A program made the translations under genes and the position numbers. From positions 62,001 to 126,000 of the IMG/VR virus record IMGVR_UViG_3300023174_000046: a DNA stretch of 64,000 nt; one strand, 5' to 3'. Numbering within the stretch: position 1 is the first letter of the stretch; every line of letters begins with the position of its first letter. Shown here piece by piece: positions 1 to 64,000 of this stretch. The notes beneath the pieces are model-generated. The model did not search any database. It had not been told where the DNA came from and worked only from the letters and a program-made list of their open reading frames with translations.

Positions 1-642
1 AAGTTTCATTTTAATGAACATCATAAGAGTTTTGTAGATAAAGGCCTAGCGGACGAATCACACATACTATTTTGCGACGGTCCTGCAGGATCTGCAAAAA
101 CATACTGTGCAGTGTATGTGGCACTAACGCTTTTAAAAGAAAAGAAGATAGATGAAATTGTTTATATCCGTAGCATAGTAGAGTCTGCTACCAGAAAATT
201 GGGTAGTTTGCCAGGTGAAGCTGATGAAAAATTTAAACCATGGAGCATACCGTTAGTAGAGAAATGTGATGAGCTTGTTGGCAAACAAATAACAAATATG
301 CTGTTTGACAGTGATTATCTTAAATGTACACCAGTAAATTTTCTAAGAGGATCAACATTCTCAAACAGTGTGGTAATAGTTGATGAAGCTCAAAATCTCG
401 AACATAGTGAGCTTGTGACAATATTAACAAGATATGGTAAAAACTGTAAATTGTTTGTAATTGGAGATTCTTTACAATCTGATATTCAGAAATCAGGTTT
501 TGAGAAGATAATGAAAGCTTTTGATACCAATGAAAGTGGTAATAATGGTATTCATGCCTTTCATCTAACAGAAGAAGATATCACACGCAGTAAATTGCTC
601 AAGTTTATTGTTAAAGTAATTGCAAATATCAAGTCAAAATAA
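1..642 (+). CDS. phoH: PhoH-family ATPase (5' truncated by window edge)
   Basis: Frame 1 is open from base 1: ...ILFCDGPAGSAKT (Walker A variant), LGSLPG, FLRGSTF, VIVDEAQN, LTRYG, GDSLQSD, all PhoH hallmarks. Confidence 0.93.
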   Translation, partial: KFHFNEHHKSFVDKGLADESHILFCDGPAGSAKTYCAVYVALTLLKEKKIDEIVYIRSIVESATRKLGSLPGEADEKFKPWSIPLVEKCDELVGKQITNMLFDSDYLKCTPVNFLRGSTFSNSVVIVDEAQNLEHSELVTILTRYGKNCKLFVIGDSLQSDIQKSGFEKIMKAFDTNESGNNGIHAFHLTEEDITRSKLLKFIVKVIANIKSK

Positions 643-840
643 TTATTCGAGCTGTTTTAGCTCTTCAAGTGCCTTGCGAATATTTTCTCGCGCCTCTGTA
701 CTGTAGCCAGTTTGTTGATTATTGATATTTAATATTGGTGTTGTAAGAGGTTTTTTTCCACCATCAACAATTTCACTCATTTTGCCAAAAACATCCGATT
801 TTAATTTTTGTAGAACTGGATCTTTCTCTTTATGTACCAT
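643..840 (-). CDS. Hypothetical protein (65 aa)
   Basis: ORF abuts the queD stop and fills the gap; no recognisable motif. Confidence 0.6.
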   Translation of the reverse strand: MVHKEKDPVLQKLKSDVFGKMSEIVDGGKKPLTTPILNINNQQTGYSTEARENIRKALEELKQLE

Positions 841-1482
841 TTAAACACTCCAAGATGTACCTGCAAAAGGATTGCTCATGCCTTTGGTAACTTTGGTACC
901 AAGAGGTGCACCCATCTCAACGTTAATGCCTGCATTAACTACATTTACCTGCTCAAGTGATGGTTGTAATGTTGTTGCAATTGTATTGTTTGTAACCACA
1001 TGCTTATCAGAAGCATATGGGTTATGATCCGGTACATGTTGATAGCCTGAACTAACAATTGCAGAATTTTTATCATGCTCCCATACTTCAACCCTACTAA
1101 CCCAACATCTATTATTAGTTATGCCTCTTACATGCGCATCAGCTACATCATAACACCAGTCTGCTGTTCTCTCAATACCAACACCTTTGTCCATAACTCT
1201 TAGATCTGCAGCACCTAAGGTGTGTAAATTTTTAAAATGATCTAGCAAAGGATCATCAGCTGAAATGCATAATGTATGATCAAATTGATTTTCTAAGACT
1301 TGCTTAAGTTCCTTTAAACCACCAAAATCTACAACCCAGTTCTTTTCATCTAGATAATTACATTCAAACCAAAATTTTGCTATCAACCTGTATCCATGGA
1401 TATATTTGCAATGGCTGTCTGCTTTCCACTGTCTAAATGCACAACTTCCTAATTCAATTATCTTTGTACTTTCGTATTTCAT
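841..1482 (-). CDS. queD: 6-carboxy-5,6,7,8-tetrahydropterin synthase (QueD/PTPS family) with a ~65 aa low-complexity C-terminal tail
   Basis: SHCKYIHGY, WVVDFGGLKELK, FDHT, VEVWEHDKNSA motifs. Confidence 0.92.
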   Translation of the reverse strand: MKYESTKIIELGSCAFRQWKADSHCKYIHGYRLIAKFWFECNYLDEKNWVVDFGGLKELKQVLENQFDHTLCISADDPLLDHFKNLHTLGAADLRVMDKGVGIERTADWCYDVADAHVRGITNNRCWVSRVEVWEHDKNSAIVSSGYQHVPDHNPYASDKHVVTNNTIATTLQPSLEQVNVVNAGINVEMGAPLGTKVTKGMSNPFAGTSWSV

Positions 1483-1488
1483 GCTCTT

Positions 1489-1516
1489 ATTATAACTACA
1501 CTTTTATATGAATCAA
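1489..1516 (-). promoter_or_regulatory. Sigma70-like promoter 6 nt upstream of the queD ATG (leaderless)
   Basis: Minus strand TTGATT-N16-TATAAT-N6-ATG. Confidence 0.8.
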
Positions 1517-1550
1517 CTCTCAACATACCAACTCTTTATATTACTGTATT

Positions 1551-1578
1551 ATTATAACCGAATTCCAAAAAAAATCAA
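1551..1578 (-). promoter_or_regulatory. Second, tandem sigma70-like promoter upstream of queD
   Basis: Minus strand AGTTGATT-N14-GTTATAATAA, same extended motif as 1489-1516 and 34225-34252. Confidence 0.65.
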
Positions 1579-1757
1579 CTGTGTTTTTTAATAATTCTTA
1601 CGACTGCAGCTTCGAACGACTCTTTGACATTAATGTGAAGTGCTGTAACCTGTCTTTTAGCTTTCTCTTTGGACATCGGTTTTTTTGAAAATGTACGATT
1701 AGTCTTTTTATTGACGACCTTAAACCCACTACCACTTTTGCGTATTGAATAAGGCAT
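1575..1757 (-). CDS. Small basic hypothetical protein (start likely MPYSIRK at 1757)
   Basis: K/R-rich ORF; ATG at 1757 follows the upstream stop by 4 nt. Confidence 0.65.
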   Translation of the reverse strand: MPYSIRKSGSGFKVVNKKTNRTFSKKPMSKEKAKRQVTALHINVKESFEAAVVRIIKKHS

Positions 1758-1761
1758 ATCT

Positions 1762-2493
1762 CTATTTGATTCTTTGAGCATTTTGTTGCATTGTATTTAT
1801 TTGCTTCTGAAGCTGCTGTATTTGCTGCACAAGCTGTTGATTGGCAGGTTGTTGACTCAATTGATTTGTAAGGTTTTGTAGTTTGTCCTGCTGTGTCTTT
1901 ACTTGCACAGCTGGCAGACCTACTGCACGTGGTATGCTACCAATTTGTTGTTGCAAACGATATGGATCGCCACCTGCTGCAGCTTTTAGGGACTGACCAA
2001 GAGCTCTTGGTGCATTTGTTATTGCAGAATATGCACCCACACCCTTCTGCAATGCTTTAATTGGTGCTGAAACTACTTTGCCAAGTATATTTGAGGCACT
2101 AGCTCTTGCAGGTGTATTTGCTGCAGCAATGCCTTTATTAGCATATGTTTGTTGTGCTGCAGCCAGCGGATCATTCTGTACTGCCCTCTGTACTGGTTGC
2201 ACTTTTTTTCTTGCAACTGGAGCTGCAGGTGCCTGTACTACCGCACCAGGTTGTGGTTGCGCTGTCACTTTGGGTTGTGGCTGTAAGGTTGGTTTGCCTT
2301 GTGCAGCTGCAGCTTGTGCTGCAACCTGATTGCGGTAATTTTGATTTGCAACTTGCTTGGGTGCATTAAATGTAACAGGGCTTTGTAGATTTGCTGTGCC
2401 AGTAGTTGTGGGATTGCTCTTCATGGCTTGAGCTCTCCTACTCTTTCTCGATTTCTCTGAAATTATATAATTATATAGGTCGTCAAATTTCAT
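1762..2493 (-). CDS. Gln/Ala/Pro-rich protein with capsid-targeting-like N-terminus (putative internal head protein)
   Basis: MKFDDLYNYIISE N-terminus, low-complexity body; ATGA overlap with the upstream gene. Confidence 0.55.
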   Translation of the reverse strand: MKFDDLYNYIISEKSRKSRRAQAMKSNPTTTGTANLQSPVTFNAPKQVANQNYRNQVAAQAAAAQGKPTLQPQPKVTAQPQPGAVVQAPAAPVARKKVQPVQRAVQNDPLAAAQQTYANKGIAAANTPARASASNILGKVVSAPIKALQKGVGAYSAITNAPRALGQSLKAAAGGDPYRLQQQIGSIPRAVGLPAVQVKTQQDKLQNLTNQLSQQPANQQLVQQIQQLQKQINTMQQNAQRIK

Positions 2494-2891
2494 TGTAACA
2501 TATATTCCTTGTAAAGATCTTTAAGTTGAGCATCATTAATGCCATTATCCTTGAGAATAGCTTCAATTGAAACAATGTCGTTGAGTTGCATTATCATTGC
2601 TGCAACTGTCTCGTTTCCTATTTTATTTGCGAGAAATGTCTTCAATGCTTCGAGTCGTGGATTTGTTGCATCCATCATAGAGGCAGGCATATTGACCATG
2701 GGATTCATTTCTGCTGCCGGCTTGATAACATACACTGAAACTGCACCTTCACACTCTTCTAATACATAGCCTTCGTAGCCTGCATATGCTTTAAAAGCTT
2801 GATGCTCTTTGTTTAGAGGATCATACTTTATGCGTACTCTTCTCAGATTTTGTTCACTTATGGTTTTTTCAATAATATTAAAAAACTTCAT
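2490..2891 (-). CDS. Hypothetical late protein with capsid-targeting-like N-terminus
   Basis: MKFFNIIEKTISE; TAAATA 9 nt upstream of ATG. Confidence 0.6.
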   Translation of the reverse strand: MKFFNIIEKTISEQNLRRVRIKYDPLNKEHQAFKAYAGYEGYVLEECEGAVSVYVIKPAAEMNPMVNMPASMMDATNPRLEALKTFLANKIGNETVAAMIMQLNDIVSIEAILKDNGINDAQLKDLYKEYMLQ

Positions 2892-2945
2892 CTTCTATAT
2901 TATTTATTATTGAAAATTTAAAACCTTAGGTTATATTATGTAAAT

Positions 2946-3596
2946 ATGTCTAAGAAAGTATTAATTCCATACGCAAATCATAACCATCCTCGCTCTGAAC
3001 AAGAGAAGAATGAGATTATTGATCATGCCGCAAAAGCTTATGAAGCTTATCTTGATGCGCTTTGTATTGATTGGCGCAATGATCCAAATAGCTCCAACAC
3101 ACCTCACCGAGTTGCAAAGGCCTTTGTTGAAGATCTAGCTTCTGGTTGCTACAGCACACCACCCAAAGTAACTGCATTTGCTAATGTGGATCAATATGAT
3201 GGCATTGTGTGTCAAAATAATATTAAAGTAACTTCACTTTGTTCACATCATCATGCAGCGTTCACTGGTGTAGCACATGTAGCATACATACCTTCTCGTG
3301 ATGGTAAGGTCATTGGCTTGAGCAAGCTCAATCGCATTGTAGATTGGTTTTCACGCAGACCACAAGTGCAGGAGAATCTCACCATGCAAATTCACCAGCA
3401 TATTGATCAAGCTTGTGAATTAAACAATGGTGTGGCAGTTATGATTGAGGCAAAGCATACTTGTTGTTCCAATCGTGGCATCAAGCATGACTCTACTATG
3501 CGCACTGCGCGCATGTCTGGTGCGTTCTTGGATAACAATGACAACTCTCGTTCTGAGTTTTACAAGTTTATTGAATTTGCACAAAATAGGGATTAA
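2946..3596 (+). CDS. folE: GTP cyclohydrolase I
   Basis: TPHRVAKA, SLCSHHHAAF, GLSKLNRIV, RRPQVQENLT, AKHTCCSNRG; promoter TTGAAA-N16-TATATT at 2910-2937. Confidence 0.96.
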   Translation: MSKKVLIPYANHNHPRSEQEKNEIIDHAAKAYEAYLDALCIDWRNDPNSSNTPHRVAKAFVEDLASGCYSTPPKVTAFANVDQYDGIVCQNNIKVTSLCSHHHAAFTGVAHVAYIPSRDGKVIGLSKLNRIVDWFSRRPQVQENLTMQIHQHIDQACELNNGVAVMIEAKHTCCSNRGIKHDSTMRTARMSGAFLDNNDNSRSEFYKFIEFAQNRD

Positions 3597-3598
3597 GT

Positions 3599-4180
3599 GT
3601 GGACCCATATTATACACATAGACCCCACCTTACCAAGATATTAGAGCAGCTAGATTTTACTAAAACAGTTAGATGTGTAGAGTTTGGTTCAGGTGATGGC
3701 TCGGGAGAAGTTTTTAAACAGTTTACGGAGCGCTACCCAAATCTTAAAGTTGTTTGTCTTGAATCTGACAGGGAGTGGTTTAACAGAACATCAGTAAAGT
3801 ATCAATCAAATAATTATAGGTATAAATTTGTGGAAAATTGGACCAATACAATTAAAAGTATTAGTCCAGAAGAAGTATTTGACCTTGCTTTTATTGACAA
3901 TGGACCGACTTGGGATACACGCATTCAAATTCTGGAACAAATTAAAAATCAATGCAAGCATATCATTATTCATGATTATGATTATTATAATAAAGGCCAC
4001 ATGGGTTTAGCAGATGGTCTCAATCTTGAGTATTATGAAGCATACCGCAACACTGAGCATGATATCTATTCTGTAGGTGCAAATAGTTTTTTTGGTAAGT
4101 ATGCAAAAAATTTTATACTTGAGGCACATAGCACAGAGCTACCACCAACACTTGTATTAACAAATAAGACTTTAATTTAG
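3599..4180 (+). CDS. Class I SAM-dependent methyltransferase (possibly sugar O-methyltransferase)
   Basis: VEFGSGDGS motif I, acidic LESD, FDLAFIDNG, IIIHD; GTG start 2 nt after the folE stop. Confidence 0.7.
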   Translation: MDPYYTHRPHLTKILEQLDFTKTVRCVEFGSGDGSGEVFKQFTERYPNLKVVCLESDREWFNRTSVKYQSNNYRYKFVENWTNTIKSISPEEVFDLAFIDNGPTWDTRIQILEQIKNQCKHIIIHDYDYYNKGHMGLADGLNLEYYEAYRNTEHDIYSVGANSFFGKYAKNFILEAHSTELPPTLVLTNKTLI

Positions 4181-4225
4181 CTAAGGTGCTGGTGGTGTAA
4201 CAGTTGGTGTTAGTGTTACTGTTTA

Positions 4226-7168
4226 TTATATGTACCTTGTTGCAAATGTTGCATAATATGTTCTAATCGCTCCTATATTACAGTATAGCGGGCCACTAGC
4301 GTACGACCAAACACCGCCGGTACTTCTTTTAAGAACATGAAACGAGTTATCAAAATTAGGACTGCCTTCAAAAGTACTTACAAAAAGCCCTATTGAATTG
4401 TCTGAAAAGACATTAAGCTTTAATGATTGTATGCAACTGGCTGCAGCTGGATTTAAAGAAATTCCTCCCAGACCTGCACTCTGGATAGTTGCAATAACTG
4501 TATTTGATATGACTGTGTTTGTAGTAAAATTATATTCTATGAATCCTATTCCACCTCGTATAAAGGAGCTCGTCTTCTTTGTATATGCAATATATGCTAT
4601 ATTTTTATCTGTTTTACTGAAATCTAGTCTAATAAGAGGTGATCTACCGTCAGTATTGACACCACCACCAATGCCAGGATCAGTTTTATAATCAGTAGTT
4701 ATGCTAGCATCTGTATATATAGCATTACTATTAAAATATAGTGCACCGTTTGAATAGCATGCAATATGATAGTTTCCAGAGTAGTCGCAATTGTAATCAT
4801 AATTATAAACAATACTTGGACCACTAAAGATAGCAGTATTGCCTGGGTATGCATATATTGTGCTGCTATTTCCTGCTGGATAAGCCCAGCTATAGTTCAG
4901 CAAATTATTTTTACTCTGTACAGCGACTACCGGAGATCCGTTTACAAAAAAACTATATACAGATGAATTTAACAGCGTTGGTGTCGCCCATGTAACACCC
5001 CTATCATTTGAAGATGAAACATATAGTGATACACCATTAGTAGAGCTGTAATTATTAAAATATATATAATAATACGTATTCATACCGTCTATAAAGAGGT
5101 TATCGTTACAAGGGGAAAATGTTGCAGGTGGTGCAAGATTGGCAGGTGTCGAAATGGTATCCCACGATGCACCGTTCCATCTTTTGAGAGTTCTTACGAG
5201 ATTCGTCCCATCTGTAATCATTGCAACTAAGTTATTATTCGCGTCGTTCTCATAAGCCATAACCATTTGTGTTCTACTGTTTCCCGTATACGGGAGTGTT
5301 GTAACTCTGCTAAGTGTTGCGAGATCATTTGTATATTCTCTTATTTCAAAAGGACTGTTTGCAAGAGAAGTTCCTTGAGCTAAGAAAGACATTTTCTGCA
5401 GATTGCTACCAACAGCACCAAGAGAGAATTCATAGTAATAATTAATGGCTACTGCAGGGCTGAAATAATTTGCCGATGTACCTACAGCTATGAATTTGTT
5501 TATTCCTGGGCAATAACATATATCATTTATAGTTCCCAGACCACCAGCAGTTTCATCTGGTATATCGAGAGAATACCATGTTTGAAGATCAAAGCTATAT
5601 CTACATCCCCTTTTATTTGTATTAAAGTTAATAGGACCTACTAAAACATATACACCGTTACCATATATAATTTTCCAAAACGCATTATTAACAGCAACCG
5701 CTCCTGCATTAACATCAACACTTACCCAATTATTGTTTTGTAGTAATCCAATATCACTTGTTGCACTACCTGTGCGATTGATGGCCATTGTGAAACCTAT
5801 CCAGCTACCATTCACATAATTAGCTGCTTTATATTTTTGATTGTCGGTAAATGCAAGAGGACCAGTTACTGGCGTGCCACCACCATCTGCAAGAGTTGTC
5901 TTTAGATACCCGTTAACTAAAAATTGCGGGCTTGCTATATTATTATTAAATGCAGCACCGTATGTGTTTTGATATACACCCTGCGAAAATTCATATGGCT
6001 TTGTCCAGCTTGTACCGTAGTTACTTGTTTCCTGGATGGCGTTATAAGTTTCTCCTATCAGCGCTATTTTGCTCGAACCGCTGCATATAACATCAATGTG
6101 TGACTGACTACCAAATCCGTTATCTGGCAGTACACTCGATGTCCAAGATATGCCATCGTTTGAAGTATATAAATATCTTGTAGCACCACCGGTACCACCA
6201 TATGTAAGACCGAAAAATTTATTTAATAGAGTTGAGAATTTAACATTACAGCCAGTTGCGCTACCAGGGTTTGGACACATTTGATTGCCCTGCGTCCATG
6301 TTGTGCCGCCATTTGTAGAATAAAAAGATTTTTGCCCAGATTCAAGAACAGGATTTATAACTATTGTAGTATCGTTAGCCGCTACACTGCCCCAGACTTT
6401 TGTAGCGGGTAGAGTTACTTTTTGAAAGCTTACAGTAGCAGGTGTAACAGGCTTGGTCGGTGTGGGTGTTATTGTTGGTGTAGGTGTCAGTGAAATTGTA
6501 GGTGTTACTGTAGGTGTTAGTGAAATTGTAGGAGTTACAGTTGGCGTGGGTGTTAAAGAAATTGTAGGTGTTAGTGAAATTGTGGGGGTTACAGTTGGCG
6601 TGGGTGTTAATGAAATTGTAGGTGTTAGTGAAATTGTGGGGGTTACAGTTGGCGTGCAGGTGCGTGTTGGCGTAAGTGAAATTGTAGGTGTTACTGTTGG
6701 TGTTGCAGTGGGGGTTCCTGTGGGTGGTGGTGGCGTTACAGTTGGTGTTGGTGTCACAGTTGGTGTGCAGGTGCGCGTTGGTGTTAATGAAATTGTAGGT
6801 GTTACTGTTGGTGTAACAGTTGGTGTACAGGTGCGCGTTGGTGTAACAGTTGGTGACACCCCCGGTGTAGGTGTTGGTGTTACAGTTGGAGTACGCGTTG
6901 GTGTAACAGTCGGTGTACAGGTGCGTGTTGGCGTAAGTGAAATTGTAGGTGTCAGTGAAATTGTGGGTGTTGGTGTCAAAACTGGAAGCGGTGTATTGGT
7001 TGGGTTTGGTGTTACATTTGGTGGTGGGGTTACAGGAATTACTTGGTAATCTGTATATACATTTGTAACATTTACTACTGAAGCAAGATTTGTTTTTTTA
7101 TACTGTACACCGTTAATAGTTACATAATTACAGTCTGACGGCACTGCAGCGTCAGGTAGAATTATCAT
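4226..7168 (-). CDS. Putative virion adhesin/fibre: ~200 aa Pro/Thr-repeat stalk followed by BNR/Asp-box beta-propeller domains
   Basis: [16 protein letters not shown] repeats; Asp-box-like [41 protein letters not shown]. Confidence 0.75.
6440..7036 (-). repeat. Coding mosaic minisatellite (12- and 18-bp units encoding [16 protein letters not shown])
   Basis: Repeated gtgaaattgt[ag]gg and caggtgcg[ct]gttgg units directly visible. Confidence 0.95.
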
Positions 7169-7578
7169 ACCTGCCTGCTATTAATATCGATAAGTGCATC
7201 CAAGCTTTTCAAAAACTCTCTTCCCAACAAAACAGGTGTTTCATTTTTGCTTCTATCTGCAATAGAGAATTTTACTTTATTATATTTTTTGCCTTTGAAA
7301 GTGATATCAAACTCTACAATAGGTCTATCTTCATTAACACCCGATCCTATGTGTATTACAATTGTATCAGCAATATCCTTGTGTAGCGGTAAATTTTTTG
7401 TTGTTGAAACAAATCTTACCTTATTACCATCCATTTGTATCTCTCGACCGTCAAGAACGTTAAAAGCACTGTTACCTGAATCGGCCATGCTTTCAACTGT
7501 ACCAACACCTTCAATGGTAATGGGTTCTATTAAATTAACTACGCTTTTTTCGGAATAATAGCAACGAAAGGGCTTCAC
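7165..7578 (-). CDS. Retropepsin-like aspartic protease (RimK-associated 'ATP-dependent Zn protease' family)
   Basis: MADSGN catalytic D-S-G, ERP-like EDRP, FSIADRS...PVLLGREFL; TAAATA 5 nt before GTG. Confidence 0.8.
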   Translation of the reverse strand: MKPFRCYYSEKSVVNLIEPITIEGVGTVESMADSGNSAFNVLDGREIQMDGNKVRFVSTTKNLPLHKDIADTIVIHIGSGVNEDRPIVEFDITFKGKKYNKVKFSIADRSKNETPVLLGREFLKSLDALIDINSRQV

Positions 7579-7582
7579 CCCT

Positions 7583-7792
7583 TTATTTATTGTTTTTATT
7601 GTATGAAAGCTTAGTAGGCTTCTCTATATATTCACCCAAGTGTTTTGAGAATAATTTTACTTGATCAACAATAATATCTTTCTCTTCACCCTTCAATTTC
7701 TTTGTGCGTTCATATAAATCTAGTATAAAATCAGAGCTTATCTTAATATAGCTCACACCATCTTTGAGCTGATTTTTGTGATGAAATTTCAC
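7583..7792 (-). CDS. Hypothetical protein (69 aa)
   Basis: ORF with TAAGTA 5 nt upstream of the GTG start. Confidence 0.6.
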   Translation of the reverse strand: MKFHHKNQLKDGVSYIKISSDFILDLYERTKKLKGEEKDIIVDQVKLFSKHLGEYIEKPTKLSYNKNNK

Positions 7793-7868
7793 CTAAGTAC
7801 TTAAGAGAAAAGTTGATAAGTCTACTATTTATTAAAAAATTTTGCCCCATGTTTGCATAAATATTAAT

Positions 7869-8396
7869 ATGTACAGGAATGATATAGAAAATCTAAATAA
7901 TGCTTTCTTTAAAATACTCAATGAAGGTACTGCAGATTTGGGTCCACAGGCAGATTCTCAGCAAGGCCTTTCACCTGTTATACCAACTATAATCAAAACA
8001 AAAGAAGACGAAGAATGTGAGAATTGTAGTTGTGGTGATTCTGCTGCACCTGCTACAAGAGATCCCGATGAAATAGAGATGTCAAGAAGTGAACTATATA
8101 ACACAATTCATCATGCCGTTAGCTTATATTCAAAGCTCAAGACAATCAATAATCTTGAGGCTTGGGCAAGAGCAAAAATAACAAAAGCAGCCGATTATTT
8201 GAATTCTGTCAAACATTATCTTGATCATGAAGAAGTACAGAGCGAACAAAATGAAGAGATAGATCTCTTTAGCGCGTTTGATAAAGGATCAACAGATATC
8301 ATTGGTAAGCTTTCTGGTATTCTCTCTAGAGAGAGCAAAGAAAATCTCGAAAAGATTCTTTTTGAAGTTGTGCAGTTAATCGAAAAGAAGTCTTAG
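7869..8396 (+). CDS. Conserved T4-like hypothetical protein (LEAW..KIT.A.DYL domain), putative head-internal
   Basis: EMSRSEL...NLEAWARAKITKAADYLNSVKHYL; real start ATG 7869, 5 nt after TAAATA. Confidence 0.7.
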   Translation: MYRNDIENLNNAFFKILNEGTADLGPQADSQQGLSPVIPTIIKTKEDEECENCSCGDSAAPATRDPDEIEMSRSELYNTIHHAVSLYSKLKTINNLEAWARAKITKAADYLNSVKHYLDHEEVQSEQNEEIDLFSAFDKGSTDIIGKLSGILSRESKENLEKILFEVVQLIEKKS

Positions 8397-9181
8397 TAAT
8401 TCATTCTGCCTACAGTTAATTCACCATCAGCCTGATAAGGTGGGTTAGTAAGCTTGTCGTTATATGCTTTATCTCTATCCTTGATTAACTCTTTATTCAT
8501 AAAGCTACTCATTTCATTCTCTTCGCTGCTTTGAATGGTAAGATGTTTATCAAAAATTTTCTTTATCTTATCGTAGTTTTTAATGTAAAGTTTTTTAATT
8601 AAATTTATTTTTTGATTATCATTCAGTGTGCTATAAAGATTGCGTAATTCAGATGCACTTTTAATATTTTTGCCAAAAATTTCACTACCAAATTCTATTG
8701 TTGGGAATGTATAAATGTAGCCATGCTTTGCAAATGGTTCCATATTTTCTTTTGAAAAATCTTGAAAATAAGAAGGTGTACCGTCTTTCTTGACGCGTGT
8801 AAAGAGTGATTTCCTTGTGGGGTCTTGTTTTTCCTTATCACTCATAGCAAATATAACCTTATCTTTCTCTGGGTTATATTTTTTCAGAATCTCTTCTGAC
8901 CTAAACGGTGATTTTACTTCTATGATTTTATTAGGGTCTATTCCTGTAGATGAAATAATAAGTTTCTTCTCTTGAGCTGTAAACGGTCTTTCTTCAGTAT
9001 AGCCTGTTATTGCAATATATGAATCTGCATCGGGAAATGTTTTCTGTATATTTTCAAAAATGCTTTTATGACCTAAATGAAAAGGATGAAAGCCACCTGG
9101 AAAAATTACTATTGTTTTTCCTGCCGACTCAACAATGAAATGTTTCTTAAAGATATTTTCTACTAACAGATCAAATTTCAT
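8393..9181 (-). CDS. HIGH-superfamily (cytidylyltransferase-like) nucleotidyltransferase
   Basis: IVIFPGGFHPFHLGH (HxGH), RPFTAQEK, KSASELR. Confidence 0.82.
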   Translation of the reverse strand: MKFDLLVENIFKKHFIVESAGKTIVIFPGGFHPFHLGHKSIFENIQKTFPDADSYIAITGYTEERPFTAQEKKLIISSTGIDPNKIIEVKSPFRSEEILKKYNPEKDKVIFAMSDKEKQDPTRKSLFTRVKKDGTPSYFQDFSKENMEPFAKHGYIYTFPTIEFGSEIFGKNIKSASELRNLYSTLNDNQKINLIKKLYIKNYDKIKKIFDKHLTIQSSEENEMSSFMNKELIKDRDKAYNDKLTNPPYQADGELTVGRMNY

Positions 9182-9501
9182 TTATTTATATCTATATCCG
9201 GGTCATATTTTCTTACGAGGGTAATAATTTGCGAGAGGACGTCCTTTGCATTTTCAGGATTTACATCCGGCATCTCAAGAATTGTATCTGTATCTGTGGT
9301 ATCGGGTTTAATTACAAGAGCTTTCTTGAGCAATCTTACCAGCATTGCTTCTCCTTCTGATGTAAGTGGTGCGGCTTGAGGTGCTTCTGGAGCAGGTGCA
9401 GCTGCTGGAGGCATTGCTGCGTCTTGTTCTGGTGGTAGTGCAGAAGCAGGTTCTTGCTCAAGTAAAGGTTGATATTTTTTTAGTGTTTCTGTGAATTTCA
9501 T
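9178..9501 (-). CDS. Hypothetical protein with Pro/Ala-rich linker and capsid-targeting-like N-terminus
   Basis: MKFTETLKKYQPLLE. Confidence 0.6.
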   Translation of the reverse strand: MKFTETLKKYQPLLEQEPASALPPEQDAAMPPAAAPAPEAPQAAPLTSEGEAMLVRLLKKALVIKPDTTDTDTILEMPDVNPENAKDVLSQIITLVRKYDPDIDINK

Positions 9502-9504
9502 AAA

Positions 9505-9981
9505 TTAGGTTTGTATTTGATTTGCAACATTTTTTATTTTAGTAGAAAGCTTTTTGAGAAGAACACCGTAAGATCTTTCAATATCTTTCTGCGGGTTATC
9601 AAAAGGATTCAAGCCGCCTCTTGCTTGACCACCTGCAAGAGTTTTTACTAATGCAAGATCATTTGCTGAAATTGTATTTTTACCGAGTATACTTGAAATA
9701 TTCTCTGCATTTTCTTCACCACCCTCTTCTGTGCTGTCTCCTTGCGGTGCAAAGATATCAACAACAAGATTACCATCTTCATCCATATCTACAATGTTAT
9801 AACCTGCAGAATGCTTGCGCATCATGCAATGACACTTCTTTTTAGATGTAGGGTGTTCATAGCTATGTACAATATCAAATTCGTCCGAAATATCAGGCTG
9901 ATTGCCACGTTTTTCGTGTGTCTCTTTGACGAGGTTTAAATTGTCATATATGGAAGATAGTTTAACAAGATACTTGCTCAC
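9505..9981 (-). CDS. Hypothetical late protein
   Basis: TAAATA-N5-GTG. Confidence 0.6.
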   Translation of the reverse strand: MSKYLVKLSSIYDNLNLVKETHEKRGNQPDISDEFDIVHSYEHPTSKKKCHCMMRKHSAGYNIVDMDEDGNLVVDIFAPQGDSTEEGGEENAENISSILGKNTISANDLALVKTLAGGQARGGLNPFDNPQKDIERSYGVLLKKLSTKIKNVANQIQT

Positions 9982-9992
9982 ATATATATTTA

Positions 9993-10559
9993 TTATTTGA
10001 GAAGCAGTTGTTTTGATTTAATTGCATTAAAGTAGATGTTAGATAAGAAGGTTAACCCGTATTTTTGTGAAAAAATGCGTATTTTTTGAAATGTAAACCT
10101 CTCGTAATTAGTCTTTTCAATAAAAGCTTTAATATTGAAGAGAATCTCTATGCCTTTTGCTTCATTTCTTTTCATTAAATGTGTAAAATATTCAAACGAA
10201 TAGCTTGTGATAAAGATCTTAATTGGAAGCAGTTTTGTTATTTTGCGGAGTAAAAGTTCAATAAAGAGAATAAGCTCTTCTTCAGGGACATACTTGTTGA
10301 GATCTGTTTTTGGAAGACTATTTGTATTATAAAAAACTACCACTTTCTCATTACTTTTTGCATGCAACACTTCTTCACATAATGCATATATTATGTTGTG
10401 ATACAATAATTTCTTGATATCTTTATTTCTTAGCTTTATATCTGTTAATTTATACTCGCCTAGATGTGTAAAAAAGTTGTGCAGGAACTTGCCGTTATAT
10501 ATTCTCGTAAAGTTTATAACATTTAAATTGTGATTTGGTAGTGATAGACTATCTATCAT
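9993..10559 (-). CDS. Hypothetical protein, weakly resembling the T4 RNase H N-terminal fold without catalytic Asp residues
   Basis: Promoter TTGAAT-N16-TATACT-N7-ATG (10567-10594); fold similarity judged by eye only. Confidence 0.55.
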   Translation of the reverse strand: MIDSLSLPNHNLNVINFTRIYNGKFLHNFFTHLGEYKLTDIKLRNKDIKKLLYHNIIYALCEEVLHAKSNEKVVVFYNTNSLPKTDLNKYVPEEELILFIELLLRKITKLLPIKIFITSYSFEYFTHLMKRNEAKGIEILFNIKAFIEKTNYERFTFQKIRIFSQKYGLTFLSNIYFNAIKSKQLLLK

Positions 10560-10586
10560 ATCTTACAGTATAGGTGATCCTATATA

Positions 10587-11012
10587 TTATTCAACAAATC
10601 GACTTTTAAATTCAGCAGGCGGTGTACCAATTCTCACATTTATTATTCCATTATAATAATCATCTCGAAGTAGCACATCTCGAGATATCTGTTCTTTTAT
10701 TTCAAAATAAGCCAACTCCCACTTTGAATTGCATGTACGTAAAATCTTAAAAGTAAATTTCTCTTTACCAAGCTTTAGAATATCTGCGTTAAGATCGTTT
10801 GAGGAGCTTGTATAACCCTTCCAGTCCGATTCTTTCATTTCAATTCTATTTCTCGTTTTACCCTTAAGAGGCTTTCTTTTTAACCTGGATTTGCATTGTT
10901 TTTTACCGATGTATTTTTTATTTGTAATTACATTTGTTATTTCATATATAAAACCGAATGTTGTTTCGTCTAAAACGACACCTTCGTGCAGAAGCCAGTG
11001 ACCTGTATCCAT
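10587..11012 (-). CDS. GIY-YIG endonuclease
   Basis: FGFIYEITN...KKYIGKK, ESDWKGYTSS, YFE, YYN; TAAATA-N5-ATG. Confidence 0.88.
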   Translation of the reverse strand: MDTGHWLLHEGVVLDETTFGFIYEITNVITNKKYIGKKQCKSRLKRKPLKGKTRNRIEMKESDWKGYTSSSNDLNADILKLGKEKFTFKILRTCNSKWELAYFEIKEQISRDVLLRDDYYNGIINVRIGTPPAEFKSRFVE

Positions 11013-11041
11013 TACGCTATTTAACTACCGGCTCGCAAAAG

Positions 11042-11302
11042 TCACATGCCAATAAAAGGTCTGCGTATAACAACCATCTTTGATTTATTTTTGCCTTTAG
11101 TTTTTTTGGCGCCCAAAGCAACCGGTTTGCGAAAATCGCCTTCTGCATACTTATCTTTACCGGGTGTACCTGAGGGATTGTCCTTCCAGTCTGATGTCTG
11201 GAATGTGCCCAGCGAACCGCCAGAACCAGCTGTATTTGAGGCAGCAGGTGCACCGCCTATATCCTCCATAAGCTTGGCAAACAATACGTCAAACATTTTC
11301 AC
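11042..11302 (-). CDS. Small late protein with capsid-targeting-like N-terminus and basic tail
   Basis: MKMFDVLFAKLME; perfect TATAAATA at 11309-11316. Confidence 0.6.
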   Translation of the reverse strand: MKMFDVLFAKLMEDIGGAPAASNTAGSGGSLGTFQTSDWKDNPSGTPGKDKYAEGDFRKPVALGAKKTKGKNKSKMVVIRRPFIGM

Positions 11303-11308
11303 TTTAAT

Positions 11309-11316
11309 TATTTATA
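11309..11316 (-). promoter_or_regulatory. T4-type late promoter TATAAATA
   Basis: Exact T4 gp55 consensus, 6 nt before GTG. Confidence 0.8.
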
Positions 11317-11336
11317 ACATATACTATAATAAAGAT

Positions 11337-11735
11337 ATGGAATTTAATATTCAGAAAATATTAATCGAAATTGAGAAAGACGTTGCTGTAGATGAATTAA
11401 ATCTACGGGAAGTGCAGTTCAAGCTACCTGCAATTAAGCATAAGTATGCTGGTCTTTTGATTAGATCGAAGATTGAGCTCAATAATAAGAAGAAGGAGCT
11501 TGATGAGCAGCGCAAGAGCGCTGTAGAGCAGATAAAAGAGAAAAGCCCTGTTAAATTAGCACCCAATACACTATTTGATACTGCAAATGAACTACCTAAT
11601 CTCAAAAAAATACGTAGCGAGATAGAAGAAATTGACTTGCTCATAACATTGTTAGAGAAAACTGAAAAGACCCTTTCTTCAATGACCTATGATATAAAGA
11701 ATATTATTGAAATACAAAAGCTTGAGACAACATGA
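11337..11735 (+). CDS. uvsY: Recombination mediator UvsY (real start ATG 11337)
   Basis: D..IDE..L...LP.IKHKY... and YDIKNIIE C-terminus; directly upstream of uvsW; TATAAT-N6-ATG. Confidence 0.82.
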   Translation: MEFNIQKILIEIEKDVAVDELNLREVQFKLPAIKHKYAGLLIRSKIELNNKKKELDEQRKSAVEQIKEKSPVKLAPNTLFDTANELPNLKKIRSEIEEIDLLITLLEKTEKTLSSMTYDIKNIIEIQKLETT

Positions 11736-13195
11736 TAAAAATTGATTTTGATGGTAAAAAGAATAAGGCTATTCTCTCTGGTGATCATTTTGATGAAATA
11801 AGAGAAAATTTTTCTGTAAAAAATAAAGCCGCAGTTTTTTTAAAAAGATATGCCCGTTACATTCCGTCACGCACCTACAGTATTACTCCCACAGGAAGAT
11901 TTGATCCCTGTCTAACCCCGGAATTACAAAAGTTTTTTCTTGAAAAGCAGTATTCATGTTCTGTTGAAATTTCAGAGGATATTAAAAATATCATAACACC
12001 CGCTCTTTTTACATGGAAAAAAAATGCAAACTTCTCTGATACACCCTATAAACTAAAGCTCGATTTGCGCGATTATCAAGAAGAAATAGTTAAACAATGT
12101 CTTTCTTCTGGCAGAGGAACAGTAGTCCTTGCAACTGCAGGTGGGAAGACACTTGTAATGGCTTCATTAATATCATCTGTCTACCGCTTTAATAATAGCA
12201 AATTTAAATGTTTACTCATAGTACCAGATCGAGGCCTTGTAGAGCAAACATATAATGATTTTGTTCAATACGGTGTACCGTTCTCATTTTCAAAATGGAC
12301 AGGCGATAATAAGCTTGACTTGACTTCTAATATTATAATTGCAAATCTCGGCATTCTACAGAGTAAGAATTCAAATCTATCTTGGTTAGAGAATATTGAT
12401 ATGGTAGTAGTCGATGAAGTGCATAAGATTCGAAAAGGGAATGAAGTTAATAAACTTTTAGCATTAGCCAAAACAGCACATAAATTTGGATTTACAGGGA
12501 CTTTACCTGAGGAGAAAGAGGATCAGTGGAACATTATTGGTAAGATTGGACCAATATTGTATGAAAAGAATAGTTATGAACTACGAACTGAGAATTATGT
12601 AAGCAACGCGAATATACAGATGCTAAATGTTTTCTATAAAACTGTACCTAAGCGTGAAAGCAGCAATTTTAATCCCACAGATTTTTACAAGAAAGAGCTC
12701 GACTTTATTATTGAAAATAAATTCCGAAACGTATTATTATCAAAAATTGTTAATAAAGTTGAAAAAAACGTACTCATTTTAATTGATTTTATAAAGCATG
12801 GTGAAATACTTGAATCGGTTCTCAAGTTAAACTGCAACAATAAGAGGGTATTTTTTATTCGTGGCGAAGTAGAAGTCGAAGAAAGAGAGAAGATTAAAAA
12901 TATTATTGAAACTGATGATAATGTTGTTGTTATAGCTATTTCAAAAATATTTTCTACAGGTATTAATGTTAAGAATTTACACTACATTGTTTTTGCAGGC
13001 GGTGGCAAGGCGAAGATCAAGACTGTACAATCCATTGGTAGAGGTTTACGCTTGCATATCAACAAGGATAAGCTTATAATATTCGACATATCAGATCAAC
13101 TCTATTATGGTATACAACATACCAATAAAAGAAAACAAATTTATGAAAAAGAAAAAATCCAATACTACACCACCGACCTCCACGAAAAAGCCTAA
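11732..13195 (+). CDS. uvsW: SF2 DNA helicase UvsW
   Basis: LRDYQ, LATAGGKT, DEVH, GFTGT, FSTGIN, QSIGRGLR. Confidence 0.93.
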   Translation: MIKIDFDGKKNKAILSGDHFDEIRENFSVKNKAAVFLKRYARYIPSRTYSITPTGRFDPCLTPELQKFFLEKQYSCSVEISEDIKNIITPALFTWKKNANFSDTPYKLKLDLRDYQEEIVKQCLSSGRGTVVLATAGGKTLVMASLISSVYRFNNSKFKCLLIVPDRGLVEQTYNDFVQYGVPFSFSKWTGDNKLDLTSNIIIANLGILQSKNSNLSWLENIDMVVVDEVHKIRKGNEVNKLLALAKTAHKFGFTGTLPEEKEDQWNIIGKIGPILYEKNSYELRTENYVSNANIQMLNVFYKTVPKRESSNFNPTDFYKKELDFIIENKFRNVLLSKIVNKVEKNVLILIDFIKHGEILESVLKLNCNNKRVFFIRGEVEVEEREKIKNIIETDDNVVVIAISKIFSTGINVKNLHYIVFAGGGKAKIKTVQSIGRGLRLHINKDKLIIFDISDQLYYGIQHTNKRKQIYEKEKIQYYTTDLHEKA

Positions 13196-13646
13196 AAAAG
13201 ATAAACCTTTTTATGTTAGCCCGAAGGAATTCGAAGCTGAGATTACTATCTATTACAATACCGGTAACATGTCAATTAATCTTGGTGAATCCATTACTAA
13301 GATTGCAAATGGATTGAGCTACGCACCTAATTTTATTAATTATACATACAAAGACGATATGGTTGGCGATGCAATTGTGAAGATGTTTTCTGCATTAAAG
13401 AATAAGAAATTTAAACTAAATAGCGGGTTTAGTCCTTTTTCATATTTTACTACTATTGCTTTTCATGCATTTATTAATAGAATTAAAAAAGAAAAGAAAC
13501 ACCACGCTGCAATTAATGATTACAGAGAAAAAGTTTATACAGATTTAATTCATTCATGCCCCGGTGGTGAGCAAATTTACGTAAAGCCTTCAGACAGTAA
13601 TAATGAAGATGGTGAAAATGATGTCTTTAGTAATTTGAATGGTTAA
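13143..13646 (+). CDS. gp55: Late-transcription sigma factor gp55 (start likely MKKKK at 13143)
   Basis: YV..KEF, KIANGLSYAPNFINYTYKDDMVGDA, PFSYFTTIAFHAFINRIKKEKK. Confidence 0.92.
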   Translation: MKKKKSNTTPPTSTKKPKKDKPFYVSPKEFEAEITIYYNTGNMSINLGESITKIANGLSYAPNFINYTYKDDMVGDAIVKMFSALKNKKFKLNSGFSPFSYFTTIAFHAFINRIKKEKKHHAAINDYREKVYTDLIHSCPGGEQIYVKPSDSNNEDGENDVFSNLNG

Positions 13647-14688
13647 ACTTAATAACAAGAAAGTATGCTGTTTTTCTGATGTACATATTGGAGTACATCA
13701 GAATAATGTTTTTTGGTATAATGTTGCGCAGAAGTTTTTTACTTGGTTAAGCGAAGAACTCAAAAAAAGACAAATTGAAGACATCATTATTTGTGGTGAT
13801 CTTTTCCACTACCGAGACGAAATATCCGTAAATACTATTCACCTTGCATCACAGCTTCTCGAGAAACTAAAAGACTTCAATATTATAATGTTGGTAGGTA
13901 ATCACGATGCTTATTACAAGGATAGATCGGATATCAATTCATTAGCACCTTTTGCAGGCTGGCCAAACATAAGAGTTATTTCACAAGTTGCATCTTCATT
14001 TAATTTTAATAGAGAGCTCTCCTTTGTACCGTGGGGTACAGATCCAAAGCATCTACCTGACAGTGAAGTAATGTTTGGTCATTTTGAAATTGAAACGTTT
14101 AAGATGAATAGTCATAAAATTTGTGATCACGGTATCAAGGCATCACAATTACTTGAAAAAGCTAAACTAGTTATCTCTGGGCATTTTCATCTTAAAGATG
14201 AGCGAAAATATTCGGAAGGCACAATTTTATATCTTGGAAGCCCTTATCAAATGGATTTTGGTGATGTAGAGAGCCAAAAAGGTATTCATATATTAGACCT
14301 GGCTACCTTAAAATACGAATTTGTTGAAAGTGGTGACTACCCTAAGCATAAAAAAATTAATTTGTCTGATCTTATCAAAGAAAACGGATTTACTGATAAA
14401 GTTAAAAATGAATTCAAGAATAATATAGTTAAATTTATTGTTGATAAAAACATTACTGCAGATGAAATAGACTTCTTACTAAAAAAGCTTTCAGCGCTTA
14501 ATCCCTTATCGATTAACGTTGATTATGCTGCAAATTTTAACAAGTTTAATGTACAGAATGATCCTAACTGTGACTTGTCGGGCGTAGATATTCCAAAAGC
14601 TATTGAAGAATTTGTGAATATGCTTGATCTTAATAATAAAAGAGAGATAATAGATTATACCACAGAACTATTTAAAAAGGTGCGATGA
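13639..14688 (+). CDS. gp47: Recombination endonuclease subunit (Mre11/SbcD-like)
   Basis: SDVHIG, GDLFH, GNHD, GHF, SGHFH, YLGSP. Confidence 0.93.
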   Translation: MVKLNNKKVCCFSDVHIGVHQNNVFWYNVAQKFFTWLSEELKKRQIEDIIICGDLFHYRDEISVNTIHLASQLLEKLKDFNIIMLVGNHDAYYKDRSDINSLAPFAGWPNIRVISQVASSFNFNRELSFVPWGTDPKHLPDSEVMFGHFEIETFKMNSHKICDHGIKASQLLEKAKLVISGHFHLKDERKYSEGTILYLGSPYQMDFGDVESQKGIHILDLATLKYEFVESGDYPKHKKINLSDLIKENGFTDKVKNEFKNNIVKFIVDKNITADEIDFLLKKLSALNPLSINVDYAANFNKFNVQNDPNCDLSGVDIPKAIEEFVNMLDLNNKREIIDYTTELFKKVR

Positions 14689-16490
14689 AAAAAATTATCT
14701 TTAACAAAATTTCAATAAAAAACTTTCTTTCTGTAGGAAGCGAGCCTGTCGTAATTGATTTTAAGACAGGGTTACATATTATTACAGGTCTTAATAAAGA
14801 TAAGGAAGACCGTCGTAATGGTGTTGGTAAATCTACTGTTGCTGATGCTATATACTTTGCTATTTTTGGTTCTACGTTGAGAGAGCTTAAGAAAGAGCAT
14901 ATTGTTAATAATACTAATAGAGAGAACTGTGAAGTTATCCTAGATTTTGATATTGAAGGATTTGATAGAAAAGATGAATATCAAATTATAAGAATGCTTG
15001 AACCGTCACGTTGCTATGTGTACAAGAACGGTGAAGACAAGACACGAGACAGCATTATTAATACTACTGAATATATTTTTGAAAAGATTAATTGTTCACC
15101 TGATATTTTTCAGAATTGTGTTATTATGACTGTTAATAATACTATACCTTTCATGGCAAAGAAGAAGATTGAAAAGCGAAAATTTATTGAAGGGATTTTT
15201 AATTTAGAAGTTTTTAGTACTATGTTGCAACGTCTTCGTGATGAATACAATGAATCAAAGAGAAACTTTGATATTGAATCAACAAAATGTACAGAGATTG
15301 AAAATAGCTTATCTCTACAGGTTACAGCAAAAGAAGTTTACAATAAAGAGCGTGACGCCAAAAGAGAGAAATATACCGGTCGTAAAGAAAGCAACATAAA
15401 GGAACTACAGCTACTTGACAAAAAAATAAATGAATTTACTGCTTTAGATATTAAGAAGATTGAGAAAGACATTAGCACACTTACAACAAAAGCTGAAAAA
15501 ATTGATCAAGAAATTAAAGTGTTGCGTGACAAGACTTCCTCATATCGCACACAGATTGAATTAAAAGAAAAAGACTACAAGCGAATTGGAACAGATAAAG
15601 ATGCTTGCCCTACATGTTTACGTGCACTAGAAGATAAAGATAAAAATCATATTAAAGAGGAGAAACAAAAAATTAAAAAAGAGATTAGTGATTTTGAAAA
15701 TAAGATCAACACTAATGTTGCAAAAGAAGAAGAGTCTTCTGCACTAGAGCTTAAGCTGTATGGAGCAGTAGAGAGCTTGAAGGGCAAGATTAATGCTTTT
15801 AATCTAGAGCAAAAAGAATTAGAGAGTATTAAAACTCGAATAAATCAATTAAATGTATGGCAAAAAGAGCTAGATATTGATCTCGCAGAACTTAGCAAGA
15901 CAAACAATCAACACGATACAAATATTGAAGATATTACAAAGCGACTTGAGGAAATAAAGAGTGTGCTTGAAAAGACAAAGATACATTTCAATATGCTTGA
16001 TGCTGTAAAATTTGTGTTATCTGAAGAAGGCGTAAAATCATATATTGTAAAAAAGATTCTTCAGCTCTTTAATAGCAAACTTGCTTATTATCTAAAGAAA
16101 ATGGATTCGAATTGCATTTGTATTTTTAATGAATATTTTGAAGAAGAGATTATTGATGAAAAGGGCAAACCATGTTCTTATTTTAATTTTAGTGGTGCAG
16201 AACGGAAGAATATAGATCTAGCATGTTTGTTTGCTTTTATGGATATAAGACGTTTACAAGGTAATGTCGCATTTAATTTTAGTGTGTATGATGAGCTGTT
16301 TGATTCATCTCTCGATGAAAAGGGTGTAGAGCTTGTACTGGGTATTTTACGAGAAAGAATTGAAAAATATAATGAATGTATTATGGTGATTAGTCACCGC
16401 AAAGAGAGTGTAAAATTTGCTTCAGGTGATATTATTTTTCTAGAAAAGAAAAACGGTATTACTAAACGTATTGAATACAGCGATTATTAG
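14685..16490 (+). CDS. gp46: Recombination ATPase subunit (Rad50/SbcC-like)
   Basis: KNFLSVG, NGVGKS, coiled coil with CPTC hook, FSGAE signature, DELFDSSLD, ISH. Confidence 0.95.
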   Translation: MKKIIFNKISIKNFLSVGSEPVVIDFKTGLHIITGLNKDKEDRRNGVGKSTVADAIYFAIFGSTLRELKKEHIVNNTNRENCEVILDFDIEGFDRKDEYQIIRMLEPSRCYVYKNGEDKTRDSIINTTEYIFEKINCSPDIFQNCVIMTVNNTIPFMAKKKIEKRKFIEGIFNLEVFSTMLQRLRDEYNESKRNFDIESTKCTEIENSLSLQVTAKEVYNKERDAKREKYTGRKESNIKELQLLDKKINEFTALDIKKIEKDISTLTTKAEKIDQEIKVLRDKTSSYRTQIELKEKDYKRIGTDKDACPTCLRALEDKDKNHIKEEKQKIKKEISDFENKINTNVAKEEESSALELKLYGAVESLKGKINAFNLEQKELESIKTRINQLNVWQKELDIDLAELSKTNNQHDTNIEDITKRLEEIKSVLEKTKIHFNMLDAVKFVLSEEGVKSYIVKKILQLFNSKLAYYLKKMDSNCICIFNEYFEEEIIDEKGKPCSYFNFSGAERKNIDLACLFAFMDIRRLQGNVAFNFSVYDELFDSSLDEKGVELVLGILRERIEKYNECIMVISHRKESVKFASGDIIFLEKKNGITKRIEYSDY

Positions 16491-17374
16491 TCTGAAGAAG
16501 TATAATTTCTATCGCCAACTGCTTGCGGTATAACTCTTCTACCAAATTCTCTTCGCGCAATATCCTCAATATCTGGCTCAAGTCCTGTTTCGAGAGCCTC
16601 TGGCTCTTTTGTTATGTCTTCAGGGTTAGCTAGCTTATAATAATCAACAGCTAGATCTACAAAGTTTTGAAAATAATCAAAATTATCTTTTGGATCAACC
16701 TTAAAAAACTCTTCTTTTTCTTTCTTATCCAACATATCTTCTGCTGTACTACGTGCTGCAGCTTCAATTTGTTTTCTTAGTTCTTCCGGATTGCTTGTTT
16801 CAAATGTATCAGACAATTCATCGTATACTCTTGGACTTATTTTATCATATTTGCCAAAATTTGGTGTTCCTGTTCTTGTAAAAATCTTTTCTGCTTCAAT
16901 GGTTGCAGGCACATCACTCTTTGATATTTCTTTATTTTTTGCTCCTGCTTCTACAGCCTTTTTAACTGCAGCTGGTGATGTGGCATTACCGCCTTCACCA
17001 TCTGTTCGTATAACATTAAGCAAGTTATCTGCAATACGAGCTGTATAACCAGCCTGAGTTTTGCCAAGCTTAAGCTCATTCTTAACAAGATCTATCAATT
17101 CAGCGCGAAACTTATCTTTGCTCCCCGGGTAATAAAGCTGATATTCAACACCATCAACTGTATGTGATGCAGGCTTAAAAAGTTTTGTTTTAATTGTATC
17201 AATTAGTCCCTTGACTTGATCATCAGATAAACCCTTAAAACCATAACCGCCACCTGCGCTTGCCCGTGGATCAGACGAGAAACCTAGATCACCTGGCCCA
17301 AAAACAGGTATTTCACTAATTAATTGTGTTTTTGCGTAAGCTTCAAAAATTAGCTTAGAGTCTTTATTATTCAT
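16487..17374 (-). CDS. Hypothetical late protein with capsid-targeting-like N-terminus
   Basis: MNNKDSKLIFEAY..LISE; TAAATA 8 nt upstream of ATG. Confidence 0.65.
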   Translation of the reverse strand: MNNKDSKLIFEAYAKTQLISEIPVFGPGDLGFSSDPRASAGGGYGFKGLSDDQVKGLIDTIKTKLFKPASHTVDGVEYQLYYPGSKDKFRAELIDLVKNELKLGKTQAGYTARIADNLLNVIRTDGEGGNATSPAAVKKAVEAGAKNKEISKSDVPATIEAEKIFTRTGTPNFGKYDKISPRVYDELSDTFETSNPEELRKQIEAAARSTAEDMLDKKEKEEFFKVDPKDNFDYFQNFVDLAVDYYKLANPEDITKEPEALETGLEPDIEDIARREFGRRVIPQAVGDRNYTSSD

Positions 17375-17410
17375 GCTTGAATTATTTATTGTTTGTATTA
17401 ATATATTTTC

Positions 17411-18628
17411 ATGGTTTCTCCCTTTGCTTCGCCCTTTGCATCACCTTTTGCACAACCCTTCCAAGCAGTACCAACAGGGCCCCAGGCTGCGCCACAGCAA
17501 ATGCCTTCTGTACCGCCTGAGGCAAATTTACCACGCGCAATAAATTACCTTGCAGATTATAGTGGTTGTGGTTTCTGGCGATTAATTTGGCCAGGGCACT
17601 TGCTTTGTGCACACCAAAAAGCTATTGTACATGCTTCTACAGTTATGTGCTTTGATCCACGCTGGTACGGTAACACACAAGCAATTCGCATTCAAAGACA
17701 AGCCACTGGACATCAAAGACAATTTTACGAGTTTCTTAAAAAACTTAGCGGTGAGATGGGATTTAGACTCATATACGAAATTGATGATATTATGTTTCAC
17801 GAAGATATTCCGGAATATAATAAGTTTAAACCTGCATTTAAGAATGATGAGATAAGAAACAATGCAATTGAAATGATGCGCATGTCAGATGAAATTACTG
17901 TTACATGTGATTTCATGAAAGAATATTATATGAATAAAACAGGCAACAAAAATGTTACTGTTATTCCGAATTACCCACCAAAATGGTGGATTGGGCACTT
18001 TTATAATGAAAAGAAAATAAGCCAAAATTATGATACACATCGCAAGCGTCCTCGTATTTTATACGCAGGCTCCGGTGCACACTTTGATGTTGAAAATAGA
18101 GTAAATCAAAATGATGACTTCCGTCACGTATTACAATCGATTGTTGATACACGACACAAATACCAGTGGGTATTTTTAGGAGCGTTTCCTCTCGCCTTAC
18201 AACAATTTGTTAAAGACGGTACATTTGAATACCATCCATGGGAATTACTCTATAGGTATCCAGAAAAAATTTATAACTTGAATATTAACATGATGGTTGC
18301 TCCTTTGCAGGATAATAACTTTAACAAAGCAAAGAGCGATCTCAAGTATATTGAGGCGTGTAGCTACGGCATACCCATTGCTTGTCAAGACCTTTGCACA
18401 TACGCGCAAGCGCCATTTAAATTCAAGACTGGTGAAGAAATGATTCAAAGAATTGAGGAAGTGTTAGAAAAGAAATCCAAATATATGACATACTGCCAGC
18501 ATGCAAGAGCATATGCTGAGACAAGATGGCTAGAAAATGAAGACAACATTAATACCTATCATGAATTGTATACGTTACCTTACGGGCACAAAGATAGAAA
18601 ATTGCTGAATAAAATTAATGGCTTGTAA
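17411..18628 (+). CDS. GT-B fold glycosyltransferase with N-terminal (SPFA)x3 repeat
   Basis: DYSGCGFWRL.WP, IYEIDD, VTVIPN, ILYAGS..H, APLQDNNFNKAKSDLKYIE; promoter TTGAAT-N16-TAATAT-N6-ATG. Confidence 0.85.
   Translation: MVSPFASPFASPFAQPFQAVPTGPQAAPQQMPSVPPEANLPRAINYLADYSGCGFWRLIWPGHLLCAHQKAIVHASTVMCFDPRWYGNTQAIRIQRQATGHQRQFYEFLKKLSGEMGFRLIYEIDDIMFHEDIPEYNKFKPAFKNDEIRNNAIEMMRMSDEITVTCDFMKEYYMNKTGNKNVTVIPNYPPKWWIGHFYNEKKISQNYDTHRKRPRILYAGSGAHFDVENRVNQNDDFRHVLQSIVDTRHKYQWVFLGAFPLALQQFVKDGTFEYHPWELLYRYPEKIYNLNINMMVAPLQDNNFNKAKSDLKYIEACSYGIPIACQDLCTYAQAPFKFKTGEEMIQRIEEVLEKKSKYMTYCQHARAYAETRWLENEDNINTYHELYTLPYGHKDRKLLNKINGL
17417..17461 (+). repeat. 12-bp coding tandem repeat (SPFA SPFA SPFA QPF)
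   Basis: tctccctttgct tcgccctttgca tcaccttttgca caacccttc. Confidence 0.85.
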
Positions 18629-18656
18629 TAGTTAGCTTTTCATTTATTATTATATT

Positions 18657-21233
18657 GTGTATAGGAATGCTGTCTACTTACCTAAGAATGAATGTGTGCG
18701 TGTGTACACATGGGATGCAAATGGCAGGCGAACGTTTTATGACGCAACTTATAGGCCCTACCTTTACATAGAAAGTAATAATGGATCTGATCTAAAGTCA
18801 ATCTTTAATACTAATCTAAAGAAAATTTCCTTTAAGACGCAATATGACCGCAATGAATATATCAAGCGTGGCGCCACGCGAATATTTGAAAACACACCAC
18901 CCATACAGCAGCATTTAATTGATTCATATTGGGAGAAGAACGAAGATAAAGATTTTAGTGAGAATCCGCTCAAGCTTTATTTGCTTGATATTGAAACTTA
19001 TAGCCCAGATGAGTTCCCAGTACCTGACCAAGCTAAACACACAATTAACATCATAACAGTCTACGACTCACTGCAACAGCATTATTATACATGGGGCCTT
19101 AAACCGTATGTCAAGAAGGAAAAAAATGTAACGTATGTAAAGTGTGATAGTGAGAGCGAATTACTTAAGAAATTTATCAAATTTATTGAAATGGATCATC
19201 CTGATATTCTTTCAGGTTGGAATTGTGAATTTTTTGATATACCTTATATTATTAATAGAATAAAAAACATATTAGGCGACGAAGAAGTATTAAAACTTTC
19301 TCCTGTATTGAAACTGTACCCACGGTCTATTAAGGGTAAGTTCGGACAAGATCAAGTAAGATGGCATATTGAAGGCATATCTGTTATTGATTATCTAGAC
19401 ATTTATAAAAGATTTTGCATGGTGCAGAGAGAGAGCTACAAGCTTGATAATATTGCTCAGATTGAATTAAATGAAAGCAAGGTCGATTACGGTGATACTA
19501 ATCTTTCTTCGCTAGCCGATGATAACTGGGAAACGTTTGTTGATTATAATATACAAGACGTAAAGATTTTAGTTAAGCTTGAAGATAAACTAAGATATCT
19601 CGAATTGCTTCGAATGCTTGCATACACAGGGTTAACTACATTTGAAGCGGCAATGGGATCACTGTCTGTTATTACAGGCGCTACTGCAATACGTGCGAGA
19701 TATAGGCAGCAGAGAATTCCTACATTCATCAGAAATGATACTAATAAAGCAAAAAATCCCGGAGCTTACGTGAGCGAACCACAACAAGGCTTTCAAGAGC
19801 ATATTGTATCATTTGATGCAAACAGTCTATATCCCAACACGATGATATCCCTCAATCTTTCACCCGAGACAAAGATGGGTAAAATTGAAAATATTGACAA
19901 AGATACAGGTAACGTTCTCTTTAGAGATGTCAATGGAACATCTTTCACTCTCTCGAGAGAAAAATTCGCACAGCTTATTAAAAAAGAACAATTATCTATA
20001 TCCAGATCAAAGGTTCTTTTTTCACAGAAAAAGAAAGGAATTATACCGGAGATTGTTGATAGGTATTATTCACAGCGAGTTGAGATTAAGCACGAACTCA
20101 AAAAGCTGAAGAAGGTACTCGCAACTCTTGATAAAAAAAGTCAGGAATATATTGATACACAAGCTGAAGTGAATAGATTAAACATCAAACAGCATACAAT
20201 AAAGATTTTTATTAATACGATTTATGGTTACTTTGGTAACAAGCATGCACCCATTGGTGATGATGATTTGGCTTCTTCAATTACTCTTACTGGGCAATCT
20301 GTTATTAAGCAGTGTAACGAATTGGTACGAAATTTTATTAAAGAAAAAATTAATATTGCGGAATTGCCAGTAGATCCTGTCATATATAATGACACCGATA
20401 GCGTATATGTTACGCTTAAGAACCTTGTAACCAATCTCAATGTACCAGTGTTAGATAAGAACAAGCATGTCACAAAAGAATATCACAAACTCGTGGATGA
20501 ACTTGAAGCCTATCTCAATAAGCATATTACTAAGTGGGGTACCGATTCATTGAATTCAACAGATTGTCGGTTTGTCTTTAAGCGCGAAGCAATTGCAGAT
20601 GTTGGTATTTTCTTGCAGAAAAAAAGATACATTCTTCACTTACTCGACGAAGAGGGCATACCTTGCGACAAATTTAAATACACCGGTGTTGAAGTTGTTC
20701 GAACAACAATGCCAAGAGCAATTAAACCACACGTTAAGAAGATTATTACAACAATGCTAATGTCAAAAAATCAAACCGAAACAAATAAAGTTTTAAATGA
20801 GACGTATGATATATTTAAAAATCTTCCTCTAGAAGATATATCTTTTGTGTCGGGTATTAAGAACTACGAAAAATATGCTGCACAGTGTGACAATTTTAGA
20901 GTAGTAAAAGGAATGCCTAACCATGTTAAGGCTGCATACTATCACAATTTCTTGCTTAAAAAACTCAATATCGATAAAAAATACGAAAGTATTAATTCGG
21001 GTGATAAAATAAGATTTTTTTATGTCCGCAAACCCAATCCGTACGGCTTAACATCAATCGCTTTCAAGTACTATTACCCGAAAGAATTTACAAACGTCTT
21101 TGAACCTGACTATGAGCTTATGTTTAACAAAATTGTATTTAGCGCAATAGAAAGGTTATATGACGCTGTGCAATGGAAAGCTATTGAACCTGGACAACAG
21201 GTACAATGTGATTTATTTGAATTACTATCTTGA
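18657..21233 (+). CDS. gp43: Family B DNA polymerase
   Basis: DIET (ExoI), GWN..FFDIPY, YN.QDV, SFDANSLYP, K...NTIYGYFG, YNDTDS, KKRY; promoter TTGTAA-N16-TATTAT-N6-GTG. Confidence 0.97.
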   Translation: MYRNAVYLPKNECVRVYTWDANGRRTFYDATYRPYLYIESNNGSDLKSIFNTNLKKISFKTQYDRNEYIKRGATRIFENTPPIQQHLIDSYWEKNEDKDFSENPLKLYLLDIETYSPDEFPVPDQAKHTINIITVYDSLQQHYYTWGLKPYVKKEKNVTYVKCDSESELLKKFIKFIEMDHPDILSGWNCEFFDIPYIINRIKNILGDEEVLKLSPVLKLYPRSIKGKFGQDQVRWHIEGISVIDYLDIYKRFCMVQRESYKLDNIAQIELNESKVDYGDTNLSSLADDNWETFVDYNIQDVKILVKLEDKLRYLELLRMLAYTGLTTFEAAMGSLSVITGATAIRARYRQQRIPTFIRNDTNKAKNPGAYVSEPQQGFQEHIVSFDANSLYPNTMISLNLSPETKMGKIENIDKDTGNVLFRDVNGTSFTLSREKFAQLIKKEQLSISRSKVLFSQKKKGIIPEIVDRYYSQRVEIKHELKKLKKVLATLDKKSQEYIDTQAEVNRLNIKQHTIKIFINTIYGYFGNKHAPIGDDDLASSITLTGQSVIKQCNELVRNFIKEKINIAELPVDPVIYNDTDSVYVTLKNLVTNLNVPVLDKNKHVTKEYHKLVDELEAYLNKHITKWGTDSLNSTDCRFVFKREAIADVGIFLQKKRYILHLLDEEGIPCDKFKYTGVEVVRTTMPRAIKPHVKKIITTMLMSKNQTETNKVLNETYDIFKNLPLEDISFVSGIKNYEKYAAQCDNFRVVKGMPNHVKAAYYHNFLLKKLNIDKKYESINSGDKIRFFYVRKPNPYGLTSIAFKYYYPKEFTNVFEPDYELMFNKIVFSAIERLYDAVQWKAIEPGQQVQCDLFELLS

Positions 21234-21263
21234 TTTTTTTATTCTTTATTATAATATTTAAAT

Positions 21264-21650
21264 ATGAGCAAAACATTAAACGTTACTACATTCGTTGACC
21301 ATATTGGTCGCGTTATTCTTGGTGAAGTTGTATCTGATACAAAAGATACACTCAAGATTAAGAACCCTGCAATCGTCCATATTGGACAAAACCCACAAAC
21401 TGGTCAAATCCAGGTACAGACAATTCCTTATTTCTTTAGGGAATTTGTTGCTGCAAATGCACAAAAAGAAGGTACAACGTGGAACTTTGGCAAAGATAAG
21501 ATTGTTACTGGCGATGTTGAGCTTGATTCCAGGCTTATTGAGCAGTACGAGAAGCTCTTCAGTGGCGTACCACAAGCGGTAGCCCCTGCACCTCAGCAGA
21601 GATCTGCTGGTGCCGATAAAGCTGAAGTTATTAAGTTGTTTGACGAATAA
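21264..21650 (+). CDS. Conserved hypothetical protein (possibly Sm-like beta fold)
   Basis: Beta-rich GRVILGEV...LKIKNPAIV; own promoter TTGATT-N16-TAATAT-N6-ATG. Confidence 0.65.
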   Translation: MSKTLNVTTFVDHIGRVILGEVVSDTKDTLKIKNPAIVHIGQNPQTGQIQVQTIPYFFREFVAANAQKEGTTWNFGKDKIVTGDVELDSRLIEQYEKLFSGVPQAVAPAPQQRSAGADKAEVIKLFDE

Positions 21651-22801
21651 TGTCTCTCAATAAAGATATCCGGAGCGTACTTGATACTATTGATAGTATC
21701 AATCCACATGCAACCTACCTTTCGGAAGGCACTCTTTCAAAGGTAGACGGTTGGATTAGTACAGGTTCATATGTATTAAACGCTATTATTTCAGGTAGCA
21801 TCAATAAAGGTGTGCCTAGAAATAGAGTAACTTTGTTTGCAGGAGAGAGCATGACTGGTAAAACCTATGTTATTACTAAAATCCTCGCTAATGCTCAAAA
21901 GGAAGGGTTAGTTCCGGTTATTTTTGATACCGAAGGCGCCATTGATTCTGAATCAGCAGCTAAGCTCGGCCTTGACACAACAAAAGTAAAATATGTTCCC
22001 TGTTTTTCAATTGAAGAGACAAGAAACACAATTTATAATTTCCTTACAAAAGTTAAGGAAAATGGTCAAGAGGGAAAGTTTATTATTGCTATTGATTCTC
22101 TTGGTAATCTTGAGAATCAGCTCTCTTTAGATAGAATGACTAAAGAGAGCAGCTCAACTGATATGGGTACAAGAGCAAGAGCAATTAAGAGCTTGCTCAA
22201 GACGTGCACAAATATGTCACGCTTAACTAAGACAACATTCTTAATTACCAACCATACGTATGATGACCCAAGTGCAATGTATGAAAGTATGATCAAGCAG
22301 CAACCAGGCGGTAAAAGTGTTTGGTATTTGTCAGATGTAACAGTACAATTAGCACGTAAGCCTGAAAAAGATGACGGCGGTAAAGCAGTAGATAGCAAAT
22401 TAGCTGTTGGTCAACGCAATTACCCAGGTGTCATTCTCCGTGCACTTACTGTTAAGAATAGATTTGTCCGCCAATACCTACAAGGTGAAATGTATTTGAG
22501 TTTTGAGTCTGGTCTTAACAAATACTATGGTCTACTGGACCTTGCAGTTGGTTTCGGTATTGTTGTACAGAATGGTGCAACATATGCTCTTGCTGATGGC
22601 ACTAAGTTGGGATATTATAAGACATGGAGAACAGATGAAGAGCTTTGGAATACGAAATTGTTACCTGCTATTGAAGCTAAGATTAATATCGAGTGGCAGT
22701 ACGGTAATTCAGATGAAGTACCGGACGAACTACCTTCTGAAGAAGCACCAGTTGCAAAGAAAACAAAAGGTGCTAAACTGGCTGAAGATGTCGACGAATA
22801 A
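21650..22801 (+). CDS. uvsX: RecA-like recombinase UvsX
   Basis: WISTGSYVLN, AGESMTGKT, FDTE, IDSLGNL, DMGTRA, TNHTY, PGG. Confidence 0.95.
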   Translation: MSLNKDIRSVLDTIDSINPHATYLSEGTLSKVDGWISTGSYVLNAIISGSINKGVPRNRVTLFAGESMTGKTYVITKILANAQKEGLVPVIFDTEGAIDSESAAKLGLDTTKVKYVPCFSIEETRNTIYNFLTKVKENGQEGKFIIAIDSLGNLENQLSLDRMTKESSSTDMGTRARAIKSLLKTCTNMSRLTKTTFLITNHTYDDPSAMYESMIKQQPGGKSVWYLSDVTVQLARKPEKDDGGKAVDSKLAVGQRNYPGVILRALTVKNRFVRQYLQGEMYLSFESGLNKYYGLLDLAVGFGIVVQNGATYALADGTKLGYYKTWRTDEELWNTKLLPAIEAKINIEWQYGNSDEVPDELPSEEAPVAKKTKGAKLAEDVDE

Positions 22802-23525
22802 GAAACCTGCTATAGTAGTTCCTGTTAGTGGTGGTATGGATAGTACCGTGCTGCTATATAAAGCTGCAGGTGAGTTTGAAAAACTACACTGCATAAGCTT
22901 TGACTACAATCAAAAGCATAGAAAAGAATTAAATTATGCAACACTGCAAGTAGGCTTAATAAGAGATAAAATTGGTAAAGAAAATATTACTCACGATATA
23001 ATTGATCTATCTTTTTTTAAAGATATTGCTTCGACATCTGCTCTCACAAATACTAATATTGCTGTTGCAAAAGCTCGTAATGTAATGGGCGATCCACAAA
23101 CAGTAAATTATGTACCGTTTAGAAATTTAATGCTACTTAGCATATGTCTTGCACATGCTGAAAGTCATAACACTACAACAGTATGGCATGGGGCTGCGCA
23201 AGCTGATAGTATTGCTGGTTATTGGGATGGCAGTACTGAGTTTATTACCGAGCTCAATAAAGTGGCTAGTTTGAATCGTAGATTACGAATTAATGTGGAG
23301 GCGCCTTTATTAACAAAGTCAAAGTTAGATATTGTTACATTGGGTGTACACTTGAACGTACCCTTTAAAGATACATGGACATGCTATGAGGGTGAACAAG
23401 AAGCATGCGGTGAATGTACTGCATGCAGTCTTCGCTTACAAGGTTTTATTAAAGCAGGCTTTATTGATCCTATCCCTTATAAGAAAGAAATAGACTGGAA
23501 TTCTTTCAACTGTATTCCATTATAA
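22788..23525 (+). CDS. queC: 7-cyano-7-deazaguanine synthase (real start MSTNKK at 22788)
   Basis: SGGMDS PP-loop, FDYNQKH..E, YVPFRN, TWTCY..CGECTAC..R Zn site. Confidence 0.95.
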   Translation: MSTNKKPAIVVPVSGGMDSTVLLYKAAGEFEKLHCISFDYNQKHRKELNYATLQVGLIRDKIGKENITHDIIDLSFFKDIASTSALTNTNIAVAKARNVMGDPQTVNYVPFRNLMLLSICLAHAESHNTTTVWHGAAQADSIAGYWDGSTEFITELNKVASLNRRLRINVEAPLLTKSKLDIVTLGVHLNVPFKDTWTCYEGEQEACGECTACSLRLQGFIKAGFIDPIPYKKEIDWNSFNCIPL

Positions 23526-23529
23526 TAAA

Positions 23530-24180
23530 ATGTGTGGTATATTTGGAGCTACAGATAAAGAAAGATTTAAATCTCTTTATAATTTAAATAAGCAGAGAGG
23601 TAATTTTTCTTTTGGTTGCTGCTTCTTAACACAAGATAGACGGTCTCAGTATTGTGAATCTGCACCTGGTGAAGTTAATCTTGATGATTTAATGAGCGAT
23701 AATTACTACTATCTTCTAGGTCATACACAGGCCCCTACTTCATCAGCTCGTGGGTATGATAGAGCCACTTCACATCCTTTTGTGGATGGTGATTGGGTTG
23801 TTGCACATAACGGTGTATTATCTAATTTTGAAATCTTAAAGCAAAAATATGTACCAGAGCACGCAAACCCTGTCGATAGTAGCATCATACCAGTGCTCTT
23901 AAGCTATATGCAGGAAGATGATGAGGTACAGACAATTAAAAATGTATTAGAAGCTATTGAGGGAACTTATAGTTTGTGGCTCTTCAATCATGTTAGTAAA
24001 AATATCTATGTTGTACGGTGCGGTAGTACACTCTATGGTGATATTATTAAATGTGAGTTCTCATCATACCCAGATATTGGCTTGAGTGAACTTGATGATA
24101 ATGCTCTTTATTTGGTTACACAAGAGGGGTTAACAAAGGTCTCAGGATTTGATGGCAACAGCCCGTTTTTTATTATATGA
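23530..24180 (+). CDS. Stand-alone class II (Ntn) glutamine amidotransferase
   Basis: MCGIFG N-terminal nucleophile, RG, GHTQAPT, HPF, AHNGVL.NF, VDS. Confidence 0.88.
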   Translation: MCGIFGATDKERFKSLYNLNKQRGNFSFGCCFLTQDRRSQYCESAPGEVNLDDLMSDNYYYLLGHTQAPTSSARGYDRATSHPFVDGDWVVAHNGVLSNFEILKQKYVPEHANPVDSSIIPVLLSYMQEDDEVQTIKNVLEAIEGTYSLWLFNHVSKNIYVVRCGSTLYGDIIKCEFSSYPDIGLSELDDNALYLVTQEGLTKVSGFDGNSPFFII

Positions 24181-24851
24181 ATATTTGTATTTTTAGCTGT
24201 ACTACTAAGAGCGATGAGACACAGACAGATCTATATAAGAGTTGTTTAGAATTTGAGCATCTAGATGTGTATTTTAAGAAGGAAAACGCAGATGGGTTAT
24301 CTAAATCGTATAATAATTTTTTATATAGTAAGGAGGCTAGCGAATATGATATTGTTGTTTTTTGCCATGATGATGTTTTTATCGATGATCTTAAGCTAAA
24401 AAACAAATTACAAGCTGCAACTGACCTTGGTTACGATATTATAGGTCTTGCTGGCTGTGTTAATCCGAAAATTATAAGACCTGCACTATGGCATCTTATG
24501 GCAGGCGGATTTAATAGCAATAATTTAAGAGGAATTGTAAATCACTATCAGGATGAAACACGCGCGCATCATTTTGCAACAAATTTTGGACCTACACCTT
24601 CGCGGGTTGCATTATTAGATGGTCTTTTTCTTGCTGTTAACGTTGGAAAGGCAAAAGAGGTTGGATGGGGCTTTAATGAAAACTACAATTTTCATCACTA
24701 TGATATTGCCTCTTGTCTAGACGCAAATAATAAAAAATTAAAATTAGGCGTTTACCCTATAAATGTTATTCACTGCTCGCACGGGCTCCGATCTTTTGAT
24801 GACAACTTTAAGAATAGTGAAGATGCCTTTATGCGAGAATATTCTCGTTGA
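24177..24851 (+). CDS. GT-A fold glycosyltransferase-like protein
   Basis: GLSKSYN, VVFCHDDV (DxD-like), IIGLAG, LDGLFLA, FHHYD, H.S.G. Confidence 0.8.
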   Translation: MNICIFSCTTKSDETQTDLYKSCLEFEHLDVYFKKENADGLSKSYNNFLYSKEASEYDIVVFCHDDVFIDDLKLKNKLQAATDLGYDIIGLAGCVNPKIIRPALWHLMAGGFNSNNLRGIVNHYQDETRAHHFATNFGPTPSRVALLDGLFLAVNVGKAKEVGWGFNENYNFHHYDIASCLDANNKKLKLGVYPINVIHCSHGLRSFDDNFKNSEDAFMREYSR

Positions 24852-24881
24852 TTAATTTATACTTTCTTTTATTATTAAATT

Positions 24882-26216
24882 ATGCAAGACCGTGCTTTAG
24901 ATTTGGATTTCTTTGAGCATGTTGTTTTATATAAATCGCTTACTGACGAAAAATTTTTAGGCTCGATTGTAGATATTGTTAAGCCAGCTTTCTTTAAAGA
25001 CAAGAATATTAAGAGTATTTTTAGTATTATTAAAGAATTTTATATTAAAAATACCACAGTACCTACCTTAACTGAAATTAAGGCTTACTTGAGCACTGAT
25101 AAGCTTAAAGAAAGCTTCAAAGAATCAATTTCGAAATTTAAAGATATTGACAAAAACTTTAATGAAGAAGAACTTTACCGCAATACAGAAAGATTTTTAA
25201 GAGAAAAAGCTGTTTATACAACAATGCTTGAAGTTGCAGATAAATGCTCAAAAGGTGAGATCAATACTGCAGAAATTTTGGAAAAGTTTGATAGTTCTTG
25301 CAGTATTAATCTGTCAGTAGATCTTGGTATAGAGATACTTTCAAACTCACAGCTCATTGTTGATGATTTAAATAAAGTTGAAAGCTTTATTTCTACTGGG
25401 TACCCTTGGATTGATCAACGTATAGGTGGAGGCTTGCAAGAAAACGGCAGGTCTTTGTATGTTTTTGCAGGTGAAACAAATATTGGCAAGTCAATTTTTC
25501 TCGCTAACGTCGCTACTAATATTGCAAAACAAAATAAAACGGTTTTATTGATTTCACTAGAAATGCCTGAATTGATATATGCAAAACGACTTTCGTCTAA
25601 TATTACAAAAATTCCAATCTTTAGATTAAAGGGTGAACAGGATCAGCTCAAGATTGGCTTGGATGAATTTAATAGAAAAAACCCTAATGCCCGGATTTAT
25701 GTAAAAGAGTTTCCACCATCGACTATTTCACCCTTACAACTAAATGCATTTATTAAGAAGTTTATTGCAAAAGGAATAAAAGTAGATGCAATTGTATTAG
25801 ATTATCTCAATCTCATACACTCTCCTACAGGGACCAATTCATATGAAAGGGTAAAATATGTTACTGAAAAGATTCGAGCTTTGTCTTATATTTTTAATTG
25901 TCCTATTATTTCAGCAACACAATTAAATCGCTCTGGTTATAGTGAATCAGACCCATCTATAGCCACAATTAGTGAAAGCATTGGTTTAGCTGCGACTGCA
26001 GATGTTGTCATGAGTATTTTTCAGACAGATGAAGAAAGAGAGCTGGGAGTTATTCACTTAGGTATGATGAAAAATCGCTTTGGACCAAATTTTGGAAACG
26101 TTTTATTGAGAATAGATTACCCCACATTAACAATTTCACAAGATGATACTATAAATGATACTGACGAAAGCAATTCGTTGACGTCAACCCTCAAAGTATT
26201 AGCAGATAACAATTGA
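24882..26216 (+). CDS. gp41: Replicative DnaB-like helicase
   Basis: AGETNIGKS, SLEM, DYLNL, SATQLNRSG, SESIGLAATAD, KNRFG; promoter TTGATT-N16-TATTAT-N6-ATG. Confidence 0.95.
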   Translation: MQDRALDLDFFEHVVLYKSLTDEKFLGSIVDIVKPAFFKDKNIKSIFSIIKEFYIKNTTVPTLTEIKAYLSTDKLKESFKESISKFKDIDKNFNEEELYRNTERFLREKAVYTTMLEVADKCSKGEINTAEILEKFDSSCSINLSVDLGIEILSNSQLIVDDLNKVESFISTGYPWIDQRIGGGLQENGRSLYVFAGETNIGKSIFLANVATNIAKQNKTVLLISLEMPELIYAKRLSSNITKIPIFRLKGEQDQLKIGLDEFNRKNPNARIYVKEFPPSTISPLQLNAFIKKFIAKGIKVDAIVLDYLNLIHSPTGTNSYERVKYVTEKIRALSYIFNCPIISATQLNRSGYSESDPSIATISESIGLAATADVVMSIFQTDEERELGVIHLGMMKNRFGPNFGNVLLRIDYPTLTISQDDTINDTDESNSLTSTLKVLADNN

Positions 26217-26247
26217 TTATCAATAGATTTTCCTAAATACTTATAGA

Positions 26248-27132
26248 ATGCAGGGAAAATACTGTTTTGTGGTGCCATCAAATATTGAGGCAGCCGCTTG
26301 TGTATTGTCATTTTTATGGCTTACCAAGAAAGAGGATATTACCACAATTGTGTCTTCAGAAAATAATTTACAAAAAGATCTCGAAAAAATAAAATTAGAT
26401 TCTTTTAAGTTTGTTTATATTGTTGGTTTTTATGATTTTAAAAACTTTAACCATGCATATGATCGCAAGAATGTTTACATTATTAATAAGAAAATTACCA
26501 ACATGCCTAGTTTCAATGAAGCACACATCATTACAGACGGTGATACAACTCTTGATTTATTAATAAATTTACTTCAAAAACATACTGAAAACAAATTTAG
26601 CAATAACCAAGAAATCTTCTTAGATAATATTAAAAAATACTTAACTTTTACGTTTGATAACGATCTTATACCGTTAAAGTTGTTTTATTACTTTAAAACA
26701 CAACCCGATATGAATAAGGTTGATGCGTTTATACGTAAATTTAATTCCGGTTTAATTTTATTCAGTGAAACAGAAAACTACAAAATAAACTTACTACTTA
26801 AAGAGTTAGCTATAACACTTAAATCGCTAAAACTATTCAAAGGTACTTTAAATCACAACAATAAAACCTTATCTGTAGTTTCTACTTTTAGTGCTAAATT
26901 TAAAAATGAAGTTGCACACAAGATTCTCAAGAAAGGTTTTAACATCTCTCTTGTATTGGATCTTGAAAAGAAAACAGCACATTTCCGAAAAAGTAAAGGG
27001 ATTGACATTGACTTAGGAGATTATGTGCATAAATGTTTTTCAGGCTATGGAACAGAATATGCAGCATTTTGTAAGCTCAACGAACAAATTATTGACTTAA
27101 CTAAGAACTTCTTCCCACTAAATGAACATTAA
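26248..27132 (+). CDS. Degenerate DHH/DHHA1-family phosphoesterase-like protein
   Basis: C-terminal DHHA1-like HFRKSK..DIDLG.Y...FSGYG.EYAA; catalytic DxD, DHH and GGGH motifs replaced. Confidence 0.6.
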   Translation: MQGKYCFVVPSNIEAAACVLSFLWLTKKEDITTIVSSENNLQKDLEKIKLDSFKFVYIVGFYDFKNFNHAYDRKNVYIINKKITNMPSFNEAHIITDGDTTLDLLINLLQKHTENKFSNNQEIFLDNIKKYLTFTFDNDLIPLKLFYYFKTQPDMNKVDAFIRKFNSGLILFSETENYKINLLLKELAITLKSLKLFKGTLNHNNKTLSVVSTFSAKFKNEVAHKILKKGFNISLVLDLEKKTAHFRKSKGIDIDLGDYVHKCFSGYGTEYAAFCKLNEQIIDLTKNFFPLNEH

Positions 27133-27409
27133 AGAACTCAATCCTTCCTTTAAAATGGTTGAGTCAGAAACAATGCATAACTTCCTATCTTTTTGCACCT
27201 TTATATACCTTATCAATGGAAAAAAGCTTAATCTTGCTAATATTTTTCTATTATGCCTAAAAAACGAAAACATCAAAAAGCTCTATAAAAGAATTTTAGA
27301 AGTGGATAATGATTTTTATGCATTTAAAATGTTCTTTGAATTTGATCCAACCCTGTACAAGAGTAAATATATAATGAAATTTTTAAGTAAGGATAAATGT
27401 GAGAAATAA
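27122..27409 (+). CDS. Hypothetical protein (95 aa)
   Basis: Overlaps both neighbours within the operon. Confidence 0.65.
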   Translation: MNIKELNPSFKMVESETMHNFLSFCTFIYLINGKKLNLANIFLLCLKNENIKKLYKRILEVDNDFYAFKMFFEFDPTLYKSKYIMKFLSKDKCEK

Positions 27410-27602
27410 TGCTGAAGTAAAACTAGAGCTGAAGAAATCTTCTAATAAAGAATATTTTGACAAAAAGCTAAATGCATTTTCAAAATTAGTCAAGAGAAGC
27501 GGCATACTCGAAGACTTGAAGTGGAAGAAGTGCGCCTACAAACCATCAATGCTTAAGAAATTAAAGAAAAAGAATGCACACTTGAAGTGGAAGTTCTATT
27601 GA
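27399..27602 (+). CDS. rpsU: Phage-encoded 30S ribosomal protein bS21 homolog
   Basis: EYFDKKLNAFSKLVKRSGILEDLK....YKPS..KKLKKK aligns by eye to bS21 E.FD.ALRRFKR...KAG.L.E...R.FYEKP...RK.K; 67 aa, basic. Confidence 0.8.
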   Translation: MRNNAEVKLELKKSSNKEYFDKKLNAFSKLVKRSGILEDLKWKKCAYKPSMLKKLKKKNAHLKWKFY

Positions 27603-28234
27603 TGTTAAGCGATTTCGAAAAATTCATTTATAATAAACATTTAAGCTGCACGAAGAGGGTACAAAATAAGCCCTACACTCTTCGTAAAGACTTCTCCAAT
27701 GTTGATAATTCTACCGCTTTTTATCTTAAAAAGTTGGGTCTTTTTTTTAATAAATTTAAACAAATAGAGATAGATGATTTTTTTAACGCCCCGTTCAAGC
27801 TGTATAAAGATGAAAATTATTTTGACTTAAAATATTACATCTCACCGAAAGCAGTTAACACATATAACATATATAAAAAACAAAAAGAGACGCAGGATCC
27901 CGATACTACTGAAATTCTCAAACACACATTATCCTCACTAAAATTTATAAAAGATTATTGCTGTCAGCATAATATACAAATAAAAGATTACTTAAACTTT
28001 ACTGAAGACAATAATACTTTACCTGCATTTATAGGACATCTTCAAGCACACAGTATTAATTTTTACTCACTAATGGGGTTCAGCAATTTTATGAAGAAAT
28101 TAACACAAAATTTTGAAACCCATAAATTTGTTCTCGGAAGCGTTCTCGACAATATAAATGAAATTTATGGCAATTTTGTGCGGTCGAAAAAACTAAAAGT
28201 TTTAGTAAGAGAAGGTATAAAGAAAATCGCTTGA
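27602..28234 (+). CDS. gp59: Helicase loader gp59-like protein
   Basis: ~210 aa immediately upstream of gp32 as in T4; AFIGHLQAHSINFYSL resembles T4 gp59 YIFKLLQSNIISFETF. Confidence 0.6.
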   Translation: MLSDFEKFIYNKHLSCTKRVQNKPYTLRKDFSNVDNSTAFYLKKLGLFFNKFKQIEIDDFFNAPFKLYKDENYFDLKYYISPKAVNTYNIYKKQKETQDPDTTEILKHTLSSLKFIKDYCCQHNIQIKDYLNFTEDNNTLPAFIGHLQAHSINFYSLMGFSNFMKKLTQNFETHKFVLGSVLDNINEIYGNFVRSKKLKVLVREGIKKIA

Positions 28235-28266
28235 TATATTTTAAGCTTCCTATATTATATTTAAAT

Positions 28267-29115
28267 ATGAATGACATCACCAAATCAATGTTTGAAAGCA
28301 TTAAAACCGCATTAGTCCGTCAAGATAGTAACAATTCCTCTTATCGAGATATTCTTAGAATGGAAGCCGATAAGACATATGTTGTACGCTTGCTTCCTAA
28401 TATTAAGGATCCTGCTAAAACGTTTTTCCACTTTTATCAACATGCTTTCAATAGCTTTGCATCAGGTAAGTTTATGTCAGTTGTTTCACCTTCTTCTTTT
28501 GGTGAAAGAGATCCCATCTCTGAGCTCAAGTATAAACTACTACGCACAGGCTCAGAAGAAGATAAGAAGAAAGCAAGCTCTTTGGTATGGTCTGAGCGCT
28601 GGCTTGTTAATGCATATATTGTTGATGACCCTACTAATCCTGATAATAACGGGAAAGTTAAGATTGTTCAGTTCGGTAAGCAATTACATAAAATTATTAT
28701 GCGCGCTATTGATGGTGATGATGCTGATGATCTAGGTGCAAAAGTCTTTTCCTTAAAAGCAGATGGTGTTAATCTCAAGATTACCTGTGAAACACAGGGC
28801 GGGTATAAGACGTATACTTCTTCGAAGTTTTCGATGCCAAGAGCTATTGATGGTGTTACTGATAAGAACATCGATGAAATCCTCGGCGGTATCCATGATC
28901 TCGAGAAAATTAACCCTGTTAAGACATACGATGAACTTAAGAAGATTCTTGATGAGCATTTTCTCTGTGTAGAATCAACTGATAATGATACACAGGAAGC
29001 TGTAACCAAGCCAGTTGAAAGACAACCTGTGGTAGCAGCTGCAGCTACTTCAAAACCATCAACAGCTGTTGATGACGATGAAGTAAAGAGACTGCTTGAC
29101 GGTTTAGATGAATAA
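28267..29115 (+). CDS. gp32: Single-stranded DNA-binding protein (real start 28267)
   Basis: VVRLLP, H.F, DP.SE, N.YIVDDPTNPDNNGKVK...FGK, G.NLK, Y..SKF, acidic tail; promoter TTGATA-N16-TATTAT. Confidence 0.92.
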   Translation: MNDITKSMFESIKTALVRQDSNNSSYRDILRMEADKTYVVRLLPNIKDPAKTFFHFYQHAFNSFASGKFMSVVSPSSFGERDPISELKYKLLRTGSEEDKKKASSLVWSERWLVNAYIVDDPTNPDNNGKVKIVQFGKQLHKIIMRAIDGDDADDLGAKVFSLKADGVNLKITCETQGGYKTYTSSKFSMPRAIDGVTDKNIDEILGGIHDLEKINPVKTYDELKKILDEHFLCVESTDNDTQEAVTKPVERQPVVAAAATSKPSTAVDDDEVKRLLDGLDE

Positions 29116-29548
29116 AACACAACAAGAAGAATATCAAGAGAAAGTAGATTTGCTTAAGTTTTTTGGAGCTGTAAAAGGCTCTTTAAACGAAATCAATACT
29201 AAAGTTATTGATGGCAGTAATCTGCGACCTGCAAATTTTGATATTCAAAAACTTGCTTTAGAACACGACAAAGCAACAGGTGCACCTGTCGCGGCAGGTG
29301 CTAACCAGCAGATATCACATCAACAACTGCCTAATGCTGATTTTGTTCCTCTACAATACCCTGTATTAACGACTGATCAATCCCACCAACAAGAAGACCC
29401 AAATCAACTGGCACTACCTTTTGATAAAAAGTATGACCTAAATGATATTTTTTCAAAAATAGACGATGTTTATAGAAAAATAATAACTCTTGAAAATGAA
29501 GTATATAAATTAAGAGAGTTAGTTGAAAATAAAAAAAAAGAACTATAA
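29108..29548 (+). CDS. Hypothetical protein with C-terminal coiled coil
   Basis: ORF overlapping the gp32 stop. Confidence 0.65.
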   Translation: MNKTQQEEYQEKVDLLKFFGAVKGSLNEINTKVIDGSNLRPANFDIQKLALEHDKATGAPVAAGANQQISHQQLPNADFVPLQYPVLTTDQSHQQEDPNQLALPFDKKYDLNDIFSKIDDVYRKIITLENEVYKLRELVENKKKEL

Positions 29549-29557
29549 TATACCAAG

Positions 29558-30298
29558 ATGGTTCTCAAGATTCATAACCTAAAAAACTTTAATAACGGGT
29601 TTTTAAACAACATATCTAAATTAACAGATAGTTGTATTTTAAGATTCGAAAAAAATGACGCATCATGTATTGCAAGCAATAACGACAACACTGTCGTCTA
29701 TTATAGTTCTACTAATCAAGATGATTCGTTTATAAGTGACAATCTTATCACACTCAATATACCTGATGTAAAGAAGCTAATAAAAATATTTTCTTGTATT
29801 GAAGAAAACAGCATTCAACTTAATATTGAAAATAATAATATATCTTTTGCAAACAACTATTTCAAATTTAAATACCACCTTTTAGAGGATGGTATTGTTG
29901 TTGTACCGAAGATAAACATCTCGAAGATATTTGCTTTGCAATTTAATACCATATTTAAAATTAGAAAGAATGAATTGCAGAATATTCTCAAAGCTAGCAC
30001 TATTGCATTAGATGTTACTAAGCTTTATCTTTACAGTGATGATAATGGCATATTCTGTGATTTTACTGATAATAATAGACATAATGTTGATAGTATTGCG
30101 CTAAAGATTACAGATGCGTTTGAAGGTGATAAAATTAAGCAACCTGTACCAATTAATTTTGAAATCGTGAGGTTGATATCTTCTTCAAAATCTAACGAAC
30201 TAAACATAAGATACAATAATAGTCTCGGTGTATTTCTTTTTGATCTTGAAGAATCTGGATACACCTGTAAGTATATTGTATCAGCACTTGTAAATTAA
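29558..30298 (+). CDS. gp45: Sliding clamp (gp45/PCNA-like)
   Basis: 246 aa, two-domain clamp-like alternation, LNIPDVKKL, ends YIVSAL; replication context. Confidence 0.72.
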   Translation: MVLKIHNLKNFNNGFLNNISKLTDSCILRFEKNDASCIASNNDNTVVYYSSTNQDDSFISDNLITLNIPDVKKLIKIFSCIEENSIQLNIENNNISFANNYFKFKYHLLEDGIVVVPKINISKIFALQFNTIFKIRKNELQNILKASTIALDVTKLYLYSDDNGIFCDFTDNNRHNVDSIALKITDAFEGDKIKQPVPINFEIVRLISSSKSNELNIRYNNSLGVFLFDLEESGYTCKYIVSALVN

Positions 30299-30302
30299 AA
30301 TT

Positions 30303-30671
30303 ATGAAATTAGCTAAAAATAAAATTCGTACAGCTGGTTATTTTATTAAGAGATTAAGAGATAACGGCTTTATTGTTCTGAAGATGTTCTTTAGATATGG
30401 CAAACATGATCCACGCCGCTGGACATTGTTAGTTGACCCTAGCGGTGCATCTGTCTTTATTACTTGCTATGAGAATAAGGATTTTATGGATGAAATTATG
30501 TTTGAATTTAATGATGGTGGTGTTAAATTTCCTAAGAATTATAGCATCAAAACAGATTCCCTGGAGGTTATCATACAACATCTTATTACAAATGGTGTTT
30601 GCAATAACTATCCCAACAGTTTATACCTAAAGAAACCAATAAATATTATTAATGAAAAAGAGGAAGGATAA
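30303..30671 (+). CDS. Conserved hypothetical protein
   Basis: YFIKRLRDNGF...DPRRWT.LVDP. Confidence 0.65.
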   Translation: MKLAKNKIRTAGYFIKRLRDNGFIVLKMFFRYGKHDPRRWTLLVDPSGASVFITCYENKDFMDEIMFEFNDGGVKFPKNYSIKTDSLEVIIQHLITNGVCNNYPNSLYLKKPINIINEKEEG

Positions 30672-31008
30672 TTCTAATCCGGGTGATGATGGTGAGAATA
30701 TGAAGAAGAAGAAAGAAGACAATCTCAAGCAATCACAGGAATTAGATAAAATTCTTAAGACTGCTCTTAATAACTATTTGATGTCGCAAGCATCAGAGGT
30801 TAAGAGCAAGACTCGCGATATTGATGCACTGAGAGCAACCATAGAAGAGTTTTTAAACAGCTATATTCTCCTGGGGTACTCACCGGTAGGTGAACCGGTG
30901 CATGTTATTTCAGCTCACAATCAACAAGAAGCAGATTCACTTTCTGCTTTACTAAATAAATTTCTTTTGAATCAAAGCGATAGGCCCGAAAAAGATTTTC
31001 CCTTTTAA
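30652..31008 (+). CDS. Hypothetical late protein
   Basis: TAAATA-N6-ATG embedded in the upstream gene. Confidence 0.6.
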   Translation: MKKRKDNSNPGDDGENMKKKKEDNLKQSQELDKILKTALNNYLMSQASEVKSKTRDIDALRATIEEFLNSYILLGYSPVGEPVHVISAHNQQEADSLSALLNKFLLNQSDRPEKDFPF

Positions 31009-31019
31009 ATTCTAAAACA

Positions 31020-31877
31020 ATGATTGTTATTCTTGGTGGCGGATTTGTCGGTAAGCATCTATATAATTTTTTACAAGATAAATATTTTAACGTAAAGCTC
31101 GTAACTAAATCTGAAGTAGATTATTCTGATGAAAAGGTTTTAACTGATTTCTTTTTTAGTTGCAAGCCACGTTTTGTTATTAATTGTTCTGGTTATACCG
31201 GTTACCCTAACGTTGATGGTTGTGAAGCAAATAAAGAAGATTGTTTATTCTACAATGTACAAGCACCACTCAACGTATGCAATGTATGTTCAAAGCTTAA
31301 TATTAAAGTTATACACATTTCTTCAGGCTGTATATACAGCGGCTATGAAAAATACTTTACAGAAGAAGATGTACCTAACTTCGGTATTTTTAATAGTGAG
31401 TCGAGCTTTTATTCAAAAACAAAGCATTTGTTCGAAGTTGCATGTGCCCCATTTAAAGACAATACTGCTATATTACGTGTACGGATGCCTTTTACAAATA
31501 CAATAGATCGCAAGAATTATCTCTATAAATTATACAAATATAACAATCTTATTAGCCTTAAAAACAGTGTGACATATCTTGAGGATTTAAATCGGTTTAT
31601 TTTTACACTGTGTCAAGGTAATAATTTTAAAGGCGGTATATACAATGTAGTCAGCTCAGAGCCCATACTTGCAACTGATGTTGTCTCTATTTTTAAAAGC
31701 AATGGAATCGAGAATACTGAATGGCGCTATGTGGATTTAAACGAACTTGATATCAAAGCTAATCGATCAAACTGTCTTCTTTCTAATGACAAGATAACCA
31801 ACCTTGGGTTTACCTTTCCAAATGCGCATGATGTTATTGATAAGTGCGTTAAAGATATCAAGCAGCTAATTGTATGA
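31020..31877 (+). CDS. NDP-4-keto-6-deoxyglucose 3,5-epimerase/4-reductase (RmlD-like, NRS/ER type; NDP-rhamnose synthesis)
   Basis: ILGGGFVG Rossmann fold, GYTGYPNVDGCE, SSGCIY, EED.PNF, FYSKTK, LRVRMP. Confidence 0.85.
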   Translation: MIVILGGGFVGKHLYNFLQDKYFNVKLVTKSEVDYSDEKVLTDFFFSCKPRFVINCSGYTGYPNVDGCEANKEDCLFYNVQAPLNVCNVCSKLNIKVIHISSGCIYSGYEKYFTEEDVPNFGIFNSESSFYSKTKHLFEVACAPFKDNTAILRVRMPFTNTIDRKNYLYKLYKYNNLISLKNSVTYLEDLNRFIFTLCQGNNFKGGIYNVVSSEPILATDVVSIFKSNGIENTEWRYVDLNELDIKANRSNCLLSNDKITNLGFTFPNAHDVIDKCVKDIKQLIV

Positions 31878-32158
31878 ATATTGTAAAGCACGTTAAGAAA
31901 CTATTTAAACGTTATAATCCCGGTTCCATACTTGCATATAAAAAGGGTCTTTACACAGGTAAGATGATTGCATTAATTTGTATCAATAAGAGTGACAAGA
32001 CCTTTTTTTTATTACCAGATATGCTGCCGTATAATATTACAAATAGTGATTTTAACTATTTACTTGCTACAGATGAACTTGAATATATAGAAGAACTGCC
32101 AGTTGATGTTTTTGACGTAATAAAAGCTCAGTATTTAAAAAACATCCACGCGGTGTAA
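31874..32158 (+). CDS. Hypothetical protein
   Basis: ATGA overlap with the upstream gene. Confidence 0.6.
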   Translation: MNIVKHVKKLFKRYNPGSILAYKKGLYTGKMIALICINKSDKTFFLLPDMLPYNITNSDFNYLLATDELEYIEELPVDVFDVIKAQYLKNIHAV

Positions 32159-32166
32159 ATAATAGC

Positions 32167-32373
32167 ATGAATAATCATAATAATAATCCTGGTAATTTTG
32201 TCAGACCAGCAAAGATAGTCTCGCCTATAAGTGGCCAATCTTCTACACCTAAAATTGTAGAGCGTGTTGTCGGTGATAAGCTTCACGTAGAAGCACATTG
32301 GTATGATCCTGCTAGCGGCGCCTTCATTCGCAAGGGCACTATCGAAATAAGAGATTTGCCCTCAAACAAATAA
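32167..32373 (+). CDS. Small hypothetical late protein
   Basis: TAAATA-N5-ATG; SPISG...WYDPASG.FIRKG. Confidence 0.65.
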   Translation: MNNHNNNPGNFVRPAKIVSPISGQSSTPKIVERVVGDKLHVEAHWYDPASGAFIRKGTIEIRDLPSNK

Positions 32374-32409
32374 TATTGTTTTTTTAAAAACTTCATACAT
32401 AATAAGTGT

Positions 32410-33453
32410 GTGATATTATTGCCCGAAGAGTTTGTTGTAACTAAATTTTTACAATATGCAGGTTATGCCAAGTATAAGCGATTAGCAAATGTATATGAGG
32501 GTGGCTGTCCTATATGCAGGGAAGGCAAGAGTTGGGGCAGTAAGCGCAGATTATTCTATCTGCCAAAAAAGAAAGTAATTTGTTGTCATAATTGTGGTTG
32601 GTATAGTGCGCCTTTAACGTGGATAAAAAAAGTAAGCGGGTTGGATGATATTGAGATTATAAAAGAAGTTAAAGGATTTAGCCATATTATTGTACAGGAT
32701 TTAACTAAAGAGAGTGAAGAACCAAAGAAAGAAGTTATTAAGAGCACTCTACCAGATAATTGCATCAATTTAAATGACCCGTCACAAATAAACTTTTATA
32801 AAAATGAAAAGGTTGTCAAGCTTGCATTGGATTATCTCAAAGAAAGAAGACTTGATACGTGTATAAATCCACCACCAGCATTTTACGTTTCTTTAACTGA
32901 TAAGGTGCATAAGAACCGATTGGTTATCCCTTTCTTCTACAACAAAGAAATTGTTTTTTATCAAACCCGTACCCTGCTACAATCAGACAATAAAACTAAA
33001 CCTAAATATCTTTCAAAAATTTCCGGTGAAAAGTCTCTCTTTAATATTGACAACATAAAAGATGATTTGGATTATATTTTTATTTTTGAAGGACCCATCG
33101 ATTCTTGTTTTCTTAAGAATGGTGTCGGTGTTACAGGTATTCAAGAGCGAAGCAAACAAACGTTCAATGAGCTGCAAAAGAAACAGCTTGACCAATACAA
33201 GTTTCATAAGCAAATTTTTATATTAGATTCGCAATGGCAAGATGAAGCTAGTTTAAGAAAAACAAAAATTCTGTTACAACAAAATGAAAAAGTATTCTTA
33301 TGGCCAGAAAAACTGGGCAAAAAATTTAAAGATTTTAACGATATCTGTGTTAACACGAAACGAGATTTTATTAAACCTGAGATTATTCTAAATCACACTT
33401 TTGAGGGTGTTAAGGGTTTGGTACAATTAAGTAAAATTAAGCGTTATCGTTAG
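32410..33453 (+). CDS. gp61: DNA primase
   Basis: CPICREG...CHNCG Zn ribbon, RLVIPF, PKYL, TOPRIM EGPIDS, KDFND; promoter TTGTTT-N16-CATAAT-N6-GTG. Confidence 0.93.
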   Translation: MILLPEEFVVTKFLQYAGYAKYKRLANVYEGGCPICREGKSWGSKRRLFYLPKKKVICCHNCGWYSAPLTWIKKVSGLDDIEIIKEVKGFSHIIVQDLTKESEEPKKEVIKSTLPDNCINLNDPSQINFYKNEKVVKLALDYLKERRLDTCINPPPAFYVSLTDKVHKNRLVIPFFYNKEIVFYQTRTLLQSDNKTKPKYLSKISGEKSLFNIDNIKDDLDYIFIFEGPIDSCFLKNGVGVTGIQERSKQTFNELQKKQLDQYKFHKQIFILDSQWQDEASLRKTKILLQQNEKVFLWPEKLGKKFKDFNDICVNTKRDFIKPEIILNHTFEGVKGLVQLSKIKRYR

Positions 33454-33847
33454 AACCAGCAATCAAGTAGCCCTTGAATGATTCTGCAAGCGAGCTCAAA
33501 TCAACGGCAACACGTGCAATTTTCTTTGTTTCACTACGTGCGATTTTTTCAAATAAAGAATCACAACCAGAGCTATGTAATTTTGTTTGAATAGAGTCAG
33601 CATTAACACCGTTGAGGTAATTGATAAATTCATCAATTCTGCCAATCCATGATTCTAATTCTACTAATTGTTGTGTTTGTGATTGTTTTTTAGCTTGCGA
33701 TACTTGATCACTGCCAGGTGTTGCACCTAATTCCTTAACATCTGTTGTCTGAAGCTGTTGATTTGCAGCTTCTTGATCAGTTGTTGGCTGCACTTCGTCT
33801 GCTTCAAATAAAGAAATAAATCTATCAGAAAAACTTTTCATAGTCAT
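33437..33847 (-). CDS. Hypothetical late protein with capsid-targeting-like N-terminus
   Basis: MKSFSDRFISLFE; TATAAATA on the minus strand at 33860-33867. Confidence 0.65.
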   Translation of the reverse strand: MTMKSFSDRFISLFEADEVQPTTDQEAANQQLQTTDVKELGATPGSDQVSQAKKQSQTQQLVELESWIGRIDEFINYLNGVNADSIQTKLHSSGCDSLFEKIARSETKKIARVAVDLSSLAESFKGYLIAGSNDNA

Positions 33848-33855
33848 AATTATAT

Positions 33856-33865
33856 TAAATATTTA
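33856..33865. promoter_or_regulatory. Palindromic bidirectional late promoter TAAATATTTA
   Basis: Perfect 10-bp palindrome in the 19-bp gap between divergent genes. Confidence 0.7.
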
Positions 33866-33866
33866 T

Positions 33867-34235
33867 ATGATCTCGTTCAAAAAAATGTGTGAAGATGCAC
33901 AAATGTATTCTGCTGATAGGTACGTTGCAGGTATAGCCTCCAGGGATCTCAAGTCAAATCCTGTTAGTTTAGCGGATCTATATGGTAGACAAGAGCAATA
34001 CCCCAACAAGCAGAATGTTGCGCGTGTTACCCCTTCTGAATTAACAAACATCATAGATCAACTCGGTCAATTGTATTTGGTATGCGAGAACTTGTTTGCA
34101 AAATATAATCTTGCGTTGAACAACCCAACAATAAAGAATAAAGCGCTTTTAAAATTAGCTTTGCTTATTGTTCGGAAGATGTATGATGCGACTAAAAAAT
34201 TAGCATTTATAACAAGAAAAGTAGTTGATAGTTAA
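33867..34235 (+). CDS. Hypothetical late protein
   Basis: MISFKKMCE; TAAATA-N5-ATG. Confidence 0.65.
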   Translation: MISFKKMCEDAQMYSADRYVAGIASRDLKSNPVSLADLYGRQEQYPNKQNVARVTPSELTNIIDQLGQLYLVCENLFAKYNLALNNPTIKNKALLKLALLIVRKMYDATKKLAFITRKVVDS

Positions 34236-34252
34236 GACATTTCCGTTATAAT
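34225..34252 (+). promoter_or_regulatory. Sigma70-like promoter (leaderless)
   Basis: TTGATA-N16-TATAAT-N6-GTG. Confidence 0.8.
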
Positions 34253-34258
34253 AAGTTT

Positions 34259-34633
34259 GTGAATAATATATTAAAAAGCGTTATAACGACTTTTGTAGTT
34301 AGCATTGCAGTCACAATATTGCTTCTCCCTGTACAACCTCATTATTTTATTGTCTTTGTATTGGCTACTATAATACAGTTTGTTATCTTCTATATTATAG
34401 GCAGCATTATGGAGTATATTGGTGAGATAAAATTGAAGGAAATTAATGCTTTTAAATTATCAGAACTTTCCAAACAAAGCATGCAGTTAGAATGCCCTTG
34501 CTTTAAGAAAGTAAAAGAAATTGTTCCGATAAATTTAAATGCAAAAAACACCTACAAGTGCAGTGAATGTGACAAAACAAATACTGTTTTAATTACAACT
34601 GAAACTGCACATACCACAGACCCTATTGTATAA
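34259..34633 (+). CDS. Membrane protein with two predicted TM helices and a C-terminal Zn ribbon
   Basis: Hydrophobic aa ~8-24 and 29-50; CPC...CSEC. Confidence 0.65.
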   Translation: MNNILKSVITTFVVSIAVTILLLPVQPHYFIVFVLATIIQFVIFYIIGSIMEYIGEIKLKEINAFKLSELSKQSMQLECPCFKKVKEIVPINLNAKNTYKCSECDKTNTVLITTETAHTTDPIV

Positions 34634-35001
34634 TGGAATTCAAGGAAGTACCATCCACATCAATCAATGTCCCGTTGCCTGTGATAAAAGATTTCGGTGA
34701 ATTGAGACCCTTTGTAGAGAACTTTTTTAATAAAAAAGATATTAATAACGGTGTCATCTTGAGTTACCCGTCGACTACTGTAGGTGAGTTTATTGATATT
34801 CTTTTTCTTCTCTTAAAAGAAGTAACAATTAAAGATGCTACAACAGACAATGAACTGTTCAAGGCACAATCTATTCTTAAAGCTATCTACAAAGATAATA
34901 ATAATTTAGAAAAACTATTGACTATGTTATTAGGTTCCATTATAAAAATATGTAATGAATACAAAAAGAACAATACAAGTACAGACAAAAGTAAAAACTG
35001 A
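34633..35001 (+). CDS. Hypothetical protein
   Basis: TAATG-coupled ORF. Confidence 0.55.
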   Translation: MEFKEVPSTSINVPLPVIKDFGELRPFVENFFNKKDINNGVILSYPSTTVGEFIDILFLLLKEVTIKDATTDNELFKAQSILKAIYKDNNNLEKLLTMLLGSIIKICNEYKKNNTSTDKSKN

Positions 35002-35296
35002 AGAACTATCAATTGAGTGCACTGCACGGTGGCTTGCACTCATGGAAGCTATTTATATTGTGGGCAAAAAAGCTGATGACATGGGCGTTAATATTGATAA
35101 AAATGTTTCATGGATCAAGCCTATTAGTTTCCAGAAATATATGGATGAAAGATTGCCTTCTATGATTCATGAAATTGAAATGGATCTGGGTATCTTCAAG
35201 GGTGGTCTGGAGCGTGGCGGTAAGCTTGAAGCAAAAATTGTAGAAAAAGAAACAGAAGAAATTGAAGAAGTAGAGAGCGAAGAAGCTTATTCGTAA
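34955..35296 (+). CDS. Hypothetical protein with acidic tail
   Basis: RWLALMEA..WIKP..FQKYMDER. Confidence 0.6.
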   Translation: MNTKRTIQVQTKVKTEELSIECTARWLALMEAIYIVGKKADDMGVNIDKNVSWIKPISFQKYMDERLPSMIHEIEMDLGIFKGGLERGGKLEAKIVEKETEEIEEVESEEAYS

Positions 35297-36048
35297 TCGC
35301 CGTATACACCGGTATTATTTGTGCCATCAAAAACAGTTGTCTTGGATAACACATTAACATCAAACGGGTAGTTCTTATCAGCACCGGTGACACTGTTATC
35401 TTTGGCATCATCAAATACTTGTGTGTTACCTTTTTCAGCTGTAAGGCCTGGCTCAAAGCTTGTTTCATATCTCTTAGCTTTTAATAACCAAACATAGTGA
35501 CCCAATAGTGGGTTAATCTTGTTAATGTCTTGATCTAAGCGTTCGGTAATTTCAAACATTTTCCCATCTCGTTCACCTGGTCTGTCTGAACCGTATTCAG
35601 TTAGTTTGAATACATCACCAGATTTTGGTTCAATACTGTAACCGTAAAATAAAGCAGATAATGAAGGTGTGTGATAAGCTTCATAAAAGGAGCTTATGTG
35701 GATATACATTGTTATATCATCCTCTGACTGAAAACCATACTTGCTAAGAAGAAGCGAATTTTCATTCAAATCAATATAAGCAATAAAGCTGATAGGTATG
35801 CCATATACGGATAAAGGCTGTTCTCCGTAAAAATTATCACCTGAAAGATTTGGATTATATGTATTAATGAAATATGTTACTTTGGTTCCATAAAGGTTAA
35901 TCTGTTCTCTAAACACATTTGATACCATATCACGCTCACATTGATTATTCTCTTTGTCCATGAACCGAAAACATGCATTCTCAGTTGTGTTTGAGGGAAG
36001 AGGGTAATACCTTACATCTGGATTGCCTGTATATCTGTCGACACTCAT
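35287..36048 (-). CDS. gp14: Neck/head-completion protein gp14-like
   Basis: E.INLYG..V.Y, FYGE, LSKYGFQSEDDIT..I, P.SGD, FEIT, YVW.L. Confidence 0.78.
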   Translation of the reverse strand: MSVDRYTGNPDVRYYPLPSNTTENACFRFMDKENNQCERDMVSNVFREQINLYGTKVTYFINTYNPNLSGDNFYGEQPLSVYGIPISFIAYIDLNENSLLLSKYGFQSEDDITMYIHISSFYEAYHTPSLSALFYGYSIEPKSGDVFKLTEYGSDRPGERDGKMFEITERLDQDINKINPLLGHYVWLLKAKRYETSFEPGLTAEKGNTQVFDDAKDNSVTGADKNYPFDVNVLSKTTVFDGTNNTGVYGDYE

Positions 36049-36049
36049 A

Positions 36050-36406
36050 TTACCTTTTCATTATATATCGATTTGTTTGTTTATCGAGATATACGCTAAT
36101 TCCTGTGTTTCCGAGTTTTTTAACTTCTCCAGGCAAAATTATACCAATATTATATCTTTGTTTAATTTTGTTTAATTCAGAAGGCGACAATACCTTTGTT
36201 CCGGTCTTGCCTTTACGTAAGTTATCTAATTTAGAAAAAGATCCCATATCAGGTTGATGCATGTCTGGTACAAACCCTCTATGCTTCCTATTAATACCTG
36301 AACGTCCAATTGGATGTTGATGACGCTTCTTTGTGCCTATCTTCATGCCCACAATTTTATCTACGCTTCTTTTATTTGATTTAGCGAAGTAATCCTTGAA
36401 CGTCAT
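36050..36406 (-). CDS. Basic hypothetical late protein
   Basis: MTFKDYF; TAAATA-N5-ATG. Confidence 0.6.
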   Translation of the reverse strand: MTFKDYFAKSNKRSVDKIVGMKIGTKKRHQHPIGRSGINRKHRGFVPDMHQPDMGSFSKLDNLRKGKTGTKVLSPSELNKIKQRYNIGIILPGEVKKLGNTGISVYLDKQTNRYIMKR

Positions 36407-36420
36407 ATAGTTATTTAATC

Positions 36421-36447
36421 AAAAAAAAGCCCCTCTTACGAGGGGCT
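36421..36447 (-). terminator. Rho-independent terminator
   Basis: Minus strand AGCCCCTC-GTAA-GAGGGGCT hairpin (GNRA loop) followed by a T run, downstream of 36475..37410. Confidence 0.9.
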
Positions 36448-36474
36448 CAAAAATTTATTTTTTAATCTATTTTT

Positions 36475-37410
36475 TTAGAGATTGAATGCTGATTTACCAG
36501 CAACGATCTTTGAGTTAACAACGTTTGCTTTGCCTTTTACTGAGGTAGGAGCACCACCGCTAACACCGCCACCTACTAGTGCATGGCCTTTTTCACCATC
36601 GTTACCAACTTTATCGGTGTACTTACCGTCACCACCCTTACCAGCTTTCTTACCAGCTGTTGATACTTCACTTGGAACGACATTGGAACCGGATGAAACC
36701 TTGTTCAAGCCTTTGGCAAGCTTCTCTGAATCAACCACTGCGTGGCCAATATCTTCTGCATCAACTGCTTCACCAGCAACTTCCTTATCGTCTTCTTTCT
36801 TATCTTCTTGTTGCTCTTGACCGACTTCTAAATTATCTTCTGAAGCACCTTCTTCACCGGCACCTTCTTCATCGCCACCCTCTTCAGAAGGGCACTTTTC
36901 ATGAGCGAGTTGAAGAAGCTCTAATGCCTTAGCGATAAGATCTTTTGAGCTCATCTCGGCTTCGGATTTTTCACCTTCACCGCCGGTATTAATATCGAGC
37001 TCTTGTGCGTCGAGAGTCTCGAGATCTTGTGGTTGGCCTTGGCCACCCATTACATCTTCGTAAAGTTTGTCAAAAATAGATTTATTGTTCATAAAATTAT
37101 TTATATTCTCTTTTACCTTTTTTTGCACATTATTTGAAAATTTTTCTGGCTCAAAGTGATTTTCTTTACCTTTATTGATCTTGGGATCAACAACATTCTT
37201 GTTAATTCCATTGGCGCTCTCTGGGCCTGAGTCTTTTTGGAAGAAAGGTTGCTCTGGCTGACCATCATCTTTGAGTGGTTCTTTAATGCTTACAGTAGGA
37301 ATTGCTTGCAGTGGCTTGCCTGGCTTGGTGCCAAATTTTGCTTTGGGGTCAGACATTTTTGCAGACTCATAGAGAGCTGATAAATCTAATAGATCGCGAA
37401 CTTTATTCAT
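36475..37410 (-). CDS. Low-complexity acidic/Gly-Lys-rich late protein (putative prohead core or internal head protein)
   Basis: LSALYE N-terminal motif, second internal MNNKSIFDKLYE motif, own late promoter and terminator. Confidence 0.6.
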   Translation of the reverse strand: MNKVRDLLDLSALYESAKMSDPKAKFGTKPGKPLQAIPTVSIKEPLKDDGQPEQPFFQKDSGPESANGINKNVVDPKINKGKENHFEPEKFSNNVQKKVKENINNFMNNKSIFDKLYEDVMGGQGQPQDLETLDAQELDINTGGEGEKSEAEMSSKDLIAKALELLQLAHEKCPSEEGGDEEGAGEEGASEDNLEVGQEQQEDKKEDDKEVAGEAVDAEDIGHAVVDSEKLAKGLNKVSSGSNVVPSEVSTAGKKAGKGGDGKYTDKVGNDGEKGHALVGGGVSGGAPTSVKGKANVVNSKIVAGKSAFNL

Positions 37411-37411
37411 A

Positions 37412-37421
37412 TAAGTATTTA
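37412..37421. promoter_or_regulatory. Overlapping bidirectional late promoter TAAGTATTTA
   Basis: 15-bp gap between divergent ATGs: TAAATA-N5-ATG on minus, TAAGTA-N8-ATG on plus. Confidence 0.65.
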
Positions 37422-37425
37422 TGGC

Positions 37426-39129
37426 ATGCGTGACAAAGAAAACAAATTTTATTTAGGTAACAAGAATTTACCCACGCCTGAAACAAAATTCGAATGGACA
37501 TCAGAGATGTTGTCCGAGCTTAAAAAATGTAGTAAGAACATTCTACATTTTGCAGAAAACTACTTTTATATTGTTAATTTGGATAGAGGTAAAGAAAAAA
37601 TCAAACTACATAATTATCAAAAAAGAATTTTAAGATCTCTGCGTGATAACCGATTTGTTTGTTTTCTATCATCCAGACAAAGTGGTAAAACCACATTAAT
37701 GACAATATATGCATTATGGATATCGTGCTTCTTCGAAGATCAGCGTATTCTCATTGTAGCAAATAAAGAACAAACCGCCATCAACATATTTAAACGTGTA
37801 CGGTTAGCATACGAACAGCTTCCAAACTATTTAAAACCTGGCGCCATTGAATATGGTAAAACTTCCATGGTACTAGGTAACGGCAGTAGCATTGGCATAT
37901 CTACAACCTCATCTGATGCAGGTCGAGGCGATAGTTGCAACGTTCTTATTCTGGATGAGTTAGCATTTATTGATGATGGCATGGTTCAGGATTTCTGGAA
38001 ATCAGTTTATCCAATTATTTCATCATCCAAGAAATCAAAAATATTTGTCGCAAGCACTCCCAACGGCACAGGAAATCTTTTTCATGAATTATATTCTGGT
38101 GCTATTGAAGACTCAAATGGATGGAAAGCAGAAAGAGTTGATTGGTGGGAAGTACCAGGCCGCGACGAAGAATGGAAAGACAAAACAATTCGCTCTTTGG
38201 GCAGCAGAGAATATTTTGATCAAGAATTTGGTAATGTATTTTTACAGTCTGGTGAAAGTTCTTTATCAGAGAAACTTTTTGAAGAATTAAAAGGCGGTTG
38301 CAAGGATCCTGAATTTGTTTTTGAAAATGGCAAATACAGAGTTTGGGAAGAACCAAACGAAAAAAATATTTATGCAGTAGGAGTGGACGTTGCAGAAGGT
38401 GTAAACAGCAATTACAGTGTTGTGCAGGTACTTGATATTACCAATTTAAAAGAAATTAAGCAAGTTGCAGTTTACGGAGACAACAACATCACCCCTTTCA
38501 ATTTTATTTCTAAACTTCTAGAAATTTTAAAACAGTGGGGATCACCACCAGTTTTAATTGAAAGAAACAATTGCGGCGCGCAAGTAGTGGATCAATTAAA
38601 GCTAACACACAATTATGAGAACATAGTTTCATATTCACCAAAAATTAATGGACAAGAATATGCAAAACGCGCAGGTGTAGTTGCGCATACAAATACCAAA
38701 TATAAAGGTGTCACAAATATGCGTTATTGGCTTAATGAGTTAAAAGTTGTTAAGCTTTTTGATCGTGATACAGTGTTAGAATTAAAAAACTTTGTACGAT
38801 ATCCAAACGGTACATGGGCAGCTCGTCAAGGCGATCATAATGATGATAGAGTAATGTCTCTCATATGGGCTTTAATGATTCTTGAAAATGAAGTATGTGA
38901 AAAGTACTTTGATATTTTAGAGTTTGATGCAAACCGTAAGCCTCTTCTCTTGAAGCTGTTTGACTATGGCATAAGAAGCTTCATGAAACCATCATCCTAC
39001 TTAAATAATGAAAAGGGATATGATGGAAACAATAACAGCATGCCTATTATTATGTCAAATAATACCGGTGATATGTTTGAAATTGATGACCTCAAATCTC
39101 AAGGTTGGAGGATGCTAAATGGCAACTGA
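37426..39129 (+). CDS. gp17: Terminase large subunit
   Basis: FYLGNKNLP, YQ, SRQSGKT, LILDELAF, STPNG, FDQEF, GVDVAEG, ERNN, HNDDRVM. Confidence 0.96.
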   Translation: MRDKENKFYLGNKNLPTPETKFEWTSEMLSELKKCSKNILHFAENYFYIVNLDRGKEKIKLHNYQKRILRSLRDNRFVCFLSSRQSGKTTLMTIYALWISCFFEDQRILIVANKEQTAINIFKRVRLAYEQLPNYLKPGAIEYGKTSMVLGNGSSIGISTTSSDAGRGDSCNVLILDELAFIDDGMVQDFWKSVYPIISSSKKSKIFVASTPNGTGNLFHELYSGAIEDSNGWKAERVDWWEVPGRDEEWKDKTIRSLGSREYFDQEFGNVFLQSGESSLSEKLFEELKGGCKDPEFVFENGKYRVWEEPNEKNIYAVGVDVAEGVNSNYSVVQVLDITNLKEIKQVAVYGDNNITPFNFISKLLEILKQWGSPPVLIERNNCGAQVVDQLKLTHNYENIVSYSPKINGQEYAKRAGVVAHTNTKYKGVTNMRYWLNELKVVKLFDRDTVLELKNFVRYPNGTWAARQGDHNDDRVMSLIWALMILENEVCEKYFDILEFDANRKPLLLKLFDYGIRSFMKPSSYLNNEKGYDGNNNSMPIIMSNNTGDMFEIDDLKSQGWRMLNGN

Positions 39130-39727
39130 TTACACACAATCACCTTTCAATAAGCAACGCAAAGATAAATTTCTTTTTGTAATGTCTCTACCTGAGGCAT
39201 TAAAAGACATCAACAAAAAAATTACCCGATCTACCACCTCTATTCAGTTTGATTCAATTTCTTTTTCTGTTTACGGGGTGGTTGTGCCAAGTGTATCGAT
39301 AAATGAGATAGCTACCAGATATGCCGGTCAAACTCTGCATGTATCTTCAGAATCTCGCCCACCTTATACAAATGTAACTGTTAATTTTACCATAGATAAC
39401 TATTTCAATAACTACTGGGCAATATATAGCTGGCTAGATTTAATTAATAATCAAAAATACAATGACCTTGACAACAGGGATTTAGTCAACAGTACTACAT
39501 CAGAAGTATATAAATCTACCTTTACATTGTATGGGTTAGATGAATATGATAATAAAATAATACAATTTGATTTTACCAAGGCATTTCCTACATCTCTAGG
39601 TGAAATAAACTATAGCTATAGAGACGCTGCGCAAATAGATACTTCTTTTGAATTTGCTTTTGATCAGCTTATAACAAAATTGATTGCTCCAACAGAAACA
39701 CAACCAACAACTACAACTAATTTGTAA
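39119..39727 (+). CDS. Tail completion/terminator protein (gp3-like, tube fold)
   Basis: VPSVSI...VTVNFTIDNYFNNY.AIYSW...FTKAFPTSLG.I.Y. Confidence 0.65.
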   Translation: MATDYTQSPFNKQRKDKFLFVMSLPEALKDINKKITRSTTSIQFDSISFSVYGVVVPSVSINEIATRYAGQTLHVSSESRPPYTNVTVNFTIDNYFNNYWAIYSWLDLINNQKYNDLDNRDLVNSTTSEVYKSTFTLYGLDEYDNKIIQFDFTKAFPTSLGEINYSYRDAAQIDTSFEFAFDQLITKLIAPTETQPTTTTNL

Positions 39728-39754
39728 AAAGCAAAGAATTTTGTGACGGAAAGA

Positions 39755-39762
39755 TATAAATA
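39755..39762 (+). promoter_or_regulatory. T4-type late promoter TATAAATA
   Basis: Exact consensus 8 nt before the sheath ATG. Confidence 0.85.
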
Positions 39763-39770
39763 ATTTTAAT

Positions 39771-42080
39771 ATGGCAAGAGTAATCCAAAGTCCCGGTGTA
39801 CAGATAAACGAATTTGATCAGTCATTAAGAGCAGCAACCAACGACACAACAAATGTATTAGTTGCTGGTTTTGCATCACAAGGTCCAACCTACGAACCAA
39901 TCGTGGTTTCAACACTTTCAGAATTTGAACAAATCTTCGGTCAACCATCAAATGGTGCCGAGAGATACTTTTATCACACTGCAAAGGCAGTATTAGCAAG
40001 TCCTGCTACAGTTTACGCTGGTAGAATTGCTTATGGCCCTGGCCTTGGTGACGGGTACGGTTCTAAATACTCAGCATTAGTATATCCAGTTCGCGGCAAG
40101 GTTGCAGGTACCGGTGATATACAAACAAATTTACAAATTATTAGCGGTAATGGCGATATGTATGTCTTGGGCAGACCAAACTTGGTTGAACTCTCAGACA
40201 CAGATTATCAAAACGTTTTAAATGGCAGCGCATTCACATGGTCTGCAACTTCTGACAGCGCCAATGGTGTTATTACTTCAATTAGTAATTTTGGTCAAGC
40301 AGGATTAATCATTTTAAACAAGCAAAAATATACCACCAATTCAAACTTTGAAGGTTACTATGTTGGCTTGATTGATAATACCACAGTTAATCCACAAGTT
40401 GATTACCGCGGTATCAATCAAGCTTATACTGTTAGCTTAACTGGTGGTAAGAATGGTGGCTTGAATTCAGGATACACACAACTGCTACCATCAAGACTTA
40501 ATTTTGCATTGAGTGCAACATTTGCAGGTATCGATGGTTCTGTATCACAAGATATGGAATTCACAACATTCAATATCGGCACTACCGCATATAGAGATTG
40601 CTTAAATCTTGGTGTATTCAGACTACGTCAAACAGTATTTTCACCAACTGTATTGACACTAAGCAAAGTTTTAGCTGAACCATATACAGGATCAATCAAC
40701 TACTACCGTCAACAATTTCCACAAAATGGTGGATCACCTCAAAGTTTCTTCATTGGTGATGTTGAAGACAGTTCCACCTCAATTCAAGTTTTAGTTAACC
40801 CTAATATCTCTAAGAGAGATTCAAGCACAAACAATTCTACTGATGCAGGTGACCCAAAAGTTGCTATCCGTGTTCTTGGTGCAGGCCTTCGTTATGCCTC
40901 AGAGTTAGACAGCGCCTTTACTGGTATATCACCTGCACAAGTTGATTCTTTTGTATCATCTGGGAATGGAATCGGTGATGCTGGTGCATTATTCCCACTT
41001 GGTACATACACACTAGATAATCCTTACACAAAGAGTATCGGTAATGTTCCAGGCAAAGTTAATAAGCTCTTACAAAAACTCGACAATTATGATGTTTACC
41101 CTCTAACATTGACAGTTGAAGGTGGTCTCGGAACAATTTATGCAAGCGCATCAGCTAATAATGATATCTTTGATGATTATAAGTATGTAACTGGTTACAA
41201 CGGATTATCATCATCCACTGGTATAACCGGTGATGCAAAAGTCTTGAGAGATGCATATGCAAGCGTATTTGAAGAATTCAGAGTATTTGCTCAAGATTCA
41301 CGCAAAGACCATATGTTTATTGCTGATGCACCTCTACCGATCTTTGTACAAGGTAGAAACACCAAGACAATTGATAGAAACGATACAAACTTTACATCCA
41401 ACATTTACTGGCCATTACGCAATGTGTTTGATCCAATCAATACAAGTTATGCTTGTGTGTATGCAAACTGCGCACGCGTTAATGATCCTGCTTCTAACTC
41501 ACAAGTTTGGGTACCATTCTCAGGTTTCGCAGCAAACTTAATGGCAAGAACTGATACAAACTTCCAACCATGGTTTGCCCCAGCTGGATTCAATCGCGGC
41601 AATGTTGCAGGTGCAGTTGATATTGCACTATATCCTAAACAAAAGCAGCGTGATCAACTGTACAAGATTAGTGTTAATCCAGTTGCATTCTTCCCTGCTG
41701 AAGGATTTGTCGTGTACGGTCAAAAGACACTACAGAGACAACCAAGTGCATTTGATCGTATCAATGTACGTAGATTGTTTATCAATCTTGAGACACTTGT
41801 ACGCAACACAGTTAAGAGCTTCATATTCGAGCCTAACACCCTCTTTACTCGTACACAAGTAATCAACACAATCACACCATTCTTTGAAAATGCAAAGAAT
41901 ACACAAGGCATATATGATTACTTGATCATTTGCGATGAAAAGAACAACACACCTTCAGTAATTGATGATAATACACTTGTTGTTGACATTTACATGAAGC
42001 CAACAAGAACAGCGGAGTATATCTTGGTTAACTTCTACGCAACGAAGACAAGTCAAGATTTCAACGAAATCATCGCATAA
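39771..42080 (+). CDS. gp18: Tail sheath protein
   Basis: SPGVQINE.D, IFG.P, PWFAPAGFNRG, RDQLY..SVNP, YGQKT, SAFDRINVRRL, FEPN, CDE.NNT. Confidence 0.96.
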   Translation: MARVIQSPGVQINEFDQSLRAATNDTTNVLVAGFASQGPTYEPIVVSTLSEFEQIFGQPSNGAERYFYHTAKAVLASPATVYAGRIAYGPGLGDGYGSKYSALVYPVRGKVAGTGDIQTNLQIISGNGDMYVLGRPNLVELSDTDYQNVLNGSAFTWSATSDSANGVITSISNFGQAGLIILNKQKYTTNSNFEGYYVGLIDNTTVNPQVDYRGINQAYTVSLTGGKNGGLNSGYTQLLPSRLNFALSATFAGIDGSVSQDMEFTTFNIGTTAYRDCLNLGVFRLRQTVFSPTVLTLSKVLAEPYTGSINYYRQQFPQNGGSPQSFFIGDVEDSSTSIQVLVNPNISKRDSSTNNSTDAGDPKVAIRVLGAGLRYASELDSAFTGISPAQVDSFVSSGNGIGDAGALFPLGTYTLDNPYTKSIGNVPGKVNKLLQKLDNYDVYPLTLTVEGGLGTIYASASANNDIFDDYKYVTGYNGLSSSTGITGDAKVLRDAYASVFEEFRVFAQDSRKDHMFIADAPLPIFVQGRNTKTIDRNDTNFTSNIYWPLRNVFDPINTSYACVYANCARVNDPASNSQVWVPFSGFAANLMARTDTNFQPWFAPAGFNRGNVAGAVDIALYPKQKQRDQLYKISVNPVAFFPAEGFVVYGQKTLQRQPSAFDRINVRRLFINLETLVRNTVKSFIFEPNTLFTRTQVINTITPFFENAKNTQGIYDYLIICDEKNNTPSVIDDNTLVVDIYMKPTRTAEYILVNFYATKTSQDFNEIIA

Positions 42081-42095
42081 CGAATAAATAATTTT

Positions 42096-42641
42096 ATGGC
42101 AGACGTAAATCAACTCATATCAGACTTTTACAGAGTCGCGCAAGAAAGAGATTTCGCACGCGATTTTCAATTCAGAGTACTATCAATCAATGCAGGTGAT
42201 TCCGGTGTAACATTCGATAATAGTGATCTTGTATACATCCGCACTGCAACATTACCTGAAAGAGCAATTACTAACAAACAAGTACCTTACATGGGTCTTA
42301 ATTTCAACGTTCCAGGAAATGCTACATACCCAAACAGTGAAGCATATCAAGTAGAATTTTATGCTGATGCACAATCACAGCTTCGTCAAAAATTCGAAGA
42401 TTGGTCAAGAAGCACATTTGATGATGCTAATAGCACAGGCAATTACTTTACACCAAAACAAAATTCAACAATTGATCTAGTACAATTAGATTCAAAACTT
42501 GTTAAAGTTGCACAATATCAACTAGTTGGTGTATCAGTTCGTAATGTTGGTCCTCTTACCTATAACATTGCTGATGGTACCGGTGAAATTCTAAGATTTA
42601 CTGCTACATTAGCATATCATTATTGGAAGAGAGTATCGTAA
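42096..42641 (+). CDS. gp19: Tail tube protein
   Basis: Follows sheath; AR..QF.V, TATLP, VPYMG..PG, LRQKFEDW, QLD, F.ATLAY.YW. Confidence 0.88.
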   Translation: MADVNQLISDFYRVAQERDFARDFQFRVLSINAGDSGVTFDNSDLVYIRTATLPERAITNKQVPYMGLNFNVPGNATYPNSEAYQVEFYADAQSQLRQKFEDWSRSTFDDANSTGNYFTPKQNSTIDLVQLDSKLVKVAQYQLVGVSVRNVGPLTYNIADGTGEILRFTATLAYHYWKRVS

Positions 42642-42670
42642 TTTCCCTAATAGTTCATTAAATATTTTTA

Positions 42671-43597
42671 GTGAACAACCCTATAACCGACGCCGCGTCT
42701 GGCTTAGTACAAAACGCACAAGGTTTAATTACTGGTCAGAATCCATTATTTGCCCCACAAGTTACAAATTTGTTCGGATTTAATATTCCCGCAGTACCTT
42801 TGATTGGTGTTCGTGATTATTTTCTCACACAAATGGAATCGTGGTCCACGTCCATTCCATTACGTACACAGTGGGTTGTTTTAATTGATCGTTATCCTGC
42901 TGCGTTAAATACAAAAATTATACAAGGGTTAGAAATTATTGGTGGTGATAAAAAAGGATACGATATTAATCCTGCATTAGATATTTTAAAAAGCTATCCT
43001 CTACAAAGAATTATAGGTTGTTTGTTTGCATCATCTGTTTCTATACCACCTGAAACACTCGATACAGATTTTGCTACTATTAAAAATAATAGAGGGTTTC
43101 TTGGAGGACCTGTAACTTCCGAGCGTCAAAAATACGGCTCATTTTTACGTATTGGATTTAGAGAAACAAATACATCGTTTGTGGATGTTGTTATAAGGCC
43201 TTGGATAATTCTAGCATCGCATATGGGATTTTCTGCTCGCCCAGGTGATTTAGGTGGTAAACGAGATTATTACAATGTTAAAACTGATATCACTATCATG
43301 CAATATGCACAAACATACCAAAATATTTCCATGGTGCCAAGAAAGGTTTGGCAATTTTATAATTGTGCGCCAATAACATTAGATGCAGAAGAAGCAGTTT
43401 ATGATCCTAGTGGTGAAGTACTTGATATCTTTCAAACTAGCTGGATATTTTCACACTATACTGTAACACCAAACTTGTATTTCCCTCTTGTCAACATAAT
43501 TAAGCGTATAGAACAGGGTCAACTACCTATTATCTCTCCCGTACAAAGCGGGTTTCAAGGCGGTTTTGGTAGTATTAACCCTTACGGCTTGATATGA
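42671..43597 (+). CDS. Tube-fold baseplate/tube initiator (gp54-like)
   Basis: SVSIP.E, L.IGFRETN.SF.D..IRPW, W.FYNC.P; TAAATA-N6-GTG. Confidence 0.55.
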   Translation: MNNPITDAASGLVQNAQGLITGQNPLFAPQVTNLFGFNIPAVPLIGVRDYFLTQMESWSTSIPLRTQWVVLIDRYPAALNTKIIQGLEIIGGDKKGYDINPALDILKSYPLQRIIGCLFASSVSIPPETLDTDFATIKNNRGFLGGPVTSERQKYGSFLRIGFRETNTSFVDVVIRPWIILASHMGFSARPGDLGGKRDYYNVKTDITIMQYAQTYQNISMVPRKVWQFYNCAPITLDAEEAVYDPSGEVLDIFQTSWIFSHYTVTPNLYFPLVNIIKRIEQGQLPIISPVQSGFQGGFGSINPYGLI

Positions 43598-44484
43598 TAG
43601 ATAAATTTAAATTACAATTATATATTCCTAGTTTAGATAGTAGAGCTTATTTTAATGAGCTTAAAAACTACCATCTTCTTAATATTTTAAAATTTACAAC
43701 CAATAAAGACAGTAAAGGCCTCGCCGAATACTTTGAATATATTATAGAAGATCTAATACAAGATAAAAAATTATTTTTTAAATTAGATAGTTTTGATAAA
43801 TTTATTATTCTATTACAGTTCAAAGCAATTAATATTAACCCCGAATTAAAATTTAAAATAAATGTTCAAAACGAAAATAAAATACTAGCATATAACATTT
43901 TTCAAGAAATAAAGAGTTTAACAGAAGCTAAGCTAATTAAAGAAAAGGAACTCAAGATTGATGATAATTTTTATGTATATCTAAGTATACCTTCAAAACT
44001 TTATATTGAAAACTTTGATGACATATTTTTTCATTGTATAAAGTTAGTTAAAATAGATGATCAAAATTTTAACTTTGAATCGTTTACTGACGAAGAAAAA
44101 AACAAAATATTTGAAAGTATATCTGGAAACTTTTTAAACCAAATAATAGACTTTTTAAATGAGAGTAAGAAGAGTTGTGAAGATGTAAACTTTCTTAAAG
44201 TTAATAATTTTATAAAAGAACTTAATAGCTTAAAATTAAATTTCTTTAATAATTCAATGCTAGGGTTTTTGGAGCTGGTATATTCAGAAGATTTGAAGAA
44301 TTTATTCGAATTAATATATGTGCTAGTTAATAAAGTTAAACTCGGTATAACAGAATTTTATGACTTGGTACCGTCCGAATCACTGTTATTGTATTCTCTT
44401 TATGCAAAGGATGTTAAGAATCAAAACGAAGAAATGGAAAAATCGACCAAAAAATCTAGCATGCCGTTGCAAACACAGCCCTAA
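43594..44484 (+). CDS. Baseplate hub assembly protein (gp26-like with gp51-like C-terminus)
   Basis: YIPSL N-terminus; C-terminal LFELIYVLV..LGITEFYDLVPSE. Confidence 0.55.
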   Translation: MIDKFKLQLYIPSLDSRAYFNELKNYHLLNILKFTTNKDSKGLAEYFEYIIEDLIQDKKLFFKLDSFDKFIILLQFKAININPELKFKINVQNENKILAYNIFQEIKSLTEAKLIKEKELKIDDNFYVYLSIPSKLYIENFDDIFFHCIKLVKIDDQNFNFESFTDEEKNKIFESISGNFLNQIIDFLNESKKSCEDVNFLKVNNFIKELNSLKLNFFNNSMLGFLELVYSEDLKNLFELIYVLVNKVKLGITEFYDLVPSESLLLYSLYAKDVKNQNEEMEKSTKKSSMPLQTQP

Positions 44485-44500
44485 CCTTTAAATAATTGTA

Positions 44501-45277
44501 ATGAGTTCAGATCTATTGCTGCAAAAGCTTAAAGAAATTAATGGAAAAAGCATAGATGTGTATATACCTTCCTTAGATAAGGAAGTGCCATTTAAACCTC
44601 TTAACATCAGACAGCAAAAAGAAATTATTAAAGCTTCTTTTGATAAGAATATACCTGGTATTTCTTTTAATAATGTTCTTAACATTATAATTAAAGAAAA
44701 TTGCCAAGAGCAAAATATAGAATTGCTTGTTACAGACAGACCTTCAATAGCTATTGCACTACGTAAAAATATTTTTGGCACAAAGATTAAGAACGCTGTT
44801 AAATCAGACACTCTCAACGAAGAGAACATTGAATTCGATCTTGAACAGGTAATTCAAACAAAGTCTAAACTCGATATTGAATTAACAAAAGCAGTAAAAT
44901 CTGAAGGACTAGAAGTTCAATTAAGGATACCTACCCTTACTGCAGACAGTAGAGTCAATAAAGAAAGCCAAAAAGTACTGTCCCATTTAGTTGAACAAAA
45001 TAATTCTATAAAAGATCTTATTAGTGAGTTGTTTGTATATGAGCTTGTTAAGTTTATTGATTTTGTTGAAGTGCTTGATGTAGGAAAAGCTATTTTTTCA
45101 GAAATTAGTGTAGTAGATCAAATTAAGCTTGTGGAAAGCCTAACTGCAGAGGTTAATAAGAATATAATGGAGTATATTGAAGAAGTAAGAGCATTTGAAA
45201 AGAAATACCTCTCCTTTGCAAAAAATAACAAAGAATACAATATCAATTTAGACGCATCATTCTTTAGTAACGAATAA
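44501..45277 (+). CDS. Baseplate hub subunit gp26-like
   Basis: YIPSLDKEVPFKPLNIRQQKEII, D...I.IALRK, ends ASFF. Confidence 0.65.
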   Translation: MSSDLLLQKLKEINGKSIDVYIPSLDKEVPFKPLNIRQQKEIIKASFDKNIPGISFNNVLNIIIKENCQEQNIELLVTDRPSIAIALRKNIFGTKIKNAVKSDTLNEENIEFDLEQVIQTKSKLDIELTKAVKSEGLEVQLRIPTLTADSRVNKESQKVLSHLVEQNNSIKDLISELFVYELVKFIDFVEVLDVGKAIFSEISVVDQIKLVESLTAEVNKNIMEYIEEVRAFEKKYLSFAKNNKEYNINLDASFFSNE

Positions 45278-45291
45278 GTATTAATATACTT

Positions 45292-47187
45292 ATGGCGGAT
45301 AATATTGACGTTGCTCAAGTCGTAGGAGATCTAGTTAATGCACTAGATAAAATGAATGTTAAGCTTGATAAAATGCAAGCCGATTCAATCTATATTGACG
45401 AATTTAAAAGAAGCAAAAATGCAAAATTTAAGACGTTTGCTGACTTAATTAAAAAAGAATTTAAAGATTATCTCAAGAACATGGTTAATGGTATAGGCAA
45501 CCAAACTACTTCTAGTACAGGCAAGAAAGAGGGTCAAGCCTCTGATTTAGTAGAAGCAGGTGCTGAGAAGATAGGTGGTCCTGTTTCGAAGGTAAGAATA
45601 GAAGAAATTAATCCTGCTGTATTTAAAATGCTTCGCGATCTTCTAAAAGATACATTCAAGCAAAAAGAAGAAAAAGAAGAAGTAAAAAAGAAGAGCGGTT
45701 TTGGTTGGGTTTTTGGCTTGTTAGCTTTACTAAGTGGTGTAATTTTAGGAGTAATTGAATGGATTCGTGAGCGATTTCAAGCCATAAAAACAATGCTCAA
45801 AGGAATCAGAATCTTTGATTGGATAGTAGATGGGTTTAGATTCTTAAAGTCTAGAATATTTGCAGCCGCAGAATTTATATACAAGCAGCTTAGAGAGTCT
45901 AGACTATTTAAAAGAATTGAACAAATTTGGGAAGGCATCATTGCATCTATCCGTGAGTCTGCTTTTGTAAAAAAACTTAGAACATTTTTTAGCGAAGAAT
46001 CGTTTCTTGGCAGGCTCTTTAAAGGTATAGGTGAATTTTTTAAAGGTGAGGGCAGAGCGGGTGGTGTTGTACGGTCAATTGGCAGAGCTTTTGAAATTAT
46101 GAAAGATTCTTTACGTGGTGTTGGTAGAGTAATGAAAGGAATTGTTGATGCAATTAAAGGAGCAGGAAGCTTTGCAATGAACTTATTGAAAAATTCACCG
46201 CTATTTAAGATAGGTAAAGTTATAGGTAGAGTTCTTGGTCCACTCTTTTTGGCGTTTGATGTAATCATGAATACAATTGATAGTATTAAAGAGCAAGGAT
46301 TTACTTTTAAAGCAGTGCTGGATGGTGTTTTAGGCGGGTTAGCGAGCTTTTTTACATTAGGTATTTTAAATTTTCAAAATATAAAGAAAATAACTGATCA
46401 AATTACCGAAGCTTTTAAAGAAGGTAATTTTATTGAAGGTATAATGCGAATCCTTCTCGGAATACCTGATTTAATATTTCAAGGCATAGGAAAAATAGCC
46501 ACATGGATATCCGGTTTTTTTGGTGATGATGTAAAGAAAAAGGTTGAAAATTTCTTTAATGTTTCTTTTACTGATCAAGTATTGATGGTAATTAAAGATG
46601 TAATGAATACTCTTCTATGGCCTATTAATAAAACGTTAGAAATTCTTAAAAATGTGTTTAATATTGATGTGGTTAAATGGCTAAGAGAGCATGTACCTGC
46701 ACCGTTGCTCGGTATCTTTGATAAAATAGTAAAAGGTGGTACTGATATTAAGGAAAGACCAGCACAACCTGTCGATCAAGCAAAACTAGAACAAGCTAAA
46801 ATAGCAAAAGAAGAGCAAAAAGCAGGTGGCTGGTTTGATTGGTTCAATAAAAAAGATGAAGCACAATCTACAGATATTGAAAAGGTTGAAGACAGTGATT
46901 ACACTGAAGACGACGAATATACAAAAACATCTGATCTACCCATAGTAACAACTAATAAAGCACCCGAAATAAAAGCAAAAAAAATCGAACAAGAGAATAT
47001 TTTTGATAGCGATAAAATCATTGAAGTGTTACAAAAACAGCTTGAAATAATGACACAAACGAAAAATTACTTAGAGAATCTTAAATCATCAAACAATGTT
47101 GCAACAAGTGTTAATAATCAAAGTGTTGTTAATATGAGTGGCAATACAGGTGTATCATCTTGGCGCCAAGGTGTTATCGCGAGATAA
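45292..47187 (+). CDS. Tape-measure-like / gp29-like protein
   Basis: Long amphipathic helical repeats with G/F/W periodicity and hydrophobic segments, within the baseplate cluster. Confidence 0.6.
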   Translation: MADNIDVAQVVGDLVNALDKMNVKLDKMQADSIYIDEFKRSKNAKFKTFADLIKKEFKDYLKNMVNGIGNQTTSSTGKKEGQASDLVEAGAEKIGGPVSKVRIEEINPAVFKMLRDLLKDTFKQKEEKEEVKKKSGFGWVFGLLALLSGVILGVIEWIRERFQAIKTMLKGIRIFDWIVDGFRFLKSRIFAAAEFIYKQLRESRLFKRIEQIWEGIIASIRESAFVKKLRTFFSEESFLGRLFKGIGEFFKGEGRAGGVVRSIGRAFEIMKDSLRGVGRVMKGIVDAIKGAGSFAMNLLKNSPLFKIGKVIGRVLGPLFLAFDVIMNTIDSIKEQGFTFKAVLDGVLGGLASFFTLGILNFQNIKKITDQITEAFKEGNFIEGIMRILLGIPDLIFQGIGKIATWISGFFGDDVKKKVENFFNVSFTDQVLMVIKDVMNTLLWPINKTLEILKNVFNIDVVKWLREHVPAPLLGIFDKIVKGGTDIKERPAQPVDQAKLEQAKIAKEEQKAGGWFDWFNKKDEAQSTDIEKVEDSDYTEDDEYTKTSDLPIVTTNKAPEIKAKKIEQENIFDSDKIIEVLQKQLEIMTQTKNYLENLKSSNNVATSVNNQSVVNMSGNTGVSSWRQGVIAR

Positions 47188-47207
47188 TTGCTTGATTAAA
47201 TAATATT

Positions 47208-48515
47208 ATGGCCGCTTCTTATCTATGGCAGTTTTCGCAAGATCTTACAAAGACAAAGATATACAAAAGCACACCACCTACTCTAATACCAGCCAATACA
47301 AAAGCTATTAACTCAGAAAGTCCGAATTATCTCAAATCTTCTTTTGCTACACCATATAACGTTGACGTGGTTAACTCTTTTTATTGGACTATTCAAAACC
47401 CTAAAACCCAATCAGGCCAATTGTATAGAAATGAAGTACCAAGAATAGAATTAGTAGAAAAGAGAATTAAGATCAATGCGATTGTAAATCAAGCCTTTTA
47501 CGCTGTTGCAACTGGCGTTTCCAAGACCGGTGATGTATCAAATGAAGTGGGTCAATTCTTTACAGATCAAGCTTCGAAAATTAGCGGCACAGGTGGAAGC
47601 TTGCTGGGTGGACTTGGATCAAGCATCACAAATGCAGTTGATTATTTAAAAAGTGGTGTTGATAAATTAACATCAAAGGTTGGCTTGACAAAAGACTTTA
47701 ATGGTGTGTTGGCACCATATGAAGGGTTGTATCTCACTGAAGATACAGGATGGAAGTATAACATACCATATTTTGAAAACTTAAATAATGAAGTTGGTAA
47801 TGTGTTTGGTGATTTAGATAATAGCGCTTTCGCCGAACTTGCACAAGGAATCGGCGCATTTGTAAAAGCAGGCACTGACTTTATTAATATTAAAGAGCCT
47901 GGCACATATATAGAGAGAACGAAAATGTTTCAGTTTGCTGATGGTGGCGATGATATCACTTTTGAGTTTCCTTTAATCAATACTGGTAACGCTACTTTTA
48001 TTGACGTAGTCAGAAACTGGCAATTGATATTTTTGCTTATATATCAAAACAGACCACAAAGAATTTCAAGAGATATTATTGAACCTTGTGTAATGTACGA
48101 AGCATTAATACCAGGTATTAAATACACACCATTTTCATATATAAAGAAATTAAGCGTAGAATTTATGGGTGCGAGAAGAACAATGTCATTGCCCATCCCT
48201 CAAATAGGCTCCACAGGCCAGTCACTAACAAATACGGAAAGTTTTGAGACCATTGTTCCTGATGCATATAAAGTTTCAATCACGCTTACAAGCTTAGTTG
48301 CTGAGACAAGAAACTTCCTTTATTCAATGTTGTATGAGAAAAAAAATCTTGTTTCGGCATCGTCCCGCTCTGGCTCTGTTGCAGGTATTTTAAATTTTTC
48401 AGATCCTACAAGAAATGCTTTACTTGCAAATGGTGGGACAAATCTTCTAACAGGAGCCACAAACAGCTTAAATGAAGTATTACCAAACTTAGGAGTTAAT
48501 AATATACCTATATGA
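47208..48515 (+). CDS. Baseplate tail-tube cap (gp48-like)
   Basis: Position before gp53; ITFEFPLINT, IKKLSVEF.G, VPDAYKVSITL.SL; TAAATA-N5-ATG. Confidence 0.5.
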   Translation: MAASYLWQFSQDLTKTKIYKSTPPTLIPANTKAINSESPNYLKSSFATPYNVDVVNSFYWTIQNPKTQSGQLYRNEVPRIELVEKRIKINAIVNQAFYAVATGVSKTGDVSNEVGQFFTDQASKISGTGGSLLGGLGSSITNAVDYLKSGVDKLTSKVGLTKDFNGVLAPYEGLYLTEDTGWKYNIPYFENLNNEVGNVFGDLDNSAFAELAQGIGAFVKAGTDFINIKEPGTYIERTKMFQFADGGDDITFEFPLINTGNATFIDVVRNWQLIFLLIYQNRPQRISRDIIEPCVMYEALIPGIKYTPFSYIKKLSVEFMGARRTMSLPIPQIGSTGQSLTNTESFETIVPDAYKVSITLTSLVAETRNFLYSMLYEKKNLVSASSRSGSVAGILNFSDPTRNALLANGGTNLLTGATNSLNEVLPNLGVNNIPI

Positions 48516-48883
48516 ACCCAGATCAAGAAGGTCAGTTTCAAAATTCTATAAATGGTTTGCCTAGACTTTTACCCACCAGGTATGAAAACATATTCAAAAT
48601 GTACAAGACCAACTACAATCAATATTATTATAATATTCTAAATACAGTACAGTTTCCGGAAAATTTAAACCCTTCTGTTTACTACGAAATTACTGTATCT
48701 TCAAAAATGCCTTGGACAATGATAAGTTTTAATGAGTATGAAACTATGGATCTATGGTGGTTAATATGTCTTGTAAATAAAATAGACAACCCGCTTGACT
48801 TTGCAGCTGTTGGCCAAATATTAAAAATTGTAAGAAAAGAGTTTTTAAAGTTTATTTTAGACGAAATCAGAATAAAGATATAA
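48512..48883 (+). CDS. gp53: Baseplate wedge gp53-like (LysM-like)
   Basis: WTMISFNEY...LWWLICLVNKIDNP. Confidence 0.75.
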   Translation: MNPDQEGQFQNSINGLPRLLPTRYENIFKMYKTNYNQYYYNILNTVQFPENLNPSVYYEITVSSKMPWTMISFNEYETMDLWWLICLVNKIDNPLDFAAVGQILKIVRKEFLKFILDEIRIKI

Positions 48884-48884
48884 A

Positions 48885-50480
48885 ATGGGCACATTCAATA
48901 CAGCGCTACCATCTCCAAACACGGATAATATATACAGGTTTGGAGACAATACTGAATACTATTACGATCTAATGCTATATAATGCAAACGAAGAGTTTGT
49001 AAGATTAAAGACACAGAGCGTCAAGGAATTAATAATAAACGATAACCTTCTAGATTTCTATCATAAGGGTACACTCACTTTTAGAAATGACATAGATGCT
49101 ATAGAAAAAATTACTACTGAACCAGACGGTACATCACAGAATAGCTTTGGTACTAATTTTGCACCATCTAAAGGTGGTCAAAATACCCTCCTTCCTTTTG
49201 CATTTAGGGGCGATTGCCGTGACTATCTTATTGTAGATATATGCCCCAGACTAAATGATCAAGTGAATTACAATTACGGAGAACAGCTCAATAAAATATG
49301 GAGACTTAAATTTGTTTTTGCTATATATGATATCGAAGATATTACTGGTCAAACAGTAGAAGAAAAATATAAAAAATTACATTTCTGGGACTATAGCTAC
49401 CAAATAATGACAGAAAAAAATATTGATTTTTCTACTACCATGTTCACTAATGCTGTAGATAAGATTAATCTCGATGATAGTGAACGAACAATGAAAACAG
49501 GAGCAGCATTAAAAGAAATAATTAATGCAACTTTCCCATCCCGGGAAGGTTTTACAATTAAATTTGGTGAATTTGACGAAGGCAGTACAGATATTTTCTA
49601 TTCTTCACCTATTGCGTCAAAAGCTCTAATAGATTATCAATATGTAGATTCATTTCATGTAAGCAGCCCTAGCAATAACTATGATTTTAGTCTTTTACGT
49701 AAAGAGAGATTCACAAACGAGTGGACATATAAATCATTAAAAACTTATTTTGATAATGCATACGAAAGAAGAGTTACGAACAATCTTGATGGTGGTGGTC
49801 CTTTACATCTGGAAAAATTTCTCGTCGGCAGTTACAGTGATAGCAACAGTACAAATTACACGAATGTTTCAAGAACTCCGGTAAGTTCAAAAAATAATGC
49901 TTATTTACCTGATTATTCACAAATACAAAAGTATAGATTTTTTCCTACCGCAGGCAACGATGTACAAAATTTTATTACTACAAATCAAGTTCATGCGTAT
50001 GATTTTACTGGTAAAGAATTTGTTATAGATGTACAAGAAAATGACTTCACAAGAATACTAGACATATTTGAAACAAACTATGTTCAAGCATTCAAAGGTA
50101 ATGCTACAGGCCCTTGGTCGACATTAACAAAAAATGAATACCGTAGAAACAATAGAAACTATAATGCTGATTATAGCGTTGCAAATTCTCGTGATCAAAG
50201 ACTCTCTGCTGGGCGAAATGAAGTGTTAAAAAAGGCTCTCTTTTTAAACAATACTATTAATTTTATAGCTCCAGGATTAACTATGAGACAAGCAGGTAGA
50301 TTTATTTCAATTGATAGAGATAGCTCCCAGCCGAGTAATAAATTTGATGATAAATTTCTTGGCACTTATTTTGTTGTAGAAGTAAACCATGTGTTTCGTG
50401 GTAATATGTATGAAACAGAAATGACTTGCGTTAAACCCTACATCTTTTCTAATCCTAAAAATGTGGAGGATGTCATATGA
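48885..50480 (+). CDS. Baseplate hub protein (gp27/GPD-like)
   Basis: C-terminal F..PG...RQAGRFI.I...GTYFVVEV.H.F....YET...CVK. Confidence 0.65.
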   Translation: MGTFNTALPSPNTDNIYRFGDNTEYYYDLMLYNANEEFVRLKTQSVKELIINDNLLDFYHKGTLTFRNDIDAIEKITTEPDGTSQNSFGTNFAPSKGGQNTLLPFAFRGDCRDYLIVDICPRLNDQVNYNYGEQLNKIWRLKFVFAIYDIEDITGQTVEEKYKKLHFWDYSYQIMTEKNIDFSTTMFTNAVDKINLDDSERTMKTGAALKEIINATFPSREGFTIKFGEFDEGSTDIFYSSPIASKALIDYQYVDSFHVSSPSNNYDFSLLRKERFTNEWTYKSLKTYFDNAYERRVTNNLDGGGPLHLEKFLVGSYSDSNSTNYTNVSRTPVSSKNNAYLPDYSQIQKYRFFPTAGNDVQNFITTNQVHAYDFTGKEFVIDVQENDFTRILDIFETNYVQAFKGNATGPWSTLTKNEYRRNNRNYNADYSVANSRDQRLSAGRNEVLKKALFLNNTINFIAPGLTMRQAGRFISIDRDSSQPSNKFDDKFLGTYFVVEVNHVFRGNMYETEMTCVKPYIFSNPKNVEDVI

Positions 50481-52096
50481 GTATTAAAACTATGGTACCA
50501 CAACTTTGCGATATTAATCTTGCATCGTCAAAGTTTATACTTGAAAAATATACTAACTATCTCGAATACTTAGGCGATTTTGTAGATCAAATAGAAACAG
50601 CCTTAAAGTATAGAGATACTTTTTTTGATAACGACTCAATAAAAAATAGAATTAATTTCTTTGATAGCTTACAAGATAAATTTGAAACTTTTAGTGATGA
50701 TTTTGTTGCTTATTGGTACGAAATATACAGAAGTAATCCCGATTTTATAAAATCTGAAGTTAATAGCAGTACACTCAAGCTTGATAGTGATAGTATTGGA
50801 AAATTTACCAATTCTACTTATATCATTGATGATAGTATAAGCCCTATTTCTGATTGGTCGATGAATAGCTCCCCACCACCTTCATATATACCTTATAATA
50901 CACTACAAAAGATTTCACCTTGGACAAAGCAAATGATTGAAAGGGCAAGCTTCAGAACTACTAATATGTATCGTAGTAATATTGTAATGGTACAGCCGCA
51001 GGACGCAAGCCCCGTAAGAGCACACGGGACAAACCTCGTTACAGATGAATTATACTTTACAAGAACAGTATCAGAAATTAAAAGAATAGCTGTAGAAAAA
51101 ATTACCAAAAAATTTGAAAAAGAGATAAAAGTATTACTACGTTATTGTAATATTAACGATAACGAAGCCTTAAATTATCAAGATTTAAATCAAAACAAAA
51201 GCTATGTTGGGCAATATACTTTTGAAATAGATGTTGAACGCGTACGGTATCAAGTAGATGTTTTATCAAATAGAATCAAGTACCTTAAAAGTAGAATATC
51301 TAACGAAGAAGTCTTATCATCAGAAAAAATTGCTACTGTTAATATTGAACAAAAATCAACATCTCAATTGGATAGGATTTACAAAAACAATCTACTTACA
51401 CGTTTAGATCAATTGGTACCACGCAATATATACAAAACAGTTTCAGTCATTGAGCAAACAAAAACAATACCAGCTTCTGAAACGTTTGGTGAATTAAATG
51501 TAGCTGCTGAAAATACTGGTAATACACAAACTGCACCCAAGCAAAATATACCTTCAACGTTTCAACATTACCCCGATAACGTATCTCTCCCAACATACCA
51601 AGCCCCAAAGTGGGTAAACGATTTTGCGCAGTGTTTGGGTGTCGGCTCTACACTCAAAGCTTTTGAAGGGTTTGCAGATCCTCTTACAAACTTTGCTAAT
51701 GCTTCTTCTACCGATTTTGATCTTTTCGGTGCATTAAACAAAATTAATCCTTTCGGAATAGATCTAGCAGGGTTTAATATTGAACCTGATGCATTCTTAC
51801 AGCAATTACAGCAAATGCTCAATTCGTTTGATGTATCCACTATACCTGCATTATTCGGTTCAAGCTTCCCAATACCATCATTCACTCTTGGCGAGCTCTT
51901 TGATATGGGTGGCAAAGTTGGTGATCTGAAAGAAGTAGCACTTAAGCAAGCACAAGACATTGCTCTAAACACTATAAAGGATCAAACACTTAACTTGCTC
52001 AATAGCTTAGTTTGCGGCACCGCTCAGAATGTGTTGGCCGGTAGTGGTGGTGGTTTCGGTCCGTTCAATAGCTTGACTAGCGGGCTCATTGGTTGA
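50477..52096 (+). CDS. Hypothetical structural-module protein
   Basis: ATGA-coupled to the hub gene; 3' end overlaps the gp16-like gene by 90 nt. Confidence 0.6.
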   Translation: MSIKTMVPQLCDINLASSKFILEKYTNYLEYLGDFVDQIETALKYRDTFFDNDSIKNRINFFDSLQDKFETFSDDFVAYWYEIYRSNPDFIKSEVNSSTLKLDSDSIGKFTNSTYIIDDSISPISDWSMNSSPPPSYIPYNTLQKISPWTKQMIERASFRTTNMYRSNIVMVQPQDASPVRAHGTNLVTDELYFTRTVSEIKRIAVEKITKKFEKEIKVLLRYCNINDNEALNYQDLNQNKSYVGQYTFEIDVERVRYQVDVLSNRIKYLKSRISNEEVLSSEKIATVNIEQKSTSQLDRIYKNNLLTRLDQLVPRNIYKTVSVIEQTKTIPASETFGELNVAAENTGNTQTAPKQNIPSTFQHYPDNVSLPTYQAPKWVNDFAQCLGVGSTLKAFEGFADPLTNFANASSTDFDLFGALNKINPFGIDLAGFNIEPDAFLQQLQQMLNSFDVSTIPALFGSSFPIPSFTLGELFDMGGKVGDLKEVALKQAQDIALNTIKDQTLNLLNSLVCGTAQNVLAGSGGGFGPFNSLTSGLIG

Positions 52097-52522
52097 TACA
52101 TCGATAACGTTAGCTTCTTTTACGAGCTTCTTGAACATATCCTCTCTTGTACCGACAAGCATGTCCTTAGCTTCACCGATAAGATCTTTCTTGATTTCAT
52201 GGTCCATTTTTTTTAAGTCTTTAAGAGTATTGCTCTTTTTATCCTGCACAATTATTTTGTTTAAAGTCTCTATAGCAGTTGATGTTGCATTTAATAATTC
52301 TGCATATGCAGATAAATCTTTTGCATCAGGCGCCGCGTTTAAATAAACATTTAAATTCTTTACTAAATCTAAACCTTCATTAATTACAGTACTAGCACTT
52401 TCAATCACATACTCTTCTAAATTTTCTTTTGTAGCAGCTTTACGAAATTCTTTCTTAACTTCAGTATTTTTTTCTTTTAAAGCATCTATTATATTGTCAA
52501 TGTCATCACTATTATCAGGCAT
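52007..52522 (-). CDS. gp16: Terminase small subunit gp16-like
   Basis: Helical core G...V..L.......DA....AYAELL......IE.L.KI and late LVGTREDMFK motif as in T4-like gp16; TAAATA-N7-ATG. Confidence 0.62.
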   Translation of the reverse strand: MPDNSDDIDNIIDALKEKNTEVKKEFRKAATKENLEEYVIESASTVINEGLDLVKNLNVYLNAAPDAKDLSAYAELLNATSTAIETLNKIIVQDKKSNTLKDLKKMDHEIKKDLIGEAKDMLVGTREDMFKKLVKEANVIDVSTNEPASQAIERTETTTTTGQHILSGAAN

Positions 52523-52570
52523 ATATAGTTATTTATCTTGATTTCTAGAATTCTATATTATTATTAATAT

Positions 52571-53005
52571 ATGAGATCAGTACTAGAATTTATTAAGACG
52601 CATGAAGACGCGGTTTTACCCACGAAAAACCATGTTAATGATACAGGATATGATGTTTATAGTATTAAGAGTGTATGTATACCGGCACGAGGCTCTAATA
52701 TTGTGCCTGTAGGTCTTCAGTTTGCATATATTCCAGAAGATTATTGGGTAAGAGTAGAGTCGCGCAGCGGTTTAGGGTTCAAGCACGGTATAATGGCGCA
52801 TCCAGGTATTATTGATAATGGTTACCGTGGTGATGCAGGTATTAAGCTCTACAATTTAACTGAAAAGGACTATACAGTTTCGCGTGGTGATAGAATTGCA
52901 CAGTTTGTCTTGTACCCATTAATTTCAAATGTAACAGTTGGGTTTACTGAAGTAGTAGCTGAATCAGATAGAGGTGACAAGGGGTTTGGAAGCTCTGGTA
53001 AATGA
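52571..53005 (+). CDS. dut: Trimeric dUTPase
   Basis: DTGYD, SRSGLG, GIIDNGYRG, GDRIAQ, RGDKGFGSSG. Confidence 0.96.
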   Translation: MRSVLEFIKTHEDAVLPTKNHVNDTGYDVYSIKSVCIPARGSNIVPVGLQFAYIPEDYWVRVESRSGLGFKHGIMAHPGIIDNGYRGDAGIKLYNLTEKDYTVSRGDRIAQFVLYPLISNVTVGFTEVVAESDRGDKGFGSSGK

Positions 53006-53934
53006 ATTTTAATAATCTCTGGGTTGAAAAATACCGACCTAAATCTTTGTCTGATATTGTACTTGTTGAAGAGACGAGATCAATAGTTAATTCATTTAAA
53101 GACAAAAAAGAGATACCGAATCTCCTGTTAATCGGCATACAAGGTATTGGAAAAACTTCTCTGGCAAAAATCATTGTCAATGACATCTTAGGGTGTCAAT
53201 ATCTTTATATTAATGCAAGCGATGAGAATGGTATTGATACTATACGAAACAAGGTTGTAAGCTTTTCTAAGACCAAAAGCTTTGATGGTGGTATCAAGGT
53301 CATTATACTAGATGAGGTAGATGGTATTAGCCTAGAAGCGCAAAAAGCATTAAGAAATACAATGGAGGAATATTCTGCTAATACGCGTTTTATTTTGACA
53401 GGAAATTACAAGCATAAAATCATACAAGCGCTGCAAAGTCGTTGTCAGGAGTTAAATCTTATTCCCCCTTTAGAAGGCATGGCTAAGCGAGTATTAACAA
53501 TTTTAAGAAGTGAAAGTATAAAGCTAGATGATGCTCAAAAGAAAGACCTTGTTACTTTAATAAAAAAGCTGTACCCAGACTTTAGAAAAATAATTAACGA
53601 GATTCAAAAATTTAGCAGCTCTGGCTCTCTAACCATACCACAGCTATCCATTAACAACGATATTATTGTGAAGATAGCTGGATTTATAAAAGAAAAGAAG
53701 AGTAATATTGGTAGAAAATATTATATTGAAAATGAAGAAAAATTTCAAGGTGACTACACAACACTATTGCGTGAGCTTTTCAATTTTACAAATGATGCGT
53801 TAGATTTTAATAATGAAAAAGCAAAAAAAGCTTTGCTTGTTATTTCGGAGCATTTATATAGGAGCAGTTTTGTAGTTGATCAGGAGATTAACTTTTACAG
53901 TTGTATTATTGCGCTTGAAGGGCTAATAAGTTAG
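53002..53934 (+). CDS. gp44: Clamp loader large subunit (RFC-like AAA+)
   Basis: LWVEKYRP, G.QGIGKT, INASDENGIDTIR, ILDEVD, Q.ALR, LQSRC, YPDFRK. Confidence 0.95.
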   Translation: MNFNNLWVEKYRPKSLSDIVLVEETRSIVNSFKDKKEIPNLLLIGIQGIGKTSLAKIIVNDILGCQYLYINASDENGIDTIRNKVVSFSKTKSFDGGIKVIILDEVDGISLEAQKALRNTMEEYSANTRFILTGNYKHKIIQALQSRCQELNLIPPLEGMAKRVLTILRSESIKLDDAQKKDLVTLIKKLYPDFRKIINEIQKFSSSGSLTIPQLSINNDIIVKIAGFIKEKKSNIGRKYYIENEEKFQGDYTTLLRELFNFTNDALDFNNEKAKKALLVISEHLYRSSFVVDQEINFYSCIIALEGLIS

Positions 53935-54524
53935 CGCTTTGGCAAGTAACGGTGTACGTAGCTAGCTACCGAAGGTGACTTGTCGCCTTCCGCAGGCACT
54001 GCAGGAATCTTAACATTTTTATTAAGAAGCTTTCTATCGCCCTTTATAAGTTTACCTTTACCGTCATCGGAAGTTACTGTATGTGCAATTTGTTGCTCAT
54101 CTTCAGGTTTTTCTTGTTCAGGTTTAATTTGTGTCTTATCTTTTCTCTTTAATGAATCAGGAATAGGTGGTAAGTCCGTGCCATTATTATAAGGTTGTAA
54201 GAATTTTCCTGGAACTGTCAAGTACTCAACATATCTTCCAGGGGCAATTTCTTGTGTAATATCTACATCAAATTCACTGCCTGTAATCTCTGCATTGCCA
54301 CCACCTTGTGTTGTGGGTCTGATAGGCTTCACAGCACCTACTCTCAACAGAAGATCTGATTCTGCCCACGATTTTAACTTATTTTGGTATGCTTCTGTCT
54401 GATCTTTAAAAAAGTCCGATTTAAAAACTTCTGGTTTAATATGCACCATGTAACCATATAAAAACCCGCCACGTGTAAATTGCTGCAGGTATGACTCTAG
54501 CAAACCATTAAACTTTCTTTTCAT
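53931..54524 (-). CDS. Hypothetical late protein with capsid-targeting-like N-terminus
   Basis: MKRKFNGLLE; TATAAATA at 54531-54538, 6 nt before ATG. Confidence 0.65.
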   Translation of the reverse strand: MKRKFNGLLESYLQQFTRGGFLYGYMVHIKPEVFKSDFFKDQTEAYQNKLKSWAESDLLLRVGAVKPIRPTTQGGGNAEITGSEFDVDITQEIAPGRYVEYLTVPGKFLQPYNNGTDLPPIPDSLKRKDKTQIKPEQEKPEDEQQIAHTVTSDDGKGKLIKGDRKLLNKNVKIPAVPAEGDKSPSVASYVHRYLPKR

Positions 54525-54586
54525 TATATATATTTATATCTTTAAAACTAATTTTGTAGATATAATTTGGTACTAAATACTTATAT

Positions 54587-55057
54587 ATGAGTATTAAGAT
54601 AGAGAGCATTAAAGACGTAACTAATGTAAATGATCTTAAGTATCAAGACTTAAAGCTAGATTTTGAATACACATATACACAAAATTCCGAATTTTTAAAG
54701 AAAAATGAAATTATTGATTTGAAGGTAGATTACGATCTAAATGCTATTAAAAATAGTCTTAGAAACATGTTTTTGACTAATCGTGGGGAAAAGCTATTAA
54801 ACCCATATTTTGGCATTGGTTTAGCAAATTTTGTGTTCGATCAAGTCACGCAATCAACTGCCAAAGCGATTGGTGACGCTATTTTAAGCAATATAACCAC
54901 ATTTGAACCTAGAGTTCAAGTAAACAAAGTAAATGTTATTGCAAACGAAGATGACAATAGCTATACAATTAATATAATTTTAAGTGTGCCTCAATTAAAA
55001 GCTGAATTAGTAAATCTAACAGGCCTATTAAATAATAAAGGATTTAATTTTGCCTAA
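54587..55057 (+). CDS. gp25: Baseplate wedge subunit gp25
   Basis: AIKNSLRN.FLT..GEK..NP.FG..L, FEPRV. Confidence 0.92.
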   Translation: MSIKIESIKDVTNVNDLKYQDLKLDFEYTYTQNSEFLKKNEIIDLKVDYDLNAIKNSLRNMFLTNRGEKLLNPYFGIGLANFVFDQVTQSTAKAIGDAILSNITTFEPRVQVNKVNVIANEDDNSYTINIILSVPQLKAELVNLTGLLNNKGFNFA

Positions 55058-55059
55058 TC

Positions 55060-56916
55060 ATGAGCTCAACAATAAACCAAGACGCCAACCTAACAATTAA
55101 CCAGCAAGGGTATGCTGCATTTGATGCAACATCTTTAAAGCAGTTAATCATAGACAGACTTAATAACGGAACACTTTTTACAGATCAAAATTATGAAGGT
55201 AGCAATATTTCTGCAGTTATTGATATTGTGTCTTATGCATATCATGTTTTGCTTTTTTATCTCAACAGAACAGCATCAGAGAGTCTATTTAGTCAAGCAA
55301 CGCTATATGAAAATATAAACAAAATTGTAAAAGAGCTAAACTACAAACCGATCGGCTACCAATCTGCTCTCTTGAGCTTTCAAGCTACAGCTTCTAAAAA
55401 TCTTGTAAAAGATACCTACACAATTAAGCGGTACTCATATTTTACAGTAAACGGTATTAATTATAGCTTTAACAATGATGCTACTTTTGTAAAGAATACT
55501 AACACTGACGAAGTATTAACACTTTTTAGTGAAAACAATCTACTATATCAAGGAACGTATGTAGAATACCCACTATACACTGCAATTGGTGACGATTTTG
55601 AATCACTAAACATAACCTATGTCGCGAATAATGAAAATCAAAAAATAGATCATTTTAATATTGACGTTTATGTAAAAGAAAAAACTACCGGCAAATATTA
55701 CAAATATGCTGAATCATCATCATTATTTTTAAATGATTCCAACGCTCGTGTATTTGAAAAACGTTTTGATGAAAATGAAAGGTATGAAATTAAATTTGGT
55801 AACGGTATCACAGGTAGAAAATTAGAAGCAGGGGATGAGATAGCAATTTATTTCTTACAAACAGATGGCAAAGAAGGCGAAATAGATATTGGCATTTTAA
55901 ATGGTAATAAACTATTTTTATATAATTCTGCTAGATACAATACCATCTTAACTGATACAATATCTGAAAACTTACTCCTCTTACAAGACACTCAAACAAA
56001 ATATATTTCATTCTCAAATACTGACCCATCTACAAAATATCAAGATAAAGAATCAACTGATCAAATTAAATCGAATGCTCCAAAAATTTATAACTCTCAA
56101 TATAGACTCGTCACAGCTAGCGATTATGAAACGTTTGTGAATAGAAATTTTGCCAACATTATAAGCTCTACAAGAGCAGTTAATAATTGGGATTATTTAA
56201 ATGGTCATTTTAGATATTTCTACGATATACAGTTAAACAAACCTAATGATGATTCTCGTGTATTGTTTAACCAAACACGCTTTGCTGATACTTGTGATTT
56301 TAATAATGTTTATATATACGGCATACCAAGACTAGAAAAAATCACATCTCTTACCCAAAGAACAAACTATTTAAATGCCGCGCAAAAAGAACTCCTACTC
56401 AATCAATTGCAGAACTACAAGACGTTAACAGCTGAAATAATTATTACAGACCCGGTTTATGTAGCGGTTGATTTTGGAATAAAAAGAGCCGGTGAAGTGA
56501 CTTCACCAGATTTAACTAATCAGTGCAAACTCGTTATTACCAAGAATGTATTATCACAAATTGATAACCAAACAATTAAAAATAACGCGTATAATATTAT
56601 AAAAACATTCTTTGATTCAACAAATAACAGTTTAGGTATTCTATTTGATATCAACGCACTAACATCACAAATTTTTAATATAGCTGGTGTAGAAGATTTT
56701 TACGTTGAAAGAACAGATGATCAAGGCACATTCAGTGTACCAGGGTTAAATTTTGTTGTATGGAACCCTGTATACCCTGATGGTGATACACAAATAGTTT
56801 CACAAAACTATCAACTACCTTACTTTAAATACCCCTTCCTAAACAACCCATTAGACTTTTTAAACAAAATAGAGGTACTAACAACAACAAATGTTAATAC
56901 AAAAATTGAGTATTAA
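55060..56916 (+). CDS. gp6: Baseplate wedge subunit gp6
   Basis: F.D.NYEGSN.S..ID..SY, L.YKP, YEIKFGNGITG.K, ES.D.IK.NAP, RLVT..DY. Confidence 0.9.
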   Translation: MSSTINQDANLTINQQGYAAFDATSLKQLIIDRLNNGTLFTDQNYEGSNISAVIDIVSYAYHVLLFYLNRTASESLFSQATLYENINKIVKELNYKPIGYQSALLSFQATASKNLVKDTYTIKRYSYFTVNGINYSFNNDATFVKNTNTDEVLTLFSENNLLYQGTYVEYPLYTAIGDDFESLNITYVANNENQKIDHFNIDVYVKEKTTGKYYKYAESSSLFLNDSNARVFEKRFDENERYEIKFGNGITGRKLEAGDEIAIYFLQTDGKEGEIDIGILNGNKLFLYNSARYNTILTDTISENLLLLQDTQTKYISFSNTDPSTKYQDKESTDQIKSNAPKIYNSQYRLVTASDYETFVNRNFANIISSTRAVNNWDYLNGHFRYFYDIQLNKPNDDSRVLFNQTRFADTCDFNNVYIYGIPRLEKITSLTQRTNYLNAAQKELLLNQLQNYKTLTAEIIITDPVYVAVDFGIKRAGEVTSPDLTNQCKLVITKNVLSQIDNQTIKNNAYNIIKTFFDSTNNSLGILFDINALTSQIFNIAGVEDFYVERTDDQGTFSVPGLNFVVWNPVYPDGDTQIVSQNYQLPYFKYPFLNNPLDFLNKIEVLTTTNVNTKIEY

Positions 56917-56918
56917 AA

Positions 56919-59900
56919 ATGGCTTTAATCAATACAAATGAACTTTACATTAAAGTTTTCGATCACACTGGCGCCCCTATACTAAGCACATACGCACTAC
57001 CACAGACACCATTAACATTTGTTCCAGATTACTCAATAGTGCAGCTTTTATCCTCTGTATCATTTGTTTCATCACTCACATCTTATACAAATACTTTTTA
57101 TATTCCCGATACAAATGATTACTCAAATATTAAAATAAGATGGGATTTTGGTGACGGCACATATCAAATAAGCCCCACAGGCGTACATGCATACAAATAC
57201 CCCGGTCTTTACAAAGTTAAGCTGTATCTTATTAATGAAAACGGCGAAAGTTTTAAAAACAACTTCGTCGCAAATGTTAATATATACAATTTTTTAAAAG
57301 ATGAATGGAATTTTTCTCCGTATAAAGATTTTATAGTAGACATACCAGCCGGAAGACTTTCAGATAAAATTACCATTAATAGGCAAAATAGTTGGCAAAC
57401 TTATAACGTCTTATCCGGTACAGGTTATACATTCAATCTGTACTCAAGTGGTTCAGGCACTTACTACTATGATGTAAAAAATTATTACATGGATAAATGG
57501 GCACACTTAAAAAAGTTTTTTAAATTTATAGAAAAACAAACAATTAATGATGTCTTGCAAGACGTTATAGTAGATAAAGTAAAAACATCTAATACAGAAA
57601 TTTATGCAAAAAAAGTTTCTGATAATATAGTAATTTGCAATAAAGATGATAGCGGTGCATTTTTTGTAGGCACTACCGGAAGCGCAGATTTTTATTATAC
57701 CGACGATAGCAATAAAAATAACACTTCAACAAATGACCCCATCTTTATTTTTGCAAATTTAGATACAAGTAAATTCTATGATAGTTTAGGATTTGCAGAT
57801 CAAGTATATGATAAATTAACACCTTTAGAATTGAGCTATTTAAATACAATTCCCGCTGTGTTACCGATTATCAAAACGCGATACAATCCCGCAGCAACTT
57901 TTACAATAACCTCTAATGGGCTAGACGGTGAAGGAGACACTACAATTAATAGCTTTGCTTTAAACAAGACAAGTTTTGCAAATACTAAAATACCTTTTGT
58001 TTTAAAGCTAAAAGATCAAGATAATTATACAACAAAAAGCTACCCATATTTATCTTCAACTGATTCCATGCCACTCACTTCATACTTTTTTAAAATAAAT
58101 TTATTAGATGAGAATAACACAATAGTGCCTTCTGTATCATTCTTTAAAACAGATTTCGAAAAAGACATCTTTCAATCTGGTGGATTTTATAGAGGCTATT
58201 TTGTATGCGACCGAGAGGTTCAAAATGCAAAACTTTCTGCATCTGTTTATATTGATGACATACCAAACTTTGAGCAAGACACAGCATTTGTATTTTACTC
58301 GCAACCTTATACACATTATATACCGAGAATTTTCTCTAATATACTTTATAATAGCATCCCCGGTCAACAGTTCGCTACAACAACTACAACATACGACTTT
58401 CTCGATACAATAGACAATAGAAGTATATTCACAATCACTCAAATCCCTTCTTCCAATAACTCTGATAATGATTATTGCTTCTGGGCTGCAGATTCAGACT
58501 CAGATAGGCTATTAAAAATGAGCTATACAGGTGATATACTTGCAACAATAAATCTTTCTGCTGCAACACTAAGTGACGGTACTGTTGCTGATTTGCGCAA
58601 TATATATGGTAGTGCATCACCTTCTAGTATTGCATTGGATAACAACAACAATGCTTTTGTAACATTATTCGATAGTGGTTCTGTTATTCGAATTAATAAT
58701 ATAACAAATTTAATTGATAGAATTGGAATTCCACCGGTAAGCGCTATTACAACAAACACATTTTTAACATCATCAGATTATATAGCTAATCAAGGTTGGG
58801 TTGGAGAATTTACATTATTGCCCTCAAGTGTTGATGTTGACAAAAACGGAGAAGTGTATGTTGTCTATACACATCCACAGTTTACTGCACTCACACGTTT
58901 TGATAACAATTTAAACTATAAAAAAAGAATTTCCGGTTTTTTTGGTCTTAATAATTATGCGCAAAAAATAGTTATTGATAGAAATAATAACATATGGATG
59001 GCTACAACTCGTAAAGATACCAGTTCCACGGGCAGCGCAAACTTGTCAGGTAAAAATGACTTTATTTGGATACTAAAAGACACAGCTGCAACTCCGTTAG
59101 GTATACCTGCTCTAACTACATTTGCAGGGTTCAAGCAAATAAGTGATATCACAGTGGACGGTAATCAAAATTGCTGGGTATCACATGATATTTCTACAGT
59201 AACAAAACTTGAATATAACCCTATTACACAAGAATCTACACGTTACGATTTCAATATGGGTGAAGTTTATGGTAATGCAACAGATTATTTACAGAGCATA
59301 GAAGGTATCTCATGTAATTCTTTAAATGAAATTGTAATTGTTAATAATTTTGATTTAAAAATATATTTTCTAGATGCATCTTCAACAACCCAACCTGTAT
59401 TAAGCAGCTTAAAGCAAATACAACTACAATCAGCACCAAATAATTTCATGGAGTATCCAATATCTGCTTATTATGATAGCAAGTATCAAGCAGGTGGCGA
59501 TTTCTTAGGCTATAACTGGATAAACAAATATTATTATTTCTCATCCAATACAAAGATATTAACAGGCACATCTTCAACCTTCAATATTTACCCTGCATCA
59601 GGATATAATTTGATGTTCAAAGAGAATGAAAACTTTGATGGTGAGCAAATGTACAGAAATATGGCATTAATGGAAACACTTCAAGATAAAAATGTATTCT
59701 TTGATGACTTTTTAGGTAAAATTGTAGGTAATCAGCAATCAAATGCAAATAGCGCATTATTAAAAAAGATCTACGAAAAAATAGCTAATTTTTCCGATAA
59801 TATTGCAAACGTTGACACATGTAATGTTGATTCTTTGATATCCAAATGCAATATGTTTGATGTTACATATGAAAATTATAATTACCCGTACCCTGCATCA

Positions 59901-60425
59901 CTTAAGCGTGTTCTTGACCTTGCAAGTATTAAGCGAAACAAATTATTCGGTAATAAAAATCAAAATAATTACAGCTTTTCGAGCAATTTGCTTGAAACTA
60001 ATCTTGGCAATATCATAAATCTCGAAACTGACACTTTTTCAGCTACAGAAATACTTGTTGCGAAAGAAAAGTTTTCCAGTACTTACAAACCTGTAAACAC
60101 AACAATTATTAATGAGTATTCAGCAACTGATATAATTCCTTTTTCAGAATTTTCCTATGATTGGGGTTGGGGATTGGTAGCACCACAAACACTTTCAGGC
60201 TTGAATATTGGTGGTTATTATGACTTTTATCGTCTTAATATTACAGATCAACAGATTTATGATAATATAATTGATTTTAATAACCAAAATTCAAATATTA
60301 CACCCAATCTCAGCACATACAATGATTTTTACGGTGAAAATGGAATTGTAGATCAAAATATTACATACGCCTTTGTTAACGGCTTGAGATTAATCTCCAG
60401 TGCAATGAACGTATATTACAATTAA
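56919..60425 (+). CDS. Large baseplate protein (gp7-like position) with PKD domain and NHL-like beta-propeller
   Basis: WDFGDGT...H.YKYPG.Y.V.L (PKD); repeats PSSIALD, PSSVDVD, IVIDRN, ITVDGN. Confidence 0.7.
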   Translation: MALINTNELYIKVFDHTGAPILSTYALPQTPLTFVPDYSIVQLLSSVSFVSSLTSYTNTFYIPDTNDYSNIKIRWDFGDGTYQISPTGVHAYKYPGLYKVKLYLINENGESFKNNFVANVNIYNFLKDEWNFSPYKDFIVDIPAGRLSDKITINRQNSWQTYNVLSGTGYTFNLYSSGSGTYYYDVKNYYMDKWAHLKKFFKFIEKQTINDVLQDVIVDKVKTSNTEIYAKKVSDNIVICNKDDSGAFFVGTTGSADFYYTDDSNKNNTSTNDPIFIFANLDTSKFYDSLGFADQVYDKLTPLELSYLNTIPAVLPIIKTRYNPAATFTITSNGLDGEGDTTINSFALNKTSFANTKIPFVLKLKDQDNYTTKSYPYLSSTDSMPLTSYFFKINLLDENNTIVPSVSFFKTDFEKDIFQSGGFYRGYFVCDREVQNAKLSASVYIDDIPNFEQDTAFVFYSQPYTHYIPRIFSNILYNSIPGQQFATTTTTYDFLDTIDNRSIFTITQIPSSNNSDNDYCFWAADSDSDRLLKMSYTGDILATINLSAATLSDGTVADLRNIYGSASPSSIALDNNNNAFVTLFDSGSVIRINNITNLIDRIGIPPVSAITTNTFLTSSDYIANQGWVGEFTLLPSSVDVDKNGEVYVVYTHPQFTALTRFDNNLNYKKRISGFFGLNNYAQKIVIDRNNNIWMATTRKDTSSTGSANLSGKNDFIWILKDTAATPLGIPALTTFAGFKQISDITVDGNQNCWVSHDISTVTKLEYNPITQESTRYDFNMGEVYGNATDYLQSIEGISCNSLNEIVIVNNFDLKIYFLDASSTTQPVLSSLKQIQLQSAPNNFMEYPISAYYDSKYQAGGDFLGYNWINKYYYFSSNTKILTGTSSTFNIYPASGYNLMFKENENFDGEQMYRNMALMETLQDKNVFFDDFLGKIVGNQQSNANSALLKKIYEKIANFSDNIANVDTCNVDSLISKCNMFDVTYENYNYPYPASLKRVLDLASIKRNKLFGNKNQNNYSFSSNLLETNLGNIINLETDTFSATEILVAKEKFSSTYKPVNTTIINEYSATDIIPFSEFSYDWGWGLVAPQTLSGLNIGGYYDFYRLNITDQQIYDNIIDFNNQNSNITPNLSTYNDFYGENGIVDQNITYAFVNGLRLISSAMNVYYN

Positions 60426-60437
60426 ATAATACATAAT

Positions 60438-63400
60438 ATGTCCGATATTCTAGAGAATAATGTAATAGCAGTATCGGTTCCCGACTCTATAGTCTCGGGT
60501 GTTACACAAAATGCTGTTGACTTCAATAAACCACTATCTTTTACCGAATGGTTGGTGCGTACCAATCCAACTGAAACTGATAATGCTTATTTGATTGGCC
60601 AATACAAGTTATACCTATTAGCTTGGTATAAGAGTAAAAATTTAGATACTAAAAATACAGAAGATTTTGTTCGCTCTTCTTTTATTTCTCTATTAAGAGA
60701 GATTTTATTAAACTACTCAACATTAGAGGAACGTAGATTTGTAAGCAATGCTGATTTTACTAATGATTTAGATCTTTACGCAATTTTACCTTTTTTTGTT
60801 AAAAAAATAAAAGAAATCTGCAATTATTACGCGCTATTAAGACAGAATGTCAATTTTAAAAAATACGAAAACAGCTTGAAGGGCTCACAAGGTGGTGTTC
60901 TTTCTCTCTTAAAAAATGAAATTTATAAAAGCTTGCAAGCAATTCAGATATCATCAGCTGAATCAAACTTACTAAATCTATCTGCAGTTAAAAATAACTT
61001 AACTCTTGAAATAAAAGAATTGTTTGACGATTCACAATACTTTGATTTGAACCCTGCGCTCCCTGCTACAACATACAATCCCACGTTTACATCACAATTC
61101 TACTCATCAAACCTTAACGATTTAAATTCTACCTTATATACTGATTTTGATCAAAGTATAGTAGACGCAATAAAATCTTACCCATTCTTCTTAAATGATT
61201 TTAAAACTTCTTATTCAATTAATGTACAAGTACAAGCAACTGATCTAGAATATCTCAGAGACAAAGACTTTATAAACCAAATTAATAATCAAGATAAAAC
61301 TAATTTAAATCTTAATCTCGAAAAAGAGTTAATAGAAAAATTTATAGGTACCGATTACTACTATATTAGTACTGGAACAACTACAACAGATTTTGTATCT
61401 GGTGTTCTTTTTAAAGCTCAAGATAAAGCATCCAACTTTCTCAATAAACGTTTTCCTTCTGTTGCATCAGTACAAAACGAAAGTGATTTAAAAACTATAC
61501 GAGAGATTGGTGGTTTCTTTTTACCTGATAGATTAGGTGTTTTAAACTTTAATAATTTTAAGTATAAAGTAGAAATTGATAAAACACAACTACAACCTAA
61601 TAAAGTTTATGTTTTTCCGGACCCCTACAAATATGGTAATATTTCAAACCTTTCTTTAACTGATTTTGAAAGCCCTTTAATTTACGAAGAAGATGTGTCA
61701 TGGATGCATTACAACAGAACAGCTCAATATCTTTATGGTAACATTGTAAATAACCCACTCTATAAAAACTTTCACGCCTATCATAGTAGAAGTCAAACAG
61801 TTGGTTATGAGCCCATTGGTGTATCACGTGATATTGATAGCACTGAATTTTTTGAAGGCACAGGTAAAGATATTTGGGCAAATTCAGATGTATTTCCTGT
61901 TGTAGAAAATGTGCTGCCTATAGATGCACGTCAACTCAATTTACTTGCTATAAACAAAACTCTCGTCAAATATAAAAATGATATTTACGGCAATAATTAC
62001 GGGTTGTTTAAAGAAATTAACCCTGTAGGTGTTGGCCCCGATGGTAGCAATCAAGGTGATTTTATTTCTCAAGATGAATTAAACTTTTTTAATTTTACTG
62101 GTGGTCGTGGTGGACTAAACGGTACTGGTCGCAAAGGACTCTCTTATAATCAATTTAACGAACTAAGATCAACACAGAAAAAACCGTGTATGATACTTGA
62201 TGGGTATGTATTTTACGATATAACGGACGGTTATAATTTTAATTACTCAGTACCTAATCCTGACAAAAGAGTGTCTGGTGTCTTTACAAGAACTGTAACT
62301 CAAATACCACCAGGCAGCGGTTACTACACATCTGGACCCAGTATTCTCTCTGCAGCACCCGATCCATATATTAATTATAAAATTTCGTTTCCTTATTCTG
62401 CACCACCTAGCTTTAAGCCACTACCAACACCTTTGCTTCTTGTAGCGTACGGCAAAGGTCATTTTGTGCCTGATGATTTTTGCGATGTTAATACTGTAAG
62501 TTATTGTTTAGTGTTAGATTGTGTTACCTTTCTCGATTCACTGAGCAATGCAAGATTAGACGTATCATCTGATTTACCTTCATGGTCAACCGCTATACCT
62601 GTATATTACAGTGAATTACTCGAAGGCAGCTTAACAACTTCACTAACTAAGCCAAACAATATAGATAGAGCTACCTTCTCTTACACATACCCCGCTTCCG
62701 CGCAAGTAATACAGGAGTTAAATGGTTACAGGTTTAATCTTCAAGGACAAACACCTTGCGCAGTGAATAATACTGCAATTACACCAGGATTGGATTACAA
62801 TATTGATAATTCAAGCTTTGTAAACTTGCCTGTTCTGCCTGCTTTTGAAACCAAGGTTCAAGACTTATCTACTTCTCTTATTGGCAACAAAACCATTTAT
62901 GCAGGCCGTAACGAAGTAGTTGGTACTATGTATTACAAAAACGCTAATACCTCACGGGTAGATCTCATTCAAGATGCACTATCTTCTGTTTTTGCAAAAT
63001 ATCCAATAGATGTTCAAAATAATATATCACAAGGTGTAATCAACTTTGATCTCATTTTCAATGTTATTTTCATTGAAACAGTTAATTATTTTATAATTGA
63101 TAAATTAGACTATGATTACGAACAAAATAATGTTGAACCGTACAATAGCGATAAAAATTTCTTACCTACATACATAGTAGATAAAAATATTGAAAAAATA
63201 AGCAATATTTTCTATAATGAAAAATTAAACGAAGTTGTCTTTACCCGCATGGTATTGCTACCAACAATGAGTGCCAGCAATTTAAAGATTATCTACCCTG
63301 AAATTTATAAAATTGATATAACAACCCCGGTAATTAAAAAACTTTATCCAAATTTTGAATTAACTTATAATAACTTATCGAGCTTTATTCATATTGACGC

Positions 63401-64000
63401 AGATACAAATGTTGAGCGAATTGATAAGCCTATTATTTCATATAATGAAGATTCAAAAACATATCTAATAAATTATCTTGCTAAAGATAGCAATAACGTA
63501 TTTTTTAATGTTTTTGAAGAATTTCAAATAAAGAATAGTGATATTATTTTCTTACAAAACGTATTCTATAAGCCTGAATACTTTATTAAAGATTATAATT
63601 TTACAGTTATCAATTCAATAACTGCACTCCAAGGCAATTTACTAGCCGGTACACTTTCATCTTTTCAAAATATCAATACACACACATATTGGTTCTGTAT
63701 TTCCTCTGAGCCTATAGTTATTGTTCCTGAATACATTGTTTGTTCTTATGGTATAGCGTTTGAACCAATAACTACTCCTGTGCCTACACCTTCTGTGACA
63801 CCAACAGTCACACCAACACCAACACCTACACCACCACCAACACCTACACTTCCTCCGTGGACCAATACATGTTCCACTTACAGCATCCAAGTTAGCGGGG
63901 CAGGTCTACTTGCAGCAAATGGCATGTATATTTTCTCTGCTGGTGACACTCTATTTTTCAGTGATTCATCACAATTTACTGTATTTTATCAATCAACAAG
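60438..64000 (+). CDS. Large virion structural protein, 3' truncated (missing from the ORF track because it has no stop in the window)
   Basis: TAAATA-N9-ATG, MSDILENNVIAVSVPDS...; the Pro/Thr repeat at 63762-63858 lies in the same frame (both ends translated by hand, middle not checked codon by codon). Confidence 0.8.
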   Translation, partial: MSDILENNVIAVSVPDSIVSGVTQNAVDFNKPLSFTEWLVRTNPTETDNAYLIGQYKLYLLAWYKSKNLDTKNTEDFVRSSFISLLREILLNYSTLEERRFVSNADFTNDLDLYAILPFFVKKIKEICNYYALLRQNVNFKKYENSLKGSQGGVLSLLKNEIYKSLQAIQISSAESNLLNLSAVKNNLTLEIKELFDDSQYFDLNPALPATTYNPTFTSQFYSSNLNDLNSTLYTDFDQSIVDAIKSYPFFLNDFKTSYSINVQVQATDLEYLRDKDFINQINNQDKTNLNLNLEKELIEKFIGTDYYYISTGTTTTDFVSGVLFKAQDKASNFLNKRFPSVASVQNESDLKTIREIGGFFLPDRLGVLNFNNFKYKVEIDKTQLQPNKVYVFPDPYKYGNISNLSLTDFESPLIYEEDVSWMHYNRTAQYLYGNIVNNPLYKNFHAYHSRSQTVGYEPIGVSRDIDSTEFFEGTGKDIWANSDVFPVVENVLPIDARQLNLLAINKTLVKYKNDIYGNNYGLFKEINPVGVGPDGSNQGDFISQDELNFFNFTGGRGGLNGTGRKGLSYNQFNELRSTQKKPCMILDGYVFYDITDGYNFNYSVPNPDKRVSGVFTRTVTQIPPGSGYYTSGPSILSAAPDPYINYKISFPYSAPPSFKPLPTPLLLVAYGKGHFVPDDFCDVNTVSYCLVLDCVTFLDSLSNARLDVSSDLPSWSTAIPVYYSELLEGSLTTSLTKPNNIDRATFSYTYPASAQVIQELNGYRFNLQGQTPCAVNNTAITPGLDYNIDNSSFVNLPVLPAFETKVQDLSTSLIGNKTIYAGRNEVVGTMYYKNANTSRVDLIQDALSSVFAKYPIDVQNNISQGVINFDLIFNVIFIETVNYFIIDKLDYDYEQNNVEPYNSDKNFLPTYIVDKNIEKISNIFYNEKLNEVVFTRMVLLPTMSASNLKIIYPEIYKIDITTPVIKKLYPNFELTYNNLSSFIHIDADTNVERIDKPIISYNEDSKTYLINYLAKDSNNVFFNVFEEFQIKNSDIIFLQNVFYKPEYFIKDYNFTVINSITALQGNLLAGTLSSFQNINTHTYWFCISSEPIVIVPEYIVCSYGIAFEPITTPVPTPSVTPTVTPTPTPTPPPTPTLPPWTNTCSTYSIQVSGAGLLAANGMYIFSAGDTLFFSDSSQFTVFYQST
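63762..63858 (+). repeat. Coding Pro/Thr repeat linker ([32 protein letters not shown])
   Basis: acacca/acacct tandem units. Confidence 0.85.

What the first reader, a model, noticed from the sequence alone, without database searches (positions are those of the whole stretch)
1482..60440. Window-wide leaderless, Shine-Dalgarno-free expression program using two promoter classes that sit on the start codon
Seen: sigma70-like TTG(A/T)WW-N15-17-TAWWAT boxes lie 6-8 nt (usually exactly 6) before the start codons at 1482, 2946, 10559, 11337, 17411, 18657, 21264, 24882, 28267, 29558, 32410, 34259 and 52571. Late TAAATA boxes lie 5-9 nt before the starts at 2891, 7578, 7869, 9981, 11012, 11302, 17374, 26248, 30652, 32167, 33867, 36406, 37410, 39771, 42096, 42671, 44501, 47208, 52522, 54524, 54587 and 60438. 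I saw no AGGAG-like motif before these starts. Most other genes are coupled by ATGA/TAATG/TGATG overlaps. Established: sigma70 and T4 gp55 start transcription about 5-7 nt after the -10 box, and T4 itself uses leadered SD mRNAs. Inference: +1 falls on or within about 3 nt of the AUG/GUG. Most translation would then start by leaderless initiation or termination-reinitiation, possibly letting the phage bypass or shut down host SD-led initiation.
Basis: partly seen in the sequence, partly recalled or inferred. Interest (0 to 1): 0.85.

Follow-up and report, generated by a model that had tools for sequence, protein, structure and literature searches.

The report
Leaderless gene expression in T4-like phage
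In this uncultured T4-like phage and its whole clade, promoters sit directly against the start codons and no gene has a ribosome-binding site. Most messages would therefore start at the AUG itself, which is unlike T4, a cyanophage and a pelagiphage analysed the same way.

Summary
Twenty-two genes have TAAATA 5-9 nt before the start, against 1.2 +/- 1.1 in shuffles. Eleven have TTG-N15-18-TAnnnT at 5-8 nt, against 0.7. No Shine-Dalgarno signal exists at any gene (mean anti-SD dG -1.15, background -1.30; T4 -5.65).

With the same pipeline, T4, pelagiphage Mosig and cyanophage P-SSM2 place TAAATA 12-50 nt from starts. The geometry is kept in about 40 related loci, down to roughly 33% protein identity. 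There the spacer peaks at 5 nt for TAAATA and 6 nt for the -10 hexamer. That one-base offset puts +1 on the A or G of the start codon in both classes.

TAAATA is depleted twofold in coding sequence on both strands, so it acts at the DNA level. The two classes split cleanly into replication genes and virion genes. A gp55-like sigma, a PCNA-like clamp and a clamp loader are encoded. A conserved internal TATAAATA-N5-ATG marks a nested isoform.

Transcription start sites were not measured and the host is unknown. "Shutting down host SD-led initiation" is untested, although a conserved phage bS21 homologue is a candidate effector.

The parts
1480..1516 (-). Early promoter plus start: TTGATT-16-TATAAT-6-ATG (QueD-like gene 841-1482)
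2910..2948 (+). Early promoter plus start: TTGAAA-18-TATTAT-6-ATG (GTP cyclohydrolase I 2946-3596)
10557..10594 (-). Early promoter plus start: TTGAAT-16-TATACT-7-ATG (188-aa ORF)
11303..11339 (+). Early-type promoter with weak -35: TTTAAT-16-TATAAT-6-ATG (UvsY-like 11337-11735)
17377..17413 (+). Early promoter plus start: TTGAAT-16-TAATAT-6-ATG (glycosyltransferase)
18623..18659 (+). Early promoter plus start: TTGTAA-16-TATTAT-6-GTG (family B DNA polymerase). The -35 contains the upstream gene's TAA stop. The GTG start and geometry are conserved in L045.
21230..21266 (+). Early promoter plus start: TTGATT-16-TAATAT-6-ATG (128-aa ORF plus UvsX operon). The -35 contains the polymerase TGA stop.
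24848..24884 (+). Early promoter plus start: TTGATT-16-TATTAT-6-ATG (DnaB-like helicase). The -35 contains the upstream TGA stop.
28231..28269 (+). Early promoter plus start: TTGATA-16-TATTAT-8-ATG (gp32-like SSB). The -35 contains the upstream TGA stop.
29523..29560 (+). Early promoter plus start: TTGAAA-15-TATAAT-8-ATG (PCNA-like sliding clamp)
32376..32412 (+). Early-type promoter: TTGTTT-16-CATAAT-6-GTG (primase)
34225..34261 (+). Early promoter plus start: TTGATA-16-TATAAT-6-GTG (124-aa ORF)
52538..52573 (+). Early promoter plus start: TTGATT-15-TATTAT-6-ATG (dUTPase plus clamp loader)
2889..2906 (-). Late box TAAATA-9-ATG
7576..7589 (-). Late box TAAATA-5-GTG
7858..7871 (+). Late box TAAATA-5-ATG
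9979..9992 (-). Late box TAAATA-5-GTG
11010..11023 (-). Late box TAAATA-5-ATG (HNH/homing-endonuclease-like gene)
11300..11314 (-). Late box TAAATA-6-GTG
17372..17388 (-). Late box TAAATA-8-ATG
26213..26250 (+). Composite promoter: TTGATT-15-TAATAA-like TAAATA box, then 8 nt to ATG, written TTGATT-15-TAAATA-8-ATG. It heads the operon that contains the bS21 homologue and is conserved in L044-L046.
30640..30654 (+). Late box TAAATA-6-ATG, lying inside the 3' end of the upstream ORF
32156..32169 (+). Late box TAAATA-5-ATG. Its TAA is the stop codon of the upstream gene.
33856..33869 (+). Late box TAAATA-5-ATG
36404..36417 (-). Late box TAAATA-5-ATG, directly after an intrinsic terminator
36427..36448 (-). 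Intrinsic terminator hairpin (9-bp stem, 6 GC pairs, T-run). It ends 20 nt before the ATG at 36406. Equivalent hairpins occur in L045 and L047.
37408..37421 (-). Late box TAAATA-5-ATG (311-aa acidic protein). The intergenic gap to the divergent TerL gene is only 15 nt.
37090..37103 (-). Internal TATAAATA-5-ATG inside gene 36475-37410, in frame (Met107). It predicts a nested 205-aa isoform and is conserved in 11 distinct relatives.
39757..39773 (+). Late box TATAAATA-8-ATG (tail sheath)
42085..42098 (+). Late box TAAATA-5-ATG (tail tube)
42659..42673 (+). Late box TAAATA-6-GTG
44489..44503 (+). Late box TAAATA-6-ATG
47197..47210 (+). Late box TAAATA-5-ATG (435-aa late protein)
52520..52535 (-). 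Late box TAAATA-7-ATG
54522..54536 (-). Late box TATAAATA-6-ATG
54574..54589 (+). Late box TAAATA-7-ATG (gp25-like baseplate wedge, followed by a gp6-like gene)
60423..60440 (+). Late box TAAATA-9-ATG (ORF of more than 1186 aa that runs off the window)
7790..7803 (-). Variant box TAAGTA-5-GTG (69-aa ORF)
37412..37428 (+). Variant box TATAAGTA-8-ATG (large terminase). The same variant at 8 nt recurs 10 times among clade gene starts.
13107..13646 (+). gp55-like late sigma factor gene
   Evidence: phrog_234, E=1e-24
29558..30298 (+). PCNA-like sliding clamp, the gp45 analogue
   Evidence: pLDDT 89; PCNA top hits at E about 1e-13
53002..53934 (+). gp44-like clamp loader
   Evidence: phrog_168, E=3e-78
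27399..27602 (+). Ribosomal protein bS21 homologue (67 aa), a candidate translation modifier

Best explanation
The window comes from a 217-kb contig of an uncultured, deep-branching T4-like myovirus. Its genome is built so that almost every transcription unit yields an mRNA that begins at, or within a few nt of, its start codon.

Early (replication and nucleotide-metabolism) genes are read by host sigma70-type holoenzyme from TTGAWW-N16-TATAAT-like promoters. The -10 hexamer ends 6 nt before ATG/GTG. The -35 often contains the previous gene's stop codon, so the 28-32-nt intergenic gap is nothing but promoter.

Late (virion) genes are read by RNA polymerase carrying the phage gp55-like sigma. 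By analogy with T4, it is probably activated by the phage sliding clamp. Its TAAATA boxes end 5 nt (range 5-9) before ATG/GTG. Both geometries put +1 on the A or G of the start codon.

Translation of the first cistron would then be leaderless, by recognition of a 5'-terminal AUG/GUG. Downstream cistrons would be translated by termination-reinitiation at overlapping or abutting stop/start codons. No gene uses a Shine-Dalgarno sequence.

Shown:
- the motifs, their spacing and their statistics;
- conservation across the clade;
- depletion of TAAATA on both strands of coding sequence;
- the split between early and late functions;
- the presence of the sigma, the clamp and the clamp loader.

Inferred:
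- the exact start sites;
- the mode of ribosome recruitment;
- clamp dependence of late transcription.
For: 1. The motif-to-start spacing is sharply peaked and far above chance.
2. Among 413 unique clade gene starts, the TAAATA spacer peaks at 5 (77 sites) and 6 (34). The sigma70-like -10 spacer peaks at 6 (33) and 5 (10). That one-base offset is what the positions of a -10 hexamer and the T4 late TATA box relative to +1 predict (box position from my own knowledge; the review PMC2988020, places the box about one helical turn upstream of the start site).
3. TAAATA is about twofold depleted in coding sequence on both strands: 29 against 60 +/- 6.5 in sense and 27 against 52 +/- 5.3 in antisense. 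TATAAT and other hexamers are not depleted. This points to a DNA-level signal.
4. The split by function is complete. Sigma70-like promoters precede QueD, FolE, a glycosyltransferase, PolB, the UvsX operon, the DnaB-like helicase, gp32, the clamp, the primase, and dUTPase plus clamp loader. TAAATA precedes the sheath, tube, hub, baseplate wedge, head closure and an HNH gene.
5. A gp55-like sigma, a PCNA-like clamp and a clamp loader are encoded.
6. Orthologue comparison shows the box and its spacing kept while the flanks diverge. Relatives have also gained boxes where the window uses an ATGA overlap. The feature reaches relatives at 33-40% clamp identity.
7. Space is tight. There is a terminator, then a box, then the ATG within 20 nt at 36406. 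Divergent genes are only 15-62 nt apart. Stop codons are embedded in -35 and TAAATA elements.
8. A conserved internal TATAAATA-N5-ATG sits at Met107 of gene 36475-37410 in all relatives.
9. Promoter-adjacent starts are ATG (28) or GTG (7) and never TTG. This matches the 5'-RTG rule for leaderless translation in mycobacteria (PMC4633059).
10. T4, Mosig and P-SSM2 put TAAATA 12-50 nt upstream.
Against: - No transcript 5' end has been measured for this phage or any relative.
- The phage sigma may choose start sites differently from T4 gp55.
- Boxes with 7-9-nt spacers imply 2-4-nt leaders rather than none.
- Only one intrinsic terminator was found. Many mRNAs are therefore probably polycistronic read-through products, in which these start codons are internal. 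The share of protein made from truly leaderless messages is unknown.
- No gp33 homologue was found.
- Seven of 35 starts are GTG, and GTG is very poor for leaderless initiation in E. coli (PMC4633059). The host ribosome must therefore behave differently from E. coli's.
- The host is unknown.
Confidence: 0.8

Rival explanations
1. The promoters are real, but most protein comes from long polycistronic read-through transcripts. The same start codons, now internal, would be reached by 70S scanning or reinitiation, or by an SD-independent 30S pathway of the host. Leaderless initiation would be a minor route.
For: Only one intrinsic terminator lies next to a gene start, and the scan of 1-20 kb found no excess of terminators. 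Strings of late genes each carry their own box with 14-30-nt gaps and no terminator between them. Internal, coupled genes also lack SD, so an SD-independent internal initiation route must exist in any case.
Against: This does not explain why the box-to-start distance is fixed to within 1 nt across a clade. It also does not explain why an internal isoform start carries its own box at 5 nt. If leaders were tolerated, spacing would drift, as it does in T4, Mosig and P-SSM2.
Confidence: 0.12
2. TAAATA and the TATAAT-like elements act at the RNA level. They would be AU-rich, SD-independent ribosome-recruitment signals (S1-type or Bacteroidia-like upstream adenines) on leadered mRNAs made from distant promoters.
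For: All genes lack SD, so some other start-selection cue is needed. The motif is positioned relative to the start codon. SD-blind bacteria that use upstream A-rich cues are known (PMC7797042; PMC13000457 abstract).
Against: A -35 TTGA sits at a fixed 15-18 nt from the TATAAT-like element. TAAATA is depleted on the antisense strand as well as the sense strand. The exact hexamer is required, and A-rich variants such as AAAATA and TAAAAA show no peak. The two motifs split into early and late genes. A gp55 homologue is encoded. The motif is absent before most coupled genes.
Confidence: 0.05
3. It is an artefact. Either start codons were mis-assigned (the true starts lying downstream with ordinary leaders), or the matches are chance in AT-rich DNA and follow from defining ORFs from the first start after a stop.
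For: AT-rich spacers are full of stop codons, and TAAATA contains TAA, which is in frame at spacers 6 and 9.
Against: The modal spacer of 5 puts TAA out of frame. TAA-containing control hexamers show no peak. The same pipeline gives no peak in T4, Mosig or P-SSM2. Shuffles give about 1-2 against 22 observed. Orthologues align from residue 1 and keep the same first codons at 35-98% identity.
Confidence: 0.02

Closest known systems
Thermus thermophilus phage phiYS40 (and P23-45): mostly leaderless middle and late transcripts
   Same: This is a phage-wide programme in which most middle and late mRNAs lack a leader and SD. Their promoters consist essentially of a -10-type element next to the start codon (PMC3594737, citing Sevostyanova et al. 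2007).
   Different: Those are unrelated phages of a Deinococcus-Thermus host that is itself rich in leaderless genes (PMC12340547, PMC3160421). Here the lineage is T4-like. The early genes also appear leaderless. The late element is the T4-type TAAATA box with a gp55-like sigma. The IF2-up and IF3-down shift reported for phiYS40 could not be examined.
Phage T4 late transcription (TATAAATA, gp55, gp33, gp45 clamp)
   Same: It shares the core box sequence, the absence of a -35 at most late sites, the AT-rich stretch after the box, and a gp55 homologue, a sliding clamp and a clamp loader. The box also precedes virion genes.
   Different: T4 places the box 20-29 nt before starts and uses strong SDs. 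Here the box is 5-9 nt away and there is no SD. Only 8 of 83 boxes have the full TATAAATA. No gp33 was found.
[quoted passage not shown]
   Same: A TANNNT or TATAAT element lies about 6-7 nt before the start codon, the start is a 5'-terminal ATG or GTG, and there is no SD (PMC3160421, PMC12340547, PMC4633059).
   Different: In those organisms about 20-40% of genes are leaderless and the leadered genes keep SDs. Here about half of all genes, and nearly every first cistron, have the geometry, and no gene has an SD.
Lambda cI mRNA from PRM
   Same: It is the classic phage leaderless mRNA, with +1 equal to the A of AUG. It is translated by 70S-type initiation, and its translation is influenced by uS2 and bS21 and by the position of the anti-SD (PMC10491246).
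   Different: It is a single gene in an otherwise SD-using phage.
Phage-encoded ribosomal protein bS21 (pelagiphage HTVC008M and Mosig; Bacteroidetes-infecting lake phages)
   Same: It is a small bS21 homologue carried by large aquatic phages and proposed to replace the host bS21 and favour phage mRNAs (PMC6375957, PMC9723584).
   Different: The protein here is very divergent (29% identity to Mosig S21). Its C-terminal tail is short and basic and ends in an invariant KWKFY. It sits in the replication module behind a composite promoter. Its link to SD-free expression is only a hypothesis.

Membership tests
Sigma70-type (-35/-10) bacterial promoter | A TTGACA-like -35 and a TATAAT-like -10 separated by 16-18 bp | tested here: met
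   13 sites in the window; 9 have a 16-nt gap, the rest 15 or 18. The pattern abuts 11 starts against 0.7 expected. Across the clade the gap is 16 in 37, 17 in 11, 15 in 12 and 18 in 5.
Sigma70-type (-35/-10) bacterial promoter | Transcription starts about 7 nt after the -10 hexamer | not testable with these tools
   No 5'-end data are available. The geometry (6 nt to RTG) would put +1 on the start codon.
T4-type late promoter (gp55-dependent) | A TATAAATA box at about -10 with no -35 element | tested here: met
   The core TAAATA is exact at 22 starts, and single-base variants are almost absent. The full 8-mer occurs in only 8 of 83 boxes. No -35 is present except at 26248.
T4-type late promoter (gp55-dependent) | The phage encodes a gp55 sigma | tested here: met
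   13107-13646 matches phrog_234 (late sigma transcription factor) at E=1e-24. It sits between the UvsW-like and gp47-like genes, as in Mosig and P-SSM2.
T4-type late promoter (gp55-dependent) | A sliding clamp (gp45) and clamp loader act as activator | tested here: met
   Both genes are present: a PCNA-like fold for 29558-30298 and a gp44-like loader at 53002-53934. Their role in transcription was not tested.
T4-type late promoter (gp55-dependent) | A gp33 co-activator | tested here: inconclusive
   No PHROG or Pfam hit among the small ORFs of the window. Only 64 kb of the 217-kb contig was seen, and gp33 is poorly conserved.
T4-type late promoter (gp55-dependent) | It precedes late (virion) genes | tested here: met
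   Sheath, tube, hub, gp25-like and gp6-like wedge, head closure, and an HNH gene.
Leaderless mRNA | The transcript 5' end coincides with the start codon (5'UTR of 0 to about 5 nt) | not testable with these tools
   Inferred from the promoter-to-start distance only.
Leaderless mRNA | A -10-type element about 6-7 nt upstream of the start codon | tested here: met
   This matches the 'TA-like signal about 10-12 bp upstream of the TIS' criterion of PMC3160421.
Leaderless mRNA | An ATG or GTG start and no SD | tested here: met
   28 ATG, 7 GTG and 0 TTG. Anti-SD dG is at background.
phiYS40-type phage leaderless programme | The host is rich in leaderless genes, and infection shifts the IF2/IF3 balance | not testable with these tools
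   The host is unknown. There are no expression data.
Ribosomal protein bS21 (PF01165) | A sequence-profile match over the whole two-helix protein, including the KPS/T motif | tested here: met
   Pfam gives 24.1 bits, E=3e-5, just below the gathering score of 27. A family profile searched against the PDB gives E=3e-5, and all 18 hits are bS21, in register. K48-P49-S50 is invariant. Homologues carry precomputed PF01165 hits and the JGI name 'ribosomal protein S21'. PHROG S21 gives E=0.002.
Bacteroidia-type bS21 (sequesters the anti-SD) | A signature Tyr 12 residues after the Ser of KPS, and a weakly basic C-terminal domain (PMC7797042) | tested here: not met
   The residue at +12 is Leu62. The aromatic residues W64, F66 and Y67 lie at +14 to +17. 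The tail MLKKLKKKNAHLKWKFY is strongly basic. No alignment to the F. johnsoniae protein itself was possible.
Translational coupling (termination-reinitiation) | The start codon overlaps or abuts the upstream stop codon on the same strand | tested here: met
   34 of 73 genes have a gap of 4 nt or less, many as ATGA overlaps. The function was not tested.

The most novel reading that the evidence does not exclude
The clade infects a host that does use Shine-Dalgarno initiation, but has purged SD from its whole genome. It would then rely only on 70S-type initiation: a 5'-terminal AUG/GUG plus reinitiation at overlapping stops. The conserved phage bS21 variant (invariant KWKFY tail) would enter host 30S subunits and displace or mask the anti-SD. 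That would suppress SD-led host translation and favour the phage's leaderless messages. This would be a translational host-takeover switch in a T4-like phage.
Probability: 0.15. Interest if true: 0.9.

Novelty: new variant of a known kind. Interest (0 to 1): 0.72.

Why it matters
T4-like phages are the textbook case of leadered, SD-driven mRNAs with translational repressors such as RegA. If this reading is right, a large and widespread environmental branch of the same lineage has moved both its host-sigma early promoters and its gp55-type late promoters onto the start codons and dropped SD altogether.

- It would extend phage-wide leaderless expression, so far documented for Thermus phages, to the T4 superfamily.
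- It gives a very clean natural data set of more than 100 promoter-start pairs with 1-nt spacing resolution. These can be used to study start-site choice by gp55-type sigma factors and the requirements of leaderless translation.
- It gives a concrete rule for annotating these genomes: start codon = box + 5 or 6 nt, including nested internal isoforms.
- It offers a testable link between phage-encoded bS21 and SD-independent initiation.
- It constrains the unknown host, whose ribosomes must translate 5'-AUG and 5'-GUG mRNAs efficiently.

Tried and rejected
- **Host identification.** Two genome-contig scans found no relatives, one with the 435-aa late protein alignment and one with the bS21 alignment. 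tblastn against isolate phages gave only 31-39% identity to cyanophages, pelagiphages and rhizobiophages, or nothing at all. A literature look-up of the sample ids gave no habitat or host.
- **Bacteroidota host.** I considered this because of the SD-free genes. The early promoters are canonical TTGA/TATAAT, not the -33 TTTG / -7 TAnnTTTG type (promoter type from my own knowledge), and the bS21 lacks the Bacteroidia signature. It is therefore not favoured, but it is not excluded.
- **SD-like motif depletion inside coding sequence, as a proxy for an active host anti-SD.** Depletion is as strong as in T4 (GGAGG at 0.34 of expectation). The complement CCTCC/CTCC is equally depleted in the window and not in T4, so the result is ambiguous.
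- **A at +4 as a leaderless recognition cue (PMC10491246).** There is no difference between promoter-adjacent and other genes, 21/35 against 23/38.
- **Generic promoter and terminator scan.** It is too noisy in 33% GC DNA: 101 promoter-like sites against 78 expected, and terminators at chance level. I replaced it with my own tests.
- **Rfam.** No hit.
- **tRNAs.** None.
- **gp33 and RegA homologues.** Not found in the window.
- **Neighbours of bS21.** They have no translation-related domains. By position and size, 27587-28234 is probably the gp59 helicase loader; this is an inference only.
- **Primary paper.** The phiYS40 paper (PMC1885378) is not held. It is cited second-hand through PMC3594737.
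- **Short Logan contigs carrying the 435-aa gene.** They do not begin at the ATG, so they give no evidence on the transcription start site.

Full report
**What the window is.**
- The 64-kb window is part of IMGVR_UViG_3300023174_000046, a 217-kb contig. Its GC content is about 33%.
- It encodes T4-type core genes: a family B DNA polymerase, gp46/gp47-like nuclease subunits, a UvsW-like helicase, UvsX, UvsY, a DnaB-like helicase, a primase, a gp32-like SSB, a clamp loader, a T4-type large terminase, tail sheath, tail tube, and baseplate hub and wedge proteins.
- The nearest isolates share only 31-39% protein identity. They are cyanophages, Pelagibacter phage Mosig and rhizobiophages. Megablast against isolate phages finds nothing.
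- It therefore represents a deep, uncultured branch of the T4 superfamily.

**Checking the observation.**
- I called 73 genes and read the 45-50 nt before every start.
- The early class reads TTGNNN, a 15-18-nt gap (16 in 9 of 13), a TATAAT-like hexamer, then 6 nt (10 of 13) to ATG/GTG.
- The late class is the exact hexamer TAAATA followed by 5 nt (10 sites), 6 (5), 7 (2), 8 (3) or 9 (2).
- Of 83 TAAATA on both strands, 22 lie 5-9 nt before a called start. Dinucleotide shuffles of the upstream regions give 1.2 +/- 1.1, or 2.4 +/- 1.5 when only the last 20 nt are shuffled. The sigma70-like pattern abuts 11 starts against 0.7 expected.
- Hexamers of the same composition show no such peak.
- Across the clade, single-base variants of TAAATA are essentially unused apart from a few TAAGTA and TAAATT. 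The signal is a specific word, not AT-richness.
- Of 14 TAAATA-N5-RTG sites in the window, 10 are gene starts and one more is a conserved internal start. Of 6 sites with N6, 5 are gene starts.

**Controls treated identically.**
- An annotation-free measure was the distance from each TAAATA to the nearest start that opens a long ORF. It puts 20 of 26 cases at 4-9 nt in the window.
- In T4, 11 of 19 cases fall at 20-29 nt and one at 4-9. In pelagiphage Mosig most fall at 20-59 nt.
- In cyanomyophage P-SSM2, using annotated starts, distances run from 12 to 53 nt in the structural region and none falls at 5-9.
- Mean anti-SD pairing energy upstream of starts is at background in the window (-1.15 against -1.30). 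It is strong in T4 (-5.65 against -1.66) and Mosig (-5.30 against -1.30), and weak in P-SSM2 (-2.9 against -2.6).
- SD poverty alone is therefore not unique. The promoter-on-start geometry is.
- The two GGAGG sites in the window, before 39119 and 50477, are not conserved in relatives and are chance.

**Evidence that the motifs are promoters.**
- TAAATA is about twofold depleted inside coding sequence on both strands relative to synonymous-codon shuffles, whereas TATAAT and other hexamers are not. An RNA-level signal would be avoided on the sense strand only.
- The TATAAT-like element is tied to a TTGA at a fixed distance.
- The two classes split without exception by function. Sigma70-like sites precede nucleotide-metabolism and replication genes. 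TAAATA precedes virion genes and an HNH endonuclease.
- The phage encodes a gp55-like late sigma, a clamp loader and a 246-aa protein whose model (pLDDT 89) matches PCNA clamps at E of about 1e-13. No gp33 was found.

**Evidence that the geometry matters.**
- In orthologue comparisons with loci at 35-98% protein identity, the box and its distance to the ATG are kept while the flanks diverge. Relatives have acquired a box where the window uses an ATGA overlap, at 43594 and 48512.
- Thirty IMG/VR loci with 45-100% sheath identity show the same pattern and no SD. So do more distant relatives reached through the clamp protein at 33-44% identity, including ENA, Tara and one NCBI MAG contig.
- Pooling 413 unique gene starts, the TAAATA spacer peaks at 5 (77) and 6 (34). 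The -10 hexamer spacer peaks at 6 (33) and 5 (10).
- A -10 hexamer occupies -12 to -7, and the T4 late box occupies about -13 to -6. The coordinates are from my own knowledge. The review PMC2988020 states that the 8-bp TATA box lies about one helical turn upstream of the start site, at the position of the -10 element.
- Both peaks therefore place +1 on the first base of the start codon, a purine in every case: 28 ATG, 7 GTG and no TTG.
- The genome leaves no room for leaders. Several -35 hexamers contain the stop codon of the preceding gene, so the 28-32-nt gap is pure promoter. One TAAATA contains the upstream TAA stop. Divergent genes are 15-62 nt apart. At 36406 a strong terminator hairpin ends 20 nt before the ATG, with the box in between.

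**An internal test case.**
- Inside the acidic 311-aa gene 36475-37410 (minus strand), a full TATAAATA lies 5 nt before the in-frame ATG of Met107.
- This geometry is kept in all 11 distinct relatives that cover the site, down to 31% identity, although the hexamer is otherwise avoided in coding sequence.
- The simplest reading is an internal late promoter that makes a leaderless mRNA for a nested 205-aa isoform. SD-using phages achieve the same with internal ribosome-binding sites.

**How it most likely works.**
- Host holoenzyme (early) and gp55-like holoenzyme (late) start transcription on the A or G of the start codon.
- The 5'-terminal AUG/GUG is recognised without SD.
- Downstream cistrons are translated by reinitiation at overlapping or abutting stops: 34 of 73 genes have a gap of 4 nt or less.
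- Seven genes lack a canonical call. Five of them carry variant or weak elements: TAAGTA at 5 nt (7792), TATAAGTA at 8 nt before the terminase (a variant that recurs 10 times at 8 nt in the clade), TAAGTA at 11 nt (45292), and weak -35 or -10 elements at 11337 and 32410.
- Because terminators are rare, read-through polycistronic mRNAs must also exist. How much protein comes from each route is unknown.
[quoted passage not shown] In E. coli leaderless ATG gives about 10% of leadered expression and GTG far less (PMC4633059). The 20% GTG share here implies a host ribosome of the first kind.

**The host-shutoff idea.**
- I could not identify the host.
- I did find a conserved 67-aa bS21 homologue at 27399-27602. 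Pfam gives E=3e-5, just under threshold. A family profile searched against the PDB gives E=3e-5 with only bS21 hits. The KPS motif is invariant. Homologues are named S21 by JGI.
- The gene is syntenic in relatives at the 55% level and sits in an operon behind a composite TTGATT-15-TAAATA promoter.
- bS21 sits next to the anti-SD. It sequesters the anti-SD in Bacteroidia (PMC7797042), its loss favours leaderless lambda cI translation in E. coli (PMC10491246), and phage copies have been proposed to bias translation toward phage mRNAs (PMC6375957, PMC9723584).
- The phage protein lacks the Bacteroidia Tyr signature at the expected offset and has a basic tail ending in an invariant KWKFY.
- Distant relatives with the same SD-free, box-on-start architecture have no bS21 at the syntenic position. 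bS21 is therefore not required for the architecture.
- The takeover model remains a hypothesis. A host that natively handles SD-less, leaderless mRNA is at least as likely.

**Comparison with what is known.**
- Phage-wide leaderless expression is documented for Thermus phage phiYS40 (PMC3594737).
- The pattern of a -10 element adjacent to the ORF is established for Deinococcus-Thermus and Actinobacteria (PMC12340547, PMC3160421).
- My searches of the held literature found no report of this in T4-like phages, cyanophages or pelagiphages.
- I therefore rate it a new variant of a known kind. The mechanism is familiar. Its use for both temporal classes across a whole T4-like clade, with a gp55-type box, appears undescribed.

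Noticed in passing
window 27399-27602 (+): A divergent ribosomal protein bS21 homologue of 67 aa, with an invariant KPS motif and an invariant KWKFY C-terminus. It is syntenic in relatives (L044-L046) between the DnaB-like helicase and gp32. It is absent at that position in more distant relatives (L047, L048).
   Followed up: yes
window 37090-37103 (-), inside gene 36475-37410: An in-frame internal TATAAATA-N5-ATG at Met107 of an acidic, scaffold-like 311-aa protein. It is conserved in all relatives down to 31% identity and predicts a nested 205-aa isoform made from its own leaderless mRNA.
   Followed up: yes
window 841-1482 (-), 2946-3596 (+), about 22788-23525 (+), 23530-24180 (+): QueD-like, GTP cyclohydrolase I, QueC-like and glutamine amidotransferase genes. 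Together they form a 7-deazaguanine (preQ0/archaeosine-type) pathway that probably modifies the phage DNA. The genes are also present in relatives (L045, L047-L049).
   Followed up: partly
window 18623-18628, 21230-21235, 24848-24853, 28231-28236, 32156-32161: Stop codons of upstream genes are embedded in the next gene's promoter: TGA or TAA inside the -35 TTGA/TTGTAA, and TAA inside TAAATA. This gives very regular 28-32-nt intergenic gaps.
   Followed up: partly
window 37408-37428: The divergent genes 37410(-) and 37426(+, large terminase) are only 15 nt apart. The near-palindrome ATAAATACTTAT / ATAAGTATTTAT supplies a TAAATA box for one strand and a TAAGTA variant for the other.
   Followed up: partly
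window-wide coding sequence: GGAG/GAGG and their complements CTCC/CCTC are both 1.5-3-fold depleted relative to synonymous shuffles. In T4 only the SD-like strand is depleted. This could reflect restriction-site avoidance, or SD avoidance combined with something else.
   Followed up: partly
L050 (NCBI GCA_002687185.1, contig NYZO01000029.1): A 7.7-kb fragment of a phage from this broad clade (DnaB-like helicase, gp32, clamp, epimerase) is deposited in a MAG labelled 'archaeon'. This is most likely mis-binning and not evidence about the host.
   Followed up: no
window 39119-39727 and 42096-42641 (+): Two tail-tube paralogues (phrog_45) flank the sheath gene. The first is overlap-coupled to the terminase and the second has its own TAAATA-5-ATG.
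   Followed up: no
window 20686 (+) and 35043 (-): Two further TAAATA-N5/6-RTG sites inside genes open short ORFs of 24 and 37 codons. They could be small leaderless genes or tolerated spurious sites.
   Followed up: no
window 56919-60425 and 60438 to beyond 64000 (+): Two very large late proteins: one of 1168 aa with PKD domains, and one of more than 1186 aa that runs off the window. They are probably tail fibre or baseplate-distal proteins.
   Followed up: no
L047 2533-3775: A distant relative carries heme oxygenase and a ferredoxin-dependent bilin reductase. These auxiliary genes are typical of cyanophages and pelagimyophages and give a weak hint about habitat and host.
   Followed up: no

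Follow-up and report, generated by a model that had tools for sequence, protein, structure and literature searches.

The analyzed window, a 64,000-nt stretch, belongs to the 217-kb genome of an uncultured freshwater T4-like phage with 297 proteins. The original prediction was that 13 unrelated proteins encoded here share an N-terminal peptide like the capsid-targeting sequence (CTS) of T4. All 13 N-termini that it quoted were confirmed in position and strand; three of the genes start with GTG (7578, 9981 and 11302), and the protein starting at 33847 begins with MTMKSF. The features are as follows (Nx, spacing between promoter core and start codon).

1762–2493, minus strand: 243-aa protein, leader MKFDDLYNYIISE
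2490–2891, minus strand: 133-aa protein, leader MKFFNIIE/KTISE; promoter AATAAATA 9 nt upstream, core 2901–2906
7165–7578, minus strand: 137-aa retropepsin-like (RimB/RloA-like) peptidase with Pfam and NCBIfam matches, T4-type decapeptide leader M/V-KPFRCYYSE; promoter AATAAATA-N5, core 7584–7589
7869–8396, plus strand: acidic 175-aa protein, 19-aa N-terminus ending in ILNE; promoter CATAAATA-N5, core 7858–7863
8393–9181, minus strand: 262-aa nucleotidyltransferase (HxGH type), 18-aa leader with two sites, LLVE and FIVE
9178–9501, minus strand: acidic Pro/Ala-rich 107-aa protein, leader MKFTETLKKYQPLLE
9505–9981, minus strand: 158-aa protein, GTG start, first gene of the operon 9981 > 9501 > 9181; promoter AATAAATA-N5, core 9987–9992
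11042–11302, minus strand: 86-aa protein composed of leader (V)KMFDVLFAKLME, a 45-aa capsid-arm copy and a basic tail; promoter TATAAATA-N6, core 11309–11314
16487–17374, minus strand: 295-aa protein with a leader of the second class (..D-x-K-LIFEAY.., then LISE); promoter AATAAATA-N8, core 17383–17388
33437–33847, minus strand: acidic 136-aa protein, leader MTMKSFSDRFISLFE; promoter TATAAATA-N12, core 33860–33865
33867–34235, plus strand: basic 122-aa protein, short leader MISFKKMCE; promoter ATTAAATA-N5, core 33856–33861, divergent from that of the 33847 gene
36475–37410, minus strand: acidic low-complexity 311-aa protein, leader MNKVRDLLDLSALYE; promoter CATAAATA-N5, core 37416–37421
36475–37092, minus strand: nested 205-aa product of an in-frame internal start; separate leader MNNKSIFDKLYE and separate promoter TATAAATA-N5, core 37098–37103
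52007–52522, minus strand: possible extra member (weak), 171 aa, N-terminus ending in ALKE at residue 17; promoter GATAAATA-N7, core 52530–52535
53931–54524, minus strand: 197-aa protein, leader MKRKFNGLLE; promoter TATAAATA-N6, core 54531–54536

Members of the leader family

Judged by sequence, these late proteins carry a short N-terminal leader that resembles the T4 CTS and are otherwise unrelated: BLAST similarity among the 13 carriers stops at the N-terminus, with no paralogy. Leader length ranges from 8 to 21 residues, and at least three classes can be told apart, one of them being LIFE-A-Y/F; the typical layout is an aromatic residue near position 3–5, a hydrophobic pair and a Glu, and the P3 residue is hydrophobic in all of them. 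Ten of the 13 listed members are solid (starts at 2493, 2891, 7578, 9181, 9501, 11302, 17374, 33847, 37410 and 54524) and three are weaker (7869, 9981 and 33867); the nested 36475–37092 product was absent from that list. At least 13 additional members are encoded outside the window, giving a genome-wide family of about two dozen to at least 26. A leader-tagged lysozyme is encoded at 16822–17388 (genome coordinates).

The 7869–8396 protein is a weak candidate that lacks the aromatic residue at position 3–4; its orthologues in L008, L010 and L016 retain (I/V)-(I/V)-N-E and the promoter. We consider the other two weak to moderate candidates. The 9505–9981 protein has Y-D where its orthologues have Y-E at residue 13, the next site being at residue 20, while the 33867–34235 gene has a low coding score and orthologues starting VKRKLLFE (L013) and, behind TATAAATA-N5, MSAFKKLYE (L016).

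Orthologues and gene context were also inspected for the solid members. The start of the 1762–2493 gene overlaps the stop of the 2490–2891 gene and is therefore coupled to a promoter-bearing gene; its predicted mature product is extremely basic (pI 11.7, 28 K+R versus 3 D+E), and the L017 orthologue retains a MSKFNNFFHSLIE-type leader. T4 internal proteins are also very basic. The 2490–2891 protein has an L017 orthologue starting MKFDQLIE and a more distant L016 orthologue whose leader is devoid of Glu. Within the operon, the 9178–9501 gene (orthologue leaders MKFLETLKKYQHLLE and MKFLETLKKFEALYE) begins 3 nt past the 9505–9981 gene and is translationally coupled to the 8393–9181 gene. The 86-aa protein (coding score 0.34 per codon) shares 67% identity over 45 aa with residues 74–118 of the major capsid protein, its N-terminal arm (E = 8e-18), and is conserved in L008 and L010, where the leader has diverged and its pattern is retained.

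The 16487–17374 gene is the sole opposite-strand late gene within the replication module, and its promoter and orientation are retained in L008, L010, L012 and L013. The protein has 56 homologues, with D5, I9, E11, A12, Y13, E21 and P23 invariant in 26 aligned sequences, and its AF2 model predicts an N-terminal helix (residues 5–14) at low confidence (pLDDT <50 for residues 1–33). In this LIFE class, conservation extends past the Glu (E-A-Y), as would be expected of a binding helix more than of a simple cleavage site. Orthologues of the 33437–33847 protein start MSLFERKFGIVLE (L013, N5) and MRTFKNRFFSLLE (L016, N8). The 36475–37410 gene adjoins neck and terminase genes, and its L016 orthologue starts MNRVRDLVDLSAVYE behind TAAATA-N5. 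The 53931–54524 gene lies opposite in strand to flanking clamp-loader and baseplate genes. Its family comprises at least 235 representative clusters, and 134 of 150 sequences contain [FYW]-x-x-h-x-E within their N-terminal 30 aa, the Glu being most often residue 10; this Glu always stands four residues before a conserved R-[YF], so the motif could belong to the fold.

Statistical support and modularity of the leader

The shared leader was originally described by a loose hydrophobic-x-Glu motif, which alone does not discriminate leader proteins. With Glu at residues 9–21, [LIVMFYW]-x-E is found in 83 of the 297 genome proteins (28%) versus 22–31% in internal control windows, and a looser 13-mer regular expression gave 8 matches versus 7.6 expected. 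The first motif returned by a de novo search was a Rossmann-type strand-loop. All-against-all clustering recovered a narrower family. Comparison of residues 2–20 yielded 71 high-scoring pairs (28–32 in offset windows, about 20 in shuffles), and the largest cluster has 23 members versus at most 8 across 23 controls, which included windows after internal Met and composition-keeping shuffles. The proteins starting at 2493, 2891, 9181, 17374, 37410 and 54524 belong to this cluster.

A T4-type decapeptide pattern (aromatic residue at 4, hydrophobic at 7/8, Glu at 10) occurs 5 times versus 0.79 expected (p = 0.0013), including the protein starting at 7578. The exact form (aromatic at 4 and 7, hydrophobic at 8, Glu at 10) is present in the 7165–7578 protein and in the products of genes starting at 192825 and 193399 of the genome; the remaining members in the window are longer or shorter variants that retain an aromatic residue near the start and the hydrophobic-x-Glu end. 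In the T4 record, ipII and ipIII have the leader MKTYQEFIAE, and two adjacent genes elsewhere in the genome start MKTFKEFYLE and MKKFKEFFTE. At the level of sequence, some leaders are near-copies of this T4 leader. In relatives at 57–79% identity the leader pattern is kept despite residue changes.

Matches of the 8393–9181 protein to the nucleotidyltransferase fold begin only at residues 21–26. About 90 homologues start directly at the fold, without a leader, and about 30 carry interchangeable leaders (alignment A2). One small cargo has a 10-mer leader here versus a 14-mer leader in L016. In these comparisons the leader behaves as a detachable add-on module on unrelated cargo. Among 29 distinct N-termini of retropepsin-like homologues, none departs from F4 or Y/F7, position 8 is hydrophobic throughout and 28 have Glu at position 9 or 10. 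In the T4 CTS, targeting is governed by residues 4 and 7 and processing by residues 8 and 10 (PMC9026906); these are exactly the positions conserved in the retropepsin-like family.

Late promoters, head protease and cleavage-motif avoidance

The promoters expected from the original prediction were found: 10 of the 13 genes have (A/T)TAAATA 5–12 nt upstream of the start codon, and the remaining three (2493, 9501 and 9181) begin within or directly next to an upstream gene and are translationally coupled. The TAAATA element is also present upstream of the genes for sheath, tube and protease. In the relatives, nearly all TAAATA-driven genes of the replication-module loci carry leaders. Hydrophobic-x-Glu with Glu at residues 8–15 is present in 21 of 67 late-promoter genes versus 39 of 230 others (p = 0.0097). 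Judged by their promoters, the leader genes are expected to be expressed late, when proheads assemble.

A gp21-family protease (Peptidase_S77, PF03420; 110 bits, E = 1e-32), 34% identical to T4 gp21, is encoded at 46984–47658 of the genome, adjoining genes for a gp22-like scaffold, a gp67-like protein and a gp23 homologue. Hydrophobic-x-Glu is depleted from the bodies of 26 leader proteins (observed/expected 0.68 versus about 1.13 ± 0.09, with none of 5000 random sets as low), both for the 13 in the window (0.63) and for the 13 outside it (0.74). Leaderless late genes gave 1.11, and no depletion in leader-protein bodies was seen for the control motifs h-x-D, h-x-K, h-x-Q and E-x-h. The scaffold is fourfold enriched (25 sites versus 6.3 expected), and the capsid protein has four sites within its first 61 residues. 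T4 shows the same direction, with no sites in IPII* and IPIII* and 23 in gp22 (13.7 expected). As the avoidance is specific to the gp21-type cleavage site, it points to co-residence with the head protease; as it extends across whole bodies, it cannot come from N-terminal bias.

Proposed role and relation to known systems

The leader family is modular and linked to late promoters, the genome has a protease gene and protein bodies avoid the cleavage motif; packaging and cleavage of the leader proteins are a prediction that is well, though indirectly, supported. Late proteins that share a T4-like leader probably enter the head and have the leader trimmed off by its protease. We give a probability of roughly 65% to the reading that the leaders serve, as in T4, as capsid-targeting propeptides. 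On this reading, the genes would be transcribed late from (A/T)TAAATA promoters, the leader would dock each protein onto the scaffold core while the prohead assembles, and the gp21-family protease would cut after hydrophobic-x-Glu and remove it. The mature proteins would then remain in the head with the DNA, some being ejected into the host at infection, like T4 IPI-III and Alt, while others may be core components that get degraded. Proposed head cargo includes a very basic 230-aa protein, the nucleotidyltransferase, the retropepsin-like peptidase, the capsid-arm mimic and several proteins without a recognisable family. The protease gene, T4-like leaders, modularity, late promoters and motif avoidance speak for the original capsid-targeting and cleavage reading, and the 86-aa protein, joining a leader to a capsid-arm copy, is counted as support for head targeting. 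Points against it are the chance-level loose motif, the Rossmann-type motif that came first in the de novo search, the varied lengths and classes of the leaders, the conservation past the Glu in the LIFE class, the possible fold origin of the motif in the 197-aa family and the Glu-less L016 orthologue of the 2490–2891 protein.

The leaders might instead mark prohead-core or assembly proteins that are later degraded or expelled (compare T4 gp67, gp68 and gp22), with little or no injected payload. The body of the 33437–33847 protein is rich in hydrophobic-x-Glu (5 sites versus 2.2 expected), so this protein may be a degraded core protein; the 36475–37410 protein is acidic and of low complexity, like the T4 gp67 tail, and is encoded in the head/neck module, and the 86-aa protein copies a capsid segment. 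However, internal sites are avoided in most leader proteins, in contrast to the scaffold, folded enzymes without an obvious assembly role (nucleotidyltransferase, retropepsin-like peptidase, lysozyme) are among the cargo and the 243-aa protein is very basic, like T4 internal proteins, which makes this alternative unlikely. Targeting of another late structure or partner (tail, membrane or chaperone) is decidedly improbable: the LIFE-class motif resembles a binding helix and the lysozyme could equally be tail-associated, but the avoided motif is specifically that of gp21-type cleavage, some leaders are very similar to that of T4 ipII/ipIII, and one is fused to the capsid-arm copy.

Chance combined with general N-terminal bias (Met-Lys starts, AT-rich early codons, amphipathic first helices), with no shared function, would account for the loose-motif and 13-mer counts, and Lys is indeed the most frequent second residue across the genome. 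The 23-member cluster, leader gain and loss on one enzyme fold, the conserved F4, Y/F7, Y/F8 and E10 of the retropepsin-like family and motif avoidance throughout the bodies largely refute this explanation, which we regard as very improbable. A constraint from translation initiation on late mRNAs with almost no 5′ leader, rather than from protein function, could be suspected where the core abuts the start codon (N5 in 39 genes, N6 in 14) and no Shine-Dalgarno signal is seen. Yet other late genes that share this promoter layout, tail and baseplate genes among them, have different starts, often Met-Ala, without the peptide; coupled genes without their own promoter still have leaders; and conservation is at the level of the amino-acid pattern, across diverged codons, leaving this account barely credible.

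If the leaders are indeed T4-kind propeptides, the head cargo is probably larger and more enzyme-rich than that of T4, its enzyme-like carriers being the nucleotidyltransferase, the retropepsin-like peptidase and the lysozyme, alongside the mimic of the capsid N-terminal arm. We would put at somewhat under even odds the bolder view that the products of at least 26 genes, some 9% of all genes, make up an unusually large payload, exceeding that of T4 and comparable to jumbo phiKZ-like phages, with interchangeable leader classes swapped between cargos. If true, the leader and body motif avoidance would give a purely computational readout of the "injectome" of uncultured phages, which could be mined for host-takeover or anti-defence proteins.

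A tblastn search against 50,697 phage records revealed no close relative, the nearest cultured phages being about 34% identical in the capsid protein. PHROGs searches matched the carriers to no known phage protein family, and none of the 13 was assigned by PHROGs and Pfam searches to an internal-protein (IPI, IPII, IPIII) or Alt family. Cargo identity is not class-defining in T4-type phages.

As with T4 CTS proteins, a short N-terminal peptide is found on unrelated proteins with promoter-predicted late expression, a gp21-family protease is encoded, and the cleavage motif is absent from the mature parts in T4 and depleted in them here. The differences are at least 26 carriers instead of 3, leaders of 8–21 residues in at least three classes instead of a fixed decapeptide, and leader genes dispersed one by one, in opposite orientation, across the replication module. 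T4 Alt, a packaged and injected ADP-ribosyltransferase whose short propeptide, ending I-T-E, is removed by gp21, is a precedent for a head-carried enzyme and hence for the leader-tagged nucleotidyltransferase and peptidase, although there is no sequence relationship and the enzymes here are small (137–262 aa). The polymorphic internal-protein loci of T-even phages encode diverse anti-restriction proteins with only the CTS in common (PMC3012670); here, too, the leader alone is conserved, the cargo is diverse and turning over, and leaders and cargo recombine. In contrast to the T-even case, the genes here extend beyond a single hyperplastic locus, and a deep uncultured lineage has retained several of the cargos (56 to >235 homologue clusters). 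The giant phages phiKZ, 201phi2-1 and SPN3US likewise carry a large protein payload, and a diverged gp21 homologue cleaves many of their head proteins (19 in 201phi2-1) behind Glu. Their proteases use S/A/G-x-E and long multi-site propeptides, whereas the motif here is hydrophobic-x-E; assignment to the phiKZ-like processed head class was rejected, given a hydrophobic P3 in all leaders and a capsid protein, sheath and protease that match T4-type families.

Head genes and an N-terminal leader family

The virus record (217,413 bp), of which the window spans bases 62001-126000, derives from freshwater lake metagenomes, and the listed sequencing runs that hold the window are DNA runs only. Judged by its sequence, the source virus is a T4-like myovirus that branches deeply; identity to T4 and cyanomyovirus counterparts is ~27-35% for the tail sheath and major capsid proteins, with only 27% between its capsid protein and that of T4. 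Genes encoding a gp22-like scaffold, a 50-aa gp67-like protein and the sole gp23-family capsid protein adjoin the predicted prohead protease gene:

genome 46984-47658: gp21-family prohead protease (PF03420 match)

The original prediction was that 13 unrelated proteins of the window share a short N-terminal leader resembling the T4 capsid-targeting sequence (CTS), ending in hydrophobic-x-Glu (h-x-E) and cut after the Glu. All 13 N-termini are present at the stated positions, and the proteins show no BLAST similarity to each other past the N-terminus. Pfam and PHROGs gave no family for most of them; the assigned ones are the 7165-7578 product, a retropepsin-like peptidase, and the 8393-9181 product, an HxGH nucleotidyltransferase. 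The 197-aa (53931-54524) and 295-aa (16487-17374) proteins, as well as a 980-aa protein (4226-7168), had no close relatives among isolate phages (megablast and tblastn), where tblastn yielded only two distant matches for the nucleotidyltransferase. The 243-aa protein (1762-2493) had no match in scanned viral contigs.

Taken literally, the proposed motif (h-x-E with Glu at residues 9-21) is not enriched, occurring in 28% of 297 proteins versus 22-31% in internal control windows; a looser 13-mer regular expression likewise revealed no enrichment. De novo motif search by expectation-maximisation over residues 1-22 scored above shuffles but settled on a Rossmann-type strand/Gly-loop motif instead of the leader.

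A narrower leader family is real by three unbiased or pre-specified tests, i.e. clustering, the T4 pattern and a second leader class. Ungapped all-against-all comparison of residues 2-20 produced 71 pairs scoring ≥30, versus 28-32 in offset windows and ~20 in composition-preserving shuffles. With single linkage the largest cluster (n = 23) is the leader family, while clusters in 23 controls did not exceed 8; the next cluster is an ordinary Rossmann strand-loop. In the T4 internal protein IPIII, targeting depends on residues 4 and 7 and processing on residues 8 and 10 (PMC9026906), and the ipII and ipIII leader in the T4 record reads MKTYQEFIAE. When its aromatic is placed at residues 3-5, the pattern aromatic-x-x-h-h-x-E is found in 5 proteins of the genome against 0.79 expected (p = 0.0013). 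Among them are the 7165-7578 protein and the products of two neighbouring genes outside the window, the latter two being the strongest candidates for genuine internal-protein analogues:

genome 192825-193665 (locus L004:2326-3166), + strand: two adjacent genes starting MKKFKEFFTE and MKTFKEFYLE, near-copies of the T4 ipII/ipIII leader

Relative L016 has a 47-aa basic ORF opening MRTFKEFFKE. The second leader class, ..LIFE-(A/S/N)-(Y/F) near the N-terminus, comprises six proteins, all encoded behind a late promoter or coupled to one. In the 295-aa family the N-terminus ranks among the best conserved parts; the AF2 model of this protein (mean pLDDT 60) was too poor for a fold search.

Comparison of homologues indicates that the leader is a module. 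Some 90 nucleotidyltransferase homologues start directly at the first strand of the fold. In the ~30 closest relatives this strand is immediately preceded by a further 9-22 residues, which fall into several interchangeable leader types; in the window protein, structure and family matches begin at residues 21-26. All 29 distinct N-termini compared in the retropepsin-like family have F4, Y/F7 and a hydrophobic residue at position 8, and in 28 of them Glu occupies position 9 or 10. The leader on one small cargo is a 10-mer here but a 14-mer in L016, and in syntenic relatives (57-79% identity) leader residues differ while the pattern is kept.

Predicted cleavage sites in leader and capsid proteins

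Residence in a prohead with an active protease cutting after h-x-E should lead protein bodies to avoid this motif. The predicted mature parts of 26 leader proteins (the window's 13 and 13 elsewhere in the genome) contain 58 sites against 85.0 expected from their own composition (O/E 0.68), a value reached by none of 5000 random sets of 26 other proteins (1.13 ± 0.09). The ratio is 0.63 for the window's 13 alone and 0.74 for the others. Control motifs gave 1.22 (h-x-D), 1.26 (h-x-K), 0.95 (h-x-Q) and 1.18 (E-x-h), and late genes without a leader gave 1.11 for h-x-E. The scaffold goes in the opposite direction (25 sites versus 6.3 expected), and the capsid protein has four sites within its first 61 residues. 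T4, a small sample, shows the same direction: sites are absent from IPII* and IPIII* and number 23 in gp22 versus 13.7 expected. We read this avoidance as an independent signature of protease exposure.

One carrier resembles the capsid protein itself, and a homing endonuclease gene lies next to it:

window 11042-11302, - strand: 86-aa protein with a leader, a 45-residue capsid-like stretch and a basic tail
window 10587-11012, - strand: SegE-like GIY-YIG homing endonuclease, flanked by the 86-aa capsid-arm gene and the 9993-10559 ORF

The 45-residue stretch shares 67% identity with residues 74-118 of the capsid protein, and the 86-aa protein, which is kept in relatives, contains a partial copy of the N-terminal arm of the major capsid protein. 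The endonuclease is also kept at the same spot in relatives. Mechanical gene calling favours an overlapping + strand ORF (11046-11735), the real start of which is at ~11337, giving a UvsY-like product of 132 aa. In the capsid protein the last N-terminal h-x-E site is residue 61. Its homology to T4 E65 was rejected because BLAST alignment with T4 gp23 places E65 opposite a Glu-free stretch near residue 91; maturation at E61 is thus uncertain, being suggested by the last N-terminal site and not by homologous position.

Late promoters and neighbouring genes

Most leader genes had been predicted to lie behind TAAATA promoters or to be coupled to genes that do. Such a promoter stands 5-12 nt upstream of 10 of the 13, and the other three (2493, 9501, 9181) are coupled to upstream genes. 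Genome-wide, exactly 5 nt separate the (A/T)TAAATA core from the start codon in 39 genes, and another 14 have a spacing of 6 nt; genes behind the core include those for sheath, tube and protease:

window 39757-39762: TAAATA core before the sheath gene (39771)
window 42085-42090: TAAATA core before the tube gene (42096)

Of the 67 promoter-bearing genes, 21 encode an h-x-E motif whose Glu falls at residues 8-15, compared with 39 of the 230 other genes (p = 0.0097). In four relatives the replication modules contain few TAAATA-driven genes, nearly all of them opposite-strand leader genes. A 311-aa gene (window 36475-37410, - strand) has an in-frame internal start at 37092 with another TATAAATA-N5 promoter and another leader (MNNKSIFDKLYE), which predicts a nested 205-aa product.

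T4 late transcripts begin ~6 nt after TATAAATA; transcripts starting at this distance would here begin at the A of ATG, and the late mRNAs would be leaderless if the T4 spacing holds. Several starts behind an adjoining core are GTG, and the start-abutting arrangement is kept in relatives. T4 late promoters lie 20-30 nt upstream and are accompanied by a Shine-Dalgarno (SD) sequence (T4 record), whereas in this genome the core abuts the start codon and no SD signal was found before any gene class. For a 67-aa ORF (window 27399-27602, + strand), ribosomal protein S21 is a weak match whose 24.1 bits fall short of the cut-off (27), and the syntenic counterpart of this ORF in relatives gives the same Pfam match; taken with the absence of SD sequences, this hints that translation initiation in the host is not SD-led.

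Other genes seen nearby or elsewhere in the genome are:

window 841-1482, - strand: QueD-like gene
window 2946-3596, + strand: GTP cyclohydrolase I gene
window 22788-23525, + strand: QueC gene
window 4226-7168, - strand: 980-aa ORF, translationally coupled to the retropepsin-like gene
genome 16822-17388 (locus L005:7323-7889), + strand: leader (MRFDDTVKSILE), poly-Pro linker and phage lysozyme domain, behind TAAATA-N5

The first three suggest a 7-deazaguanine pathway, possibly for DNA modification, and the leader-gene cluster 1762-11302 interleaves with these genes. Counterparts of the 980-aa ORF in relatives differ widely in length (911 aa in L017, 1620 aa in L016, a 166-aa call in L008), and that in L010 is a 555-aa call running off the locus. 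The lysozyme is a candidate head-packaged or ejected muralytic enzyme.

Predicted head cargo and comparison with known phages

The most economical reading, as originally proposed, is that the leaders act as capsid-targeting propeptides of the T4 type and that the gp21 homologue removes them. Leader proteins would dock in the prohead, be cleaved by this protease, stay in the head in mature form and, most tentatively, be ejected. The predicted mature N-termini follow, for example, Glu-10 in the 7165-7578 protein and Glu-13 in the 11042-11302 protein. From sequence evidence, we put the probability that most of them are capsid-targeted and processed at about 0.65; injection into the host is clearly less probable. 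Several cases speak against uniformity. Destruction as core proteins may be the fate of the 33437-33847 protein, which is rich in h-x-E sites, and of the acidic 36475-37410 protein, which adjoins neck genes. In the 197-aa family the motif lies at a fixed four residues from the conserved domain and could belong to the fold, conservation of the LIFE class extends beyond the Glu, and the leader of one orthologue of the 2490-2891 protein lacks Glu. Complex prediction for the protease with residues 1-32 of the latter protein scored 0.00, which carries no weight either way.

Proteins packaged in the head reach the host before any other phage protein, and those of T4 counter restriction and reprogram RNA polymerase. 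The result is a concrete list of candidate injected effectors of an uncultured freshwater phage. Leader, late promoter and cleavage-motif avoidance form a testable computational signature for such proteins in metagenomes, of practical value in predicting packaged proteins of uncultured phages.

To our knowledge, the targeting peptide has so far been characterised in T-even phages. The mechanism would be common to T4 and this phage, but the predicted head cargo is much larger here: T4 has three internal proteins, whereas leader carriers number about eight times as many and include enzymes. In phiKZ-like phages the scale of processed head proteins is similar, but the motif is S/A/G-x-E instead of h-x-E. 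New features are the persistence of a near-T4 leader at this evolutionary distance, at least three interchangeable leader classes, at least 26 carriers (some of them enzymes), the dispersal of leader genes as single opposite-strand late genes across the replication module, and, as one carrier, a mimic of the N-terminal arm of the capsid protein. A related peptide on roughly eightfold more proteins, despite 27% capsid identity, suggests that the CTS mechanism is ancient and expandable.

What the first reader, a model, noticed from the sequence alone, without database searches (positions are those of the whole stretch)
3599..31877. Dispersed (methyl)rhamnosylation toolkit: GT-B next to the polymerase, NRS/ER-type epimerase-reductase and a methyltransferase behind folE
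Seen: a GT-B gene (17411-18628) with its own promoter directly upstream of gp43. An NDP-rhamnose epimerase/reductase (31020-31877) sits between clamp and primase, and a SAM methyltransferase starts 2 nt after folE. Established: NRS/ER-type enzymes make NDP-L-rhamnose. Inference: the phage may supply a rhamnose donor, possibly O-methylated. The acceptor could be DNA (replisome location) or Thr/Ser-rich virion proteins (Pro/Thr stalks at 6440-7036 and 63762-63858).
Basis: partly seen in the sequence, partly recalled or inferred. Interest (0 to 1): 0.6.

Follow-up and report, generated by a model that had tools for sequence, protein, structure and literature searches.

The report
Phage sugar genes, not one toolkit
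A freshwater T4-like phage really does carry a glycosyltransferase, a plant/giant-virus-type rhamnose synthase and a small methyltransferase, but comparison with relatives shows three independently inherited genes rather than one rhamnosylation kit, and folE belongs to a separate 7-deazaguanine pathway.

Summary

- **31020-31877** is an NRS/ER / mimivirus-L780-type 3,5-epimerase/4-reductase. All catalytic residues are invariant in 121 homologues. An RmlB-type 4,6-dehydratase lies 96 kb away, outside the window. There is no RmlC or RmlA, so a two-enzyme route to NDP-L-rhamnose is plausible.
- **17411-18628** is a GT4-like GT-B. It is a core gene of a large uncultured freshwater T4-like clade, fixed between gp46 and gp43, and more conserved (67-69%) than the polymerase (56-58%). 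It persists unchanged in a subclade that lacks the rhamnose synthase.
- **3599-4180** is a cation-dependent-type class I O-methyltransferase. It is absent from 17 of 17 relatives. Its few homologues sit in phage glycan islands.
- **folE** belongs with QueD, QueE, QueC, QueF and a GATase, a complete preQ0/preQ1 set. No DpdA was found.

No dCMP/dUMP hydroxymethylase was found, so nothing supports DNA as the acceptor. The promoter claim could not be verified. A rhamnose donor is likely; a single linked "toolkit" is not supported, and the acceptor remains unknown.

The parts
31020..31877 (+). NRS/ER (UGER)-type NDP-4-keto-6-deoxyglucose 3,5-epimerase/4-reductase, 285 aa
   Evidence: PF04321 8e-22. 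PDB 4qqr 4e-26 and 7jid 6e-20, against RmlD at 40 bits or less. TIGR01214 rmlD scores 86 bits, below its cut-off of 224. G6, G8, G11, S102, C104, Y131, K135 and K170 are invariant in 121 homologues. C104 and K170 align to L780 Cys108 and Lys175. The same position between o118 and o94 is kept in a relative at 55% identity.
17411..18628 (+). GT4-like GT-B glycosyltransferase, 405 aa, with a disordered N-terminal (S/G)P(F/Y)-repeat tail. Core gene of the clade. Donor and acceptor unknown.
   Evidence: phrog_7162 5e-25. Model pLDDT 85.5. Z 20-24 to GT4 enzymes. 1922 homologues, the top 120 at 62% identity or more. Syntenic gp46-GT-gp43. 67-69% identity where polB is 56-62%.
3599..4180 (+). Small class I SAM-dependent methyltransferase of cation-dependent O-methyltransferase fold, 193 aa. 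Sporadic accessory gene.
   Evidence: Motif I ExGxGxGS and invariant DLxFID and HDYDYYN blocks. Model pLDDT 83.8. Z 13.5-14.9 to SafC, COMT, CCoAOMT, TrmR, MycF, SpnH. ESM Atlas: viral SAM-methyltransferase clusters, some PF13578. 0 of 17 relatives carry it. Truncated remnant in L012-L014. Homologues lie in glycan islands.
2946..3596 (+). FolE, GTP cyclohydrolase I; first step of the 7-deazaguanine pathway
   Evidence: PF01227 8e-48. phrog_2197 2e-59. 62-94% identity in relatives.
841..1482 (-). QueD-like (PTPS family) with a C-terminal extension
   Evidence: PF01242 2e-17. Cx3HG motif read in the translation.
22788..23525 (+). QueC, 7-cyano-7-deazaguanine synthase. The listed TTG ORF from 22503 is probably too long.
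   Evidence: PF06508 1e-54, covering residues 104-318 of the long ORF. Present in 17 of 17 relatives.
23530..24180 (+). Class-II glutamine amidotransferase directly after QueC, the same QueC-GATase order as in KVP40
   Evidence: PF13522 1e-6. In KVP40, 0124 (QueC) is followed by 0125, a PF00310 protein.
24177..24851 (+). GT-A-type glycosyltransferase-like protein (Glyco_tranf_2_5), 224 aa; second core GT of the replication module
   Evidence: PF13712 6e-11. Present in 16 of 17 relatives; the 17th contig ends before the site. No PDB or cultured-phage match.
18657..21233 (+). gp43 family-B DNA polymerase (context)
   Evidence: PF00136 and PF03104. About 31% identity to cyano- and pelagimyophage polymerases.
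4226..7168 (-). 980-aa protein: N-terminal Pro/Thr repeat region (residues 45-243) plus a body with Asp-box/BNR-like motifs; strain-specific
   Evidence: Translation and composition. Tandem DNA repeats of period 18 and 54. BNR_2 only at E 0.0046, below cut-off. Absent from 5 relatives.
63762..63858 (+). Short Pro/Thr linker inside a large (more than 1187 aa) protein that runs off the window
   Evidence: Translation. No Pfam hit.

Best explanation

1. **31020-31877** encodes a bifunctional 3,5-epimerase/4-reductase of the plant NRS/ER / mimivirus L780 type. An RmlB-type NDP-glucose 4,6-dehydratase lies 96 kb away in the same genome. Together they would convert host dTDP- or UDP-glucose to NDP-beta-L-rhamnose in two steps, without RmlC (inferred from homology; no activity shown).
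2. **17411-18628** encodes a GT4-like GT-B that is a core, very strongly conserved gene of the replication-module gene block in a large clade of uncultured freshwater T4-like phages. It keeps its sequence in a subclade that lacks the rhamnose synthase. Phage-made rhamnose is therefore not its obligatory donor, and its acceptor must be something invariant across the clade (unknown).
3. **3599-4180** encodes a small cation-dependent-type O-methyltransferase, most likely a sugar O-methyltransferase that sits in glycan islands in other phages. Its position behind folE is incidental.

folE itself is part of a complete preQ0/preQ1 (7-deazaguanine) set. The rhamnose is most likely used by one of the variable glycosyltransferases in the glycan island just upstream of the window. 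That island also holds GDP-mannose 3,5-epimerase, a second methyltransferase and GT2- and GT47-like genes. The target would be a virion or host-envelope glycan (inference).
For: **Enzyme identities**
- NRS/ER type: and for the L780 catalytic Cys/Lys.
- RmlB: 6bi4 2e-95.
- No RmlC and no RmlA in a record that CheckV rates 100% complete.
- RmlB orthologues (54-73% identity) occur only in records that also have the synthase. The two near-complete synthase-negative genomes have none.

**GT-B as a core gene**
- 1922 homologues and conserved synteny.
- Identity 67-69%, against polB 56-62%, gp41 58-59% and QueC 59%.
- The synthase is present in 10 of 17 GT-B-bearing records. The 6 true negatives form one clade on the GT-B tree (100/98, one change). 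In those genomes its flanking genes o118 and o94/o68 lie close together, leaving no room for it.
- The synthase-negative G006 carries a different 4,6-dehydratase plus another SDR, so donor modules are swappable.

**Methyltransferase**
-.

**folE context**
- QueD, QueC and GATase, QueE-like just outside the window, QueF.

**Glycan island**
-.
Against: - No biochemical or expression data exist. No RNA run holds the region.
- Hosts of the synthase-negative subclade could supply dTDP-rhamnose themselves, so the core GT-B could still be a rhamnosyltransferase.
- Co-occurrence rests on 17 records, most of them 33-66% complete fragments, and presence/absence follows phylogeny. It therefore cannot separate function from descent.
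- The synthase has kept one position inside the replication module across deep divergence (47-55% identity), which the 'accessory sugar gene' reading does not explain.
- The link from rhamnose to any particular island glycosyltransferase is weak. The RXYLT1_C-like GT occurs in 3 of 17 records, all synthase-positive; about 0.18 by chance.
Confidence: 0.55

Rival explanations
1. One reading: one dispersed toolkit. RmlB and NRS/ER make NDP-L-rhamnose, the GT-B next to gp43 is the rhamnosyltransferase, and the methyltransferase O-methylates the sugar. The acceptor is Thr/Ser-rich virion proteins.
For: All parts exist in one genome. GT-B-fold rhamnosyltransferases are known (own knowledge). PT-rich stretches exist. 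Sugar O-methyltransferases that act on rhamnose (SpnH) are among the tied structural neighbours.
Against: The GT-B is retained at undiminished conservation in a clade without the synthase and without an RmlB orthologue. The methyltransferase is in 0 of 17 relatives. The 980-aa PT protein is in 0 of 5. Nothing in the GT-B fold singles out rhamnose.
Confidence: 0.15
2. DNA hypermodification. The two core glycosyltransferases of the replication module (GT-B and the Glyco_tranf_2_5 protein next to QueC-GATase) glycosylate a modified base, for example a 7-deazaguanine derivative. Variable donor modules such as the rhamnose pair supply the sugar.
For: GT-B, QueC and the GT-A are all core genes and interleaved with gp46, gp43, UvsX and gp41. 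A complete preQ0/preQ1 set is present. The GT-B is more conserved than the polymerase, as expected for an invariant acceptor. T4 keeps its DNA alpha-glucosyltransferase near genes 46/47/55 (own knowledge; a lead only).
Against: No DpdA was detected, although it is reported as the signature of 7-deazaguanine in DNA (PMC10516641): PF01702, KVP40.0122 and the CxCxxC motif all gave nothing. There is no ThyA-family hydroxymethylase to provide a hydroxyl acceptor. T4 glucosyltransferases are not among the top structural matches; a cyanophage 'DNA alpha-GT' ranks only 32nd at TM 0.54. Gene position in T4-like genomes is weak evidence of function.
Confidence: 0.07
3. The core GT-B acts on a small metabolite (a sugar phosphate, a thiol precursor, or a pterin as in cyanobacterial tetrahydrobiopterin glucosyltransferase), reprogramming host metabolism. 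It has nothing to do with rhamnose.
For: The best structural neighbours are mostly small-molecule GT4 enzymes: sucrose-phosphate synthase, BshA, MshA, GlgM, TreT, SenB, and BGluT at Z about 20. An invariant small acceptor would explain the very high conservation. The phage makes pterin intermediates through FolE and the PTPS-like QueD.
Against: All GT4 hits are tied within about 3 Z units, so no acceptor class stands out. Polysaccharide and lipid GT4 enzymes (WaaG, PimA, PglA) score similarly. QueC, QueE and QueF show the pterin flux goes to deazaguanine.
Confidence: 0.1
4. The 31020 product is only a 4-reductase (RmlD-like), or makes a different 6-deoxyhexose, and depends on a host RmlC.
For: It hits the RmlD_sub_bind Pfam family, and some sources name homologues 'dTDP-4-dehydrorhamnose reductase'.
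Against: It scores far below the rmlD equivalog cut-off (86 against 224 bits). It is closer to the bifunctional NRS/ER and L780 than to any RmlD. The Cys/Lys epimerisation pair is invariant in 121 sequences.
Confidence: 0.1

Closest known systems
Arabidopsis NRS/ER (PDB 4QQR) and mimivirus L780 UDP-L-rhamnose synthase (PDB 7JID)
   Same: Single-domain extended SDR. The GxGxxG, Ser, YxxxK and Cys/Lys epimerisation residues all align and are invariant. These are the best sequence matches among solved structures.
   Different: Identity is low. The host is a bacteriophage. The partner dehydratase is of bacterial RmlB type (6bi4 323 bits) rather than the mimivirus R141 type (6vlo 182 bits). Nucleotide preference (dTDP or UDP) is unknown.
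Bacterial RmlABCD dTDP-L-rhamnose pathway
   Same: An RmlB-type 4,6-dehydratase and the same end product are expected.
   Different: No RmlA and no RmlC in the genome. The last enzyme fails the rmlD equivalog cut-off and appears to combine the RmlC and RmlD steps.
GT4-family GT-B glycosyltransferases (sucrose-phosphate synthase, BshA, MshA, PimB', WaaG)
   Same: Two-Rossmann GT-B fold over residues about 39-394, Z 20-24.
   Different: No hit to Pfam Glycos_transf_1. 8-13% identity. By eye the first Glu of the EX7E motif is not in place. It carries an N-terminal disordered (S/G)P(F/Y) repeat. It is a core gene of a phage replication module.
T4 alpha- and beta-glucosyltransferases (DNA hmC glucosylation)
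   Same: GT-B fold, phage-encoded, located among replication and recombination genes.
   Different: No hydroxymethylase in this genome. No special structural closeness. No evidence of a DNA acceptor.
Cation-dependent class I O-methyltransferases, including the sugar O-methyltransferases MycF, SpnH and MeT1
   Same: Fold match over the whole protein, Z 13.5-14.9. Motif I and acidic motifs are conserved.
   Different: Shorter (193 aa). No Pfam hit. Substrate unknown. It is not DpdM, which belongs to DUF3109 and has CxxxCxxCC.
7-deazaguanine gene sets of KVP40/nt-1-like T4-type vibriophages
   Same: FolE, QueD, QueF and QueC followed by a class-II GATase. QueC is 37% identical.
   Different: No homologue of the KVP40 gene between folE and queF (KVP40.0122), and no TGT-family hit. 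The genes are scattered, and two glycosyltransferases are interleaved.

Membership tests
NRS/ER (UGER) bifunctional 3,5-epimerase/4-reductase | Extended-SDR Rossmann motif GxGxxG and the Ser...YxxxK reductase triad | tested here: met
   G6, G8, G11, S102, Y131 and K135 are invariant in 121 homologues.
NRS/ER (UGER) bifunctional 3,5-epimerase/4-reductase | Cys/Lys acid-base pair for epimerisation (L780 Cys108/Lys175, shown by mutagenesis) | tested here: met
   C104 and K170 align to these residues in the HMMER alignment to 7jid and are invariant. The residue roles come from PMC9614988.
NRS/ER (UGER) bifunctional 3,5-epimerase/4-reductase | Closer to NRS/ER and L780 than to monofunctional RmlD | tested here: met
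   4qqr 95 bits and 7jid 75 bits, against the best RmlD at 40 bits.
NRS/ER (UGER) bifunctional 3,5-epimerase/4-reductase | A 4,6-dehydratase partner is present and a separate 3,5-epimerase is absent | tested here: met
   RmlB-type enzyme at genome 189521-190486. PF00908 absent.
NRS/ER (UGER) bifunctional 3,5-epimerase/4-reductase | Converts NDP-4-keto-6-deoxy-D-glucose to NDP-beta-L-rhamnose with NADPH | not testable with these tools
   Needs an enzyme assay.
RmlD, dTDP-4-dehydrorhamnose reductase (TIGR01214 equivalog) | Score above the curated equivalog cut-off | tested here: not met
   86.4 bits against a cut-off of 224.
GT-B fold glycosyltransferase, GT4-like | Two Rossmann-like domains with an inter-domain cleft | tested here: met
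   Model pLDDT 85.5, pTM 0.82. Z 20-24 with 300-319 aligned residues to GT4 structures.
GT-B fold glycosyltransferase, GT4-like | Sequence membership (Pfam Glycos_transf_1 / CAZy GT4) and the EX7E motif | tested here: inconclusive
   No Pfam hit; only phrog_7162. By eye the second Glu (E315) is invariant, but the first position is not Glu. No CAZy or dbCAN models were available.
T4-type DNA glucosyltransferase system | A hydroxymethylated pyrimidine acceptor made by a ThyA-family hydroxymethylase | tested here: not met
   PF00303 absent from the whole genome.
T4-type DNA glucosyltransferase system | Structural closeness to T4 alpha- or beta-GT | tested here: not met
   Neither is in the top 50 of the Foldseek or VIA lists. 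The S-TIM5 'DNA alpha-GT' ranks 32nd, TM 0.54.
Cation-dependent class I O-methyltransferase | Class I SAM-methyltransferase fold with motif I | tested here: met
   ExGxGxGS is invariant. The model gives Z 13.5-14.9 to SafC, COMT, CCoAOMT, MycF and SpnH.
Cation-dependent class I O-methyltransferase | Metal-binding acidic triad and O-methyl transfer to a sugar hydroxyl | tested here: inconclusive
   Invariant D95/D100 and D126/D128/N131 are candidates, but their geometry was not checked. Glycan-island context of homologues is seen in 2 of 2 loci. No assay.
DpdM, dPreQ1 methyltransferase | DUF3109 family with a CxxxCxxCC metal site | tested here: not met
   The window protein has a Rossmann methyltransferase fold and no such motif. 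DpdM features come from PMC10516641.
Phage 7-deazaguanine DNA modification system | preQ0 synthesis genes FolE, QueD, QueE, QueC | tested here: met
   plus QueF and the GATase.
Phage 7-deazaguanine DNA modification system | A DpdA-family DNA transglycosylase (the signature protein) | tested here: not met
   PF01702 gave nothing at E 0.01 or below. KVP40.0122 gave nothing. No CxCxxC zinc motif in a suitable ORF. The divergent DpdA3 and DpdA4 families could not be searched, because no reference sequence was at hand.

The most novel reading that the evidence does not exclude
The clade's invariant pair of glycosyltransferases (GT-B and GT-A) sits inside the replication module beside a complete preQ0/preQ1/GATase pathway that lacks any recognisable DpdA. 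This could mark a new DNA hypermodification: a glycosylated 7-deazaguanine. One version is N-glycosylation of the amidine of dG+ or the amine of dPreQ1, by analogy with EarP arginine rhamnosylation. Lineage-specific donor modules such as RmlB plus NRS/ER would decide which sugar is attached.
Probability: 0.05. Interest if true: 0.9.

Novelty: new member of a known kind. Interest (0 to 1): 0.4.

Why it matters
Phage-encoded nucleotide-sugar genes and glycosyltransferases are known as a class, so the rhamnose donor pair is an incremental addition. It is a bacteriophage example of the two-enzyme, RmlC-free route so far characterised in plants and giant viruses, here paired with a bacterial-type dehydratase.

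The more useful outcome is the re-sorting of the evidence. It directs experiments away from a 'rhamnosylated DNA' idea resting on gene position.

It directs them towards two concrete open questions in an abundant, uncultured freshwater T4-like clade:
- What does a glycosyltransferase that is more conserved than the DNA polymerase act on?
- How does a complete 7-deazaguanine pathway operate without a detectable DpdA?

Tried and rejected
**Searches that found nothing**
- DpdA: the TGT Pfam model, the KVP40 gene between folE and queF, and a CxCxxC regex all found nothing. The paper's supplements with DpdA3/DpdA4 identifiers are not held, so those families stayed untested.
- ThyA-family hydroxymethylase: absent.
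- RmlC and RmlA: absent.
- PADLOC scan of 10 unknowns: nothing useful.
- Glyco_tranf_2_5 protein against PDB sequences and cultured phages: no match.
- Megablast of the region against cultured phages: no match.
- PF13394 is not in the library.
- A search for 'DUF366' in papers returned only DUF3669 items.
- Sequencing runs: only freshwater DNA metagenomes kept as contigs, no RNA.

**Ideas considered and set aside**
- Promoters: sigma-70-like sites and the T4 late motif TATAAATA are at or below chance.
- Methyltransferase as DpdM: rejected on family and fold.
- The cytidylyltransferase-like gene 8393-9181 as a sugar nucleotidyltransferase. It shares the synthase's presence pattern. With the AAA_28 kinase at genome 60351-61097 it looks more like a split NadR-type NAD salvage pair. 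This is unresolved.
- Pterin glucoside idea: tetrahydrobiopterin glucosyltransferases are hit but tied with all other GT4 enzymes.

- The large representative protein search was not used. The word search and fold searches had already placed the proteins.

Full report
**Setting.** The window is bases 62001-126000 of a 217,413-bp virus record that CheckV rates 100% complete. GC content is 35.7%. The gene content is T4-like:
- PhoH, a UvsY-like protein, a UvsW-type helicase, gp47/gp46-like proteins and a family-B polymerase;
- UvsX, a DnaB-type helicase, gp32, a primase, terminase, sheath and baseplate proteins.

The polymerase is only about 31% identical to those of cultured cyano- and pelagimyophages, and megablast finds no cultured relative. 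Near-identical DNA occurs only in lake and freshwater metagenomes.

**The epimerase/reductase (31020-31877).**
- The 285-aa product hits RmlD_sub_bind (8e-22) and Epimerase.
- It falls far below the rmlD equivalog cut-off, 86 against 224 bits.
- Among solved structures its best matches are Arabidopsis NRS/ER (4qqr, 4e-26) and the mimivirus L780 UDP-L-rhamnose synthase (7jid, 6e-20). The best bacterial RmlD scores 40 bits.
- In the printed alignment C104 and K170 fall on L780 Cys108 and Lys175, the residues reported as catalytic for epimerisation (PMC9614988).
- G6, G8, G11, S102, C104, Y131, K135 and K170 are invariant across 121 homologues.

No RmlC and no RmlA are present. That fits a two-enzyme route from host NDP-glucose to NDP-L-rhamnose. 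L780 is reported to accept both UDP- and dTDP-linked substrates. The nucleotide used here is open.

**The GT-B (17411-18628).**
- Pfam and NCBIfam are silent; phrog_7162 'glycosyltransferase' matches at 5e-25.
- The AlphaFold2 model built on 34 homologues has pLDDT 85.5. It is a GT-B that aligns at Z 20-24 over 300-319 residues to GT4 enzymes: sucrose-phosphate synthase, BshA, MshA, PimB', WaaG, TreT and others.
- All these hits are tied, so no acceptor class can be read from the fold.
- The nearest Atlas and BFVD clusters are viral 'glycosyl transferases group 1'.

The family is large: 1922 hits, the top 120 at 62% identity or more, on contigs up to 225 kb. The gene always lies between gp46 and gp43. 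In four more distant relatives it is 67-69% identical. The comparison values are 56-62% for the polymerase, 58-59% for gp41, 59% for QueC in the two relatives where it was scored, and 46-48% for UvsX. It is therefore a core gene under unusually strong constraint.

**Co-inheritance.**
- Of 17 GT-B-bearing records, 10 have the synthase. In 6 of the 7 negatives the expected site lies inside the contig. In G006 and G008 the flanking genes lie close together, leaving no room for it.
- On a GT-B tree the six negatives form one clade (100/98), needing a single change.
- RmlB orthologues occur only in synthase-positive records.
- The synthase-negative G006 carries a different 4,6-dehydratase and another SDR in its own island.
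- The GT-A-type Glyco_tranf_2_5 gene (24177-24851) and QueC are core genes, in 16 of 17 and 17 of 17 records.

The donor module thus varies by lineage while the GT-B does not. This argues against an obligatory GT-B/rhamnose partnership. A host supply of dTDP-rhamnose in the negative clade cannot be excluded.

**The methyltransferase (3599-4180).**
- It starts at GTG 2 nt after the folE stop.
- It has motif I and conserved acidic blocks.
- The model (pLDDT 83.8) matches cation-dependent class I O-methyltransferases at Z 13.5-14.9. The tie includes the sugar O-methyltransferases MycF, SpnH and MeT1.
- Only 11 homologues were found. Two were examined in context, and both lie in phage glycan islands rich in glycosyltransferases, one beside DUF366 as in this genome's own island.
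- It is absent from all 17 relatives and reduced to a 75-residue remnant behind folE in close relatives.
- It is not DpdM, which is a DUF3109 metalloprotein.

**folE in context.** The genome holds a full 7-deazaguanine set:
- QueD (841-1482), FolE, QueC (about 22788-23525) and a class-II GATase (23530-24180) are inside the window.
- A QueE-like radical-SAM gene lies 152 nt before the window, and QueF lies at genome 42913-43833.
- KVP40 shows the same QueC-GATase order.
- No DpdA was found. DpdA is reported as the signature of DNA deazaguanine, but the divergent DpdA3 and DpdA4 families could not be tested.
- No ThyA-family hydroxymethylase exists.

**Other sugar genes.** Just upstream of the window (genome 51.5-60 kb) lies a variable glycan island. 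It holds DUF366, a GDP-mannose 3,5-epimerase (2c59, 4e-97), a methyltransferase (phrog_3382), an RXYLT1_C-like glycosyltransferase, a GT2 and several unknowns. The RXYLT1_C-like gene occurs in 3 of 17 records, all synthase-positive. That is a weak lead only.

**Acceptor.** The Pro/Thr stretches exist. The 980-aa protein carrying the long one is absent from five relatives. No expression data are available, and promoter scans are uninformative.

**Verdict.** A rhamnose donor is likely. A single rhamnosylation toolkit is not supported, and neither is a DNA acceptor. The acceptor of the core GT-B is the real open question.

Noticed in passing
window 841-1482(-), 2946-3596(+), 22788-24180(+); L139:1306-2055(-) = genome 61099-61848; genome 42913-43833: A complete FolE/QueD/QueE/QueC/QueF plus class-II GATase set (preQ0/preQ1, possibly G+) is scattered over about 45 kb. 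Most of it is core in the clade. No DpdA-family transglycosylase was detected.
   Followed up: partly
L005:7575-8159(-) = genome 51575-52159, outside the window: A DUF366 protein (PF04017, 1.5e-23; PDB 2ddz only at 1e-6) is the most conserved protein in the comparison, at 77-79% identity in the distant relatives. It borders the glycan island here and in L138. Its function is unknown.
   Followed up: partly
window 17411-17530: The GT-B has a disordered N-terminal tail (pLDDT below 50) with three conserved (S/G)P(F/Y) repeats and an invariant PPE..L.R block. It looks like a docking motif for an unknown partner.
   Followed up: no
window 24177-24851(+): A second core glycosyltransferase-like gene (Glyco_tranf_2_5) lies directly between the QueC-GATase pair and the gp41 helicase. 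It has no match in PDB sequences or in cultured phages.
   Followed up: partly
window 4226-7168(-): A strain-specific 980-aa protein. About 200 residues are TPT/ISL Pro-Thr repeats, encoded by DNA tandem repeats of period 18 and 54. The body carries several SxDxGxTW-like Asp-box motifs and is probably a BNR/sialidase-like propeller.
   Followed up: partly
window 10587-11012(-): A SegE-type GIY-YIG homing-endonuclease-like gene (PF19835, 6e-30), unusually well conserved at 70-74% in distant relatives.
   Followed up: no
window 8393-9181(-) and L139:558-1304(-) = genome 60351-61097: A cytidylyltransferase-like protein and an AAA_28/dNK-like kinase, possibly a split NadR-type NAD salvage pair. 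The first shares the presence/absence pattern of the rhamnose synthase.
   Followed up: partly
window 16487-17374(-): A 295-aa acidic, Cys-free ORF with no family hit is inserted on the opposite strand between gp46 and the GT-B. It is present only in the synthase-positive relatives compared (G001, G005, G011).
   Followed up: no
L005:8190-9185(-) = genome 52190-53185, outside the window: A plant-type GDP-mannose 3,5-epimerase (2c59, 4e-97) in a phage, implying GDP-L-galactose or GDP-L-gulose as a further donor.
   Followed up: partly
L006:13024-15086(-) = genome 194024-196086; genome 146-157 kb: Two adjacent LCIB-like beta-carbonic-anhydrase-family genes. Separately, a genome-specific island of about ten ORFs of roughly 250 aa includes a radical-SAM/SPASM protein. 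A second radical-SAM/SPASM gene lies next to QueF.
   Followed up: no
window 13107-13646(+): A 179-aa ORF with a weak sigma-70 region-2 hit, 69-76% identical in distant relatives, lies just before gp47/gp46. It is probably a gp55-like late sigma factor.
   Followed up: no
G007, G013, G014, G017 (relatives), synthase matches: The synthase matches in four relatives each include one in-frame TGA. This is probably read-through of a slightly earlier C-terminal stop. It was not examined.
   Followed up: no
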